Assembly (NCBI GenBank): GCA_030390025.1
Contig: CM059453.1
Coordinates: 6,014,001 to 6,078,000, forward strand
DNA from: Squalus acanthias
Taxonomy: Eukaryota
Direction of reading: 5' to 3'
DNA length: 64,000 nucleotides
Part shown: piece after piece, positions 1 to 64,000 of the stretch
How positions within the stretch are numbered: position 1 is the first letter of the stretch
Layout: every line of letters starts with the position of its first letter
Made by a program: the position numbers and the translations under genes
Notes under the pieces: model-generated
What the model was told of the DNA's origin: nothing
What the model saw: only the letters and a program-made list of their open reading frames with translations
Databases searched by the model: none

Positions 1-210
1 CTGTCAAATTACGTCCGCCACCAAGCAGACAAAACGGGAGGAGAGGGTAATTGTTCGAAGTAAATATGTTCTAGTTGTAACTTTGAACTCCGGGACAGGA
101 ACAATTAGAAGTTTGCAATTCATATACGACGGCTTACACAATATAATTAATTACTTAGGTGCTAAATTATGTTTATTCAGCAATCCCGTTTTAATTAATG
201 CTTGTTTCAG

Positions 211-468
211 ATGGACTGGAAATCCCAACCGTCAACTCCTCTATAGTAGCTGTGGAAGGAAGTTCATTATTATTATACTGCACGGCCTGGTGGAAACCTC
301 CGTTCAGTTTAAGATGGGTGAACAATGGTGAAGAGATCAGCAGGTCTGCCACTGGTGAACTAAAGCATATATTGCACAACATTAGTTCCAAGGATGACGG
401 TGTATATTGGTGCGTAGCTGAAAATGCCCTGCGCACCGCAAACCGCTCCACTCTGATGTCTGTACAAT
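211..468 (+). CDS. Gene A (inhibitory Siglec-like receptor, 5' part outside window): second C2-set Ig exon
   Basis: tttcag acceptor and T|gtaagt donor, 258 bp, phase 1-1. Reads DGLEIP..LLLYCTAWW..LRWVNNG..DDGVYWCVAEN, with Ig C...W...DxGxYxC. Paralogs at 29049 and 60892. Confidence 0.92.
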
Positions 469-1430
469 GTAAGTATGTATTAATTTATCAATTCGACAGT
501 AGACTTTCAATTCTCGAACACTGGATTAAATTCCAGTTTTCTCTTACCTGCTTGATTGAAGGCGCCGATATCAATGAGTTTGGGATAGTGTCAGCCCTTC
601 CTGCGGAAATAGCGCAAAACAACCTCGATGGCTCCAATAATGGAAACTGACTTTGCCATCTCGCCAAGGTTGCGACAGGAGCACGAATTTACTGAGACAT
701 TTACTCTAAATCTAATTGTTCATAAATAATATTGGTAGTCTGAGGCAAATAATTTTCCAATCCTTAGAACTGACATGCATGAAATTGATGAGTACAAATT
801 CTTCGAAAATTTTCCAGTACTTTGTGGTAACCCAACTACTGTTACTTGTGTTAATGTTGAGCTCAGAATGTAATATTCAGAGACTCGGTCCTTTGAAATG
901 TCGACATGTTAGTTGGTTATCTATAGAAAGAACACTTCAAAGTCCACTACTAGGGAAAATGTTTAAAAGAGTGCACCGCTTGAAGAAATTTAATTTGATT
1001 GATCTTTTAAAATACAGACTTCTGAGACACGTGTCTGGATATAGTATACATAATTAACACTCTGAGCTTCCTCCGTCCGAGGAACCCCCAGAATATCTGT
1101 CAGGAAAATTATGATTGGACTGAGCACTCATTCTATTCAATACGAAGTTGTACCAAACGGCCTAATCTGCTATACATGAAAATGTCTGCTGCCTGGCCTG
1201 CTGAGTTTTTCCAGCGTTTTCTGTTGTTATTTCGGATTTCCAGCATCCGCAGTATTTTGCTATCGTATACATGAAAATGTAATAAGCCATCAATTAGTGC
1301 AAAATAATTGTTACATATAAAATAAAACATGCCAGAGCCATTATGGTTAGTTCAACAACTGACATCATTGTATTTGGCCACTTCAACTGTTTGATATATT
1401 CTTTTCATACTGAAGTCTCTCTTTCTTTAG

Positions 1431-1718
1431 ATAAAGCCACAATTTTAGCAGGCCCGACATGCACCAGCTCTGAAAATTGGACGAATTGTACCTGCCGGAT
1501 CAGAGCCAATCCACCGGGCAACATCACATGGGGCCTCAATGGGAGTATTATAACTGGGAACAGGTCAGATGTGGAAGTCATCTCCTGGGTGGGGAATAAT
1601 CACCACATGGAGAGCTCCCTGAGACTAACTCATCCAACTGGAACCGGAAACCTGATCTCATGTGTTGCAGCAAACGAGCACGGTGATTCTGTCAGCAAAT
1701 ACCAGCTCCACCCTAAGG
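1431..1718 (+). CDS. Gene A: membrane-proximal C2-set Ig exon (MAG domain 5 / Siglec-like)
   Basis: ctttag acceptor and G|gtacat donor, 288 bp. Reads YKATILAGPTC..NCTCRIRANPPGNITW..LISCVAANEHG. The extra CxC motif is typical of the last domain of MAG and CD33-related Siglecs. Confidence 0.92.
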
Positions 1719-2536
1719 GTACATGTTTACTCTATGTGTAATTTAATTCTAAGGGAGTTGATCCATCACTGGTCAGTCACTAACTGAACGGTGTTAGTGT
1801 CAGCAAATACCAGCTCCATTCAGCGGGTCCATACTGAATCTATCTCGAATTAGTGTAAGGACCTACTTTCATCATTGGTCAATCACCAACTGAAAGGTGC
1901 GGTCGGCATTATCCATTTTAACTTTCAGTCTTCTGAAACTTGCTCGGTTTACATTTTCATGATAAGATGAATTATGTGAGCACCAGAAGTAGCTAGTGAT
2001 CTTGGTAAACACATTCGTCTGAATTATGATAAACCCTTTAGAATATCCGAATTATTCTCACAAATTGATAGCAAACTGCAATCTATCCTTTTGTATATAC
2101 ATGCTCATTTCTATCTTGTTCAGACGCATTTGAGTATATAAAGCCGATATTTAAAAATCTAAGCAAAATTTGTTTATCGCTATAGCTTAGAAAACTTACC
2201 GATCTAACAGGTGACCTTGGCGGGCCTGTATTCTGATTGGATTATGCCCACTGTTATTCCGAGGGTGGGTTGTCATTTGAACTTAATTTGTCAATTGTGA
2301 TTTTTATATCAGTGAATCTTAAATAATATTTTCAAATTTACACCGGACCGCAACACCGGAATAATACACTTTTACACAAGGATCATCAGGTTGAGACAAG
2401 CGGAGTCCCTAATTTACCAATAGCTTTGTGATCCTAAAATAAAGGAAACTTGCTTCCTCTCACTCATAAATGTGCTTCCAAGATTGTTGTTTAATGCTAA
2501 TTCCCTAATGTACAGCAATGTTATCCAATATTTTAG

Positions 2537-2630
2537 GAATATTCTCCAGGACAAACGTCCTCATAATAGGAGGAGGAGCCACTGGGCTTGTTATTCTAAT
2601 TGCTTTCGCGGTCACGCTCAAGATGCAAAG
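2537..2630 (+). CDS. Gene A: transmembrane exon (A-type, no charged residue in the core)
   Basis: ttttag acceptor and AG|gtatgt donor, 94 bp, phase 1-2. Reads GIFSRTNVLIIGGGATGLVILIAFAVTLKMQR. Near-identical exon at 63163. Confidence 0.88.
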
Positions 2631-4116
2631 GTATGTGTGATTCTTCATTACATAGAATGGAGTTTTAAAGGTAACCCTGCATCAGAAAGTCCGTATATCA
2701 AAAAGTCGTTTAAATTAATCTTCCATGAGTAGAGTGTGCATCTGCCTAAACCGGTGCGTAAAGTAGGAGGGTCAATCAACCGTGACCAGTCGATCGCATC
2801 TTCTGGCATCAACTGCAGAGTAACATTTGTGGTTGCTTGAATCAGGCTGTCTGTGCATTCTTCCTGTTCCATTATTGTGATCTGTTTCCTTCTGTTTAAA
2901 CTGGACATTTTTGGACTTCTGATCGCTTGTACGCTATGTGCCAGGGATTGTTCACACCTCCGGTATATTCTGGATAAAGTTTGCAGCATGCTCAAACAAT
3001 GGGCATAGAATCCCTTTCAGTTTGATTCTGCTGCTGGTACTATGGAGCACCCTCACGCAAGCCTCATTGCAATGTCTGACTCTCAGCATAACACTACACC
3101 AGATTGATACTTAAGTTCTAACAAACAAACTAGTTCACGAAACAGAAAAAAAAGCAAATATTAAAACTAACGTGACAGATATGTATACAGTAGTTCTTAA
3201 GTTTGTTTGGCTCAAGGAGTACAACATTATATTTGAAAATTGGGTATGACTGATGCGCTAAAGTAAGTTATAAGGGATTATTTATGCAGCACGTGTTATC
3301 TTATTTATACCAGTTACTTAAGCTATTTGGTCTGACTAGCTCTCTTTGAAATCTCTAGACAGGTTCGCTGCTTTTAATAGACAGACAGATAATTATCTTC
3401 AGAAAGGTGACCGGCTCCAAGTGAATTCAAATAACAACCAGTTCGGTTTACCTGAGTTGCCAATCGAATGTATGCTTCAACAACGCACGCGCGATGTTTA
3501 GAATAAAATCTATGACGTTGCTCCTCGGTTAGTCACCGCCCCTCAACAGCCAATGATTCGGCAACAAACGGAACAAAATGAGCCAGGGCACTCTTGTGAG
3601 TGGTGCCAGCTTTTAACCCTTCATGTACCATGATATAATTAAATAAGTCAATTCCATGCTTAATAATAGCTACATGCTTCTTTCAGAGATATGAAAGAAG
3701 GATCTCAGAACCATTCATTAGGAATATTGATTTATTCCTGCGTTCTAACTCCAATGTGTTGCAGTCGTCGATCCAACAATACTGCGTTTACACATTGAAA
3801 CTCTAGCATCTGCTACGTACCCAGATGTTGAAATCATTAATAAACCTCCTATGTCCGTTATTTATCACACTCAACTTTCATCTAGAGCAGCAGCACCGCG
3901 CTGTTAACGCTTATCATAGATAAAGTAACATGTTCCCTTTTGAAATGTAGGCAGGTGGGAATTGAAAAGAATTGGGTATCGGATCTGGTCTGGGCTAAAC
4001 AGGAGACGTAAAAGACGCAAGTCTCTACTGACCTACATCGCGCAGGCGCAGTGTGCTTTCACTACACATTCCAGTTAATTATGGGAAGTGCCTCATTTGC
4101 ATGTGTTATTATTTAG

Positions 4117-4204
4117 GCAGAAGCACGGGGAAGCTGCACGTGTCTCCGAAGCACACGATGATTTGGTGATTTACAGTACGGTGCAGAAGGCACTAAACGC
4201 TGAG
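4117..4204 (+). CDS. Gene A: cytoplasmic exon with ITIM (VIYSTV)
   Basis: atttag acceptor and GAG|gtaagt donor, 88 bp, phase 2-0, in phase with the TM exon. Reads (R)QKHGEAARVSEAHDDLVIYSTVQKALNAE. Confidence 0.88.
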
Positions 4205-4965
4205 GTAAGTGATGCCAAACTGGAGTGACAATTGTAGGATGTTTGGTGTGCTTTCAACCAGCAAGTGACTCATATCGGGCAATACCCAACAGATAAACGG
4301 GAGTTTCAGAAACTTGTTGGCCTTTAAGGGAGGATTAGCCTCCTCACGTCGCTAAGATTGCAACAGAGCTGTAGGCTCTACATGTAGTGACCTGCTAAAT
4401 TCAATTAGGGAGTATTTCTCAAATTGGCGTTCCTTCTCAAACCAAATTCTTAATATAAGAGTGCGTTTCCAATGTCATCTTACCCCCTATTAATTAGGTC
4501 TCACCAGTTAAATGACCAACAAGTTCACAAGGTGTTAGCGACCCCAGAGGGGATAAACATTGCAGTTATGCAGTGTAATGTGCAACTTCTGAATTGCATC
4601 TTGATGTCAATGTGATCCCCATATTCCTCACATTTGAGTAACAAGGTTGTGGCTTTACGCTTCGCTCCAGCATTTCTACATCTATCTAGGCTGGGACTTC
4701 ATTTCAGAACTGAAGAAGTCCAGCATTACCGGAAGTCCCGTCTTTTGGATGAGATGTTAAAAAATGGCCCCGTTTGTTTCTTCTTGTGGAGGTAAACAGT
4801 CTCACAGTCCGATTGTGGGGATGAAAGAGAGTTCTCCCAAAGCACTTGCAAACATTTCTCCTTCAATACACAGCAGCTAATTAAATGGTTGTTGCATTTA
4901 TTTCTAAAACAGCGGCTGGAATTCAAAAGTTATTTATTGCATAACAGCTTTTATGTCTAAATAAT

Positions 4966-5600
4966 CATAGAATCATAATGCCCAGAAGTGGCCATTGAGC
5001 CTATGGTGCCTGTGCTGGCTTTTTGAAAGAGCTTACCAATTAGTCACACTCTGCTTCTGTTTTCCATTGGCACTGATTTGATTTATTTTTCATGTTCACG
5101 CATATATTCAATTTCCTTTTGAAATTTTCTATTGAATCTGCTTCCGCAGCCCTTTCAGACAGTGCATTCCAGATACTAACAACTCGCTGAGTTAAAAAAA
5201 AAACTTCTCACCTACCATTTGGTTCTTCTCCCAAATATCTTCAATCTGCGTTATCTGGTTAGCGACGCTCCTGCCAATGGAAACTGTTTCTACTTAATCA
5301 CTGTATCAAAATTCCGCAGAATTTTATCACCAATATCTAATCTCCCCCTTACTTTCTCTACTTTAAGGAGAACAATCCCTGCTTCCTTAGACACTCCATT
5401 TAAGTTCAGACCCTGATTCCTCCTATAATTCTAGTAATACTGCTCTGTACCCTCTCTAATGCATTGACATCCTTTCGACAGTGTTATGCATAGAATTGGA
5501 CACAATACTCCAGCCGAGGCCTAACCAGTGATTTAAAAAATGTTCTTCGTAACTTCCTTGCTTTCGTAATCTGTACCTCTATTTATAAACACCCTGATCA
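4966..5600 (-). mobile_element. Degenerate CR1/HER1-type LINE 3' fragment
   Basis: Reverse-complement CR1 3' end (atcatagaatc tail; aattggacacaatactccag). Boundaries approximate. Confidence 0.65.
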
Positions 5601-5927
5601 AGTATGGTATTTAAGAGCATTAGAACCATAGAATTTTACAGCACAGAAGGCGACCATTCGGCCCGTTGTATTCGTTCAAGCTGCTTGAAAAAGGTTACCA
5701 ATTTAGTCCCACACCCCAGCCTTATCCACATGTCCGGATATACAAATGCACGTTCATTGTTTCCTTCATCAAGACTTAACAACGCTCATCTCATGGATCA
5801 GGGCCATTAGAAAACTTACCAGCGATATAATATTTCGAATAACTCTGGTGCAGACAGTACACTCCCATTGCGTTCCGCGCCATATCTGCAATATCTCCAC
5901 ATCTAATACAAATGCCTTCCGTTACAG

Positions 5928-6095
5928 AGGGACAATCAGTATGCAGAGGCTGGTCGGAGAGCCGCACAATCGACTAAACCAGCTCAGAATGACGAGATTG
6001 TGTACGCGACCGTCAATGTCTCAAACTTCCGCAAACATGATCAATATATTCAAAATGAGGAGAACTGCGAATATGCAGCAATTAAACAGAACTAA
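5928..6095 (+). CDS. Gene A: terminal exon 1 with ITIM (IVYATV) and distal ITSM-like motif (CEYAAI)
   Basis: ccttccgttacag acceptor, phase 0. Reads RDNQYAEAGRRAAQSTKPAQNDEIVYATVNVSNFRKHDQYIQNEENCEYAAIKQN*, a proximal ITIM plus distal motif like CD33-related Siglec tails. Confidence 0.88.
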   Translation, partial: RDNQYAEAGRRAAQSTKPAQNDEIVYATVNVSNFRKHDQYIQNEENCEYAAIKQN

Positions 6096-6401
6096 AAGTT
6101 AACCGGAGTTATACTGACAGCGCGGATGGTCTTGAGACTGATAATAATTGATAACATCTGATGACATAAAGTAAATCAAACACCATTGCATTACAATAAG
6201 GACTATGAGAATGGAGATCATTCAGAAAATTGGTGTCATGTTTCGATTTACGTTCACAAATTCGAGTTTATTGGAAGACAGTTGAGAGTGTGAATGTTTC
6301 ATCAATGTAATTTTTCAACATTTTTCTCTATTCTGTGAAAATAACTATTTTACAAACCATTTCTAACATCGTCTTTGCAACTTTATCTACTGAAACCCAT
6401 T

Positions 6402-7733
6402 GGCCCATAGTATGAACCCTCACAACCGGGGACCAAGTTGCCAAAAAGGCTAGCAATGAAACAAAATGACAATATCTTTACTTACCGTTGCGCCTAAAAA
6501 TCAGGTGCTAATTTAAAGAGATTCATAATTATGCGCATGGACGAGTTCTTGCAAGACATCCAAACAATTTTAAGTTGTCAGCCCTGGAATTGCGGTGTCT
6601 GAGAATGCAGAGTATGCTGTCGTAATCCGTTTGAAATACGCTGCAATTCCAGATTTCCGCATGCTTCTGCATGCGTGAAATCCGGAACTTGCGGGCTGTC
6701 AACGTAGGTGTTGACAGGCCATCCGTGGGGGCACCGATAAAGGAATCAATGGCGCAGAGTTGGGATACTTGCCAAGCGACTGGCCAGCAATTGCCCACGT
6801 AAGTCTCATGGTTGTTGCAAGCAGGCCTAGGGCCTGTTTCCATCAGCGTAAGGGCATATCTAAGGCACAAATAAAACAGTTAAAAATGCAAACTTATGCA
6901 CATACACTGTATCAAATGAGTTTATGCACATATTGGCCCGAATTATAGTTTTAAACATGTATGAAATTTTAAACAAAAAAATAACTTTTTATTGGTCCTG
7001 AATTTGCTGTCGGAGGCGTACATCCGGAGTACACCTCCAATCTGCCTAATATTTCCAAACTTACCCCCTGGATCCATAGCCACGGAAAGTTCGGATACTG
7101 GGCCTCCAGGTATACGCCAGCTAGAGGCCCACTGATCCCAGGGATGCAGGAGGTTCGGAAGCGGCCTTGGGATCACATGGGCCCGGTCCGCCAATGAGAA
7201 GGGAGGATTCCATTGCAGTCATTTCTTAGCGGACTCCCCTCAGGACATGCAGTGGATTCCTAAAATAATTAAACAATTTAGACAGCTATAATAAATATAA
7301 ATGTTCTGATTTTCAACTTTAATTAAAAGTCCATCAATCACACCAAATACAATAAACATTTCATTGATTTGATAAATAATTTTAAGGCGGGACAATATTT
7401 GCATTAACTAGTTTTATTTTTAAATTTTTAATTGAAGATTTAAATAACCGCTACGCTAGTGAAAGCCGGCCCTCCGCCTGTTTTTACCAGCCACCAGTGT
7501 TTCGTGGGAAATTGCTGCATTGTAATTTGGCAAATAGCCCAACTCTGTGCCTGTGAATGTGATTTCTCAGTTGGTCGGTAGATCTGTCAAGGCGTATCTT
7601 GAAAGATCGCAAGTTGCGCGTTTGCGCGCATGCGCAACACATGTGGCAACCCGGAGCTTGCGTGGCACAAACTGAAGGATTAGGATTGCAGAGGCTCAGC
7701 GTATGCCGTCAAAGCCAAAATAAACTCTGGCCC
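6402..7733. mobile_element. Non-autonomous TIR-bounded repeat (MITE-like), copy 1
   Basis: Imperfect inverted ends (ggcccatagtat / aaactctggcc), flanking cccattg repeat, and internal tgcgcatgcg / ggaacttgcg motifs shared with the 10-11.6 kb elements. Confidence 0.4.
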
Positions 7734-8641
7734 ATTGAGTTTGGTGGAATTAAGGGAATTATGAATAAAATTCCCATTCTGTTAATTGTGTTACTCTTAC
7801 ATTTCGGGATTCCATTGCATATAATTAGGGGATACCCTTCGTAAATGACTGCAATGGAATTATCCTTTGTCATTGGAGGACCAGGCCCATGTGTTCCCAG
7901 GTACGCTTCCGCACCGCCTGTGCCCCTGGGGATCCGTGGGCCATTACGCTGCCCACCGCCACGAGGCCTGAGACCACATCTTTTCGCAGCCTGGCCGCCA
8001 GCAGGTTATTTCGTAATTGTTTCGCGGGTCAGAGGCGTACACTGGAGGTACTCCTCCTAACTCAATTTCTAGCCCATCATTTATTTGGACGTATTTGATT
8101 TGAGCAACCATTGTGTACTTGGGCAAAAAAAAATCACTGGACCTGTCAATGTGTTTTCCGCTCACTCACGACAGACAACACCTGAGCTTCTGTTTGATTT
8201 GATTTAAGATTTCATTGGATGCAATCCGGCTCCTCCCGCAAAGCTGGCCATGCACCATGGTGAAATTGTGAGACGTCTCTGATCGCAAATGTTGGCCCAA
8301 TATCTGGCGTAATGCAACTCCCGATACTGATGTGCTATCGCCCATTTTGCGCTAACGCATCGATGATTTATACCCCAGTATAATCACAGTGGGAATATTT
8401 TCAATGATTCCCATTTCCACCGAAGTTTTAAATTGGCTAAAAGATCAGATTTAGATTTCATTACAAATAGTGACCACAGGAATTCCCCCTTCCCCATGTG
8501 ATTTGTCTTTAAATTAATTAAATATCGAAGAGGTGTTATTCTTTAAACATCAAGATGAATTCTGAACGTTTAAGTTAGAGTAATTTTATTTACCTCTGTT
8601 TTTATCAGGGGAAACAGAAAGAAAGACTCTCGACGATATCA

Positions 8642-9462
8642 TTAAAACATGAGAAACAGAAGCAGGAGTTGGCCAATCGGCTCCTCGATCCTGCTTCGCC
8701 ATTCAATAAGATCATGGCTCATCCAATCTTGGATTCAAATCCACTTTCCCGCTCTCTCCCCATACCCCCTGACTCCCTTGTAGTTCAAATGTCTGTCAAT
8801 CTCCACCTTGAATATATTCAATGACTCCGCCTCCACAGCTCTCTGGGGTAGAGAATGCCAAAGATTCACATCCCTCTGAGAGAAGAAATTCCTCCTTATC
8901 TCCGTCTTAAATGGGCGATCCCCTATTCTGAATATATGCACCCTAGTTCTAGATTCCCCTCCTAGGGGGAGCATCCTCTCAGCATCCACGATGTCAATCA
9001 ACCTCAGAATCTTATATATTTCCATAAGATCACCTCTCATTCTTCTAAACGCCAATGAGTATAGGCCCAACCTGCTCAATCTTTCGTCATACGTCAACCC
9101 GTTCATTCAGCGAATCAACCTAGTGAATCTTCTCTGCACTGCCTCCACTGCAAGTATATCCTTCCTTAAATATGGAGACCAAAACTGTACGCATTACTCC
9201 AGGTGCGGTGTCACCAGTGCCCTGTAAAGTTGCATCAAAACTTCCCTTCTTTTATACTCCATAGCACTTGCAATAAAGGCCATCATTCTATTAGCCTTCC
9301 TAATTACTTGCTGTACCTGCATGCTAACTTTTTGTGTTTCATGTACAAGGACCCCCACATCCCTTTGTACCGCAGCATTTTGTAGTCTCCCTCCATTTAA
9401 ATAATAATTTGCTTTTTCCTTCTTTCTTCCAAAGTGGATAACCTCACATTTTCCCATATTAT
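8642..9462 (-). mobile_element. CR1/HER1-type LINE 3' fragment (RT C-terminus and 3' tail)
   Basis: Minus ORFs 8735-9106 and 9194-9499 read KCEVIHFG..YRALVTPHLE..LGLYSL..RGDL..RNFFSQR. Tail hairpin gagcaggatcgaggagccgattggcc. Possible TSD tatca. Confidence 0.9.
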
Positions 9463-10019
9463 CACCGAGAATGTAAATGCTGACTGGAGCTTCATTCAAT
9501 ACAGAGAGCTGTCACTCTTGTGTCCACGTGAATAATGATAATTTATATATTGCGTTTCATGTATTCAGCATGTCCCAAAGTGCTGTGCCACCAATGGATT
9601 AATGATGTCCTAGTTCCCTCGCTGATGTATATGAGAACTAACACAAATGGCCTGAAGGTAAAGTCATGGCATGGTGTAAGCTGGTCCCTTGCTTCAATCG
9701 CATGTCTTTACCAGGCTGACCTCGGCCACACTAAGAATGACAGCGACGCTGAATGGAATGAAACAGCCACACCACTTCCTGATCACTGCCGAGTGACCCC
9801 TTCCCAACTGGTAATTCTGTCCGGATCTTGGCAGGGTAAGCCAATGGCGAGTCACAAATGTGAATATCTTCCCCATTGGAAGCAAGTGCAGTTACGTTAA
9901 CAATGGCGACTGGACCCCAGAGAACAATTGAAAAGCCAAAACCATGCGCTAGCCAGGTTCGAAATTCATCGCGGGCGGTAGCGTAAAACTGGCGGTATCG
10001 CATGAAAGGGAATGATTTA

Positions 10020-10741
10020 TTGAGCCTGAATTTTCGATCGGTAGCTTCCTGTGAGCGGATGCCTTCGAACGGAAAATCTCGGCGCACTTATCTTCTGGCT
10101 CCGTAGTTCCTGAGAGTTCCGGTCCTGTCTCTCTCCACGACGAAATGCGCAGAGGCTCAGGTATCCCAGGGGTGCATGCGGTTCGCAAGCTTCCCTGGGA
10201 TCTGGTGGAAAATGGGGAACTAATCAAAGAAGGGAATCCGCGTTCACACTTTTGACAGGTCTCTACGCACAGAACTGTCAAAAGTATGAATGGGATCACT
10301 TCAAAAACACAGTTAAACATTAAATAAATTGTTAAAAGCATCAGGTATTTAAAATTAGATAAAATTACATTCAATTATTTTGTTTTAAACAAATTCAAAA
10401 AAAAAAGAAGTTTTTTAAGGGGCTAAAATTAAACTTAAGTTGTTTTCAATCATAAATGATTTTAATCACTTATGCCGGCAAAAGCAGGCCATACGCCTGC
10501 TTTTAACTATCTTACGATTTTTAAAGGCTTTCAGTGAGCGGAGGTTTTGCAGAAAGCGCAACTCTGCCCGCTGAGGCCCTTTTCCCAGGCAGGCAAACAA
10601 CTGTCAAGATGTTTCTTGACAGATCGCAAGTGCCGGGTTTTAGCACATGCTCTTCGCCTGTCTGAAACTGGCACTTGCGAGGCCCTTACCGTTGCGTACA
10701 CACCTCGTACGCACCCATGGGGGTCGGAAAATGCGGCCCAT
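10020..10741. mobile_element. Non-autonomous TIR-bounded repeat (MITE-like), copy 2
   Basis: Imperfect inverted ends (gagcctgaattttcg / ggaaaatgcggccc), an AT-rich core and motifs shared with 6402-7733. Confidence 0.4.
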
Positions 10742-10876
10742 TAAGAGGGACGTATGATAGGCGGCCGTTCCCTTTAGCTCTTCCATCCAAGACAAACCCT
10801 ACTCCAAAGTGTTCTGAAACGGAAGGATACATTTGGATGGGACAAAAACAGTCAGTTTACTGGAAAATAAATACAA

Positions 10877-11641
10877 TGGCCCAGAAATTAAACATCGATG
10901 GTTCACGCGGGGTTAAGGATTCCCCGCGATATCGCACTCTGCGCCTACCTTTTTGTTTCGGGCCCACACGAACTTCAGTTTCAGGGCCTCTCCCTTTTGC
11001 CAGCGTGCAGTGCTTGCGTGTCCCAGAGTCGCAATTAGTTCGTGCGAGCTCTGGGATCACGTGATTCAGTTACAGCCAATGGCAGCACACCTTCTTTCAT
11101 TCATATTTTTGACAGCAAGGGCTGTCAAAGCTATGAATACTGCAAGCCCCCAAAAGAGCAGCTAAACCTCAATTAATTTAAAAATAAAGCCATCACATTA
11201 ATAAAATATCTATAGTTAAATAAATTAACCACATTAAACAAAACATTAAAGTTTGGAAAAAATTTATAAACTTTTTAAAAGTTATAAAAATAAACTTACC
11301 TTTCTTTAAAGTCTCTAAAAAAGATAAACCTGCTGAAAAAATTTAAAATAACACTTAATTAACTACTTACCTTGTTAAAAGGGGGTCCTACGCCTGCTTT
11401 CTTTATGTGTAGAATCTTCACCACTTACCTGCGCTTTCAAACCTGAAAAAAAAACTAAGTGCACTGCGAGCGCGCAACCTGAAGCACGCACGCGGTTCAC
11501 TTAGGTACCGCCCCCTTTGCAATACACGAAGTGCCGGTTTCCCGCGCATACGCAGTGCATGCAGGAAACCGGCAATTCTGGAACTAATACGCGAGAGTAC
11601 ACAGTGCGTGCTCTCGCGTATTAGGTCTAATTTACGGGCCA
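10877..11641. mobile_element. Non-autonomous TIR-bounded repeat (MITE-like), copy 3
   Basis: Inverted ends tggcccagaaatta / taatttacgggcca with caat on both flanks, and an AT-rich core. Confidence 0.45.
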
Positions 11642-11879
11642 ATTCCCGTGTGCTGAAAGTATGTCAAAGGGATTAAATACAGTGGACCCACCGCGCCACC
11701 TACTGGCCTTAGCCAGAAACTACACCCTCATTCGAACTCGCCATAGTAACTTTATTTACATATCCCTAACACACAGATTGCAAAGGTAAGAGCCACCAGA
11801 GAGAGTCTCTCTCTCTCCCTATTTTGTGTTTCTCAACACTGATTTTGTTTAAATCGAAGCACAAATACTTCTAGGTATA

Positions 11880-12135
11880 GCTGCACCACTTGTTCTGTGT
11901 GTATCTCTACCACGTGTTCTTTGTGTATCTGTACCACATCTTCTTTATGTATCTGTACCACGTGGTCTCTGTATAACTTTACCATGTGTTCTTTGTGCAT
12001 CTGTACCACGTGTTATTTGTGTATCTTTACCACGTGCCCTTTGCCTATCTGTACCACGTGTTTTTTGTGTATCTGTACCACGTGTCCTTTGTGTATCTGT
12101 ACCATGTATTATTGGTGTATCCGTAACACGTGTTC
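11880..12135 (+). repeat. 24-bp minisatellite, about 10 copies (ATCTGTACCACGTGTTCTTTGTGT)
   Basis: Directly visible. It explains the 8-aa periodic spurious ORFs 11897-12193 and 11945-12172. Confidence 0.9.
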
Positions 12136-12147
12136 CTTCCGTTGCAG

Positions 12148-12321
12148 AGGGGATATTGTGAGAATGATCCACACAGTGATGTTGGAGAAGTGATATCCAA
12201 CTCGGCGGAGCAGAACGAAGCCATTAATTACGCCACTCTGCACTTTTCAACTCTTACTCAAGGGCACGGATATGTACATTGTAAAGAAATAGGTGACTAT
12301 GCAGTTATGAAATTCAACTGA
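12148..12321 (+). CDS. Second, paralogous terminal exon with ITIM (INYATL) and distal Tyr motif (GDYAVM); candidate alternative tail of gene A
   Basis: Acceptor ccttccgttgcag|AGG is nearly identical to that of 5928 (ccttccgttacag|AGG), phase 0. Reads RGYCENDPHSDVGEVISNSAEQNEAINYATLHFSTLTQGHGYVHCKEIGDYAVMKFN* and aligns to terminal exon 1. Confidence 0.75.
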   Translation, partial: RGYCENDPHSDVGEVISNSAEQNEAINYATLHFSTLTQGHGYVHCKEIGDYAVMKFN

Positions 12322-12536
12322 AATATCCAGAGCATGCAGACGCCGCATTTTCTGAACCCCAACATTTCAGTTTCTTGCTCTAAACGAACTAAATATAAAA
12401 TTCAGGAAACATGCCATGTTTTTAAAATCATTGGAATTGCTCACTGCTCTTGGTTGCGCAATTTGCCCCAATATACTCCTGAATTACCTTGAATGCTTCA
12501 CTGGAGTCCTACACAGCAACAAACATATATTCCTCC

Positions 12537-15257
12537 AGGGCATAAAAACCAAAAGGAAAAGTGATGCAACCATGGCTAACAAACGGAATTAAAGGAGGAA
12601 GCTTATAAAGTTGCCAGAAAAAGCGGTCAGCCTGAGGATTGGGATCTTTTTAGAAATCAGCAAATACAGGCCAAGAAATTGATAAAGAAATGGAAAATGG
12701 AGTATGATCACAAACTAGCGAAAAATATAAAAACGGATTGTAAAAGCTTCTTTAGGTATGTGAAAAGGAAAAGACTGGCGAAGTTAAATGTAGGTCCTTT
12801 ACAGTCAGTGACAGGAGAATTTATAATGGGGAATGAGGAAATGGTGGGAAAATAAATAATTAAATACTTTGTTTCTGTCTTCACGGAGGAAGATACAAAA
12901 AACCTCCCAGAAAGACGAGAAAACCAAGGTTGTGTCGAGAATGAGGAACTTAAAAAAATTATTATAAGTAAAAAAACAGTTCTAGCAAAATTAATGGGAC
13001 TAAAAGTCGATAAATCTCAAGGACCGGATGACCTACATCCTACGGTTTTGAAAAAGTTGGCCATTGGGTAGTGGACGCATTGGCTGTCATCTTCCAAAAT
13101 TCTATAGATTCTGGAATCGTTCCTGCCGATTGGAGGGTAGCAAATGTAACCCCGCTATATAAGAAAGGAGGGAGAGAGAAAAATGGGAACTACAGACCTG
13201 TTAGCCTTACAGCAGTAGTTGGGAAAATGCTGGAATCTATTATAAAGGATGCAATAAATGTGCACTTAGAAACTAGTAGTAAGATTGGGCAGACTCAACA
13301 TGGATTTATGGAAGAGAAGTCCTGTTTAACAAACCTATTGGCGTTCTTTGAGTATATAACTTGTGGAGCAGACAAAGGGGAACCGGTAGATGTGGTGTAT
13401 TTGGATTTTCAGAAGGGCTTCAATAAGGCCCTACACAAGAGGTTGGTGAACAAACTGCATACAGTTTTGGCTTCCATACTTAAGAAAAGACATACTTGCT
13501 CTCGAGGCAGTACAAAGAAGGTTCACTCGGTTAATCCCGGGGATGAGGGGGTGGACATATGAGGAGAGGTTGAGTAGATTGGGACTCTACTCATTAGAGC
13601 TCAGAAGAATGAGAGGCGATCTTATTGAAACATATAAGATTGTGAAGGGGCTTGATCGGGTGGATGCGGTAAGGATGTTCCCAAGGATGGGTGAAACTAG
13701 AACTAGGGGGCATAATCTTAGAATAAGGGACTGCTCTTTCAAAACTGAGATGAGGAGAAACTTCTTCACCCAGAGGGTTGTAGGTCTGTGGAATTTGCTG
13801 CCCCAGGAAGCTGTGGAAACTACATCATTAAATACATTGAAAACAGAAATAGATAGTTTCCTAGAGGTAAAGGGAATTAGGGGTTACTGTGAGCGGGCAG
13901 GAAATTGGACATGAGGCGGAGTTCGGATCGGTCAGTGCCCTGTGGGTGGCGCAGCGGCCCCAGGGACTGAGTGGCCGGGTCCTGCTCCTACTTCTTGTGT
14001 TCTTTTGATTTGAGGTTAGGATCAGATCATCCATGATCTGATTGAATCGCGGAGCAGGCTCGAGGGGCCGATTGGCCTACTCCTGCTCCTATTTCTTATG
14101 TTCTTATTTTCTTAAAATTAGGGCACGTGGAATTGGGGGTAATATACTGTCATGGATTGAGAATTGGTTAACAGACAGAAAACAAAGAGTAGGGATAAAC
14201 GGGTCCTTTCCAGGATGGCAGGCTGTGACTAGAGGGGTACCGCAACAATCGGTGCTTGGGCCGCAGCTATTCACAATCTGTATCGATTATTTGGAGGAGG
14301 GGACTAAATGTAACTTTTCCAAATTTGCTGATGATACAAAGCTAGATGGCAGTGTCAGTCGCGAAGAGGATGTGAAGAGGCTTCAAGGGGATCTCAAAAA
14401 TCTCAGTGATTGGGCGAGGACATGGCAGATGGATTATAATGTGGATAAATTTGAAGTTTTCAACTTTGGTGGAAAAAAAACCAGAAAGGCAGAGTATTTC
14501 CTAAATGGTGAAAGATTGGCGAATGCAGATGCTCAAAGGGAACTGGGTGTTCTTGAACATGATTCACTGAAAGTGAATGTGCAGGTGCAGCAAGCCATTA
14601 GGAAGGCAAATGGTATGCTGGCCTTCATTACAAGAGGATTTCAGTACAGGAGTAAAGAAGTCTTACTCCAATTATATAGGGGCTTGGTGAGATCACACCT
14701 GGAGTACTGTGTACAATGTTGCTCTCCTTACCTAATTGAGGATATACTTGCCCTAGAGGGAGTGCAAATAAATTTCATGAGATTGATTCCTGGGATGGCG
14801 GGACTGTCGTATGAGAAGAGATTGTGTAAACTAGGCCTGTATTCTCTGGAATTCAGAAGAATGAGCGGGGATCTCAATGAAGCATACAAAATTATTACAG
14901 GGCTTGATAGGGTGGATGCTGGGAGAATGTTTCCCTTGACTGGGGAGTCTAGAACCAGGGGCCACAGCCTCAAGACAAAGGGTAGGCCATTCAGGACTGA
15001 GATGAGAAGAACTTTCTTCACACAGAGGGTGATGAATCTTTGGCATTCTGTACCCCAGAGGGCTGTGGAGACTCAGTTATTGGGTATATTCAAAACAGAA
15101 GTAGATAGATTTCTGACTAGTAAAGGCATCAAGGGATATGGCGATAAGGCCGGTGAATGGAATTGAGGCAGAAGATCAGCCATGATCTCATTGAATGGCG
15201 GAGCAGGCTCGAAGGACCGAATGGACTACTCCTGCTCCTATTTCTTAAGTTCTTATG
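12537..15257 (+). mobile_element. 5'-truncated CR1/HER1-type LINE (ORF2 reverse transcriptase), interrupted by a nested element
   Basis: Motifs PADWRVANVTPLYKKG, NYRPVSLT, SCLTNL, YLDFQK, GVPQQSVLGP and FADDTKL, then 3' tail ending ttcttatg. Carries stops and frameshifts. Confidence 0.95.
13455..14106 (+). mobile_element. Nested CR1-type LINE 3' fragment with doubled 3' tail
   Basis: Outer RT breaks after HKRLVNK and resumes at KIRARGIGG (about 14113). The insert encodes the RT C-terminus (ORF 13543-13914) and ends in its own tail. Confidence 0.85.
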
Positions 15258-16149
15258 TACTCCTTTGATATATCATCTATTTTGCGTTTAGTCAAGAGGC
15301 CAATTAGCCTCGAGTCTGATCCTGTCCTCTCTGGATTTCCATATGGATACTTGCAGAGGCCACTGAACAAGGATAGGAACAATTGATGTCTTTCCGTTCC
15401 CTAACCCTGGGAACCGAGACAAGTTGGATTGCCTCGGCCGAGATTGATCAATGAACGACTTTATCACTTTGGTAAGCTGCGTTGATGAACTTCATCGGTT
15501 AAAGCTGAGAGCGACAGTGCAATGAAGTTCAATGCCACCCCGAGTAACCTAAAGCTGATTTATTATCAAAGGAGGATGCGTCGGAGAAGGAGAGAATGTG
15601 AAGTATTGGCATGCACTCTGGGCTCCTGGATGCGACATCTCCGGGTGTCCAACTGAATGATTGAGGCAAAGGACAAGCTGACAGAAAATTCACAGACCTC
15701 CCTTGTTATTCGACATCTTAAAACTAGTCTCGGCTCTGTATCAACATTTGTTGCGTTCGATATGGAGCTACTGCCCGGGTAGCAGAGCACTTTCTGCACC
15801 AGATTAATGCTCTTCATCCAATCTCTGATACCTTTATAATATTTTTCAGCTTTGCAATACATAAATGTAGGAAAAGATGATAAGCAAAATTCCAACTGCT
15901 GCATCGCGCTTCTCGCAAGAAGTCAGGACTCATTCTTGCTTTATTGCTTTAGGATTGGAACGTCCCCTCGCACCACCAGGTAATCCCCTGGGAGAGATCA
16001 CAAAAGAGATTAAAAGAATCACTCGGCCTATTCAGCCAAAAAAATCTGGAATTGTTTTTCGGACCCCGTTAGGGAAAAAAACGAGTTCCAGTAGATAACA
16101 TTATCCATGAGGTACATCTCCCAACATCACAAACTTTCTCTTTGTGCAG

Positions 16150-16720
16150 AGGGATAATAGCCACAGGAGGGAGCACTTCCAGTTCCTGTTTGAACTGTTG
16201 CAACGAATTTGCTCACATCACAAGTGTTGCCAACTTATTCCAAGTGTTGATGACTCTCTGGGAAAAGGAAAACCTCCCGATATCTAACCTAGTTATATGT
16301 TTATACTGCATGACCATTCTTTTCGCCATAACTATCTAATTCAAATACTTTCTCTACACAAACACAGACTAGTTCCTTCGTAATTTTAATAACTTCGATT
16401 AAATTGCTCCCAAATCTACACTTTGCTAGAGTAAAAGGAGTCAGCTCCTAAGTGAATGGACTTTTAAACTAGTTACCTCTCTAACAGCCCTCCTCTGAAC
16501 CTTCTTTCAGGGCCAATATATCAACAACCATTTGAAGGAATCAAAACTGGACCCAAATTTGCAAATGAGGCCTAACTAATATCTTCCGCAAAGATCCAAA
16601 GCTACATTTTAATTTTGCTCTGGACCGCCCTTACTGTATAACAGAGTACTCAATTTGCCTTTGTAAATCGCCTTTTGGCACTGGTCATGCAAATTTAAAG
16701 CCTCATGTATTAGGAGGGTT
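16150..16720 (-). mobile_element. Old CR1-like LINE fragment
   Basis: Degenerate reverse-complement CR1 3' region (gactctctgggaaaagg..., ccctcctctgaacc). Boundaries approximate. Confidence 0.45.
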
Positions 16721-16789
16721 AACTCAAGAACGTGTATATATACTCACTGAATACTCAAATCCATTCGCTTGCTATCTGATAACAGAGGC

Positions 16790-17100
16790 CATATCTGCCC
16801 TCTCAGGTGGATGTAAAATATATACCGGCCACTAGTTCAAAGAACAGCAGGGAAGTTACCTTATTTTACTCGGCCAGTATTTATTCTTCAACCAAAATCA
16901 CTAAAAACAGGTGATTTGTTTATTTTTTCATTGCTGTTTGTGGCAGCTTGCTGTGAGCAAATTGGCAGCCGTGTTTCCTACAGTACAACAGTGACTACAT
17001 TTCAAAAAGAACTTCATTTTCTATGACGCGCTTTGAGACGGCTTGTGGTCGTGAAAGGCGCTAAACGCATGTGACTTCTTTCATTCTTTCTTACTTAACT
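16790..17100 (+). mobile_element. Deu-domain SINE remnant
   Basis: ctgccctctcaggtggatgtaaaa...cattgctgtttgtggcagcttgctgtgagcaaattggcagcc...gtgaaaggcgcta...ctttc tail matches my recollection of the DeuSINE core and 3' tail. Confidence 0.65.
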
Positions 17101-17134
17101 TCTTTCTTACTTATCTTTAATTATTTATTTTGTT

Positions 17135-17357
17135 GCCTAGGCCCTAAGCTCTGGAAATGCCTGCCTAAACCTCTCCGCCTCGCTTCCTCTGTTTCCTCCT
17201 TTAAGACGCTCCTTAAAACCTACCTCTTTCACCAAACTTTTGGTCACCTGCCCTAATTTCTTCTTATGGGGCTCGGTGTCACCTTTTTTGATTTATAATA
17301 CTCCTGTGCAGCGCTTTGGGACGTTTTACTACGTCAAAACCGCTATATAAATACATG
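17135..17357 (+). mobile_element. L2-like LINE 3' end
   Basis: Reads GPKLWKCLP...SFKTLLKTYLF, an L2-type ORF2 C-terminus, plus tail. Second partial copy at 38306-38460. Confidence 0.6.
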
Positions 17358-17610
17358 NNNNNNNNNNNNNNNNNNNNNNNNNNNNNNNNNNNNNNNNNNN
17401 NNNNNNNNNNNNNNNNNNNNNNNNNNNNNNNNNNNNNNNNNNNNNNNNNNNNNNNNNNNNNNNNNNNNNNNNNNNNNNNNNNNNNNNNNNNNNNNNNNNN
17501 NNNNNNNNNNNNNNNNNNNNNNNNNNNNNNNNNNNNNNNNNNNNNNNNNNNNNNNNNNNNNNNNNNNNNNNNNNNNNNNNNNNNNNNNNNNNNNNNNNNN
17601 NNNNNNNNNN
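17358..17610. other. Assembly gap (253 N)
   Basis: Run of n. Confidence 1.
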
Positions 17611-17744
17611 GCGATTAGACCCAATAAACCCTTCTAACGGTTAGATCATCTCCAACTACCATCCCACCAGAAGTACAAAAGGTAAGGATTGAATTTTGAC
17701 CTGCCGCTCTGCATCGCTCAATACAACATCTCGCGTTGCACTTA

Positions 17745-18880
17745 AAACTTATTAATGACAGCGTGACTGAGCACTTGGAGAAATTTGAGGTGAATAGGGA
17801 GAGCCAAATTGGACTTGTAAAGGGCAGGTGATTTTTAAAACCTAACTGATTCGTTTTGACGATGTAACTACAATATTAGACAGGGGAATGTTTATGGAAA
17901 TCCTTTACATGCACTTCTAGAAGGCATTTGATAATGTTCCACAGAAATGTCTGTTAGCTAAAAATAAAGTTTGTGGAATTGAAGGCAAATTTTTATCTGG
18001 TTAGGAAATTGGTTAGGCTTCATGAGACGGAGTGGAAACATAATGTGCATGTTTTCGATTTGGAAGGAAATGACGAGAGGTGTCCCACAAGGATCTGTGC
18101 TTGGGCCTCTACTACTCACCATATTCATACTGACAGAGCAGGTAGTGTAGGCAGGAGCATAAAATTACAATGTGACTTTGATATATTAAGTGAGTGGGAA
18201 AAATTGTGGCAGATGTATATCATCCATTTTGGACAAAACTTTATGGATACGAGTATTTATTAAATGGTGAGAAAGTAGTAACAGTGGCGTTCCAAAGAGA
18301 TTTAGGAGTCCATGTACACAGACTACCAAAATGTGAGTTACAAACCCTGATGAAAAAGGCTGATGGGATTTTAGCCTTTTTAGCTAGATGGCTAGAATAT
18401 AAAGGGGTGGGAGTTTTGCGACATCGAAAATTTGCCCTGGTTGGACAACATCTGGAGTGCTGTGTATAGTTCTGGCCCCCTCACCCTAGCAATGTTATAT
18501 TACCCTTGGAAGGAGTGCAGCGCAATTTGAAAAGAATTGACAGGGTAGCTAGAGTGATAGGTTTTCATCGAATGGGGAATCTAGGATAAGGGGAAATAAC
18601 CTAAAAATCAGAGAGAGAGCACATTCAGGAGAGAAGTTAGAAAATATTTCCGCACAGAAAGTGTGGTGGAAGTGTGGAACTCGCTCTCGCAAACAAAATA
18701 GATTCTAGCTCAATTATTAATTTTACATCTGAGAACAATAGATTTTTGCTAGCCATGGGTATGACGGGATATGGAGCCAAACCAGATGTAACTAGTTAGG
18801 ATGCAGATTAGCTATGCTCTTATTAAATGCTGGAACAGGATCAAGAGGCTGGATGTCCTACTCTGGTTCCTTTGTTCCTG
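17745..18880 (+). mobile_element. Degenerate CR1 LINE RT fragment (duplicate at about 38685-39830)
   Basis: Decayed FxKAFD, PQGSVLGP, QRDLGVHV and HLECCV motifs plus tail. Confidence 0.8.
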
Positions 18881-20544
18881 TTTTCTCTGCCCCACCCCGC
18901 CAAACTTCATGCAAATAATTATGAATTTCCAGCACTGTTTTTTTCTGTTCTATATTGTGTACTTTTGAATATAACTTAACTAAAAATGGCAAAACTTTTG
19001 CTTCGCGTTCTATAATTTACAGCAATATCTATTTTAACACAGTCTGGTAATGGGATATATGCACAGGTTCAGGTCCCATTTGTGTTTAGTAGTCACTGGT
19101 GAAGGTAGGTGTGTCCTGACCAAGGGCTAGACTTCATTTACATCAGCTTTGTAAAGTGTGCTGAAGCGTAGGGTCCTGATGGATTTCGTATTCACTGCAC
19201 AAATGATCACTGACCAATCTGATGTCTGTTGTCTGATGTAATGATGACTTCCCGCAACTAGCTTCCAGTTCGATTTTGGCTGACTAGATTAGCAATGTCT
19301 GCTCAGATTGTGGGCCCAGCTTGGGTTAGAATGCATAGACTTAGAATGTTAACTCAGCTACGTGGCTTTCGGTTAACTTACAAGCTTAGGAATGTGCGTT
19401 CAGATTCAAGGCCCAGTTTGGTTTTACTGACTAGATAAAGAATATGTGCTCAGACTGAGAGCCGGTTTTGTTTAGAGATGTCAGTTCGAACAGAACAGAG
19501 GCCGTTCAAGGGAACGGAAGGGATTCAAGGGGAAGAAAGTGGATTAGTTGGAAAGGCAGAGGGTTTTCTGGGGTAAGGGTGCAGGTTCGAGCGGTGAAGA
19601 TGGGGCGGGCCGGCGGTCTAACTTACCCCGCGGTTTAAATATCCACCCTTCCGACACCGCGTGCCTGCCTGTCACCCGGTTCCAGGTGCCGGTTGAATGG
19701 AGGATGTGACGGCAGGCGTCCCTTCCCAGAAAGGAACCCGGCATAAAAAGAATAAGCTGCACTCTGGGAGGAAGAATCATATGATCCCGTGAACAACGAG
19801 GGGGCCGGCGAAGGTAGGGAGAGAGGCAAATGGAGGTGATTTAACGTCCAAGTATTGGCAAGATGACGGAGAGGGGGAGGGGCAGAGCTAGCGGCGGCCT
19901 CGTTGGCTATCGCGTCTATGTGTCCAGGTCACTTTCTGTTAACACCAAGTTCACCACCCCCAAACCTCGCCCTCTTTTTAAAACTCCCATTTTCACATAC
20001 ATGTAAAACCCTATTTGTAACTCCCCCTTCGTTAACTGCTTAATAAATCCCCATTTCACCCCCATATGTACCCCTTTCGGAGCCTACTTTTAACCTCGTT
20101 TTTAAATCCCTTATCAATCCCCCTGTGAAACCTCTTTTAAAACCCGATATAGGTTCATTTTTTGAGGCACCGAGAAAGTGCCACGGCGTATGGGATACAG
20201 CGAGAGGGAGAGAGAGCGGCAAAGATTGAGAGACAGAGAGGGAAGCATAGAAAGAGATGGGGGTGGGGTGCGTGGGGGGCAGAGTTTGTACTGTAGTTAC
20301 CAGGACTAGTTGAGCTCTAAATAGAAACGAGGTTCTCACGCCTCTGCTCTGGAGCTGTAACGCTGCACGGTGCAAACAAACCCACCTCGGAGCAGCCACA
20401 TCGAAGGAGAACAGTGGGTGAGACACCGAGGATGCATCATGCTAACTGTCAGTATTGAGCCGATACTGGGACTCGGCTCTAAAAACAAATCCCTAAACTA
20501 CTCAATAAAACCAAGCTTGGCTCTGGTAATGAACACACATCCCT

Positions 20545-20745
20545 GTGTGTGTGCAGGATGCGGTTCCTCTTCCTGTCCTGGGGAGGCGGTGAGTGTGGGG
20601 TGGGTGCAGTTCCTCCTGCTCTCCTGGGGCGGCGCTTTGTAAGGGGTGGGTGCAGTTCCTCCTCCTGTCCTGGGGCGGCGGTTTGTGTGGGGAGTGTGCA
20701 GTTCCTCCTCCTGTCCTGCGGCGGCGGTGTGTGTGGGGAGTGTAC
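20545..20745 (+). repeat. About 46-bp G-rich minisatellite (duplicate at about 41505-41755)
   Basis: Repeats of GTGTGTGTGGGGTGGGTGCAGTTCCTCCTCCTGTCCTGGGGCGGCG, about 4 copies here and about 5 in the duplicate. Confidence 0.85.
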
Positions 20746-21189
20746 TGTCACGAAAACCAGAATCGGGACTGGATCTGAAAGACTATCCCTAATAATTCAT
20801 TATAAACCAAACTGGACTTTAAAATTCTGAAAGGCGTTTGATCGGATTGATCTAGAGAAGATGTTTTAGATTGTGGGAGGTAGCATAACTCAGGGCCATT
20901 AATATAAGATGGTCTTCAATAGTGAATTCAGCATCAACCTCTTTACATAGAGAATGGTTCCAATCTGGAACCGCATCATAATGTTAAAGATCTCAGCTAG
21001 TGAAATCTTCAGCCTTCTCTTTCCTAGAGAAAAAAGGATGAGAGTGTGTTTGAGAGAGAGAGAGTGAGTAACAGAGAGTCTGTAACAGAGAGATAGAGGG
21101 AGGTGGGATGCGCGTTCAAACCCAGGGCCCAGTTTGATTTTGCAGATTCGTTTGCGGAATTGTGATCAGAATAAGGGCCCAGTTGATCT

Positions 21190-22080
21190 TAGATCATAGA
21201 ATCTTAGAATGGTTACAGCACAGAAGGAGGCCATTCGGCCCGTCGAGCCCTTGCAGGCTCTGTGCAAGAGCACTCCAGCTAGTCCCACTCCCCGCCCTTT
21301 CCCGGCAGCCCTACATTATTTTTCTTTCGGGTATTTATCTAATTCGTCTTTGAAAGTCACGATTAAATCTACCTCCACCTAAATTTCAGGCAGTGCATTT
21401 CAGATCATAACCACTTGCTGTGTAAAAAAGTTTTTCCTCATGTCGCCTTTGAACCTTCTGTCAATCACCTTAAATAGTTGTCCTCTGGTTCACGACACTT
21501 CAGCTAATGGGAACAGTTTATTTCTACCTACTCTGTCTCGACCCCTCATAATTTTGAATACCTCTATCAAATCTCCTCTCAATCTTCTCTCCTCTAAGGA
21601 GAACAACCCAAATTTCTCCAGTCTATACACTTAACTGAAGTCCATCATCCCTGTTATCATTCTCCTACTTCTATTCTGCACCCTCTCTGAAGCCTTCAGA
21701 TCCTTCCTAAAGTGTTGTGCCCAGAATTCGACACAATAATCCAGTTTTGGACGAACCAGTGTTTTACAGAGGTTCATCATAACATCCTTGCTTTTCTACT
21801 CTATGCCTCCATGTATGAAGCCCATGATCCCGTAGGCTGTTTTAACTGTTTTCTGAACCTGCCCTGCCACCTGAAACGATTTGTGCACATATATTCCCAG
21901 GTTATATATACCCTCTTCAGAATTGTAAAATTTTGTTTATATTGCCTGTCCTTATCTTCCTACCAAAATGTATCACTTCGCACATTTGTGCGTTAAAATT
22001 CATCAGCACGAGTCTGCCCATTCCACCAGCCTAGCTATGTCCTCCTGAAGTCTATCACTATCCTCCTCATTCTTCACTAT
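21190..22080 (-). mobile_element. CR1-type LINE 3' fragment (partial duplicate at about 42075-42760)
   Basis: Reverse-complement tail atcatagaatcttagaatggttacagcacagaaggaggccattcggccc and RT C-terminal sequence. Confidence 0.85.
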
Positions 22081-22425
22081 ATTGATTAGTTTAGGGCTGT
22101 GTTTTCAGATAGAGGACCCAGTTTGCTGTTAGTGATCAGTTTAGAGATGTGTTTTCGGATCCAAGCCCAGTTTTGGGTACATTCACTTGTTTAGGGATCT
22201 TTATTTAGATCCAGGGCTCAGTTTGGTTCTAACGACGAGTTTACTGATGACTTTACAGACAAGGGCCCAGTTTGATTTAGGCTGAATAATTTAGGGAATT
22301 TGTTTCAGATTCAGGCCCCAGTTTGATTTTAATGACTTTTTATGAGATGTGTGTTCACTTCCAGGGACAAGATTGGTTTTATTCTCTGGTTTAGGGATGC
22401 GTGTTTAAATCCGAGGCCCAGTTGG
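22081..22425 (+). repeat. Degenerate ~46-bp satellite (ggcccagtttgg...tttagggatgtgtgttcagatcc); also about 19260-19480, 21105-21190, 40220-40430 and 42760-43095
   Basis: Recurrent GGCCCAGTTTG anchor at about 46-bp spacing, interrupted by LINE insertions. Confidence 0.7.
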
Positions 22426-22427
22426 GA

Positions 22428-22895
22428 TAAGAGGGCTGTCCTATGATGAGAGATTGTGTAGAATGGGCCTATACTCTCTGGAATTTAAAAGAATGAGAGG
22501 TGATCGCATTGAAACATTCACGTTTCTGAAGGGGTTTGACAGGGTAGATGCTGAGAGGTTGTTCCCCCTGGCTGTCGTGTCTAGAACTAGGGGGAATACT
22601 CTCAGGATAAGGTGTAGGCCATTTAAGACTGAGATGAGGAGGAATTTCTTCACTCAGAGGATTGTGAATCTTTGGAATTCTCTGCCCCAGGAGGCTGTGA
22701 ATGCTGTGTCGTTGAGTATATTCAAGGCTGAGATAGATAGATTTTTGGACTCTAGGCGAGTCAAGGGATTTGGAGATCGGGCGGGAAAGTGGAGTTGAGG
22801 TCGAAGATCCGCCATGATCTTATTGAATGGTGGAGCAGGCTCGAGGGGCCGTATGGTCTACTCCTGCTCTTACTTCTTATGTTTTTATGTTCTTA
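22428..22895 (+). mobile_element. CR1/HER1-type LINE 3' fragment (duplicate at about 43097-43565)
   Basis: ORF 22454-22798 reads GLYSLEFKRMRGD..RNFFTQRIVNLWNSLP, followed by the 3' tail. Confidence 0.9.
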
Positions 22896-23559
22896 ACACT
22901 GACGGTTCAGATTATGCATCCTCTGTGTCTCTGTGTCTCATCCAGTGTTCTCTTTTGTTGAGCTGGCTGCGAGTTAGGTTTGATAACAACCAGTGTCAGT
23001 ACAGTATAGACATGCGCAGCTCCTATCTATTCGGAGCCCAATTAGTTGTGGTGACTGCAGCTCAAAAAGCCCTGCCATCTATGACGTCCTTGGTTGCAAA
23101 TAACTTTGGCACTTGAGCCAGAAAAGTTGTGGTCAGGCCGCATCCGCTTATAGCCTGTGCAATATTGAAAGGTCTTGTTGTGTTTGCAGCTGTATGTTTG
23201 AACTGAAATGTAACTTGAAAGCACGCAGCATCCATATTAATAATACATCTACGTAATGAATAATGCCCGTTAATAATGATCTCCTTATTAAATTGTCAGC
23301 AGTGGTTCATTTGGAAGCAATACCGCCTCTGAGTCCAGAAGTTCGTGCGTTCAAGCCCCACTCCAGAAAATGGAACAGGGGGCATTTCTACAACATCACA
23401 AAGCGGGGTGGGACTTGTGGTAAAGGAGACATTATTTCTCTTCTCTGATTGGTCAGTGATTATGACATGACATCAATCTAATTAAAATTAACGGAAGTGT
23501 CCCTTTTTTACGCACAGACAAGGTCCAAATTGTAAGTAAATATAAGGAGAAACGTTGTT

Positions 23560-23880
23560 AATGTATGGCATCGTTGGCCGTTTCGACAATGCATTCTCGT
23601 CCCTCCGGTGTCCACCGGTCGCGGAAGGGTCTCAAGCATACCGGCAATCACCTCAGTGTCCCTCTCCATCGACACCCGAACGTGGAAATAGACGCGGATG
23701 GCAGTCAGGCAGTCGAACCAAATGATCCACTGGACCGGGTGCTGGCTGGACCTGTGAATGGCCATCTTGGTCAGTCCCAGGAGCATACCCACAAGGAGGT
23801 CCTCCGACTTCCTCATTCCCCTCCGGAGCGTGTTTCCAATAAGAATTACTGCGTATCCCGACATTGATCTGTTTTGGCCG
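23560..23880 (-). mobile_element. Tx1/L1-clade non-LTR retrotransposon C-terminal fragment (duplicate at about 44235-44550)
   Basis: Minus ORF 23508-23864 reads DLLVGMLLGLTKMAIHRSS, resembling the Tx1 ORF2 C-terminal LLGLAKxAI motif. Confidence 0.5.
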
Positions 23881-24160
23881 AATCTATTGCCTCAATCATT
23901 TTTTATATGTGTTTGTTCCAGCAATATTTGCATTTACGACGAAAACCTCAAGTCTATTTCACACGTCCTTGACCTGACACCGAAATCTCAATAAAAAACT
24001 GAAGCAAATAGGATAGAACCTGGTTTAATTTCGAAAAAGTTAGAGAGCTTTAGTTTGGATATAAAGAGTTAAATCAATTCGAAAAAAATGTTCCTCTCTC
24101 TGACATCGCAGATGCAGACGAAGGTGACGAAACCATATGTCTACAGACTGCAGAAACCTG

Positions 24161-24478
24161 ACTAACTGTAATGACACCTCTACAACATTCAGCTCGCATT
24201 AGCTGCTGCACCCAAACTAACTCTAATAACACCTCTCCAACATTCAGCTCGCATTAGCAGCTGCAACCAAACTAACTGTAGTGACACCTCTTCAAAATTC
24301 AGCTCGCATAAGCTGTTGCAACCAAACTAGTTGTATTTACACCTCCCCAACATTCAGCTCGCATTAGCAGCTGCAAGAAAACTAAATGTAGTGACACCTC
24401 TCCAAAATTCAGCTCGCATTAGCTGCTGCAACCAAACATATTGTATTTACACCTGCCCAACATTCAGCTCGCAGTAGG
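24161..24478 (+). repeat. 55-bp VNTR (about 5.8 copies) upstream of the gene B leader
   Basis: Units start at 24161, 24216, 24271, 24326, 24381 and 24436 (ACTAACTGTAGTGACACCTCTCCAACATTCAGCTCGCATTAGCTGCTGCAACCAA). Confidence 0.92.
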
Positions 24479-24929
24479 TGCCACAAAGCTGAATAAGTGT
24501 GAAATGTGAGTCCGAGGCGTCTGCAAGCGTGGGCGGTGACATTCTGACGCAGATTCCAACATATTATGTTCAGAAATAACAGTGTATTTATTGTAAGTGT
24601 GTTTGAGTGAGAGAGAGAGATGCTGCTTCTATATTATGCATTCTTTAGCAACTGTTAGACATCCCATACCATCATATTCAGTAACAGTCGGTGAGACGCA
24701 GTCCATGTACAGGATGTGCTAGTGGCCCACCTCTCCAACGAAGCTGAGTGAGTAAGCACTGTTCCTACAGATCGGTTGATACAGATTAGCGGACTTTCCC
24801 CGATAGTCTGACGAAGATTAGCAAAGAAATCCAAGATATGACAGGCATGAAGAATGCAGAAACCTGAATGGGCTCGATTGTGGAATTGATTCTTCATTTT
24901 GATAGTGACATCTACAACAGGTTCCAGTC

Positions 24930-24972
24930 ATGAGGGGTTGCTTGTTTGCTTTTCTCATGATATTAACAGATG
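24930..24972 (+). CDS. Gene B: signal-peptide exon
   Basis: MRGCLFAFLMILTD, then G|gtaaat. The 43-bp length is conserved in genes C, D and E. Confidence 0.85.
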
Positions 24973-27900
24973 GTAAATTTATATTGTTTTTAATAATTCT
25001 GCAAAAGGTGATTTATATCTTTTGGGTAAGGAACTGAAAAATACCGAATATAAATGATTTTTGGTGATTGATTTTAAAACTGGTGAATTAGGAATTTCAG
25101 GTGTATTCAACACACCCCTTGTTGGTGTATTATTGTGTTTGGTTGCCGATTCAAATAATATTTAAATATATGGCTTTTCAAGTAATATTTATGTAGTATT
25201 ATAATGCACATTGAATAACATTTTAATTCATATTTATTGAGAAAGCAAGGGGAGAATCAATAGATTTTTTATATATATAGAGCAATAATTTAACATATAT
25301 TTAATGCGTTTTTATTGGGCATTGGCTTGCTTGTTAGCGGATATGAATTTGGTTTTTAGATGAGTATTAAATTGTATATTATTGGTTCATAAATCTCCTA
25401 TCAAATAGGTATTCCAATAAACATTTTAATACGTGTTGTGATTGGTATTGAATTAGTATTTTAAATGATTTTGAAAAGGCCTTAACTGATACTTAAATTG
25501 CGATGGGCGCTTTTTTTTATTCTTTCATGGGATGTGCGCGTCGCTGGCGAGGCCAGCCTTTATTGCCCATCCCTAATTGCCCTTGAGAAGTTGGTGGTGA
25601 TCTGCCTTCTTGGACCGCTGCAATCCGTGTGGTGAAGTTAGAACCATACTGCTTGTTTGTCAATTAACACTTACTTTAATGGAACGTTAAGATGTTGCAA
25701 AGCATTTTAAATAGATACTGACATGGGTTCTCATGTTCCTTTTTCTCAGTTGTTTGCAGTGCTCAATGCTCTGTGGTGATGCCAAAAGTTGTGTCGGCGG
25801 TGTTGGGTTCATGTGTAGAGATCCCGTGTACATTTCATAATCTCGTCTATCACACTAAACCAACCGTGAGCTGGATAAAGTTGGGCTCTGGTGGTGTATT
25901 CCGCAAAATCTACATTATCTATGATTCTAAAGATCCACACAGGAAGGATTACAACTATCATGGAAGAGCTGAGTTTAAGGGCAACATTTCAGCTGAACAA
26001 TGTTCCCTCCTGATAAAGGACATCAGGAAGAGTGATGAGGGTACATATCATCTCATCCTGGAATTCCCTTTGGACTACTATACTGATAAAAATCGCACTG
26101 ACGATGCTCAAGTCTCTCTTTCTATTTCGGGTTAGTTTTCCCTTTGATCCTTTCAGTACATTTTCACTCCAGTGCTTCAGTCTGATTCAACCTATGTGCA
26201 AAGTGTGCAAATTTTATAAAGTCGCTGGCCGATCTCAAAGGGTAGTTGCAACACAGGGTGCAGGGATACTGATAATGGACGCAGTGGTTCATATCCGAAA
26301 CACAGAAATATCTAGAAATTACAGCAGTAAAACAGACCGTTCGGCCCAGCCAGTCCATGTTGCTGTTTATCGTTCACATGAGCCACACTCCGAATCGCAT
26401 GTGTCTGCTCAGTTCCCACATCTCTGTATTGCAATTCCCTTCAATCACCTGTCGAACCTATTCTGAAATGTTCACATGAGGATAGATGTGTAACTTTTTG
26501 ATGGGACGTAAGACTGACGGTGTTGATCTACACCTGAAATAGAAATCAGTTGCTCATTATTTCCAGACCCGGACGGCAAGTTCAAATTCTGCCTCAGTCT
26601 GGTTCTATCCCCGCTGTCCCGTTGCTTTATACGTTTAGGCACTGCTGTTAAATCATCCCAAAATCTGTTGTAGCCTAATGAGGTCTGGCTCCAAACTTAA
26701 AGACTTCCTTGGTGTTGCTCGTTCCTCATACCAGCCAGAAACCACGCGAATCTGCCTTGCAGGCATCTCATAGCCTGGAGTCCCAAACAGACATTCAAAT
26801 TCCATCTGTGAGTTGTATGTGCCTCATATTTCCCCATTCTACTCTCTCTCCTTGAACACTTTGAAACTCCCTTTAGTACCCAGAGTTATTTACTGGGAGA
26901 CGTAATTTCAAGTTTTGCTTGGGTGTCAAACTGGCGATATAGGATGAGTCTTTCATTTGAAACCACGCCATATTTCCTTTTCTATGTAATGCAATGGAAA
27001 GTAAAAACAGTCGGGTTTGTATAATAGGAGTACGATGAGATATTGCCAGTTTTACACCATTTTCATTTGTTAACCTTATCCCCTACTTCTGCTATTATTT
27101 ACTGTCGGGACATTTGGACATCACTAACTCCAGCGCTATATACAAATAATCTATGTACACAGTGAATAAAAGCAATTAATGAACTCAACCTTTTGGGACA
27201 CCGTCCTCAGTTACCAACCATTCTGAGCAACTGCACTTAACGGCGACTCACTATCATCCCTTCCAAACAGTTGTATTGCAATTTCTACCTTATCCTTAAT
27301 TCCAAACTTTTCCAATGATCTCCTGTATTTACCGTCGGCAATGGCTTGCTGGTTACATTTTTAATTACTTTTGTTTGAAGCGTTTTAGGACGTTCCGAAA
27401 GCTATAAACGCACTTAATAAATGCACTCTTTTTTCTTGCCTTTCCCTAGTCAGAGCTCAGTTACCCCACTTTTAATTAGATCTGAATTCCAAAGTACATT
27501 TTACAGTTATGCGAAAGTGAGTTCAAATTATGATATATTTGTTCATTCTGATCACACGTCACCAACATGCTATTTCTCCTGAAGGTTTCATGAGATTTAC
27601 ACGCGAGGTATCTGCTGTGTTTCTCAAGCACAATCTATGTTACCTGTCGTTTTCAGTTCTGTTCATTTCTTGAGCATCAGCTTTCTATATTGACCTTTCT
27701 TTGCATCGTAATTTTGGGCCTCTCTGTGTCTGCATTAGTCACAATCTCACTGGTAAGTGCTGATGCAAAGATAGGCACATGAAAGAATCAAATACTTGTG
27801 ATACTTGTAGAGATAACCTTGATTTTAATTCCTGCGTGCAAAACTGATCTAAAGGTACCACAACCATAATTTGATAATGTAGGTGATAAAGCGACGGATA

Positions 27901-30900
27901 TTTAATTACCAGAGGTTATATATTGCCCGGTGAGGCATTAAAATACCTTTTAACTCCAAGGCGTAATTTAGAATAGCGAACTCACTTGCAACACTTAACA
28001 GACAAAAAAATACAAAATGTATTCCTTTTTAAAATTCTTTATCAGATTGAGTTGGAGCAGATCACTTGCCCGTTTTAAGATTGAAATGAACCTAACACGC
28101 GCGTTTGCTCCTACTCTTATAGAAAAGCCAGAGATTTCAGGTTATGGGGAACTGACCGCTGGACAAACTGCACGACTGACCTGTTCCATCATCCACTACT
28201 GCCCGGAGGGCAACCTGCAACTTAAGTGGATGAATTACAATGTGTCCCTGCCTCTTCCATGGTCTACTCAAGATGGAACAGAAATAATCAATGAACGTTT
28301 TGGTTCTCGGAGAATTTCATCCTTGATCACCTTCACTCCATCATCTGCTCATCACGGAGCAGTTCTGGGATGCACAATTTTGAATGGTGATATCCCAACT
28401 CCTTCTCTCCAAACTCGTACCTTGATGATTAAGTGTAAGTATCTGCTCTAAAGGTAATAGATATAACCTACCGGACAAGGGTTTTTATTATTTATAATTC
28501 CATCCTGAACAATTTAATAAGGGTTTAGGACCGCATCAAATAATGTATTGAGAAAAAATGACCTTTGTACTCTAAGTTTTCACCTGGAAAATTAATGAAT
28601 CGGAAGGCTGCTCAAGCCAATCCTCATAGCAAACTATTTTAGGAAGATTCTGAGCTATAATTGAATGCTGGGGGCTGCCAGAGTTTGGCTTATGTGATTG
28701 TTAGTTCGTATTCTAAGGACTTCCAGTGACGTTCTGAGTGAAATCAGTCATAAAAGCATTAATAAAGGAAATGGCGAGTAATCTAAAGCTGATCTCTGCG
28801 ATGATCTCCGATCGGGCTTCAGAATTGGCCTGAATGAGTTATCAGAGTTAACGTACGTACACCACCAAATGAACAAAAGGGGAAGGGTGGGGTACATTGT
28901 CCAGGAAATATACATTATTTTATAACTTTAAACTGACAGACAATAAAGGTTAGATGTTTTCATTTCATAACGACCCAATATCAATATTTCATGAGGAGCG
29001 AAATCATGCTGACTGAATATTCACGTTTTACATTAATACCTATTTCAGATGGACTGGAAATACCAATCGTCAATTCCTCTATAGCAGCTGTGGAAGGAAC
29101 CTCATTATTATTATACTGCACCGCCTGGGGGAAGCCTCTGGCCAGCTTGAGATGGGTGAAAAATGGTGAAGAGATCAGCAGATCTTCCACTGGTGAACTA
29201 AAGCAGATATTCCGCAACATTAGTTCTGAGGATGACGGTGAATATTGTTGCATAGCTCAAAATGCCCAGGGCACCACCAACCGCTCCACACGGATTTCTC
29301 TACAATGTAAGTATGTATGAATTTATCAATTAGATAGTAAGCTTTCAGTTCACGAACTCTGGATTAAATTCCAAATTCCTCTTGCCTGCTTGCTGGAAGG
29401 CGCACATGTTCATGAGTTTGGGATAGTGTCACCACTTCCTGCAGAAAAAGCGCAAAAGAATCTCAATGGTTCCAATAATGGAAACCAGCCTGGCCTCTAG
29501 CTCAGTGTGACAGGATTGGAAGATGGCACAATGTGGCATAAATGCATCATGTTGTACATTTATGAAGTTGCGACAGGAGCACATTTACTGGTAACTTTAC
29601 TCTGAATCTAAATGTTCATAAATATTAATCGTAGTCTGAAGAAAGCAATTTTCCAATTCTTAGAACGCCAATCCCACATTTTGATAAGATTAAATTCTCT
29701 CAAAATTATCTAATAAAATGGTGTAAAGCCACCTTCCGTTACTTGTATTAATGTTGAGTTAGGTCCTTTGAACTGTCGCCTTGTAAGCCGGACATTTATT
29801 GAAGAAACATGTTAGTCCACCACAAACGAAGATGATTCAAATCCTGCCTAAAGAGAAGAAATTGAAATTAATTAACCTTTTATATCAGTGACGGGGGAAT
29901 CAAGTTTGTGTGTATATTTTACATAATTAACACTCTGAGCTTGCTCCGTCTGAGGTTCCCCCACAACATTTGCCAGGACAAGTATGGTTGGACTGAACAC
30001 TCATTGGGTTTAACATGAAATTATTCCTTACGTGCGCTCACCTGTTACAAGTGAAAATATAATAAGCCACCAACTGGTGCAGCAAAGTTTGCTTTGCATT
30101 AAAATAGCACCTACCAGAACTATTATGGTTAGTTCAACTAATGACTTAATTGTACTCGACACTACAACTGTTTTACATGAGCATTTCCTACTGATGTTTC
30201 CATCTTTTTAGATAAACCCACAATTTTAGCAGGCCCGACATGCAGCAGCTCTGAGAACTGGATTAATTGTACCTGCCGCATCAGAGCCAATCCAACGGGA
30301 AACATCACATGGAGCCTCAATGGGAGAATTCTCACTGAGAACACGTCACATTTGGAAGTAATCTCTTGGGCGGTGAATAATCGTCTCGTGGAGAGCTCCC
30401 TGAGATTGACTCACCCAACCGGAACCGGAAACCTGATCTCATGTGTTGCAGCAAACGAGCACGGTGATTCTGTCAGTAAATACCAGCTCAACTCTAAGGG
30501 TACATGTTTAATCTGTCTGTAATTTAATACTATAAGTGAATTGTTCGAATACTGGTCAGTCACTAAGTGAAAGGTGATAGTGTCAGAAAAAAACGGTTCC
30601 ATTCAGCAGGTCCACACTGAATCTATCCAGAACTAGTGTAAGGACCACTTTCCATCAGTGGCCAGTTACCAACTGAACCATGTTATGCATTTCAACTTTG
30701 AGTCTTCTGAAATATGCTGCGATTTTATTTTCCAACATGAAATGAAATTATCTGAGCACCAGAAGTAGCATGAGCGCTTGAAAAATAGCATTTTCTGCAT
30801 TAAGATAAACACTTTAGAAAATCCGAATTCTGCTCACTCGTCCCCGGATTCTGTTCCTGTTCCACACGACTGCCTACTTCACACAAGTGTAGTTCACAGT

Positions 30901-32786
30901 GGGGTAAGAGCCACATAACAGGCACAAATAATGAATGACGACGGTGTTTTTTACCCCCAGAATTTCCAAAACAGCGGTTGTAGAAAGCAAGAAGTGTCCA
31001 ATCCCCGTAGTTCCCGACATACCAATAAAACTGTTGGTGGCGACAGGGTGAACTGGTTGCTCTCCTGTCTTGCCTGTTCAGTTTGTCCTACCGCTGCACG
31101 CCCTTCCCCCACCCAGCGGACAAGGAATTTTAGGCCCTATATTATCTGGTTACAGAACCGTTTTTATTTAATACATGTTCATGATTTCAGAATATCAAAA
31201 GCTGTGTTGTAATATCAATGTCCTAATATGGAGCATTTTTTTCTCACATTAGCTAAATTGTCCTGGATACATGTCTGCCTGACTGGATTAACAACTCTCC
31301 TTTATATCATCCTGACTGTAGCCTTCGTTGCCGAGCAGATGCGGATGTGCAGGTGGTTTTATAATTCGATAGACGGGTAGTATGGGGGAATATCATACAA
31401 AACGGACATAGACATCGGGAAACGCTCCAAATACGAATCATGGTTGACACAAATCACCGACTCAGAGAAGGGAGTGTTTGGGCTGAGCTGGAAGGTGTGG
31501 AGGAGAGAGTAAGGTGGGAGCTAGATCCTGCCGCACAGAAAAGCCAGTTTCACATTGACGCCTGTATAGTTCGGATGATGGGAAGCAATATTAAATTTAC
31601 TCTTATCCTCGTAAATAAATTATAGCTTCATGAACAGGTAAATGCTCCCTCTCCTGGACGGGGATATATGGGTATTGGGCGTAAAATATCGTCTTAACTC
31701 AAACTGGAAAATGTATATTTTAAATCTGCATGTGTCTAAACTCGCATAACGGAATGCATCGACTCAAGAACCGATGAAATGAAAGTGATATTTTGAAATG
31801 TAGGCGGGCAATCAGCGAAAACCAAATAAATTGTCTCAGGCTAGACAGGAAACGTGCGTTTATGAAATGTGCCCATGTCTTTCATAGGAATCCAAACACT
31901 CTCAATAAAACCAATCTAGTGGGAAATTCCTCTCGTGGCCCTTACTTGATCACATTCGAACTGTGGTCAGTAAGTGAGACGTGCACAAGGAATCTTCAAA
32001 CATATGTTTCTGATGTACACATGAATACATCTTTTCTCTCCTATCATTAACTGTTTGATTTATAACAAATCATTTTTCAGGAAGAAATCTGCAGAGGCAA
32101 GGGTATCTCCAGGACAGATCAAAGACGCAGCGCCCAGCAGTGTCATATGGACAGCTTCGAATGCCCAGGTGACTGTGGCGAGGTTAACTGTTTCAGTATT
32201 GTAGTTATCTATAGAAAAATAGGAAATTCCGGAAATATTCAGCAGATCAGCCAGCATCGCTGCAGAGAGAAACAGACTTAACGTTTCAAGTCGCTGACCT
32301 TTCATCAGAACAGATGTTGGGCAGTGAGCCTGATGGAGTGGTCAATATTATTATATTGATGATTACATATTAGATTTTTCATAGATTGTAAATCACCAAT
32401 CACGTTAGGTTTAATTTTTAATCCAAATATCAAAGATAGCCTGCATCTGATAAGGTACGAACTACCTTAGGGGTTGGATGTAAACTGTAGGGGCACTATA
32501 ACAAGTAGATTTCCTCTGATTAGTTTCTGCACCAGAAAGATAAGAACCGGAGACAATGTTCTTAAAGTATAAACGGATCTACATACAGCGACCACTGATT
32601 CAACTTGCGTGACTGTATATCAACGCAAATTCTGCAACTAACTAAGCAGAAATATACGAATCCTGAGCGAATAATAAAAGCACATCAGCTTAGATTCCGC
32701 ATTTTATTGAGTTCACACCTGGTTTAACTCCATTGCTGCTGTTTATGTTACAGAGTGACGATGGACATGCAGAAGTGCAACTTTAG
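24930..32786 (+). CDS. Gene B: intact Siglec-like receptor, 8 coding exons (24930-24972, 25750-26130, 28123-28434, 29049-29306, 30212-30499, 31253-31352, 32081-32168, 32754-32786), 500 aa, V plus 3 C2, TM, Tyr-free tail
   Basis: All introns GT-AG with compatible phases. Exon lengths sum to 1503 nt and I found no internal stop on manual translation. Confidence 0.82.
25750..26130 (+). CDS. Gene B: Siglec-type V-set exon
   Basis: 381 bp. GSCVEIPCTF (B-strand Cys pair), GRAEFKGN, QCSLLIKDI (E-strand Cys) and DEGTY with no F-strand Cys give the Siglec V-set disulfide pattern. Confidence 0.92.
28123..28434 (+). CDS. Gene B: first C2-set exon
   Basis: 312 bp. LTCSIIHYCP carries the extra Cys for the Siglec V-C2 interdomain disulfide, followed by ITFTPSSAHHGAVLGC. 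Confidence 0.92.
29049..29306 (+). CDS. Gene B: second C2-set exon
   Basis: 258-bp paralog of 211-468 with canonical splice sites. Confidence 0.92.
30212..30499 (+). CDS. Gene B: third C2-set exon
   Basis: 288 bp, open frame YKPTILAGPTC..SKYQLNSK. Missed by the ORF track because it has no start codon. Confidence 0.9.
31253..31352 (+). CDS. Gene B: transmembrane exon (B-type, with His and Glu)
   Basis: cattag acceptor and AG|gtggtt donor, 100 bp, phase 1-2. Reads AKLSWIHVCLTGLTTLLYIILTVAFVAEQMRMCR. Conserved at 51722. Confidence 0.78.
32081..32168 (+). CDS. Gene B: cytoplasmic exon lacking the ITIM
   Basis: 88 bp, phase 2-0, same size as 4117-4204. Reads KKSAEARVSPGQIKDAAPSSVIWTASNAQ, with no Tyr. 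Confidence 0.78.
32754..32786 (+). CDS. Gene B: truncated terminal exon (SDDGHAEVQL*)
   Basis: gttacag acceptor homologous to 5928, with TAG at 32784-32786. Same stop position in gene D. AATAAA at 33631 and 33643. Confidence 0.7.
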   Translation, partial: SDDGHAEVQL

Positions 32787-35600
32787 TTTATTCTCTAGAT
32801 CGAAACCAGTTAAGAAGAAAGATTATATACGCAACTGGAAGATTCTCAATACTGCGATTATTTATGGATATATCCACCACGAGGACACCTGAGTATGGAA
32901 CAATTATATCTAACTGAAAACGATTAATGTATAATAGCAAAATTCCAAGAATGCTGGAAATCTCAGTAGAAACAGAAAACGCTGGGAGCGCTCAGCAGGT
33001 CATGCAGCTTCTGTGGAGAGAAAAGCAGTGTTAACGTTTCAGGTCGATGGCCTTTCTTCAGAACGATTTATAGATAGACCGTTAGGGCAGCGGTGTTGCT
33101 ATAACTCCGCTGCTTTCGAACGCTGTAGAGATGCCTCTGAGAATGTACATCTTTCAGGGTACATTTAATAACTTCACTGCTGTATGTTGGAAGCTTTAAT
33201 TTACAATCACAAACGTTTATCCCACTGTATTTCCATTAGTTTTCAAAATCCTGACAGAATGGGACTTAACTTTTGAGGCAAATTGGGATTTTCTTTTAAA
33301 GTGCAACGCATTGCTACAGGTGTGTAATTACTGCAGGAATTCACAAGGGGTCAGGGCACGGCCTTTGTCCTCCAAATTTAGGAAGGACTCACTTCCTTTA
33401 GACATTATCAATATTGTGAACTTTTCGCTACATCGAGACACAGTTTGTAAAAGGCTGGACCGAGTGCGAGTGAGCAGAATAGAGGCAATTGAAAACACCC
33501 TACAGAAGGTATATCTCGTCACTTTTCCAAAACCCCACTGAAAAAGGTTATAGCTTTAAAGGCGCTGACGGGAGGGATGGCAGGCAACTTGACTAAATAG
33601 AGGATATTTCATTTTGTTTTACAATTTTGCAATAAACTTTTGAATAAAACATTTTTCAAATCTCTTACATTTTCACACACAGCATTGGCGTCCCAGCCTC
33701 ACAATAGCACAGCCTACTGTACCAGTATGATATGTTATTTCTGTTAAAATCTTAGATCAGTGAATAATGATAGTTTGAGCGAGCAATACTCTAAAACATA
33801 TGACCTGGTGCCATTAATTTATTAGATCAGATTGCAGTGGAAGTCGGGCGTTGCATAGAGAAATATCTCTATCTCCTAGAAGATAGGAGCAGGAGTAGGC
33901 CATTCGGCCCCTCGAGCATGCTCCGCCATTTAATGAGATCATGGCTGATCATCCAAATTCAGTACACTGCCCCTGATTTCTCCCCATATCCCTTAATCCC
34001 TTTAGCCTTAAGAAATATATGTCATGGTGACCAAAGGAGACGTATCATCGACGCTTTCTTTAGTTTGGATGCATTCCTTTAATTGAAGCACGGGCTTACA
34101 GCCATGGGGTGCAATTAATGTCCTCCTTTCTGAGTTATTCGAAAAACTGAACCCTGATCTTTCATGTTGCCCTCAAACAGGCGGCGATGTTAAAAACTTG
34201 ATTTTTTTTCCTCTTTAGCGTTTCAGAAGTTATTATTTGATTTCCAGTTGAAGAACGTCATTAGGGTTCATAAAGGGGGATGGGTAAATGAGCCAAAGGT
34301 GTTGTCCTGGCAAAAATATGCAGTTATCATTTAATGCACTTCCTGACTAAGGCATTGCTGTACTGCTAATCATCCTCTGCCTTTCCCTTTCCACTGAATC
34401 CAAAGGAGAATAAAATTGGCTTGGGCCTAAAACCGAGTGCCGATTTGCTATCGATAGATTTATATTACCGCGAAGACCAATTTCAACCCGGGAAATATTT
34501 CCACTTTACAGCCGGGTGAGAAACGTGCAGGAGAGCTCGACCCAGCATGAAACCCCCCGCCCCATGTTCATTCACGTTGTATTCAAATAATAAATCAACT
34601 GACCACTGTCTCTGGCTAAGTTGATTTTAAGATCCGGGCCCTTTGTCCCAATTGGAATAAATAGTTCGGTCCTGAACCACGTCACTTTCATTCCACTTGC
34701 TCCCAGTGAAATTTGTAGAAATAATGGTTGAGCATTACTATGTATCCAGGATTGTACCCACACTGATCAGGTTGCAGGACCTGTTGTTTCAATCACTTTC
34801 AGCTATATATTTTTCAGCGGTTGAAGCATTTTCGACAAAAAAAGCTTCAAGTTCATTTTACACGTCCCTAATTTGCAAGAAAAGCACTGGAACAAATAGG
34901 GTGGATATTCTGTTAAGTTCTGCAAAATTACAGAGCTTGAGTGTGAATGTAAAGATTTAAATCAATTGAAAGAAAGGCTGTTTACCACAGCGGCAAACGG
35001 TTTACTGTCAAACAGCTCCTATATATGACGTCACAGATGCAAATTGGAGCGCTCATTAAAGAGGGTGACGAAACCACACGTCGACAGACTGCAGCAGGCA
35101 AACTTAATTTAGTTAACAACTCTTCAACATTCATCTCGTATTAGCTGCCAGAATGCTGAATATGTGTGAAATGTGATTCAGAGTCGTCTGCAAGCGTGGG
35201 CGGTGCCATTCTGACGCAGATGCCAATTTATCAATATCATAAATAACAGTGCATTTGGTGTTTGTTTGTGTTTGTAAGCGAGAGAGAGGGAGATGCTTTT
35301 TTCTGTATTAATTATTATTTAATAACTGTTGGACATACTATAACATCATATTCATTAACAGTCGGTCACACGCAGCACATTCACATGATGTGCTAGCTGC
35401 CTACCTCACCGACGGAGCTGATTGAGTGAGCACTGTTCCTAAACATCGGTAGGAACCGAAACGGACTTCCCCGATAGTCTCATGCTGATTCGCAAAGAAA
35501 TCCAAGATGTGACTGGAAAGCAAAATGCTGAAATCTGAATGGTGTTAATTGTGAACTGTGTTCTTCATTTTGCTCGTGAAATCGGCAGCAGTTTCCAGCC

Positions 35601-36652
35601 ATGGGGAGTTGCGTGTTGCTGTCGCTCATGATGTTGACAGAAGGTACATTTGTGATGTTTTGTTTCCAATTTCTACAACAAGTGATTTATATCTTGTGGG
35701 AAAGCAACAGAAAAAGACCGCATATGAATGATTTTCTGTTATTGATTTCAAAACATGTGAAATAGGAATTTCATGATTGTTTAACACGTGCGTTGTTGCT
35801 GTATTATAGCTTCTTAAAGCCTATTCAAATAATCTTTAAATATAGGGCTTTTCAAATTATATTTAATGAGTACTGTAAAGCATGATTTAATAACATTTTA
35901 CTCCATATTTATTGAGTGAATCAAAGTAGAATCAATAGTTGTTTAATATTTTTTGATCATAATTTTAACGCATATTTAATGTGCATTTTTATTGGGCGTC
36001 CGCTTACTTGTTAGTGGATATGTATTCGGTTTTTAGATGAGTATTAAATAAGTATATTACCGGTTCCTAAATCTCCCATCAAATAGGCATTCCTATGACC
36101 ATTTCAACAGGTGTTGGAATTGAAATGTATTTAGTATTTTTTCCTGATTTGAAAAGACCTTCACTTATATTTTAATTGCTATTGTGATGGGCGATTATCT
36201 GTCAATTAAAAAATACATTAAGATGTTGAAATGTATTTTGAATTAAAGTATGTCTAATTTATTTTTCTCAGTTGTTTGCAGTGCTCAATGCGCTGTGGTG
36301 ATGCCAAAAGTTGTGTCGGCGGTGGCCGGTTCATGTGCAGAGATCCGGTGTACGTTTGATAATCTAGTCTATAGCGATATCGCTGGTGTGATGTGGTTAA
36401 AGAGGGAACCTGGTTCTGGTACCCCAGGTTACTCCATTATCTATGATACTAAAGATCCATCCAGGCAGCATTATAACTATCGTGGAAGAGCTGAGTTCAA
36501 GGCCAACATTGCAAAGAAACAACGTACCTTCCTGCTGAAGGATATCAGGAAGAGTGATGAGGGTACATACGAATTCACCATGGAGTTTGCTTCGGCCTGG
36601 TATACGAATAGACGTCGCACTCAGCGTTTTCAAGTCTCTGTTTCAGTTTTAG
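35601..36652 (+). pseudogene. Gene C: orphan leader (35601-35643) plus intact V-set exon (36272-36652), no downstream exons of its own
   Basis: Leader MGSCVLLSLMMLTE. The 381-bp V exon is open with a good G|gtgagt donor. Intron homology to gene E stops abruptly at 38306. Confidence 0.8.
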
Positions 36653-39600
36653 GTGAGTATGCCCTTTGTTCCTTTTGTACATTTTCACTCCAGTGCTTCA
36701 GTATGAATCAACCTATGTGCAAAGTGGGCAAATATTATAATATCACTGGCCGATCTCAAAGTGTAGTTGAAACATAGGGTGTACGGATACTGATAAGTGA
36801 CGCAGTGGTTCATATCCTAAACACAGAAGTATGCAGAAATTACAGCAGTAAAACAAGTCGTGTGTCCTTCACATGAGCAACACTCCGAATCGCTTGTGCC
36901 TGCTCAGTTCCCACATCCCTTTATTGCAATTCCCTTCAAACACCTTTCTATCCTATTCTGAAATGTTCACATGAGGATAGATTATGCAATGTTTTTATCA
37001 GACGTAAGACTGACGATGTTTCTCTACACCTGAAAATGAAATCAGCTGCCCATTACTTCCAGACCCGGGCAGTAAGTTCAAAATCTGCCTCAGTCTGATT
37101 CTATCTTTGCTGCTCCGTGGCTTCATAAGTTTAAGCACATCTGTCAAATCATCCCAAAATCTGTTTTAGCCGAAGATGATCTGGTCCTCTTTTTAAACGC
37201 TTTCTTCGTATTTGTACTATCTCATACCAGCCAGAAACTACGCCAGTCAGCGCTGTAGCCTTCCTATAGACTGGAGCCCAATACCCGCATTCTTACTCCA
37301 ACTGTGAACTAACTACTGTTCTCCTTAGAATCTCCATCACAACTCGAATTTTTATTATAGATCTCTTGCCATTAAACCTAAATCTCCAGAAAAATGTTAT
37401 TTGCAGTTTTCAGTGGAAGTGCTGCTTTTACTGTCTTATGAAACTGATCCCAAGTTTTTCTGCTCTTCCACATCTCCAGCTTCCTGCGGTTCAAATTAAC
37501 ATCTACCACCTCATAGTTTCTGACCTTGAATTATATCTGCCTCTTATGTCCCCATTCTACTATATCTCCAGTATCCATTTGTAACTACTTTTTGTTCTCT
37601 AGTTATTTCCTGGGATTTCTACTTCCAACGTTGGCATGGGTGTCAATCTGGTGAAATTTGATGCGCCTCTCATTATACACCGCGCCCAATTTTCGTTTTG
37701 ATGCAATCCAATTAATTCCTGCAGGGAAATTTTGTCATCAGTCTCTTTAGCGCTTTCTCCAAATTATTGATTCACACAGTGAGTAGAAGCAATCCCACAG
37801 GACAACCCTGTGGGACAGCCCACTCAGATCCAACCATTCTAAGCAACTGCGCTTAACGGCGACTCACTGCTTCGTCCCTTCTAAACAGTTTGTATTGCAA
37901 TTTCTATTTCATCCTTATTACCAAACCTCTTAATATCTTCTCCAATAATCTCCTGTGTTTATCGTCGGCAATGGCTGCCTGATTACGTTTCAAGTTACTT
38001 TTTGGTGAAGCTTCTTTTGACGTCGCCAGAAGTTAAAAGGCGTTGAATTAATCTAGTCTTTGTTCGAGCCTTTCCCTATCCAGCGCTCATTTACCCCGCG
38101 TTTAATTAGATCTTAATGAAAAAGTAGATTTTGAGTAACGTGAAAATCATTTCAAGTTATGAGTTATTTGTTCTTTCTAATCCCACGTCAACCAATGCTA
38201 TTTCTGCTGAAGCCTTCTTCAGGTTTACACGCGAGGAACCTGCCCTGCTTCTCCCAAACAAGGTGGTGTTACCCGTCCTTTGTCTGGTCTGTCCATGTCT
38301 TGAGCAAGACGCTCCTTAAAACCTACCTCTTTGAACAAGCTTTTGGTCACCTGCCCTAAGTTCTCCTTATGTGGCTCGATGCCAACTTTTTTAGGTTTAT
38401 AATACTCCTCTGCAGCGACTTGGGACGTGTTACAACATTAAAGGTGCTACATAAATACGTGTTGCTGTTGTTGTATTTTCTTTCTTTCTTTCGTTCTTTC
38501 TTTCTTTCGTTTTTCTTTCTTTCTGAGATGGGGACCTGTAGGCGATTAGACCCAATAAACCCTTCTAATGGTTAAATCATCTCCACCTACCCTCCCACCA
38601 GAGGTACAAACCGTAAGGATTGAATTTTGACCTCCCGGTCTGCATCGCTCAATACATAATCTCGCGTTGCACTTAAAACTTATTAATGACAGCGTGACTG
38701 ATCACTTGGAGAAATTTGAGTTGAATAGAGGGAGCCAAAATAGACTTGTAAAGGGCAGGTCATTTTTAAAACCTAACTAATTCTTTTTGACGAAGTAACT
38801 AAAATAGTAGACAGGGGAATGTTTATTGAAATGATTTACATGCACTTCTAGAAGGCATTTGATAATGTTCCACAGAAATGTCTGTTAGCTAAAAATAAAG
38901 TTCGTGGAATTGAAGGCAAATTGTTACCTGGTTAGGAAGATGGTTCGGCTTCATGAGACAGAGAGTAAAAATAATGTGTATGTCGTCGATTTGGACGGAA
39001 GTGACTAGTGGTGTTCTACAAGGATCTATGCTTGGGCCTCTACTACTCACCCTATTCATACTGACATAGTAGGTACTGTAGGCAGGGGAATGAAATTGCA
39101 ATGTGACTTTGATATATTAAGTGGGCAAAATTGTGGCAGATGTATTTAAACTCAGGTAAGTGTGACGTCTTTCATTTTGGACAAAAAATGATGGATACGA
39201 GTATTTATTAAATGGTGAGAAAATATGAACAGTGGCGTTCCAAAGAGATTTAGGAGTCCATGTAGATAGACTACCAAAGTGTGAGTTACAAAACCTGATC
39301 AAAAAGGCTGATGGGATTTTAAACTTTATAAATAGATGGCTAGAATATAAAGAAGTGGAACTTTTGTTACAGCTAAACTTTGCCCTGTTTGGACTACATC
39401 TGGAGTGCTGTGTACAGTTCAGGGCCCCTCACCCTAGCAATGTTATATTACCCTTGGAAGGAGCGCAGCGAAATTTGGAAAGAATTGACAAGGTAGATAG
39501 AGAGATACGTTTTCCTCTAATGGGGCATCTAGGACGAGGGGAAATAACCTAATAATCAGAGAGAGAGCTCATTCAGGAGGGAAGTTAGAAAACATTTCCT

Positions 39601-42600
39601 CACAAAAAGGGTGGTAGAAGTGTGGAACTCGCTCCTGCAAACAAAATAGATTCTGCCTCAATTATTAATTTTACATCTGAGAACAATAAATTTTTGCTAG
39701 CCATGGGTATGAAGGGATATGGAGACAAATCAGATGTATATAGTTAGGATGCAGATTAGCCATGATCTTATTAAAGGCTGGTAAAGGATGCAGGGTTTGA
39801 ATGTCTTACTCCGGTCCCTATGATCCTGTTATCTCTGTCCTACCCCGCCAAACTTCATGCAATTAATTATGAATTTCCAGCACTGTTTATTTTCTGTTCT
39901 ATATGGTGCACTTTTGAATATAACTTGACTTTAATGAGCAGTACTTTTGCTTAGCGTTCTGTAATTTACAGCAATATCTAATTTAACACAGTCGAGTAAA
40001 GGCATATATGCACAGGTTCAGGTCCCATTTCTGTTTAGTATTCACTGGTGAAATTATGCGTGTCCTGACCCAAGGCCCAGTTAGTCTTCATTTACATCAG
40101 CTAGGTAAAGTCTGATAAAGCGTAGGGCTCAGCCGGATTTCCTATTCACTGGAGAAATTATGACTGCCATTTCTGATTAATGTTGCCTGATCAAATGATG
40201 ACTTCTCGCAACTAGCTTCCCGTTCGATTTAGGTTGACAGGTTTAGGAATGTGTGCTCAGATTGCCGGCCCAGTTTGGGTTAGAATGCATAGATTCGGGA
40301 TGTAAACCCAGCTTTGCGAACAATTTCGGTTAACTTACTAGCTTATGGATTCAAGTCCCAGTTTGGTTTTACTGTCTAAATTAAAAATATGTGTCCATAC
40401 TGAGAGCCCGGTTTTCTTTAGAGTTCTGAGTTCGAACAGAACGGACGCCGTTCAGGTGAAGGGAAGAGATTCAGGGGGAAGAATGTGGATTAGTTGGAAA
40501 GGCAGAGGGTTTTCTGGGTATAAGGGTGCAGGTTCCATCGGCGAAGAATGGGCGGGCCGGCTGTCCCCCTCGGCCCGCGGTTTAAATCTCCAACCGACCC
40601 CACTCCTCGTCCTTGCCTGTCCCCCGGTTCCAGGGGCCGGTTGACCGGAGGAGGTGACGGCAGCCGCACCTTCCTACAAAGCAACTCGGCAGAGAAAGAA
40701 CAAGCTGCACTCTGGGAGGACGTATCATCTGAACCCCTGAATAACGAGGGAGTCGGCGAAGGCAGAGGAAGAGGCAAATGGAGGTGGTGTTATTTCCGAG
40801 TATTGGCAAGATGACGGAGAGGGGGAGGGGTAGAGCTAGCGGCGGCCTCGTTGGCTTTCGCGTCTATGTGTTCAGGTCACTTTCTGTGAACCCCAAGATT
40901 CCCTCCCCCAACCTCTCCCACTTTTAAACCTCCCATTTTCACACACATGTAAAACCATATTTGTAACTCCCCCTTCGTTAACTCCTTAATAAATCCCCAT
41001 TTCTCCCCCAAATGTGCCCTTTTTTGAGCCTACTTTTAACCTCGTTTTTAAATCCCTTTTCAATCCCCCTTGTGAAACACTTTTTAAATCCCTATTTAGG
41101 TTCATTTTTTGATGCACCATGAAAGAGCCACGGAGTGTGGGAGACAGAGAGAGGGAGAGAGAACGGCAAAGAGTTAGAGAGAGAGAGAGAGAGAGAGAGA
41201 TAGAAGCAGAGAGAGATTGGGGGTGGGGTGGGTGGGCGGCGGAGCTTGAGCAGCAGTTTCCAGGACTAATTGCGCTCTAAATAGAAAGGAGGTCTTCACG
41301 CCTCTGCTCTGGAGCTGTAACGCTCAACGGTGTAAACAAACCCACCTCGGAGCAGCCACATCGAAAGAGAGCAGTTGGTGAGACACCGAGGACTCATCAT
41401 ATGAACCGTCAGTATTGACACCAATCTGGGACTGGGATCTGAAAATAAATCCAAAAACGAATCAATAAAACAAAGCTTGGCTCTGGGAATGAACACACAT
41501 CCCTATGTGTGAGCAGGATGCAGTAACTCCTCCTGTTCTGGGGCAGCGGTGTGTGTGGCGTGAGTGCAGTTCCTCCTCCTGTCCTGGGGGGGCGGTCTGA
41601 TTGGGGTGGGTGCAGTTCCTCCTCCTTTCCTGGGGCGGCGGTGTGTGTGGGGTGGGTGCAGTTCCTCCTCCTGTCCTCTAGGCGGTGGTGTGTGTGGGGA
41701 GGGTGCAGTTCCTCCTCCTGTCCTGCGGCGGCGGTGTGTGTGCGTAGGGTGCAGTCGCTACAACCAGGATTGCTGCTGAATCTGAAAGGCTATCCCTACC
41801 CTTTCAGTTTTAAAGAAACAGGACTTTAAAGTTCTGGTAGGGGTTCATAGGGTTGATCGAGAGAAGATGTTTTAGATTGTGGGAGGTTGCATAACTCAAG
41901 GTCATTAATATTAGATAGACTTCAATAGTGAATTCAGGATCAACCTCTTTACTGAGAGAATGGTTCCAATGTGGAACCGCATCATAATGTTAAAGGTCTC
42001 AGCTAGTTCAATCCTCAGCCTTCTCTTAGCTAGAGAAAAAAAAATGAGAGTGTGTGTGTGAGAGTGTGAGTTACCACTCGCTGCGTTAAAACGGTGTTTC
42101 CTCATGTCGCCTTTGGACCTTAAATCACCTTAAATCTGTTGTACTCTGGTTCACGACCCATCAGTTAATGGGAACAGTTTCTTTCCAGCTACTCTGTCTA
42201 GACCCCTCATGATTTTGAACACCTCTATCAAATCTCCTCTTAATCGTCTCTGCTCAAGGGAGAACAACGCCAGTTTCTTCAGTCTAACAACTTAACTGAA
42301 GTCCCTCATCCCTGGTATCATTCTCGTACATCTTTTCTGCAGCCTCTCTAAAGCTTCATATCCTTCCTAAAGTGCTGTTCCCTAGAATTGGACACAATAC
42401 TCAGTTTTAGCCGAACCAGTGCTTTATAATGGTTCATCATAACAAAGTTGCTTTTTTACTCAATGCCTCTGTTTATGACGCCCAGGGTATCGCAAGGCTG
42501 TTTTAACCGCTTTCTCAACCTTTCCTGCCAGCTTCCACGATTTGTGCACATATACTCCCAGGTCTCTCTGTTCCTGCACCCCCTTCAGAATTGTATCATA

Positions 42601-44825
42601 TAGTTTATATTGCCTCTCCTCGTTCTTCGTACCAAAATGCATCAGTTAGCAATTTTCTTCATTAAATTTCATCAGCACGAGTCCGCCCATTCCACCAGCC
42701 TGTCTATGTCCTCCTGAAGTCTATCACTGTCCTCCTCACTCTTCACTATATTGACAAGTTTATGGCTGTGTTTTCAGAAAGAGGGCCCAGTTTGTTTTTA
42801 CTGACAAGTTTAGGGATGTATGTTCAGATCCGAGCCCAGTTTTAAATAAATTCACTTGATTAGCGATCTTTATTTAGATCCAGGGTTCAGTTTGGTTTTA
42901 ACGAAGAGCTTACTGAGGAGTTTACAGACAAGGCTCCAGTTTGATTTAGGTTGCATAGTTTAGGGATTTTGGTTCGGATCCAGGCCCCAGTTTGCCTTTG
43001 GTGACTCATTATGAGATGTGTGTTCAGTGTCAGGGCCAAGATTGGTTTTATTCACTGGTTTAGGGATGCGTGTTTCAATCCGAGGCCCAGTTTAGGATGA
43101 GAGGGCTGTCCTATGATGAGAGATTGTGTAGAATGAGTCTATACTCTCTGGAGTTTAAAAGAATGTTAGGTGATCTCACTGAAAAATTCAAGATTCTGAA
43201 GGGGTTTGACAGGGTAGATGCTGAGAGGTTGTTCCCCCTGGCTGTCGTGTCTAGAACTAGGGGGCATAGTCTCAGGATAAGGGGTAGGCCATTTAAGACT
43301 CAGATGAGGAGTAATTTCTTCACTCAGAGGATTGTGAATCTTTGGAATTCTCTGCCCCAGGGGGCTGTGAATGCTGTGTCTTTGAGTATATTCAGGGCTG
43401 AGATAGATAGATTTTTGGACTCTAGGGGAGTCAAGGGATTTGGAGATCGGGCGGGAAAGTGGTGTTGAGATCGATGATCCGCCATGATCTTATTGAATGG
43501 CGGAGCAGGCTCGAGGGGCCGTATGGCCTACTCCTGCTCTTACTTCTTATGTTTTTATGTTCTTAACACTGACGGTTCAGATTATGCATCCTCTTTGTCT
43601 CTGTGTCTCACCCAGTGTTCTCTTTTGTTGTGCTTGCAGCGAGTTACGTTTGATAACTACCAGTACCAGTACAGTATAAACATGCGCAGCTCCTATCTAT
43701 TCGGAGCCCAATTAGTTGCGGTGACTGCAGCTCAAAAAGCCCTGCCATCTATAACGTCCTTGGTTGCAAATAACTTTGGAACTTGAGCCAGAAAAGCTGT
43801 GGTCAGGCCGCATCCGCTTATAGACTGTGCTGTATTGAAAGGTCTTGTTGTGTTTGCAGCTGTATGTTTGAACAGAAATGTAAATTGAAAGCACGCAGCA
43901 TCCATATTAATAATACATCTACGTAATGAATAATACCCGTTAATAATGACCTCCTTATTAATTTGTCAGCCGTGGCTCATTTGGAAGCAATCCCGCCTCT
44001 GAGTCCAGAAGTTCTTAAGTTCAAGCCCCACTCCAGAAACTGGAACAGGGGGCATTTCTACAACGTCACAAACGGGGTGGGACTCTTGGGAAAGGAGACA
44101 TTATTTATCTTCTCTGATTGGTCAGTGAGGATGACGTGACACCAATCTAATTAAAATTAACGGAAGTGTCCCTTTTTAACGCACAGACAAGATCCAAATT
44201 GTAAGTAAATATAAGGAGAAACGTTGTTAATGTATGGCATCGTTGGCCGTGCCGACAATGCATTCTAGACCCTCCGGTGTCCACCGGTCGCGGAAGGTTT
44301 CAAGCATACCGGCAATCACGTCATGGTCCCACTCCACCGACGCCCGAACGTGGACATAGCCGCGGATGGGATCCAGGCAGTCGAATCAAATGATCCCCTG
44401 GACTGGGTGCTGCCTGGACCTGTGAATGGCCACCTTGCGCAGGCCCAGGAGCATACCCACGAGGAGGTCCTCCGACTTCCTCATCCCCCACCGCTCCGGG
44501 TGGCCAATGAGAATTGCTGCGTATCCCGACATTGCTCTGTTTTGGCCTAACCTATTGCGTCAATCAATTTTATCTGTGTATGTTCCAGCAATATTTGCAT
44601 TTTCGACGAAAACCTCAAGACTATTTCACACGTCCCTGACCTCACACCGTATCTCAACAAAAAACTGAAGCAAATAGGATAGAACCTGGTTTAATTTCGG
44701 AAAAGTTAGAGAGCTTTAGAGTGAATATAAAGAGTTAAATCAATTCGAAAAAATGCTCCTCTCTCTGACGTCGCAGATGCAGAAGAAAGTGACGAAACCA
44801 CATGTCTGCAGACTGCAGAAACCTG

Positions 44826-45090
44826 ACTAACTGTAATGACACCTCTTCAACATACAGCTCGCATTAGCTGCTGCAACCAAACTAAGTGTATTGACACCTC
44901 TCCAAAATTCAGCTCGCATAAAATTGTTGCAAACAAACTAATTGTATTTACACCTCCCCAACATTCACTCGCATTAGCAGCTGCAAGCAAACTAACTGTA
45001 GTGACACCTCTCCAAAATTCAGCTCGCGTTAGCTGCTGCAACCAAACTAATTGTATTTACACCTCCCCAACATTCAGCTCGCATTAGCTG
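44826..45090 (+). repeat. 55-bp VNTR (about 4.8 copies) upstream of the gene D leader
   Basis: Units start at about 44826, 44881, 44937, 44991 and 45046. Confidence 0.9.
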
Positions 45091-48000
45091 CCAGGAAGCT
45101 GAATAAGTGTGAAATGTGAGTCAGAGGCGTCTGCAAGCGTGGGCGGTGATCTTCTGACGCAGATTCCAACATATTATGTTCAAAAATAACAGGGTATTTA
45201 TTGTAAGTGTGTTTATGTGAGAGAGAGAGAGATGCTGCTTCTATAGTATGCATTGTTTAGCAACTGTTCGACATACCATACCATCATATTCAGTAACAGT
45301 CGGTTAGACGCAGTCGATTAACAGGATGTGGTAGTTGCCCACCTCTCCAACGAAGCTGAGTGAGTAAGCACTGTTCCTACAGTTCGGTTGATACAGACTA
45401 GCGGACTTTTCCCGATAATCTGACGAAGATTAGCAAATAAATCCAAGATATGGCAGGCATGAAGAATGCAGAAACCTGAATGGGCTCGATTGTGGAATTG
45501 ATTCTTCATTTTGAGAGTGACATCTACAACAGGTTCCAGTCATGAGGGGTTGCTTGTTTGCTTTTCTCATGATATTAACAGATGGTAAATTTATATTGTT
45601 TTTAATAATTTTGGAAAAGTTGATTTATATCTTTTGGGTAAGGAACTGGAAAATACCGAATATAAATGATTTTTGGTGATTGATTTTAAAACTGGTGAAT
45701 TAGGAATTTCATGATTGTTCAACACACCCCTTGTTGGTGTATTATTGTGTTTGATTACCTATTCAATTAATATTTAAATATATGATGTTTCCGTAATATT
45801 TATTAATATTATAATGCACATTTAAGAACATTTTAATTCATATTTATTCAAAATGCAAGGGGAGAATCAATAGATTTTATATATATATATAGATGAATAA
45901 TTCAATATTTATTTAATGTGTTTTTATTGGGCATTGGCTTGTTTGTTAACGGGTATGTATTTGGTTTTTAGATGAGTATTAAATATGTATATTATTGTTC
46001 ATAAATCTCCTACCAAATAGGTATTCCAATAAACATTTTAATACATGTTGTGATTGGTATTGAATGAGTATTTTAAATGATTTTGAAAAGGCCTTAACTG
46101 ATACTTAAATTGTGATGGGCGCTTTTTTTATTCACCATGGGATGTGCGTGTCGCTGGCGAGGCCAGCCTTTATTGCCCATCCCTAATTGCCCTTGACAAG
46201 GCGGTGGTGAGCTGCCTTCTTGGACCGCTGCAGTCCTTGTGGTGAAGGTACAACCATACTGCATGTTTGTCAATTAACACGTACTTTAATGGAACGTTAA
46301 GATGCTGCAAAGCATTTTAAATAGAATCTGACATGGGTTCTCATGTTCCTTTCTCTCAGTTGCTTGTAGTGCTCAATGCTCTGTGGTGATGCCAAATGTT
46401 GTGTCGGCAGTTTTGGGTTCATGTGTAGAGATCCCGTGTACATTTGATAATCTCGTCTATTACACCAACCCAAGCGGGACGTGGATAAAGTTGGGCCCTG
46501 GTCCTGGAAACCGCGGTTTCTCCATTATCTATGATTCTGAACATCCACACAGGAAGCATTATAACTATAGTGGAAGAGCTGAGTTTAAGGGCAACATTGC
46601 AGCTGAACAATGTTCCCTCCTGATAAAGGACATCAGGAAGAGTGATGAGGGTACATATCAACTCAACTTGAAATCCCTTTGAGCATCTATACTAAAAACC
46701 ATCGCACTGACGATGCTCAAGTCTCTCTTTCTATTTCGGGTGAGTTTTCCCTTGGTTCCTTTCAGTACATTTTCACTCCAGTGCTTCAGTCTGATTCAAC
46801 CTATGTGCAAAGTGGGCACATTTTATAAAGTCGCTGGCCGATCTCAAAGGGTAGTTGAAACAGAGGGTGCAGGGATACTGATAATGGACGCAGTGGTTCA
46901 TATCCTAAACACAGCAGTATCTAGACATTACAGCTGTAAAACAGGCCGTTCGGCCCTGTCCAACCGTGTGGCTGTTTATCCTTCACATGAGCCACACTCC
47001 GAATCGCATGTGTCTGCTCAGTTCCCACATCTCTGTATTGCAAATCCCTTCAATCACCTGTCGAACCTATTCTGAAATGTTCACATGAGGATGGAGGTGC
47101 AACTTTTTGATGGGACGTAAGACTGACGATGTTGATCTACACCTGAAATAGAAATCAGTTGCTCATTATTTCCAGACCCGGACGGCAAGTTCAAATTCTG
47201 CCTCAGTCTGGTTCTATCCCCGTTGTCCCGTTGCTTTATAAGTTTAAGCACTGCAGTTAAATCATCCCAAAATCTGTTGTAGCCTAATGAGGTCTGGCTC
47301 CAAATTTAAAGGCTTCCTTGGTGTTGCTCGTTCCTCATACCAGCCAGAAACCACGCGAATCTGCCATGTAGCGACCCCATAGACTTGAGTCCCAAACAGA
47401 CATTCTTATTCCATCTGTGAACTAACTGCGGTTCTCTTTAGAATCTTGACTTTTATATTTAACATCACTTGCCATTAAACGCAGGACTCCAATAACATTT
47501 TCATGCCCGTTTCCACTGTCGGTGCTGCTTCACATTCTTATGACCCTGGAGCCCCAAATTTCCCCTCTATTCCACATCACCCAGCTTTCCACCGTTCAAA
47601 CTACTATCTACCACCTCATATTCACTGACACTGAGTTGTATGTGCCTCATATTTCCCCATTCTGCTCTCTCTCTCTCCATGAACCCTTTGGAACTCCCTT
47701 TAGTACTCAGAGTTATTTACTGGGAGACGTAATTTGAAGTTTTGCTCGGGTGTCAAACTGGCGATATAGGATGAGTCTTTCATTTGACACCACCCCATAT
47801 TTCCTTTTCTATGTAATGCAATGGAAAGTAAAAACAGTCGGGTTTGTATAATAGGAGTACGATGAGATATTGCCAGTTTTACACCATTTTCATTTGTTAA
47901 CCTTAATCCCCTACTTCTGCTATTAATTACTGTCGGGACATTTGGACATCACTATCTCCAGCGCTATATACAAATAATCTATGTACAAAGTGAATAGAAG

Positions 48001-50537
48001 CATTTAATTAACTCAACCTTTTGGGACACCGTCCTCAGTTACCAACCATTTCTGAGCAACTGCACTTAACGGCGACTCACTATCATCCCTTCCAAACAGT
48101 TGTATTGCAATTTCTGCCTTATCCTTAATTCCAAACTTTTCCAATGATCTTCTGTATTTACCGTCGTTAATGTCTTGCTGGTTACATTTCTATTTACTTT
48201 TGTGTGAAGCGTTTTAGGACGTTCCGAAAACTTTAAACGCACTTAATAAATGCAGTCTTCTTTCTTGCCTTTCCCTATTCAGAGCTCAGTTACCCCGCTT
48301 TTAATTAGATCTGAACATTTTACAGTTATGCGAAAGTGAGTTAAAATTATGATATATTTGTTCATTCTGATCCCACGTCACCAACATGCTATTTCTCCTG
48401 AAGGTTTCATGAGATTTACACGCGAGGTATCTGCTGTGTTTCTCAAGCACAATCTATGTTACCTGTCGTTTTCAGTTCTGTCTATATTGACCTTTCTTTG
48501 CATCGTAATTTTGGCCTCTCTGTGTCTGCATTAGTCACAATCTCACTGGTAAGTGCTGGTGCAAAGATAGGCACATGAAAGAATCAAATATTTGTGATAC
48601 TTGTAGAGATAACCTTGATTTTAATTCCTGCGTGCAAAATTGATCTAAAGGTACCAGATCCATAATTTGAATAGTGTAGGTGATAAAGCGACTGATATTT
48701 AATTACCAGAAGTTATATATTGCCCGGTGAGGCATTAAACTACCTTTTAACTCCAAGGCGTAATTCAGAATAGCGAACTCACTTGCAACACTTAGCAGAC
48801 AAAAAATTACAAAATGCATTCCTTTTTAAAATTCTTTATCAGATTGAGTTGGAGCAGATAACTTGCCCGTTTTAAGATTGAAATGAAGCTAACGCGTGCG
48901 TTTTCTCCTGCTCTTATAGAAAAGCCAGAGATTTCAGGTTATGGGGAATTGATCGCTGGACAAACTGCACGAATGACCTGTTCCATCATCCACAACTGCC
49001 CGGAGGGCAACCTGCAACTGAAGTGGTTTAATTACAATGTGTCCCTGCCTCTTCCATGGTCTACTCAAGATGGAGCAGAAATAATCAATGAACGTTTTGG
49101 TTCTCGGAGAGTTTCATCCTTGATCACCTTCACTCCATCATCTGCTCATCACGGAACAGTTCTGGGATGCACAATTTTAATTGATGGTGTCCCAACTCCT
49201 TCTCCCCAAACTCGTACCTTGAATATTAAGTGTAAGTGTCTGTTCTAAAGTTAATAGATATAACCTACCGGACAACGGTTTTTAATATTTATACTCCATC
49301 ATAAACAATTTAATAAGGGTTTAGGACCGCATCAATTAATGTATTGAGAAAAGATGGACGTCTGTACTCTTGAGTTTTCAAATGGAAAATTAATGAATCG
49401 GCTTTCATTTCACGAACTCTGGATTAAATTCCAATTTTCTCTTGCCTGCTTGCTGGAAGGCGCACACGTGCACGAGGTTGGGATAGTGCCACCACTTCCT
49501 GCGGAAATACCGCAAAAAAACCTCGATGGCTCCAGTAATGGAAACTAACCTGGCCTCTAGTTCAGTATGACAGGATTGGAAGATATCAAAATGTGGCATA
49601 AATGCACCATGTTGTACATTTATGAGGTTGCTACAGGAGCACATTTACTGGGACCTTTACTCTACATCTAAATGTTCATAAATATTACTCGTAGTCTGAA
49701 GAAAACAATTTTCCAATTCTTGGAACGCCAATCGCACATTTTGATAAGCACAAATTCTCCTAACGGTATCTAATAAAATGGTGTTAAGCCAACTTCTGTT
49801 ACTTGTATTAATGTTGAGTTAGGTCCTTTGAACTGTCTCCTTGCATGCCGGACATTTATTGAAGAAGCAATTCAGTCCAACACAAACGATTATGTTTAAA
49901 ATAGTGCATAAAGTGAAGACATTAAATTAATTGACCTTTTATAACAGTGACGGGTGAATCACGTTTGTGGGTATATTGCTCCGTCTGAGGTTCCCCCACA
50001 ACATCTGTCAGGACAGGTATGGTTGGACTGAACACACATTGGGTTGAATATGAAGTTATTCCTTACGGCGCTCTCGTGTTACAAGTGAAGATATTGTTAG
50101 CCACCAACTGGTGCAACAAAGGTTGCTTCATATTAAAATAGAACCTACCAGAACTATTATGGTTATTTCAACAGATTACTTAATTGTACTTCGACACTGC
50201 AGCTGTTTTACATGATCATTTCCTATTTAAGTTTCCATCTTTTTAGATAAACCCACAATTTTAGCGGGCCCGAAATGCAGCAGCTCTGAGAATTGGGCGA
50301 ATTGTACCTGCCGGATTAGAGCCAATCCACCGGGAAACATCACATGGAGCTTCAATGGGACAATCCTCACTGGGAACACGTCACATGTGGAAGTAATCTC
50401 TTGGGCGGTGAATAGTCATATCATGGAGAGCTCCCTGAGATTGACTCACCCAACCGGAACCGGAAACCTGATCTCATGTGTTGCAGCAAACGAGCACGGT
50501 GATTCTGTCAGCAAATACCAGCTCCACTCTAAGGGTA

Positions 50538-50971
50538 TAGAAACATAGAAACATAGAATCTAGGAGCAGGAGTAGGCCATTCGGCCCGTCGAGCCTGCTC
50601 CGCCATTCAATACGATCATGGCTGATCATCCAAATCCAGTACCCTGTCCCTGCTTTGATCCCCACAGTACACATATCCCACCCTACCCCCGTAACCCCAC
50701 GTATTTAATTCCCCCTAACATATCCCATCCTATCCCCATAACCCCACATATTTAATCCCCCCTAACACTAAGGGTCAATTTATCATAGCCAAATCAACCT
50801 AACCCACACATTTTTGGACTGTGGGAGGAAACCGGAGCACCCGGAGGAAACCCACGCAGACACGGGGAGAATGTGCAAACTCCACACAGACAGTCACCCG
50901 AGGTCAGATTCGAACCCGGGTCTCTGGCGCTGTGAGGCACCAGTGCTAACCACTATGCCACCGTGTTGCCC
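50538..50971 (-). mobile_element. tRNA-derived V-SINE (HE1-like) with HER1-LINE 3' tail
   Basis: Minus strand: ggcaacacggtggcatagtggttagcact (A box), gggttcgaatct (B box), V-domain gtggagtttgcacattctccccgtg, then the LINE tail and (tttctatg)n. Absent from the gene B paralog. Confidence 0.88.
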
Positions 50972-51879
50972 ATATGTTTAATCTATCTGTAATTGAATAC
51001 TATAAGGGAATTGTTCGAATACTGGTCAGTCACTAAGTGAAAGGTGATAGTGTCAGAAAGTAACGGTTCCATTCAGCATGTCCATACTGAATCTATCTAT
51101 AATTAGTGCAAGGACCACTTTCCATCAGTGGCCCGTTACCAACTGAACCATGTTATGCATTTCAACTTTGAGTCTTCTGAAATATGCTGCCTTTTTATTT
51201 TCCAAGATGAAATGAAATTATCTGAGCACTAGAAGTAGCATGAGCGCTTGAAAAATAGCCTTTTCTGCATTAAGATAAACACTTTAGAAAATCCGAATTC
51301 TGTTCACTCGTCCCCGGATTCTTGTCCTGGTCCACACGACTGCCTACTTCACACAAGTGTAGTTCACAGTGGGGTAAGTGCACATAACAGGCACAAGTAA
51401 TGAATGACGACGGTGTTTTTTCCCCCCAGAATTTCCAAAACAGCGGTTGGAGGAAGCAAGAAGTGTCCAATCCCCGTAGTTCCCCATATAACAATAAAAA
51501 GGTTGATGTCGACCGGTTGCACTGTTTGCTCTCCGGTCCTGCCCTTTCAGTTTGTTCTACCGCTGCAGCACCTTCCCCCACCCAACGGACCAGGAATTTT
51601 AGGCCCTATATTATCCGGTTACAGAACTGTTTTTTATTTAACACATGTTCATGATTTCTGTCTATCAACTGCAGTGTTGTAATATCGATGTCTAATATGG
51701 AGCATGTTTTCTCACGTTTAGATAAATTGTCCTGGATACATATCGCCCTGAGTGGATCAACAAATCTCCTTTATATCATGCTGACTATAGCCTTCATTGC
51801 GGAGCAGATGCGGATGTACAGGTGGTTTTATAATTCGATAGACGGGTAGTTTGGGGAAGTCTCATTCAAAACGAACTTA

Positions 51880-52176
51880 AGTGAGAAGTCGCACAACACC
51901 AGGTTATAGTCCAACAGTTTTATTTGAAATCACAAGCTTTCGGAGCTGCTGCTCCTTCGTCACGTGAAGTGAAGGATTACAAATCGGCAACGCATTTATA
52001 GACAGAACTCTGTCTCTGTCTATATATGCTTTGCCGAATTGTATTCCTTCCCTGCACCTGACGGAGGAGCAGCAGCTCCGAAAGCTTGAGATTTCAAATA
52101 AAACTTTTGAACTATAACCTGGTGTTGTGCGACTTCTCACTTATGTCCACCCCAGTCCAACACCGGCATCTCCGCA
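51880..52176. mobile_element. Palindromic Penelope-like (inverted pLTR) non-autonomous insertion with 14-bp TSD
   Basis: Inverted arms span 51878-52143. TCAAAACGAACTTA is repeated at 51866-51879 and 52177-52190. The site is empty in gene B (about 31398-31412). Confidence 0.75.
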
Positions 52177-55100
52177 TCAAAACGAACTTAGACATAAGGA
52201 AATCTTATAAATACGAATCTTGATTGACACAAATCACCGCCTCAGAGCAGGGAATGTTCGGGCTGAGCTGGGAGGTATGGAGGAGAGAGTGAGGTGGGAG
52301 GTAGATCCTGCCGCACAGAAACGCCATTTCACATTGGCGCCTGTATAGTTTGGATGATGGGATGGAATATTAAATTTGACTCTTATCCTCGAAAATAAAT
52401 TATAGCTTCATGAAAATGTAAACGCGCCCTCTCCTGGTGGGGATATATTGGTATTGGGCATAAAATATCATCTTACCTCAAATCTGAAATTACATTTTTT
52501 AATTCTGCTTAATTCTAAACTCGTATCATGGGATGCATCATCTGAAGAACCGATGAAATTAAAGCGATATTTTGAAATGTAGGCGGGCAATCAGCGAAAA
52601 CCAAATGAACTGTCTCAGGCTAAATAGGAAGCGTGTGTTTATAAAATGTGCCAATGTCCTTCATATGAACCTGAACACTTTCAGTAAAACCAATCTAGTG
52701 GGAAATTCCTCTCGTGGCCCTTACTTGATCATATTCTAAATGTGGTCAGTAAGTTAACCATGCAGAATGAATCTTCAAAAATATGTTTCTGATGTAGACA
52801 TGTACTCATCTTTTCTTTCCTATTATTAACTGTTTGGATTTATTATATATACATATATATTTCAAATCATTTTTCAGGAAGAAATCAGCAGAGGCGAAGG
52901 TATCTCCAGAACAGATCAAAGACTCAGCGCCCAAAAGTGTCATATGGAGACCTTTGAAGGCCCAGTTGACTGCGGCGAGGTTAACTGTTTCAGTCCGGTG
53001 GTTAGCGATAGAAAACCGGTAAATTCCGGAAATATTCAGCAGGTCAGGCAGCATGTCTGCAGAGAGAAACAGAGTTAACGTTTCAAGTCGCTGAACATTC
53101 ATCAGAACAGATGTTGGGCAGTGAGTCTGTTTGAGTGGTAAATATTGTTATAGTGATGGTTACATATTCGAGTTTTCTTAGATTGTAAATCACCAATCAC
53201 GTTAGGTCCAATTGTTAATCAAAATATCAAAGATAGCCAGTATCTAATAAGGTACGAACTACATTGGGGGCTGGATGTAAACTGTAGGGGCAATAGTGCA
53301 AGTAGATTTCCCCTCAGTAGTTTCCGCACCAGAAAGATGAGAACCAGAGTCAATGTTCATAAAATATAAACGGATCTACATACAGCGACCACTGATTCAA
53401 CCTTCGTGACTGTATATCAACGCAAATTTTGCAACTAACTCAGAAGAAATATACGAAGTCTGAGCGAATAATGAAAGCACATCAGCTTAGATTCCGCTTT
53501 GCATTGAGTTCAGACCTGGTTTATCTCCACTCCTACTTTTTATGTTACAGAGAGACGATGGACATGCAGAAGTGCAACTGTAGTTTATTCTCAAGATGGA
53601 AACCAGTTAAGATGAAAGGATTATGTACACAACTGGAAGATTCTCAATACTGCGAATAATGATAGGTATATCCACCACGAGGACACCTGAATATGGAACA
53701 ATTATATCTAACTGAAAACAAATTTCCAAGTATGCTGGAAATCTGAAAAAGAAACTGGGAACGCTCAGCAGGTCATGCAGCTTCTGTGAAGAGAAAAGCA
53801 GAGTTTAGGTTTCAGGTCGATGGACTTTCGTCAGAACGATTAATATATAGACGGTTAGGGCAGCGGTGTTGCTTTCACTCCGTTCCCTTCGAACGCTGTA
53901 GAGATGCCTCTGAGAATGGACATATTTCAGGGTACATTTAATAACTTCACTGCTGTATGTTGGACGATTTAATTTACAATCACAAACGTTTATCCCCCTG
54001 TATTTCCATTAGTTTTCAAAATGCTGACAGAATGGAACTTAATTTTTGAGACAAATTGGAATTTTGTTTTCAAGTGCAACGCATTGCGACAGGTACATAT
54101 CTATGTGTAATTACTGCGGGAATTCACAAGGGGTCAGGGCACGGCCTAAGTCCTCCAAATTTAGCAAGGACTAACTTCCTTTAGGCATTTTCAATATTGT
54201 GAATTTTTTTGCAACATCGGGACACAGTTTGTAAAAGGCTGGACTGAGTGCGAGTGAGCAGAATAGAGACGATTGCAAACACCCTACAGAAAGTATATCT
54301 CGTCACTTTTCGAAAACCTCACTGAAAAAGGTTATAGCTTTAAAGGCGCTGAGGGGAGTGATGGAAAGCAACCTGAGAAAATGGTGGATATTTCTTTATA
54401 TTTTACAATTTTGCAATAAACTGTTGAATAAAACATTTTTGAAATCTCTTACTTTTTCACACACAGCATTGGCGTCCAGCCTCACAATAGCACAGCCTAT
54501 TGCAACAGTATGATATGTTTATTGCTGTTAAAATCTTAGATTCAGTGAATAATGATAGTTTCAGCAAGCAATACTCTGAAGCATGTGACCTGGTTCCAGT
54601 AGTTTATTAGGTCACATTGTAGTGGAAGTCGGGCGTTCTCACGGTGACTAAAGGAGACATGTCATTGGTACTTTCTTTAGTTCGGATGCATTCTTTTAAT
54701 TGCAGCACGGGCTTACAGCCTTGGGTTAAAATTAATGCTCTCCTTTCTGAGTTATTAGACAAACTGAATCCTGATCTTTCATGTTGCCCTCATACAGGTG
54801 GCGATGATAACAACTTGAGTTTTTTTTCCTCTTTAGATTTTCAGAAGGTATTATTTGATTTCAAATTAAAGAACATGATTGGGGTTCAGCAAGGGGAGGT
54901 AAATGAGCCAAAGGTGTTGTCCTGACAAAAAAATGCAGTTATCATTTAATGCACTCCTTGACTGGTGAATTGCTTTACTGTTAATCATCTTCTGCCTTCC
55001 CTTTCACCTGAAGCTAATGGAGAATAAAATTGGGCGGGGTCTAAAAGCGAATGCCGATTTGCTATCGACAGATTTACATTACCGCCCAAGAGCAATTTCA

Positions 55101-56198
55101 ACCCTGGAAAAATTGTCACTGTTACATCCGGGTGAAAAACGTGCAGGAGGGCTCGACCCAGCATAAACCCCCGCTCCCCATGTTCATTCACTTTACATTA
55201 AATCAATAAATCACCTGACCACTGACTCTGGCTAAGTTGATTTTAAGATCCGAGCCTCTTGTCCACAATTGGAATAAATAGTTCGGTCCTGAACCCACGT
55301 CAATTTTATTCCACTTGCTCCCAGTGAAATTTGGAGAAATAATGGTTGAGCATTACTATGTATCCAGGATTAAACCCACAATGATCAAGTTGCAGGACCT
55401 GCTGTTTAAATCATTTCAGCTATGAATTTTTCAGCGGTGTTTGCATTTTCGGCAAAAAAACCTTTAAGTCCATTTTACACGTACCAGACCTCATACCTAA
55501 TTTGCAATAAAAGCACTGCAACAAATAGAGTGGGTTTTCTGTTAGGTTCTGCAAAATTAGCGATCTTGTGTGTGAATGCAAAGAGTTAAATTATCAGAAG
55601 AAATGCTGTTTAGCACAGTGTCAAACGGTTTACTCTTAAACAGCTCTTATCTATGACGTAACTGATACATATCGGAGCGCTCACTAACGAAGGTGTCGAA
55701 ACCACACGTCTAAAGACTGCAGCAAGCTAACTAACTGTAGTTAACAACTCTCCAACATTCAGCTCGTATTAGCTGCCAGAAAGCTGAATATGTGTGAATT
55801 GTGAGACAGAGGCGTCTGCAAGCGTGGGCGATGCCATTCTGACACAGACGCCAATATATCAATATCATAACTAAAAGTACATTTGATGTTTGTGTTTGTT
55901 TGTAAGAGAGAGTGAGATGATGTTTCCGTATTAAGCATTATTTAGCAACTGTTAGACATACTATAACATCATATTGATTAACATGATGTGCTAACTGCGT
56001 ACCTCACCAACGGAGCTGACTGAGTGTGCACTGTTCCTACAGATTGGTAGGAACCGAATCGGATTTCCCCAATAGCCTGATGCTGATTCGCAAAGAAATG
56101 CAAGATGTGACTTGAAAGAAGGATGCTGAAATCTGAATGTTGTAAATTGTGAACTAGGTTCTAAATTTTGCGAGTGAAATCGGTAGCAGTTTACAGCC

Positions 56199-59100
56199 AT
56201 GAGGAGTTGTGTGTTCCTTTCGCTCATGATGCTGACAGAAGGTACATTTCTGATGTTTTTTTTACAATTTCTACAACAATTGATTTATATCTTGTGGGAA
56301 AGGAAAAGGAAAATACCGAATTGAATGATTTTTTGTTATTAATTTCAAAACTTGTGAAATAGGAATTTCATGATTGATTAACGCGTGCGTTGTTGTTGTT
56401 TTATAGCTTTTTAAAGCCTATTCAAATAATCTTTAAATATAGGGCTTTTCGAATTATATTTAATCAGTATTGTAATTCAGATATAAGAACATTTCCTTCA
56501 TATTTATCCTGTGATGCAAAGGAGAATCAATAGATGTTTAGATATTTTAATGCATATTTAATGCGCATTTGTATTGGGTGTTCGCTTACTTGTTAATGGA
56601 TATGTATTCGTTTTTTAGATGAGTATTAAATATGTATATTACCGGGTCATAAACATCCCATCAAATAAGCATTACTATGATTATTTCAATAGGTGTTGTG
56701 ATTGGAATTTATTTAGTATTTTTTCTTGATTTTGAAAAGACCTTCACTTATATTTAAATTGCTAGTGTGATGGGCGATTATTTGTCAATTAAAAAATACA
56801 TTAACGGATGTTTCAGATATTGAAATGTATTTTGAATTAAAGTGTGTCTAATTTATTTTTCTCAGTTGTTTGCAGTGCTCAATGCGCTGTGTTGATGCCA
56901 AAAGATGTGTCGGCGGTGGTCGGTTCATGTGCAGAGATCCGTGTACGTGTACGTTTGATTATACAGTCAATCGGAGAATCGCTGGTGTGACCTGCTTAAA
57001 GAGGGAACCTGGTTCTGGTAACCGGGGTTTCTCCATTGTCTATGATTCTGGAAATCCATCCAAGCAGCATTACAACTATCGTGGAAGAGTTGAGTTGAAG
57101 GGCAACATTGAAAACAAACAATATTCCTTCCTGCTAAAGGATATCAGGGAGAGTGATGAGGGTACATACGAAAGCAGCATCGAGTTCGCTCCGGGCTCGT
57201 CTATGAATAGACGTCGCACTCAGTGTACTCACGTATTTCTTTCTGTTTTAGGTGAGTTTTCCCTTTGTTCCTTTTGAACATGTTCAATCCAGTACTTCAG
57301 TATGAATCAACCTATGTGCAAAGAGTGCAAATATCTTCATGTCCCTGGCCGATCTCAAAGGGTATTTGAAACAGAGGTGCACGGTTGCTGATAAGGGACG
57401 CAGTGGTTCATATACTGAACACAGAAGTAAATATAAATTACAGCAGTAAAACAGGCCCTTCGGCCCAGCCAGTTCGTGTTGCTGGTCGTCCTTCACATGA
57501 GCAACACTTCTAACTCCTCTGTCCCGTTGCTTAATAAGTTTAAGCACTTCTGTCAAATCATCCCAAAATCTGTTTAACCTAATAAAATCTGCAAACATTT
57601 TTAAATACTTTCCTCGTTTTTGTACTTCCTCATACCAGCCAGAACCTAGGCGAATAAGCCCTGTAGTCTTCCTATGGACTGGAGCCCAATACTCGCATTC
57701 TTACTCCAATTATGAACTAACTATTGTTCTCTTTAGAATCTCCACCACATCTCGAATTCCTTTTATAGATCTCTTGCCATTAAACCCTGAGCTCCAGAAA
57801 CATCTTCATACACTTTCCCACCGGAGGTGCTGCTTTTACTGTCTTATGAACCTGATCCCAAGTTCCTCTGCTCTTACACATCTCCCAGCTCCTACGGTTC
57901 AAATTAACATCTACCTCCTCATATTTTCCGATCTTTACTTATATCTGCCTCTTATGTATCCATTGTACTATATCTCCAGTATCCGTTTGCAACTCCCTTT
58001 AGTTCTCTAGTTATTTCCTGGGAGTTGCACTTGTAACTTTGGCATGGGTGTCAAACTTGAGATATTGGATGTGCCTCTCAATATACACCCCGCCCAATTT
58101 TCATATTGATACAATCCAATTAATTTATGCCAGGAAAATTTGAACATCACTCTCTTTAGCTTCTTCTCCAAATTATTGATTCACACAGTGAGTAGGAGCA
58201 ATCCCACAGCACAACCCTGTGGGACACCGTACTGGGATCCAACTATTCTGAGCAACTGCGCTTAACGGCGACTCACTGCTTCATCCCTTCTAAACAGTTT
58301 GTATTGCAATGTCTCCCTTATCCTTAATTCCAATCTTCTTGATATTATCTCCAATTATCTCCTGTACTTACCGTCGGCAATGGCTTGCAGTTTACATTTC
58401 AAATTACTTTTGTGTGAAGCATTTTTGGAAGTCACGAAGACTGGAAAGGCACTTAATGAATGCAGTCTTTTTTCGTGCATTTCCCTATTCAGAACTCATT
58501 TACCCCGCTTTCAATTAGATCTGAATTGAAAAGTAAATTTTACAGTTATGCGAAAGTGAGTTCTAATTAAGATTTATTTGTAGACTCTGATCCCACGTCA
58601 ACAGCATGCTGTTTCTGCTGAAGGATTCATGAGATTTACATGCGAGATATCTGCTTTGTTTCTCCAGCACAAGTCTATGTTACCTGGCATATTCTGATCA
58701 GTCCATTTCTTGAGCATAATCTTTCTATATTGACTTTTCTTTGCAACATATCCTTTGGATCTCTCTGTGTCTACAATAGTCACAATCTCACTGGCAAGTG
58801 CTGGTGCATTGCAAGGCCTATGAGAGGATCAAATACGAGTGATAAGAACATAAGAAAATAAGAGCATAATAAATAGGAACAGGAGTAGGCCATTCGGCTC
58901 TCGAGCCTGCCCCGCCATTCATTAAGATCATGGCTGATTTGATCTTGGCCTCAACGCCAGTTTGCCGCCCGCTCCCCATAACCCTTTACTCCCCAGTAGC
59001 TCAAACATATATCTATCTCCGCCTCGAATATATTCAATGACTCCGCCTCCAAACCTCGCTGGGGCAGAGAATTCCAAAGATTCACGACCTCTGAGAGAAG

Positions 59101-62100
59101 AAATTCCTCCTCATCTCCGTTTTCAATGGGTGACCCCTTATCATTAATCTGTTTCCCGTAGTTATAAGTTACCCACGAAATGAGACATTCTCCCTGTCCC
59201 TAACATGTGAATCTCCCTCAAAATCTTCTATGTTTCAATAAGATCACCTCTCATTCTTGTAAACTCCAATGTGTATAAGCCCAACCTGCTCAACCTTTCT
59301 TCATAAGATATCTCCTTCATCTCCGGTGTTAATCTAGTGAACCTTCTCTGAACAGCGTCCAAAGCAAGAATATCCCTCCTTAAATAAGGAGTCAAAAAAA
59401 CTGCATGCAGTACTCCAGATGTGGTATCACCAGCGCCCTGCACAGTTGCAGCCATACTTCCCTACTTTTATTCTCCATCCCCCTTGTAATAAAGGCCAAC
59501 ATTCCAGTTGCCTTCTTAATTACATGCTGTAACTGCATGCTAACATTTTGTGTTTCATGCACGAGGACCCACAGATCCCTCTGTACCGCAGCATTATGTA
59601 GTCTCTTTCGATTTACATAATAATTTGCTTTTTTTTTCCTACCAAAGTGGAAAACCTCACATATTTGAAGAATTAACGCTGATTCTAATTCCTGCGTGAA
59701 AAAGCAGGTCTGCAGGTATCAGGTCCATTAGGTTAAATAATGGTGGCCATATGTTGCCCATAAGGAAACAAGCTACTTTATAATTCCAAGGAATAATTCA
59801 GAATAGGGAACACACTTGCAACACATAGCAAACCAAAAAAAACAAAAATTATTTATTTTTAAATTCTTTATCAGTTTGAGTTGGAGCAGATAACTTGCAC
59901 GTTTTAACTTTGAAGTGAAACTAACACACGCGTTTGCTCCTGCTCTTATAGAAAAGCCAGAGCTTTCAGGTTATGGCCAACTGATCGCTGGACAACCTGC
60001 GCGACTGACCTGTTCCGTCATCCACAACTGCCCGTATGGCAACCTGCAACTGAAGTGGATTAATTACAATGTGTCCCTTCCTCTTCCATGGGACACTCAA
60101 CATCGAGCAGGAATTATCAATGAGCGTTTAGTTTCTCGGAGAGTTTCATCCGTGCTCACCTTCACTCCATCATCTGTTCATGACGGAACAGCTCTCGGAT
60201 GCACAATTTTAATTGATGGTATCCCAACTGCTTCTCCACAAACTCGTACCTTGAAGATTAAATGTAAGTGTCTGCACTGAAGTTAATAGATATAACCTAT
60301 CGGCCAACGGCTTTGATTATTTGTACTTTCATCACAAACAAGTTAAGAAGGGTTTAGGACCGCATCAAATTATGTATTGAGCAAAGATGGGCGTCTGTAC
60401 TCTCAGTGTACACCTGGAAAATTAATGAATCGGAATGGTGCTCAAACCAATCCTCATAGCAATACTATTTTAGGAGGATTCAGACCTATAAATCAATCCT
60501 GGGGGCTGGCAGAGTTTGGTTTATGTGATTTTTAATTCGCATTCTAATGACTTCCAGTGACGTTCTGAGTTTAATCAGTCATAAATGCATTAATAAAGGA
60601 CATGGCCAGAAATCTAAAGCTGATCGCTGCTATGATACTAGATCGGATATCTGGTTGGGCTTCAGAATTGGTCTGAATGACGTACCAGTGTTAACGTACA
60701 TAAGCCACCAAACGGAAAAAAGGGGAAGGGTGGGGTACGTTTTCGAGGAAATATATGTTCTTTTATAACTTTAAATTGAGGGACAGTAAAATTTAGAAGT
60801 TTTCAATTCATAACGACCCAAAATCAATATTTCATTTGGAGCGAAATCATGCTGACTGAATATTCACGATTTGCATTAATGCCTGTTTCAGATGGACTGG
60901 ACATACCAATCGTAAATTCCTCTATAGTAGCTGTGGAAGGAAGCTCATTGTTATTATACTGCACGGCTTGGGGGAAACCCCTGGTCAGTTTAAGATGGCT
61001 GAAAAATGGTCAAGAGATCAACAGATCTTCCAACGGTGAACTAAAGCAGATATTCCATAACATTAGTTCTGAGGATGACGGTGAATATTGGTGCATAGCT
61101 GAAAATGCCCTGGGCACCACTAACCGCTCCACACAGATTTCAGTACAATGTAAGTATGTATAAATTTATCAATGAGACAGTAAGCTTTCATTTCACGAAC
61201 TTTGTATTAAATTCCAATTTTCTCCCTCCTGCTTGCTGAAGGCGCCCATGTGCACGAGTTTGGGATAGTGCCAACACTTCCTGCGGAAATAACGCAAAAG
61301 CACCTCGATGGCTCCAATGATGGAAACTTACCTGGCCTCTAGCTCGGTATGACAGGATTGGAAGATGTTACAATGTGGCATAAATGCATCATGTTGTACA
61401 TTAATGAGTTTGCGACAGGAGCAGATTTACTGGGACCTTTGCTCTACATCTAAGTGTTCATAAATATTAATCTTAGTCTGAAGAAAGCAATTTTCCAATT
61501 CTTAGAACGCCAATCGCACATTTTGATAAGCAGAAATTCTCCCAACATTATCTAATAAAATGGTGTTAAGCCAACTTCTATTACTTGTATTAATGTTGAG
61601 TTAGGTCCTTTGAACTGTCGCCTTGTAAGCCAGACATTTATTGAAGAAACACTTCAGTCCAACACAAAAGAAAATGTTTAAAATAGTGCATAACGTGAAG
61701 ACATTGAAATTAATTTACCTTTTAAATCAGTGACGGGTGAATCACGTTTGTGGGTATATTATACATAATTAAAATTCTGAGCTTGCTCCGTCTGAGGTAC
61801 CCCCACAACATCTGTCAGGACAGGTATGGTTGGACTGTACACTCATTGGGTTCAATATGAAATTATTCCTTACGGCGCTCACGTGTTACAAGTGAAAATA
61901 TAGCAAGCCACCAACTGGTGCAACAAAGGCTGCCTCATATTAAAATAGAACCTACCAGAACTATTATGGTTAGTTCAACACATGACTTAATTGTACTTCG
62001 ACAATGCAGCTGCTTTACATGATCATTTCCTCTTGCTGTTTCCATCTTTTTAGATAAACCCACAATTTTAGCAGGCCCGACATGCAGCAGCTCTGAGAAT

Positions 62101-63256
62101 TGGGCGAACTGTAGCTGCCGGATCAGAGCCAATCCACCGGGAAACATCACGTGGTGCCTCAATGAGAGCATCCTCACTGGGAACAGGTCGGATGTGGAAG
62201 TCATCTCCTGGGCGGTGAATAGTCACCTCGTGGAGAGCTCCCTGAGATTGACTCACCCAACCGGAACAGGAAACCTGATCTCTTGTGTTGCAGCAAACGA
62301 ACACGGTTATTCTGTCAGCAAATACCAGCTCCACTCTAAGGGTACGTGTTTACTCTATCTGTAATGTAATACTATAAGGGAGTTGGTGCATCACTGGTCA
62401 GTCATTAAGTGAACGGTGTTAGTGTCAGCAAATTTCAGCTTCATTCAGCAGGTCCATACTGAATCTCTCTCGAATTAGTGTAAGGACCACTTTCAATCAG
62501 TGCTCAATCACGAACTGAAAATGAGGTTGGCATTATCCATTTTAACTATAAGTCTTCTGAAACATTTTCGGTTTATATTTTCAAGATAACATGGAAATAT
62601 CTGAGCACCAGAAGAAGCCAGTGAGCTTGGAAAACAAATTCTTCTGAATTACATAAAACCTTTCGAAAATCCTAATTAATCACACAACATATTAGTAAAA
62701 TGCAATCTACCCTTTGGTATATACATGCTCATTTCTATCTTGTTCAGACGCATTTGAATCTATCAAGCCGATATTTAAAATCGAAGCGAAATCGAATTAT
62801 CTCTCTAGATTACAAATTTTACCGCTGCAACTGGTGACCTTGGCGGGCCTGCATTCTGATTGGATTATGTCCGCTGTTTTTCCGAGGGTTGGTTGTCTTT
62901 TGAACTTCATTTGTCACTTGTGATTTTTAAATCAGCGATTCGTAAATTATTTATTTCGAATATACACCAGGCCGCAACAGAGGAATTAAATGCTTTTACA
63001 CAAGGATCATCAGGTTGAAACAAGCGTAGTACCTAATTTTCCACTTGCTTTTTGATCCGAAAATAAAGAAAACTTGCTTCCCAACACTCACAAATGTGCT
63101 TCCAAGATTGTTATTTAAACACAATTACCTAATGTGCAGCAATGATTTTATCAACATTTTAGGAATATTCTCCAGGACAATCGTCCTCATAATCGGAGGA
63201 GGAGCCTCTGGGCTTGTTATTCTAATTGCAGTCGCGGTAACGCTGATGATACAAAG
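56199..63256 (+). pseudogene. Gene E: A-type (inhibitory-like) paralog with frameshifted V; exons 56199-56241, 56866-57251, 59952-60263, 60892-61149, 62054-62341, 63163-63256; tail expected beyond the window
   Basis: V exon is 386 bp (+5: GTGTAC duplication plus a 1-bp loss near 56940), giving an early TGA, and the C-strand Trp is now Cys. The C2 and TM exons are open with canonical sites. The 3' intron is collinear with gene A. Confidence 0.8.
58845..59660 (-). mobile_element. CR1/HER1-type LINE 3' fragment in gene E intron
   Basis: Minus ORF 59228-59455 reads VQRRFTRL..LGLYTLEF..RGDLIET, with tail aagaacataagaa. Confidence 0.88.
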
Positions 63257-64000
63257 GTATGTGTGATTCCTAATTACATAGAATGGAGTTTTAAAGGTGA
63301 CCCTGTATCAGAAAATCCGTGTATCAAAAACTTGTTTAAATTAATCTTCTATGAGTACAGTGTGCATCTGCCTAAACCGGTGCGTAAAGTAGGAGGGTCA
63401 ATCATCCGTGACCAGTGGGTCGCATCTCCTGGATTCAACTACAGAGTAATATTAGTGGTTGCTTGAATGAGGCTGTCTGTGCATTCTTCCTGTTCCATTA
63501 TTGGGGTCTGTTTCCTTCTGTTTAAACTGGAATTGTTTGGACTTTTGAACGCTGGCGCGCTATGTGCCAGGGAACGTTTACCCCTCCCGTGTAATCTGGA
63601 TCAAGTTTGCACCATGATGAAAGAATGGGCTAGAATCCCTTTCCGTTTGTTTCTGCTGCTGGTTTTATGGGGCACCCTCACGCAAGCCTCCTTGCCATGT
63701 CTGACTCGCTGCATAATAGTACACCAGATTGATACTTAAGTTCTAACAATCAAGCGAGTCCAGGGAACAGTAAAACAACAAGCAAATATTAAAAGTAACG
63801 TGACACATACGTTTACAGTAGTTGTTAAGTTTGTTTAGCTCAAGGAGTACAACATTATATTTGAGAATTGGGTGTGACTGATGTGCTAAAGTATGATATT
63901 AGGGATTATTTATGTTGCACTTGTTATATTATTCTTACCAGTGACTTAAGCTATTTGGCCTGACTAGCTCTCTTTGAAAGCTCTAGATAGGCTCGCTGCT

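What the first reader, a model, noticed from the sequence alone, without database searches (positions are those of the whole stretch)
211..63256. Paired inhibitory / ITIM-less Siglec-like receptor cluster in a probable cartilaginous fish
Seen: paralogs share near-identical C2 exons but carry two different signalling ends. The A-type (genes A and E) has an uncharged GGGxxG TM, and in gene A the tail holds VIYSTV, IVYATV and CEYAAI. The B-type (genes B and D) has a His/Glu TM and a short Tyr-free tail. The order is A-type, B-type, (A-type fragment), B-type, A-type. Known: this matches the logic of mammalian paired Siglecs (Siglec-5/14, 11/16), KIRs and LILRs. Inference: an independently evolved paired immune receptor system, which I do not recognise as described.
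Basis: partly seen in the sequence, partly recalled or inferred. Interest (0 to 1): 0.9.

Follow-up and report, generated by a model that had tools for sequence, protein, structure and literature searches.

The report
Shark Siglec-like receptor gene cluster
This stretch of a shark genome holds a tandem cluster of immune-type receptor genes related to myelin-associated glycoprotein and the Siglecs, in which genes with inhibitory tails sit beside sister genes that lost those tails and carry a different, conserved membrane anchor.

Summary
The cluster is a roughly 21-kb tandem duplication, and the N gap lies in intergenic repeats away from any exon.

- **Family:** these are Siglec-fold genes, closest to MAG and sialoadhesin. 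All four V exons in the window lack the sialic-acid arginine. They belong to a 15-row arginine-less clade made up of elasmobranch proteins and the two window V exons.
- **A-type end:** an uncharged GGG membrane span with two ITIMs and a distal Tyr motif. Shark protein models in public databases use the same exon chain.
- **B-type end:** a homologous but strongly diverged membrane exon. The first ITIM tyrosine is lost and a stop falls ten codons into the last exon, with fossil ITIMs behind it.
- **Conservation:** one Heptranchias perlo model carries the same B-type end (69-72% identity). The C2c ectodomain exon groups by species, so the ectodomain is homogenised while the two ends stay old and distinct. 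This is paired-receptor logic.

Limits: the C2 exons are 87-94% identical, not near-identical. B-type and A-type V exons share only 59% of residues. Genes D and E carry frameshifts and C is a fragment. The B membrane span has no basic residue, so an activating role is unsupported. RNA support is one spliced contig. I found no paper on this, but NCBI already names such shark genes Siglec- or MAG-like.

The parts
211..468 (+). Gene A, C2b exon. The gene's 5' part lies before the window.
   Evidence: Open frame with AG acceptor and GTAAGT donor. Pfam Ig_2 E = 2e-10.
1431..1718 (+). Gene A, C2c exon
   Evidence: 81-85% protein identity to the C2c exons of B, D and E.
2537..2630 (+). Gene A, A-type membrane exon (GGG run, uncharged span)
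   Evidence: 71% identical to the membrane segment of shark protein P0004.
4117..4204 (+). Gene A, first tail exon with ITIM VIYSTV (motif at 4166)
   Evidence: The coordinates are the printed ones corrected by 3 bases. Matches the P0004 tail.
5928..6095 (+). Gene A, last coding exon with ITIM IVYATV (5997), distal CEYAAI (6066) and the stop
   Evidence: The two tyrosines align with the C-terminus of turtle MAG P0166 at the same spacing, E = 2e-4.
12136..12318 (+). Extra terminal-exon-like frame (INYATL, GDYAVM) 6 kb after gene A. It is either a relic or an alternative last exon.
   Evidence: tblastn E = 2.3e-5 to A's last exon. An aligned acceptor and stop are present.
17358..17610 (.). Assembly gap in intergenic LINE-rich DNA, at the 5' edge of the duplicated unit
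   Evidence: Its flanks are colinear with 38306-38461 and 38542-42071.
24930..24972 (+). Gene B, leader exon
   Evidence: ATG followed by a GTAAAT donor in phase 1. Resembles the N-termini of shark homologues.
25750..26130 (+). Gene B, V-set exon (Siglec Cys pattern; Ile where Siglecs have the essential Arg)
   Evidence: Pfam V-set 4.4e-13 and Ig_CD22 1.6e-8. Sialoadhesin 4.8e-12, with the Arg aligned to Ile. The donor is GTTAGT.
28123..28434 (+). Gene B, C2a exon
   Evidence: 62% identical to P0153 and 64% to P0004.
29049..29306 (+). Gene B, C2b exon
   Evidence: Pfam Ig_2 2.5e-13.
30212..30499 (+). Gene B, C2c exon
   Evidence: Groups with A, D and E in the C2c tree.
31253..31352 (+). Gene B, B-type membrane exon (His near the outer end, Glu just past the inner end, no Lys or Arg inside)
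   Evidence: Phase-1 acceptor found. The flanks align with the A-type exon. 71% identical to P0153 of Heptranchias perlo, E = 2.4e-14. Hydropathy.
32081..32168 (+). Gene B, first tail exon. The ITIM tyrosine of A is a Ser here.
   Evidence: One end of the GT..AG joint in a contig of run X1.
32754..32786 (+). Gene B, coding start of the last exon, ending in TAG at 32784-32786
   Evidence: Frame read across the joint. Joint 32168 to 32754 seen in X1.
32787..32917 (+). Gene B, fossil ITIM-like remains (IIYATG, PEYGTI) behind the stop and out of frame
35601..36652 (+). Unit C: the leader (35601-35643) and an intact V exon (36272-36652) of an A-type gene. No C2, membrane or tail exons follow before the next unit starts at 38306.
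   Evidence: Pfam V-set 7.4e-11.
45542..53583 (+). Gene D, B-type and probably a pseudogene. Exons: leader 45542-45584, V 46360-46739 (1 base missing), C2a 48920-49231, no C2b, C2c 50247-50534, a 437-base insert right after it, membrane exon 51722-51821, first tail exon 52878-52965 (donor TT), stop 53581-53583.
56199..63256 (+). Gene E, A-type membrane end. Exons: leader 56199-56241, V 56866-57251 (5 extra bases, frameshift), C2a 59952-60263, C2b 60892-61149, C2c 62054-62341, membrane exon 63163-63256. The tail lies beyond the window.

Best explanation
This is a birth-and-death tandem cluster of elasmobranch Siglec-fold receptors related to MAG (Siglec-4). They belong to an old branch that lacks the sialic-acid-binding arginine.

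A-type genes have an uncharged GGG membrane span and a tail with two ITIMs and a distal Tyr motif. They are inferred to be inhibitory receptors that recruit SH2 phosphatases.

B-type genes descend from such an inhibitory gene. Their membrane exon is the positional homologue of the A-type exon but has diverged strongly. The first ITIM tyrosine is gone, and a stop early in the last exon cuts off the remaining motifs.

The B-type end is old. It is shared with Heptranchias perlo. The ectodomain exons, in contrast, are kept alike within each species by gene conversion or repeated exchange.

The most likely role of B-type is a non-inhibitory counterpart, a decoy or counterbalance, that sees the same or similar ligands without delivering the ITIM signal. 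In this window only A (its 3' part) and B look intact. C is a 5' fragment, and D and E carry lesions.

What is shown: the exon anatomy, the homology, the conservation of the B-type end, the species-wise grouping of C2c, and one spliced tail contig. What is inferred: phosphatase recruitment, ligand sharing, the decoy role and expression of the whole chain.
For: **Cluster structure.** A tandem unit of about 21 kb, 82-93% identical across its matching segments.

**Siglec fold.**
- Pfam V-set and Ig_CD22 score above their cut-offs for the V exons of B and C.
- The best solved match of B's V exon is sialoadhesin at 4.8e-12. Both B-strand Cys and the E-strand Cys are conserved, and the essential Arg aligns to Ile.
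- Shark homologue P0004 matches MAG at 4.7e-52 over three domains.

**Old arginine-less branch.** The V tree has a 15-row clade with 97/95 support that holds the window's B and C plus sharks and the ray Narcine. 0 of its 15 rows has Arg. 7 of all 25 rows do.

**A-type chain.** The motifs are in place. The same membrane, tail-exon and last-exon order is seen in shark proteins P0004, P0001, P0003 and P0154. The spacing of the two tail tyrosines matches turtle MAG.

**B-type end derived from an ITIM ancestor.**
- The flanks of the membrane exons align between the two types.
- The first tail exons align, with Tyr changed to Ser.
- The last exons align, with a shared stop in B and D and fossil motifs behind it.

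**B-type end is conserved.**
- P0153 of H. perlo matches the B membrane exon at 71% over 31 residues (E = 2.4e-14) and the first tail exon at 68% over 22 residues.
- In the membrane-segment identity table, B-to-B pairs score 69-72%, A-to-A 39-84% and A-to-B 18-34%.

**Ectodomain is homogenised.**
- In the C2c tree the window's A, B, D and E form one clade (94/93), and the H. perlo ITIM and B-type proteins form another (98/98).
- An AU test rejects a clade of B-type C2c domains at p = 0.0009.
- In H. perlo, the B-type P0153 and the ITIM-type P0151 share 82 of 114 V residues, 93 of 104 C2a residues and 80 of 95 C2c residues, but only 16 of 50 in the membrane span and tail.

**Gene B is intact.** 8 exons, 500 codons, all splice sites canonical.

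**Expression hint.** A 218-base contig of run X1 joins 32168 to 32754 across a GT..AG intron.
Against: - The V exons of the intact B-type (B) and A-type (C) copies share only 59% of residues, and C2a only 73-80% between B or D and E. Shared ligands are therefore an assumption here. A's own V exon is outside the window.
- D and E are damaged and C is a fragment, so much of the cluster may be dead.
- B's V-exon donor is the uncommon GTTAGT.
- RNA support is thin. Three runs only guessed to be RNA gave one low-depth contig (3.3) on the tail exons and none on the Ig or membrane exons. That contig differs from B at 7 bases and 1 gap in its second piece, so it comes from an allele or a third B-type copy.
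- P0153 is a computed gene model and the only B-type protein found. It was 1 of the 32 tails printed, and it was the only hit of the region search.
- dN/dS is about 1 or higher for V and C2a, which fits relaxed selection as well as diversifying selection.
- I named the AU-test group after seeing the tree.
Confidence: 0.6

Rival explanations
1. B-type genes are true activating receptors. Their conserved membrane span, with His near the outer face and Glu at the inner face, binds an ITAM-bearing or other signalling adaptor, giving an inhibitory/activating pair like Siglec-5/14.
For: - The B tail is short and has no tyrosine.
- The membrane exon is conserved between two sharks, including the His and the Glu.
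- The membrane exon has diverged from the A-type more than its flanking intron has.
- The His sits about where FcRgamma-coupled receptors carry Arg. This placement is recalled, not tested.
Against: - There is no Lys or Arg inside the span.
- An ITIM-bearing relative, P0154, also has His at a similar place, and P0151 and P0001 have Lys or Arg there. Polar residues at that position therefore do not mark ITIM-less forms.
- Classical Arg-in-membrane, short-tail forms do exist in this family, but in the other V clade: P0120 of Mustelus and P0043 of Cetorhinus. No such exon was found in the window.
- No adaptor was examined.
Confidence: 0.2
2. The B-type lineage is simply decaying. These are ITIM receptors that lost their tail and are on the way to pseudogenes with no function of their own.
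For: - B and D share a premature stop and fossil motifs.
- D has three further lesions.
- dN/dS is 1.67 for C2a and 3.18 for the membrane exon between B and D.
- RNA evidence is scant.
Against: - B keeps 500 open codons and 14 canonical splice sites.
- The B-type membrane exon is 69-72% identical to that of a shark of another genus. That is as conserved as the A-type membrane exons between the same two sources (55-71%).
- H. perlo's B-type model ends even earlier, at a different stop, so a short tail is kept in two ways.
- A spliced B-type tail contig exists.
Confidence: 0.12
3. The repeated units are an assembly artefact, either collapsed or duplicated haplotypes around the N gap, and not real paralogues.
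For: An N gap sits exactly at the 5' edge of the repeated unit.
Against: - The units differ by 7-18% across their matching segments. They also differ by a 738-base deletion that removes an exon, a 437-base insertion and several indels. That is too much for haplotypes.
- Several sharks have many such genes on one contig. Five of the proteins listed come from one 15.7-Mb H. perlo contig.
Confidence: 0.03

Closest known systems
Myelin-associated glycoprotein (MAG, Siglec-4) and avian Schwann cell myelin protein
   Same: - MAG is the best solved-structure relative of the family. Shark homologue P0004 matches MAG 5lf5 at 4.7e-52, colinear over V and two C2 domains, and shares 27-35% identity with turtle MAG.
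- The last tail exon of gene A aligns with the turtle MAG C-terminus, with the same spacing of the two tyrosines.
- NCBI names many shark members MAG-like.
   Different: - Four Ig domains rather than five.
- Tandem multigene family rather than one conserved gene.
- The essential Arg is absent.
- A leukocyte-receptor style ITIM tail, and ITIM-less sister genes.
CD33-related Siglec pairs (Siglec-5/14, Siglec-11/16)
   Same: - Linked genes with related ectodomains and opposite kinds of membrane end.
- The ectodomain is homogenised within the species while the ends stay distinct.
- An ITIM plus a distal Tyr motif at the C-terminus. That CD33-related Siglecs have this layout is recalled, and partly seen in passages of PMC7226832 and PMC13358205.
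   Different: - The ITIM-less partner has no Lys or Arg in its membrane span.
- The V domains of the two types in this window are only 59% identical.
- No sialic-acid arginine.
- The origin is independent. The B-type end carries its own fossil ITIMs.
Sialoadhesin (Siglec-1) V-set domain
   Same: Best solved match of the B V exon (4.8e-12). The two neighbouring Cys and the E-strand Cys are conserved.
   Different: - The Arg of the sialic-acid site is Ile in B, Thr in C, Asn in D and Ser in E.
- Sialoadhesin has 17 Ig domains and no ITIM (recalled).
Arg-in-membrane, short-tail members of the same elasmobranch family (P0120 Mustelus asterias, P0043 Cetorhinus maximus)
   Same: - Same family. Their C2c and V domains lie in the trees.
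- ITIM-less.
- P0120 has the accession next to that of the ITIM-bearing P0008, and its C2c is the sister of P0008's at 100/99.
   Different: - They carry Arg inside the membrane span.
- They belong to the V clade that mostly keeps the essential Arg.
- The window has no such exon.
KIR, LILR, teleost NITR and LITR multigene families
   Same: Tandem Ig-superfamily clusters that mix ITIM-bearing and ITIM-less members and evolve by birth and death with many pseudogenes (recalled).
   Different: The Ig domain types and ancestry differ. Their ITIM-less members usually carry a basic membrane residue (recalled).

Membership tests
Siglec family (I-type lectins) | N-terminal V-set domain similar to Siglec V-sets | tested here: met
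   Pfam V-set 49.8 bits (cut-off 26) and Ig_CD22 35.4 bits (cut-off 27) for B; 42.7 and 29.3 bits for C. Sialoadhesin matches at 4.8e-12 and 2.7e-9.
Siglec family (I-type lectins) | Siglec cysteine pattern: two Cys five residues apart in the B-strand region, one Cys in strand E, and an extra Cys in the next domain. The structural role of these cysteines is recalled. | tested here: met
   Met in B and D: all three V-domain Cys align with sialoadhesin, and C2a has the extra Cys. Not met in C and E, where the E-strand Cys is Arg and Tyr.
Siglec family (I-type lectins) | Essential arginine on strand F that binds the sialic-acid carboxylate | tested here: not met
   It aligns to Ile in B, Thr in C, and Asn and Ser in D and E. 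0 of 15 rows of the window's V clade have Arg.
Siglec family (I-type lectins) | Binds sialylated glycans | not testable with these tools
   Needs glycan arrays.
CD33-related Siglecs | Cytoplasmic ITIM followed by a distal ITIM-like motif near the C-terminus | tested here: met
   In gene A, IVYATV at 5997 and CEYAAI at 6066, plus a membrane-proximal VIYSTV at 4166. That this defines the group is recalled.
CD33-related Siglecs | Groups with CD33-related Siglecs rather than with MAG, CD22, Siglec-1 or Siglec-15 in a tree | tested here: inconclusive
   Only similarity ranks are available. For P0004 they are MAG 4.7e-52, Siglec-8 5.6e-17, CD33 1.2e-14 and Siglec-5 2.4e-10, with CD22 not among the 60 shown. 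No tool gave tetrapod CD33-related sequences, so I built no such tree.
MAG (Siglec-4) orthologue | Single conserved gene with five Ig domains and the essential Arg | tested here: not met
   At least five tandem units in 64 kb, four Ig exons, and no Arg.
MAG (Siglec-4) orthologue | Ectodomain and C-terminal tail colinear with MAG | tested here: met
   for the ectodomain of homologue P0004. for gene A's last exon against turtle MAG, E = 2e-4.
Paired inhibitory/activating receptors | Closely linked genes | tested here: met
   B's stop at 32786 and C's start at 35601 are 2.8 kb apart, and D's stop and E's start 2.6 kb apart.
Paired inhibitory/activating receptors | Nearly identical ligand-binding domains | tested here: not met
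   In the window the V exons of B and C share 58.7% of residues, and C2a of B and E 72.8%. In H. perlo the values are closer, V 82 of 114 and C2a 93 of 104, but still not near-identical.
Paired inhibitory/activating receptors | One partner with ITIMs, the other with a short tail that lacks them | tested here: met
   for A. for B.
Paired inhibitory/activating receptors | Basic residue in the membrane span of the ITIM-less partner, and association with an ITAM adaptor | tested here: not met
   The best hydrophobic windows of B and D hold no Lys or Arg. Adaptor association cannot be tested with these tools.
Paired inhibitory/activating receptors | Ectodomain homogenised between partners by gene conversion | tested here: met
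   C2c groups by species. The AU test gives p = 0.0009 against grouping by type. Membrane segments group by type.

The most novel reading that the evidence does not exclude
The B-type membrane end is a third, so far unknown way of wiring an ITIM-less Siglec-like receptor in cartilaginous fish. It is conserved between at least two sharks, with a His near the outer face, a Glu at the inner face and no basic residue. It would pair with a partner other than the Asp-bearing adaptors used by Lys/Arg receptors. This would give elasmobranchs a three-way system of inhibitory, Arg-adaptor and B-type receptors on homogenised, sialic-acid-independent ectodomains.
Probability: 0.12. Interest if true: 0.75.

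Novelty: new member of a known kind. Interest (0 to 1): 0.5.

Why it matters
Paired receptors, with a shared ectodomain and opposite signalling ends kept alike by gene conversion, are best known from mammals. Here the same logic appears in a MAG-related, arginine-less Siglec family of sharks. That places this mode of evolution near the base of jawed vertebrates and gives an independent case to compare.

It also bears on the statement that fish genomes lack inhibitory CD33-related Siglecs (passages of PMC7226832). That paper's main text holds neither 'shark' nor 'cartilaginous'. Elasmobranchs have a large family of ITIM-tailed Siglec-fold receptors.

The long-standing loss of the sialic-acid arginine in a whole clade suggests ligands other than sialic acid. 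The conserved, uncharged B-type membrane span is a concrete target for adaptor and mutagenesis tests.

Tried and rejected
**Transcript evidence.** The one run search listed three runs of the same species label, guessed to be RNA, with about 0.01 of the words or fewer. Laying them on 27500-33499 gave one spliced tail contig, one 198-base contig at 33277-33475 and high-depth repeat pieces. It gave nothing on the Ig or membrane exons. The use of the B membrane exon in this species therefore stays unshown. 23 of 30 bins had no depth in X1, which fits RNA rather than genomic DNA.

**Protein searches.**
- Exon-by-exon blastp of the B membrane exon and first tail exon against the 150 best representatives found nothing at E <= 0.01.
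- A region search with the C-terminus of P0153 found only P0153 among 46 candidates.
- The third search, with P0154, found 11 shark proteins and no closer relative of the window. The window's own species seems absent from the protein collection.

**An Arg-type membrane exon in the window.** tblastn with the C-termini of P0120 and P0043 gave only C2c matches and chance hits. Rejected.

**Both membrane exons inside one gene (alternative splicing).** Each type was found only in its own genes, and the two exons are positional homologues. Rejected.

**Phylogeny against CD22, Siglec-1, Siglec-15 and CD33-related Siglecs.** Not done. I used similarity ranks against solved structures instead.

**Literature.** Seven searches listed no paper on shark Siglec clusters or shark paired receptors.
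- PMC8455134: one passage seen. It only lists Siglecs among gnathostome gene families and points to its Supplementary file 9, which I could not see and which may list such genes.
- PMC7226832 and PMC13358205: passages seen.
- A 2018 review of Siglec evolution in Developmental and Comparative Immunology is recalled only and is not in the library.

**Joined model.** All searches used single exons or natural database proteins.

Full report
**What is there**

The window has about 40% G+C and is full of LINE reverse-transcriptase fragments and SINE-like pieces. Self-comparison shows a tandem unit of about 21 kb: 17203-38306 matches 38306-58800 in segments of 82-93% identity. The window's first 3.4 kb match its last 3.3 kb at 86%.

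The only N run, 17358-17610, lies at the 5' edge of the first unit. Its flanks are colinear with 38306-38461 and 38542-42071 of the second unit, which has 80 bases between them. It sits in intergenic repeat DNA, 11 kb after gene A's stop and 7 kb before gene B's start, so no receptor exon or frame depends on it. Whether the two sides are truly continuous cannot be known. The A-to-B join and the number of units are the weakest points of the assembly. I filled in nothing.

**Gene models, exon by exon**

- **Gene B** has eight exons:
  - leader 24930-24972
  - V 25750-26130
  - C2a 28123-28434
  - C2b 29049-29306
  - C2c 30212-30499
  - membrane exon 31253-31352
  - first tail exon 32081-32168
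  - last exon from 32754, with TAG at 32784-32786

  All acceptors are AG and all donors GT. The V donor is the uncommon GTTAGT. The lengths add up to 1503 bases, which is 500 codons plus the stop, once two printed ends are corrected.
- **Gene A** enters the window in the intron before C2b. Its exons are C2b 211-468, C2c 1431-1718, membrane exon 2537-2630, tail exon 4117-4204 and last exon 5928-6095. VIYSTV, IVYATV and CEYAAI sit at 4166, 5997 and 6066.
- **Unit C** is only a leader and an intact V exon (35601-36652). The next unit starts at 38306.
- **Gene D** is B-type and damaged. One base is missing in its V exon. The C2b exon is deleted, since B's 28603-29341 has no counterpart. A 437-base insert lies four bases after C2c. 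The donor of its first tail exon is TT.
- **Gene E** has the A-type membrane exon (63163-63256) but a 5-base insertion in its V exon.
- C and E have lost the E-strand cysteine.

One script joined B's two tail exons to read the frame.

**The observation in numbers**

| Exon | DNA identity | Protein identity |
|---|---|---|
| C2 exons of the paralogues | 86.7-94.2% | 72.8-88.4% |
| V exons of B and C | 77.0% | 58.7% |

The C2 exons are similar, not near-identical.

The two signalling ends are real. The A and E membrane exons are 84% identical and the B and D exons 72%, while A-type against B-type is 19-28%.

The flanks of the four membrane exons align, including acceptor and donor. They are therefore the same exon, diverged in its core. 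In the best 23-residue hydrophobic window of B the His is the third residue and the Glu follows the last residue. Calling it a His/Glu membrane span overstates it: there is no charge in the middle and no Lys or Arg.

**B-type derives from an ITIM gene**

B's first tail exon aligns with A's, and the ITIM tyrosine is a Ser. The last exons align from a conserved acceptor. B and D share a stop ten codons in, and behind it, out of frame, lie IIYATG and PEYGTI where A has its ITIM and distal motif. This agrees with two earlier notes of the scan on this window.

**What family**

- Pfam places the V exons in V-set and in Ig_CD22, both above cut-off. C2b falls in Ig_2 and I-set. C2a and C2c score below cut-off.
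- Against solved structures, B's V exon is closest to sialoadhesin (4.8e-12), then sodium-channel beta-2, CD33, MAG, Siglec-5 and Siglec-8. In the alignment the two neighbouring Cys and the E-strand Cys are kept, and the essential Arg faces Ile.
- A search of 1.84 billion representatives with the same exon gave 386 proteins at E <= 0.001, the best at 58% identity.
- The named relatives are NCBI models from sharks and rays called Siglec 5, 8, 12, 13 or 14, MAG-like, Schwann cell myelin protein-like or sialoadhesin-like. 20 of 21 and 11 of 11 are sharks, and adds Narcine and Mobula.
- No hit exceeded 58% identity on B's V exon or 74% on its C2 exons, so this species seems not to be in the collection.
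- The nearest C2c relative is a Pristiophorus protein, then Heptranchias.
- The full-length homologue P0004 matches MAG at 4.7e-52 over V and two C2 domains, far ahead of Siglec-8 and CD33.
- Gene A's last exon aligns with the C-terminus of a turtle MAG, with the same spacing of the two tyrosines.

The family is MAG-related in both ectodomain and tail, but it is multi-copy, has four Ig domains and lacks the arginine.

In the V tree two elasmobranch clades are each supported at 97/95. The one holding the window's genes has 0 of 15 rows with Arg and includes the ray Narcine. The other mostly keeps Arg.

**Is the B-type end real elsewhere**

Of the 32 tails printed, one is B-type: P0153 of Heptranchias perlo. 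Its membrane segment is 71% identical to B's (E = 2.4e-14), and the next 22 residues are 68% identical to B's first tail exon. The model ends at the position of B's Trp, so its tail is even shorter and also lacks the ITIM tyrosine. A region search with that C-terminus found only P0153 itself.

**Old ends, young ectodomains**

In the C2c tree the window's A, B, D and E form one clade (94/93). H. perlo's ITIM proteins P0004 and P0151 and its B-type P0153 form another (98/98). Forcing the B-type C2c domains together costs 42 log-likelihood units, with AU p = 0.0009. I named that group after seeing the tree.

Membrane segments group the other way, by type. Within H. perlo, P0153 and P0151 share 82 of 114 V residues, 93 of 104 C2a residues and 80 of 95 C2c residues, but only 16 of 50 in the membrane span and tail. 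The simplest reading is that the two ends predate the split of these sharks and that ectodomain exons are exchanged between neighbours. That is the hallmark of paired receptors.

dN/dS between the window's paralogues is 1.18 for V, 0.76-1.67 for C2a, 0.32-0.60 for C2b and 0.24-0.57 for C2c. The outer two domains change fast and the inner two are constrained.

**Transcripts**

Only three runs were offered, all guessed to be RNA and kept as contigs. In X1 a 218-base contig lies on 32078-32165 and 32751-32879 and skips 585 bases with GT..AG ends. This confirms the splice between the two B-type tail exons.

The contig differs from B at 1 of 88 bases in the first piece and at 7 bases plus 1 gap of 129 in the second. 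Four of the five listed differences are D's state. D, however, differs from B at 11 places in the first piece and has a dead donor. The contig is therefore an allele of B or a third B-type copy. Its stop is kept.

A 198-base contig at 33277-33475 may be 3' untranslated sequence. No contig lay on the Ig or membrane exons. That is no proof of silence.

**How it most likely works**

A-type genes are inhibitory receptors whose phosphorylated ITIMs recruit SH2 phosphatases. This is inferred from the motifs and from established knowledge of ITIM receptors.

B-type genes present a related ectodomain without that signal. I take the decoy or counterbalance role as most likely (0.6 for the whole picture). 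A true adaptor-coupled activating role gets 0.2, for three reasons:
- The span has no basic residue.
- ITIM-bearing relatives also carry His, Lys or Arg at that spot.
- The family already has classical Arg-in-membrane forms in its other clade, P0120 beside P0008 in Mustelus and P0043 in Cetorhinus.

Plain decay gets 0.12 and an assembly artefact 0.03.

**Novelty**

I found no paper on this. Passages of PMC7226832 say fish genomes lack CD33-related Siglecs, and its main text holds neither 'shark' nor 'cartilaginous'. The whale shark paper only lists Siglecs among gene families. Its supplementary file, which I could not see, may list such genes.

The genes themselves are already in NCBI's automatic annotation of other sharks. 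Earlier notes of this scan report more such genes up to about 5.7 Mb from this window and on other pieces of this genome, including a predicted Arg-in-membrane form. I did not check those. I file it as a new member of a known kind, with a modest chance that the B-type span marks something new.

The look-up of encoding contigs and structure prediction were closed, so I have no H. perlo locus context and no structure model.

Noticed in passing
window 12136-12318 (+): A third copy of the terminal tail exon, with a conserved acceptor, an ITIM (INYATL), a distal GDYAVM and a stop. It lies 6 kb after gene A's own last exon and just after a tandem repeat at 11875-12134. It is either a relic of a lost gene copy or an alternative last exon of gene A.
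   Followed up: partly
window 1766-1828, 30567-30614, 62391-62459 (+): A short remnant resembling the 3' end of a C2c-type exon lies about 50-110 bases after the real C2c exon in A, B and E. In A and E it is interrupted by a stop. It looks like a fossil of a partial exon duplication.
   Followed up: no
window 50537-50974: A 437-base insertion in gene D starts four bases after the C2c exon. It encodes a frame similar to one at 33837-34082, so it is a dispersed repeat.
   Followed up: no
window 8640-9500 (-), 13071-15166 (+), 22433-22893 (+), 43095-43563 (+), 58851-59665 (-): Several fragments of LINE reverse-transcriptase genes, 68-80% alike. The longest open frame is 374 residues at 14042-15166.
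   Followed up: no
window 32264-32311 and 33010-33064: Two short stretches in the 3' region of gene B attract contigs at summed depths of hundreds to thousands in all three runs. The contigs run on into unlike sequence on both sides, so these are highly repeated, transcribed short elements.
   Followed up: no
window 33277-33475: A 198-base contig of run X1 lies colinear here, about 490 bases after gene B's stop, with 3 other letters and 1 gap. It may be part of a long 3' untranslated region of a B-type transcript.
   Followed up: no
proteins P0120 and P0008 (Mustelus asterias), P0043 (Cetorhinus maximus): The same elasmobranch family has members with Arg inside the membrane span and a short tail. 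In Mustelus such a gene has the accession next to an ITIM-bearing one, and the two share a near-identical C2c domain. This looks like a classical inhibitory/activating pair.
   Followed up: partly

Follow-up and report, generated by a model that had tools for sequence, protein, structure and literature searches.

Does a cluster of Siglec-like genes in a shark retain the F-strand arginine of the canonical sialic-acid site and, if it does not, what kind of receptors are these? We addressed this question in a 64,000-nt stretch of the Squalus acanthias sequence CM059453.1 (the window; coordinates are window positions). Five Siglec-like copies, named A to E, lie in tandem on its forward strand (Table 1), and no flanking genes are present within it. 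Gene B is the sole whole V-bearing copy, the three others (C, D, and E) being broken.

The signal, V, and domain 2 exons of gene A lie upstream of the window and the tail exons of gene E lie beyond it. The extra last exon downstream of gene A is either an alternative tail of A or a relic of another copy, and no additional V exon was matched at E 0.05 in the interval from A to B. Gene C has no later exons, the junction of the B-to-D duplication truncating it near 38306, and no domain 2 or later exon was matched by tblastn at E 0.05 in 36653-45542. The V exon of gene D has lost one nucleotide, either within the Arg-site codon or directly behind it, which leads to a frameshift and a stop; the domain 3 exon of D is deleted. 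In gene E, a 5-nt duplication shifts the frame of the V exon at about codon 25; the E-strand Cys is lost, as is the core Trp41, replaced by Cys. In the last exon of B, the ancestral phase runs into a stop after 10 codons, which leaves the Tyr motifs out of frame; that of D has an early stop as in B, with the ancestral frame readable behind two stops. The first cytoplasmic exon of D has lost its first donor by mutation and retained the second, and a second donor is possible in B as well (32182).

Table 1. Exons of the Siglec-like copies in the window
Gene	Exon	Position	Strand	Features
A	Ig domain 3	211..468	+	open frame, AG/GT ends
A	membrane-proximal Ig domain	1431..1718	+	
A	transmembrane	2537..2630	+	uncharged, A/E type
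A	first cytoplasmic	4117..4204	+	ITIM LVIYSTV
A	last	5928..6095	+	ITIM IVYATV, distal Tyr motif CEYAAI
	extra last exon	12148..12321	+	open, phase 0; ITIM INYATL, distal Tyr motif
B	signal	24930..24972	+	
B	V	25750..26130	+	intact; Cys6, Arg115; DxGxY at 26034; Arg-site codon ATC (26055-26057), Ile102
B	Ig domain 2	28123..28434	+	extra Cys
B	Ig domain 3	29049..29306	+	
B	membrane-proximal Ig domain	30212..30499	+	
B	transmembrane	31253..31352	+	B/D type
B	first cytoplasmic	32081..32168	+	ITIM Tyr replaced by Trp
B	last	32754..32917	+	
C	signal	35601..35643	+	
C	V	36272..36652	+	open; DxGxY at 36556; Arg-site codon ACC (36577), Thr; E-strand Cys lost
D	signal	45542..45584	+	
D	V	46360..46739	+	380 nt, 1-nt deletion; DxGxY at 46644; Arg-site codon AAC (46665)
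D	Ig domain 2	48920..49231	+	
D	membrane-proximal Ig domain	50247..50534	+	
D	transmembrane	51722..51821	+	B/D type
D	first cytoplasmic	52878..52979	+	Tyr replaced by Trp, like B
D	last	53551..53716	+	
E	signal	56199..56241	+	
E	V	56866..57251	+	386 nt; DxGxY at 57155; Arg-site codon AGC (57176), Ser
E	Ig domain 2	59952..60263	+	
E	Ig domain 3	60892..61149	+	
E	membrane-proximal Ig domain	62054..62341	+	
E	transmembrane	63163..63256	+	A/E type

The V domain of gene B found its best sequence match in sialoadhesin (E 4.8e-12), which was also ranked first by Foldseek for the structural model. In a fold comparison it scored Z 17.1 (rmsd 1.8 Å over 111 residues), with MAG tied (Z 16.8). A family profile matched MAG best (E 3e-42), followed by Siglec-8, Siglec-5, CD33, and CD22. 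Pfam V-set was detected in all four V exons and Ig_CD22 in three of them, while the ESM Atlas returned generic CD22-like, CD33-like, and V-set clusters only. The exon map of B, Pfam, and the fold all show the Siglec architecture, an N-terminal V-set domain followed by C2-type domains in a type I membrane protein, and B and D appear from their sequences to carry the Siglec cysteine pattern (CxxxxC, E-strand Cys, no F-strand Cys, and domain 2 Cys). Descent from Siglecs is well supported, but the sequences do not support a given position within them. In particular, these genes are not orthologues of MAG, a single-copy gene with five Ig domains, Arg118, and Tyr127, as there are four Ig exons and five copies in 64 kb and both residues are changed.

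The sequence-only reading of the window had held that all four V domains lack the essential arginine, and this was confirmed: the position is occupied by Ile in B, Thr in C, Asn in D, and Ser in E. Ile102 of B aligns without gaps to the F-strand arginine of sialoadhesin (Arg97), and position 117 of the family profile, which corresponds to B residue 102, aligns to MAG Arg118. A register error was ruled out by the agreement of the fold with two independent alignments; at the end of the fold alignment, model residue 126 falls on MAG 138. The further claim that the residue differs in every copy holds for the residues as read, but the one in D is decided by gap placement and the usual residue of the family is Ile. 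The deletion in D has seven equally good placements, two of them within the Arg-site codon, so that Asn is uncertain, although none of the seven yields Arg. The difference between copies comes down to one nucleotide column, at the second codon position, which is one of only two columns with four different bases in the 126-codon V exon; the residue column is one of four with four different residues. As for the cysteines said to be kept, CxxxxC is found in all four copies (in E only across the frameshift), but its E-strand partner Cys84 is replaced in C (by Arg) and in E (by Tyr), and the extra domain 2 Cys is limited to B, D, and E because C has no domain 2 exon.

How old the loss is can be read from the relatives. 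The V tree contained 29 rows from outside the window, with no chimaera, skate, or mammalian sequences; about 125 further matches, for the most part multi-domain proteins whose scores were sums, were excluded, and P0162 of Scyliorhinus canicula, with Thr at the Arg site, was not placed in the trees. The window copies belonged to a group of 17 rows, drawn from six named sharks and the electric ray Narcine bancroftii, in which no row has Arg and 11 have Ile. Support for this group was 92/91 and became 81/82 (branch not starred) when the two trait columns were dropped. An independent domain 2 tree separated 12 from 12 rows at 100/100, without an outgroup. The sister group, which in three species lies on contigs of the same length, retains Arg in 10 of 13 rows and all three outgroup rows have it, although on long branches that leave the root weak. 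A single origin for all 20 non-Arg rows was rejected (p-AU 0.00014); Arg was lost separately in the remaining 3 of the 13 sister rows, which indicates a site that is labile across sharks in general. Since the window copies group with Arg-less relatives in sharks and a ray, the loss was inherited and does not reflect local decay. Full-length Arg-less relatives occur in seven named species, and these relatives rule out that the loss merely accompanied the turning of genes into pseudogenes in this genome.

The V exons change faster than the membrane-proximal exons. The dN/dS ratio was 1.08 to 2.00 in all six V pairs and 0.80 to 1.75 for domain 2, while it was 0.25 to 0.63 in all nine pairs for domains 3 and 4. 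However, the V interval excludes 1 in only two of the six pairs, each pair includes a broken copy, and V dN stands at 0.14 versus a non-coding divergence of 0.04 to 0.135 for B-D, 0.18 versus 0.10 to 0.21 for C-E, and 0.31 versus 0.27 for B-C. As V dN is thus within or little above the non-coding range, relaxed constraint explains much of the V change; strong positive selection on V was not established, the intron control weakening the case. Among 16 rows (P0009, with a non-homologous N-terminal part, was dropped), variability reached 2.2 to 2.6 bits in the BC, CC', and FG loops and at outward C-strand positions, and 0.7 to 1.05 bits in strands B, D, and E; loops are variable in any Ig family.

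These rates bear on whether the local copies are simply pseudogenes or nearly so, their residues having drifted neutrally from Ile and gene B being a leftover without signalling. Such decay would fit the truncation of C, the frameshifts in D and E, the missing B-E disulfide in C and E, the ITIM-less tails of B and D, the Arg-site codons, all of which are ATC or one step away from it, and a V dN near intron divergence for C-E and B-C. It accounts, however, for the local copies and not for the family with its full-length Arg-less members in seven species, and domains 3 and 4 keep their low ratios even in pairs with genes D and E, showing that both were constrained until recently. Moreover, Heptranchias P0158 shares the conserved B-type transmembrane exon, and the missing base in D may be an assembly error. 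We regard decay as an improbable explanation.

The canonical site turned out to be altered at three positions, not one, since two further MAG contact positions have changed along with the arginine. All four copies have Cys6, aligned to an A-strand Trp of MAG, and Arg115 (profile position 130), aligned to the G-strand Tyr127 of MAG, and hence neither aromatic contact is present in the window; Thr116 of B aligns to MAG Thr128. Both Tyr127 and Thr128 of MAG are sialic-acid contacts (PMC7226832). The A-strand Trp is found in 1 of 17 Arg-less rows versus 9 of 13 sister rows, and a G-strand Tyr or Trp in none versus 6. Conversely, Lys or Arg occurs at 115 in 9 Arg-less rows versus none of the sister rows, and at residue 40, which we take to face residue 102 by general Ig strand pairing, in 8 versus 3, the four window copies not being among them. 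Neither basic site is present in Mustelus P0006 and Heterodontus P0005, P0016, and P0017; Heterodontus P0003 has Arg at both. Mustelus also has an Arg-keeping gene, P0007.

Another arginine in the pocket, which the sequence-only reading had named as evidence against itself, is in part what we found, as Arg115 would, from its alignment to MAG Tyr127, lie beside the old pocket. The arginine may therefore have moved, with sialic acid or another anionic glycan, such as a sulfated glycan or a bacterial nonulosonic acid, still being bound via Arg115 or a basic residue 40. The alignment of Arg115 and Thr116 to two MAG contacts, the agreement of the fold end registers, and the enrichment of basic residues at 115 and 40 are in line with this, and Siglec-6 is a precedent for binding sialylated ligands without the canonical arginine, as it binds sialylated glycolipids without Arg122 (PMC10122656); unlike the shark copies, though, Siglec-6 keeps that arginine and has a second site at the V/C2 interface. 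Against a moved arginine, neither basic site is fixed, four relatives have none, residue 40 is not basic in the window, the FG loop of the B model is less certain (pLDDT of about 78, residues 101 to 120), and both aromatic contacts are gone. We consider this explanation unlikely, but because of Arg115 near the old pocket and the Siglec-6 precedent, loss of the F-strand arginine does not by itself show that the ligands are non-sialic.

Among 11 Arg-less relatives examined, 9 have at least one match to the ITIM consensus in their tail. Gene A has the CD33-related type of tail, an ITIM followed by a distal ITIM-like motif, while B and D share a conserved tail without ITIM; their transmembrane span has no Lys or Arg but a Glu at its inner end, and the B-type exon is also found in Heptranchias P0158. 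The activating Siglec-14, -15, and -16 carry a Lys or Arg in this span for DAP12 (PMC7379906). A DAP12-type activating pair was considered and set aside, since such a partner is not indicated by spans lacking a basic residue.

These tails also bear on whether the genes, owing nothing in function to Siglecs, form a MAG-like adhesion family that never needed the arginine, its presence in the sister genes being incidental. MAG is the best profile match, and its domains 4 and 5 are the counterparts of the membrane-proximal domains in the alignment. However, the sister genes keep Arg, the A-strand Trp, and often the G-strand aromatic together, the three outgroup rows have Arg, the tails carry ITIM pairs, and tandem turnover with fast V change is typical of immune receptors, making this the least credible of the explanations and a very improbable one.

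The explanation that we favor, and hold to be probable, is that of a functional Arg-less Siglec lineage whose putative ligand is not read via the canonical Arg-carboxylate bridge. Because the loss is old and kept in full-length ITIM-bearing relatives, the lineage is repurposed and not only the product of pseudogene decay. The earlier proposal of a repurposed Siglec fold thus stands as far as Siglec descent, the dismantled site, and the age of the loss are concerned, but not as four working receptors with four residues, three of the copies being broken and Ile being the usual residue. Counting against the favored explanation are these broken copies, the ITIM-less tail of B, and the fact that Arg115 (in the four copies) and Lys or Arg at 40 (in 8 of 17 rows) could hold an anion.

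Trees and alignments indicate that an ancestral elasmobranch Siglec-like gene duplicated before the shark/ray split, that one lineage retained the canonical site while in the other the F-strand Arg became Ile, and that both aromatic contacts subsequently disappeared from the latter as well. The Arg-less lineage appears to have stayed functional and to have expanded by birth and death. By sequence, most members are membrane receptors of type I whose tails carry ITIM and ITIM-like motifs, the tails of others (B, D, and Heptranchias P0158) lack an ITIM, and local copies, such as C, D, and E, often die. They would most likely act as inhibitory receptors of leukocytes, alongside counterparts that are decoys or activators; the same front (GFCC') V face is predicted to contact the ligand, such as a surface protein of the host or of a microbe, and the lineage may be under arms-race selection. 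A precedent is the paired set of Siglec-5 and -14, both of which recognize the GBS beta protein independently of sialic acid (PMC6288428).

A bolder variant, possible though doubtful, would be an ancient shark/ray family of CD33-like inhibitory and decoy receptors in which the arginine left the F strand, an adjacent basic residue (115 in the window copies, 40 in other members) rebuilt the pocket with a new specificity, sister genes in the same cluster read sialic acid, and the ITIM-less form signals via its transmembrane Glu. If true, it would provide a natural series of alternative pockets.

In the literature searched, which takes in few subscription papers, we came across no account of Siglec clusters in sharks or of the missing arginine in them; these genes may appear in the gene-family table of PMC8455134. 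Arg-less Siglecs as such are known from primates, where the losses are recent and scattered, but no earlier account of an old, expanded Arg-less lineage was found in the literature searched. Loss of the arginine in a Siglec is commonly put down to recent gene death or regarded as a primate oddity. An Arg-less lineage with Arg-keeping sisters provides matched natural pairs for asking what binds the Siglec scaffold without its canonical site and bears on sialic-acid-independent Siglec ligands.

Like MAG and sialoadhesin, their best sequence and fold matches, the shark genes have the Siglec-type Cys pattern and domains that align to MAG d1, d2, d4, and d5. They differ in the number of Ig domains, which is four or three and not at least five, and in being multi-copy and fast evolving, and from MAG in particular by the changes of Arg118 to Ile, Tyr127 to Arg, and the A-strand Trp to Cys. 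They resemble the CD33-related cluster (Siglec-5/14 and -11/16) in their tandem arrangement, birth and death, and fast V change, as well as in the ITIM with a distal Tyr motif and the two tail types on similar ectodomains; this likeness is one of sequence features, and the shark ITIM-less form has no Lys or Arg in its transmembrane span. Fish genomes are described as having no ITIM-bearing CD33-related Siglecs, in a text that does not mention sharks or cartilaginous fish (PMC7226832). The presence of a CD33-like inhibitory cluster in cartilaginous fish, where teleost work reports none, bears on the time at which such clusters arose. Finally, among the Arg-less primate Siglecs, human Siglec-XII (R122C), great-ape Siglec-5/14 (Arg to His or Tyr), and human SIGLEC17 (PMC6288428, PMC7379906), the F-strand arginine is likewise replaced, the signalling tail is kept, and null alleles are frequent. 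Those losses are, however, recent, confined to single genes, and often polymorphic, with the rest of the site intact, whereas the shark lineage is multi-gene, fixed, shared with a ray, changed at its aromatic contacts, and accompanied by an Arg-keeping sister.

The four V exons in the window, those of genes B, C, D, and E, all lack the F-strand Arg that Siglecs need to bind sialic acid. The four DxGxY segments lay where the sequence-only reading had placed them, and the codons at the Arg site are ATC, ACC, AAC, and AGC. Mouse sialoadhesin was the top hit among solved structures (E 4.8e-12), and its F-strand Arg stands opposite Ile102 of B in a gap-free alignment; with a 24-member family profile, MAG Arg118 fell in the same column. 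The AlphaFold model of the B V domain (mean pLDDT 86.6) returned sialoadhesin at Foldseek rank 1, with a Z score of 17.1 and an rmsd of 1.8 A over 111 residues; MAG tied with it (Z 16.8), and other V-set proteins scored just ~1 unit lower.

These genes belong to five tandem Ig-superfamily receptor gene copies, A to E, all on the + strand, gene A starting upstream of the window and gene E ending past it. The layout is signal, V, three more Ig exons, a transmembrane exon, and two cytoplasmic exons, and self-alignment of the window showed that B+C and D+E are halves of a ~21-kb tandem duplication. In the homologue search, the closest named relatives were sharks throughout.

We placed the V domains among relatives, all database gene models, that three homologue searches plus a representative search had yielded; their sources include Heptranchias perlo, Pristiophorus japonicus, Heterodontus francisci, Mustelus asterias, two Scyliorhinus species, Carcharodon carcharias, and a ray, Narcine bancroftii. 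The V-domain tree, of 33 rows, put all four window copies inside a 17-row group (support, 92/91) in which no member has the Arg (Ile in 11, Ser in 3, and Thr, Asn, and Leu in 1 each); the other 13 shark-type rows, here called sisters, retain it in 10 cases and otherwise show Ala, Lys, or Thr, acquired separately. Support for the Arg-less branch was 97/92 with the Arg-bearing protein P0014 added and 81/82 after two trait columns were dropped, a value by which the branch is neither shown nor rejected. Domain 2 is encoded by an independent exon, and its unrooted tree set the 12 Arg-less members having this domain apart from 12 others at 100/100. Since the Arg-less group includes a ray, loss of the Arg is older than the shark-ray split, some 250 to 300 million years ago. 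A single clade of all Arg losses was rejected (p-AU 0.00014); the separate losses inside the sister group are those of P0023, P0030, P0064, and P0162, and P0023 has an Arg at residue 40. In Heptranchias, Mustelus, and Scyliorhinus canicula, Arg-less and Arg-keeping kinds occur on equal-sized contigs, which suggests one shared cluster, although equal sizes do not prove adjacency. Two models called "hemicentin-1-like" (P0001 and P0009) look like two adjoining genes of the Siglec-like family fused in annotation.

As judged by alignment, the sialic acid site is rebuilt beyond the Arg change alone. The A-strand Trp remains in 1/17 Arg-less rows versus 9/13 sisters, and Cys occupies its place in 9 of the 17, among them all four window copies (Cys6 in B); this additional Cys has no evident partner and possibly serves dimers. 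At the G-strand position aligned to MAG Tyr127, a Tyr or Trp occurs in 0/17 Arg-less rows versus 6/13 sisters; sialic acid contacts described for MAG include Arg118, Tyr127, and Thr128 (PMC7226832). Both changes support loss of canonical binding. However, all four window copies carry Arg at the Tyr127-aligned position, where Lys or Arg occurs in 9/17 Arg-less rows versus 0/13 sisters, and C-strand residue 40 is Lys or Arg in 8/17, none of them a window copy. These basic residues, the main evidence on the other side, would favor a site in which sialic acid or another anion is held by a moved basic residue, a reading that we consider unlikely. Another Arg in the pocket, which the sequence-only reading had named as telling against itself, was thus found in part, as far as alignment places it. 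Siglec-6 is reported to bind sialylated glycolipids without the canonical Arg (PMC10122656). We favor, with moderate confidence, a ligand that is non-canonical and probably non-sialic. Of the proposal that a Siglec fold was repurposed for non-sialic ligands, Siglec descent and old loss of the canonical site stand, while a non-sialic ligand is no more than probable, the basic residues at the altered site weighing against it.

The V-domain dN/dS was 1.08 to 2.00 in all six pairs of window copies, each of which includes a broken copy, with intervals excluding 1 in two pairs; it was 0.80 to 1.75 for domain 2 (three pairs) and 0.25 to 0.63 for domains 3 and 4 (9/9 pairs). The excess of V dN shrinks when set against non-coding DNA: 0.138 for B-D (0.04 to 0.07 in adjacent introns, up to 0.135 in other non-coding DNA), 0.183 for C-E (0.10 to 0.21), and 0.308 for B-C (0.27). 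Across 16 rows, variation lies in three loops, BC, CC', and FG, and at outward C-strand positions, strands B, D, and E being conserved. The ratios and this pattern are what diversifying selection at the binding face could produce, though short of proof; the V-domain front face may bind a changing ligand.

Gene A has an uncharged transmembrane span and two ITIMs plus a distal Tyr motif, and of the 11 Arg-less relatives examined, 9 carry one or more ITIM matches in their tails. The transmembrane exon of B and D is of a second type, with Glu at the inner end and a span without Lys or Arg; in their tails the first ITIM Tyr is replaced by Trp and the last exon stops early. Because the Arg-less Heptranchias protein P0158 has this transmembrane type and a short tail, the ITIM-less form is also old. 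We infer that the Arg-less genes encode leukocyte receptors inhibiting through ITIMs, accompanied by decoy or activating counterparts, a role that the B/D form would fit. The span does not suit an activating partner of the DAP12 type, DAP12 pairing requiring a transmembrane Lys or Arg (PMC7379906).

Among the V-bearing copies, only B is a whole gene. C has an open V exon and no later exon of its own; the V exon of D is 380 nt, its missing base having seven equal placements, two within the Arg-site codon; that of E measures 386 nt, its core Trp having been lost; and the E-strand Cys is absent in C and E. The domain 3 exon is likewise gone from D, which leaves the frame unchanged and is common in relatives. 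The C V exon could, from its phase, splice onto D domain 2, skipping D's frameshifted V exon. Four receptors with four residues is thus an overstatement: the four codons do differ, but C, D, and E are broken. Mere decay of copies, the reading on which such breakage bears, is quite improbable. The data show genes of Siglec descent whose canonical site was lost long ago, with the loss fixed, in a lineage that was retained and expanded, with two tail types and frequent gene death.

Positions of features in the window
Feature	Position	Remarks
Short AG...GT stretches	about 3951-4008 (A), 31805-31854 (B), 31888-31970	Between transmembrane and first cytoplasmic exons; first two alike; possible extra or dead exons
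Dispersed repeat fragments, both strands	8640-9462, 12500-15260, 22433-22895, 43095-43565, 58851-59665	Presumably LINE-like, by appearance
Open last exon, phase 0	12148-12321	6 kb behind last exon of A; own ITIM and distal Tyr motif; could be second inhibitory tail for A or lost-copy relic
N gap	17358-17610	
55-bp tandem arrays	24155-24481, 44820-45091	Directly upstream of B and D; possibly promoter-linked; C and E each preceded by a single similar unit
Cys6 codon of B	25765-25767	
Second-type transmembrane exons, B and D	31253-31352, 51722-51821	
Open V exon of C	36272-36652	Ends in phase 1
D exons from domain 2 onward	48920-53716	

ITIM-bearing CD33-related Siglecs are given as lacking in fish in a teleost-only account (PMC7226832), and PMC8455134 does no more than name Siglecs as one of the families that arose in jawed vertebrates. 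The literature searched, in which subscription papers are thinly covered, contained no account of an old Arg-less shark lineage, which does not establish absence. Tempered by three broken copies and a putative ligand, what is notable in this lineage is its age and breadth. The window genes are Siglec genes by descent and, judged on the essential Arg as the feature that defines Siglecs, are not canonical working ones. The observed Arg loss is real, and loss of this kind is already known in Siglecs. Precedents for the favored reading are the Arg-less primate Siglecs and the paired Siglec-5/14, which bind a streptococcal protein independently of sialic acid (PMC6288428, PMC7379906).
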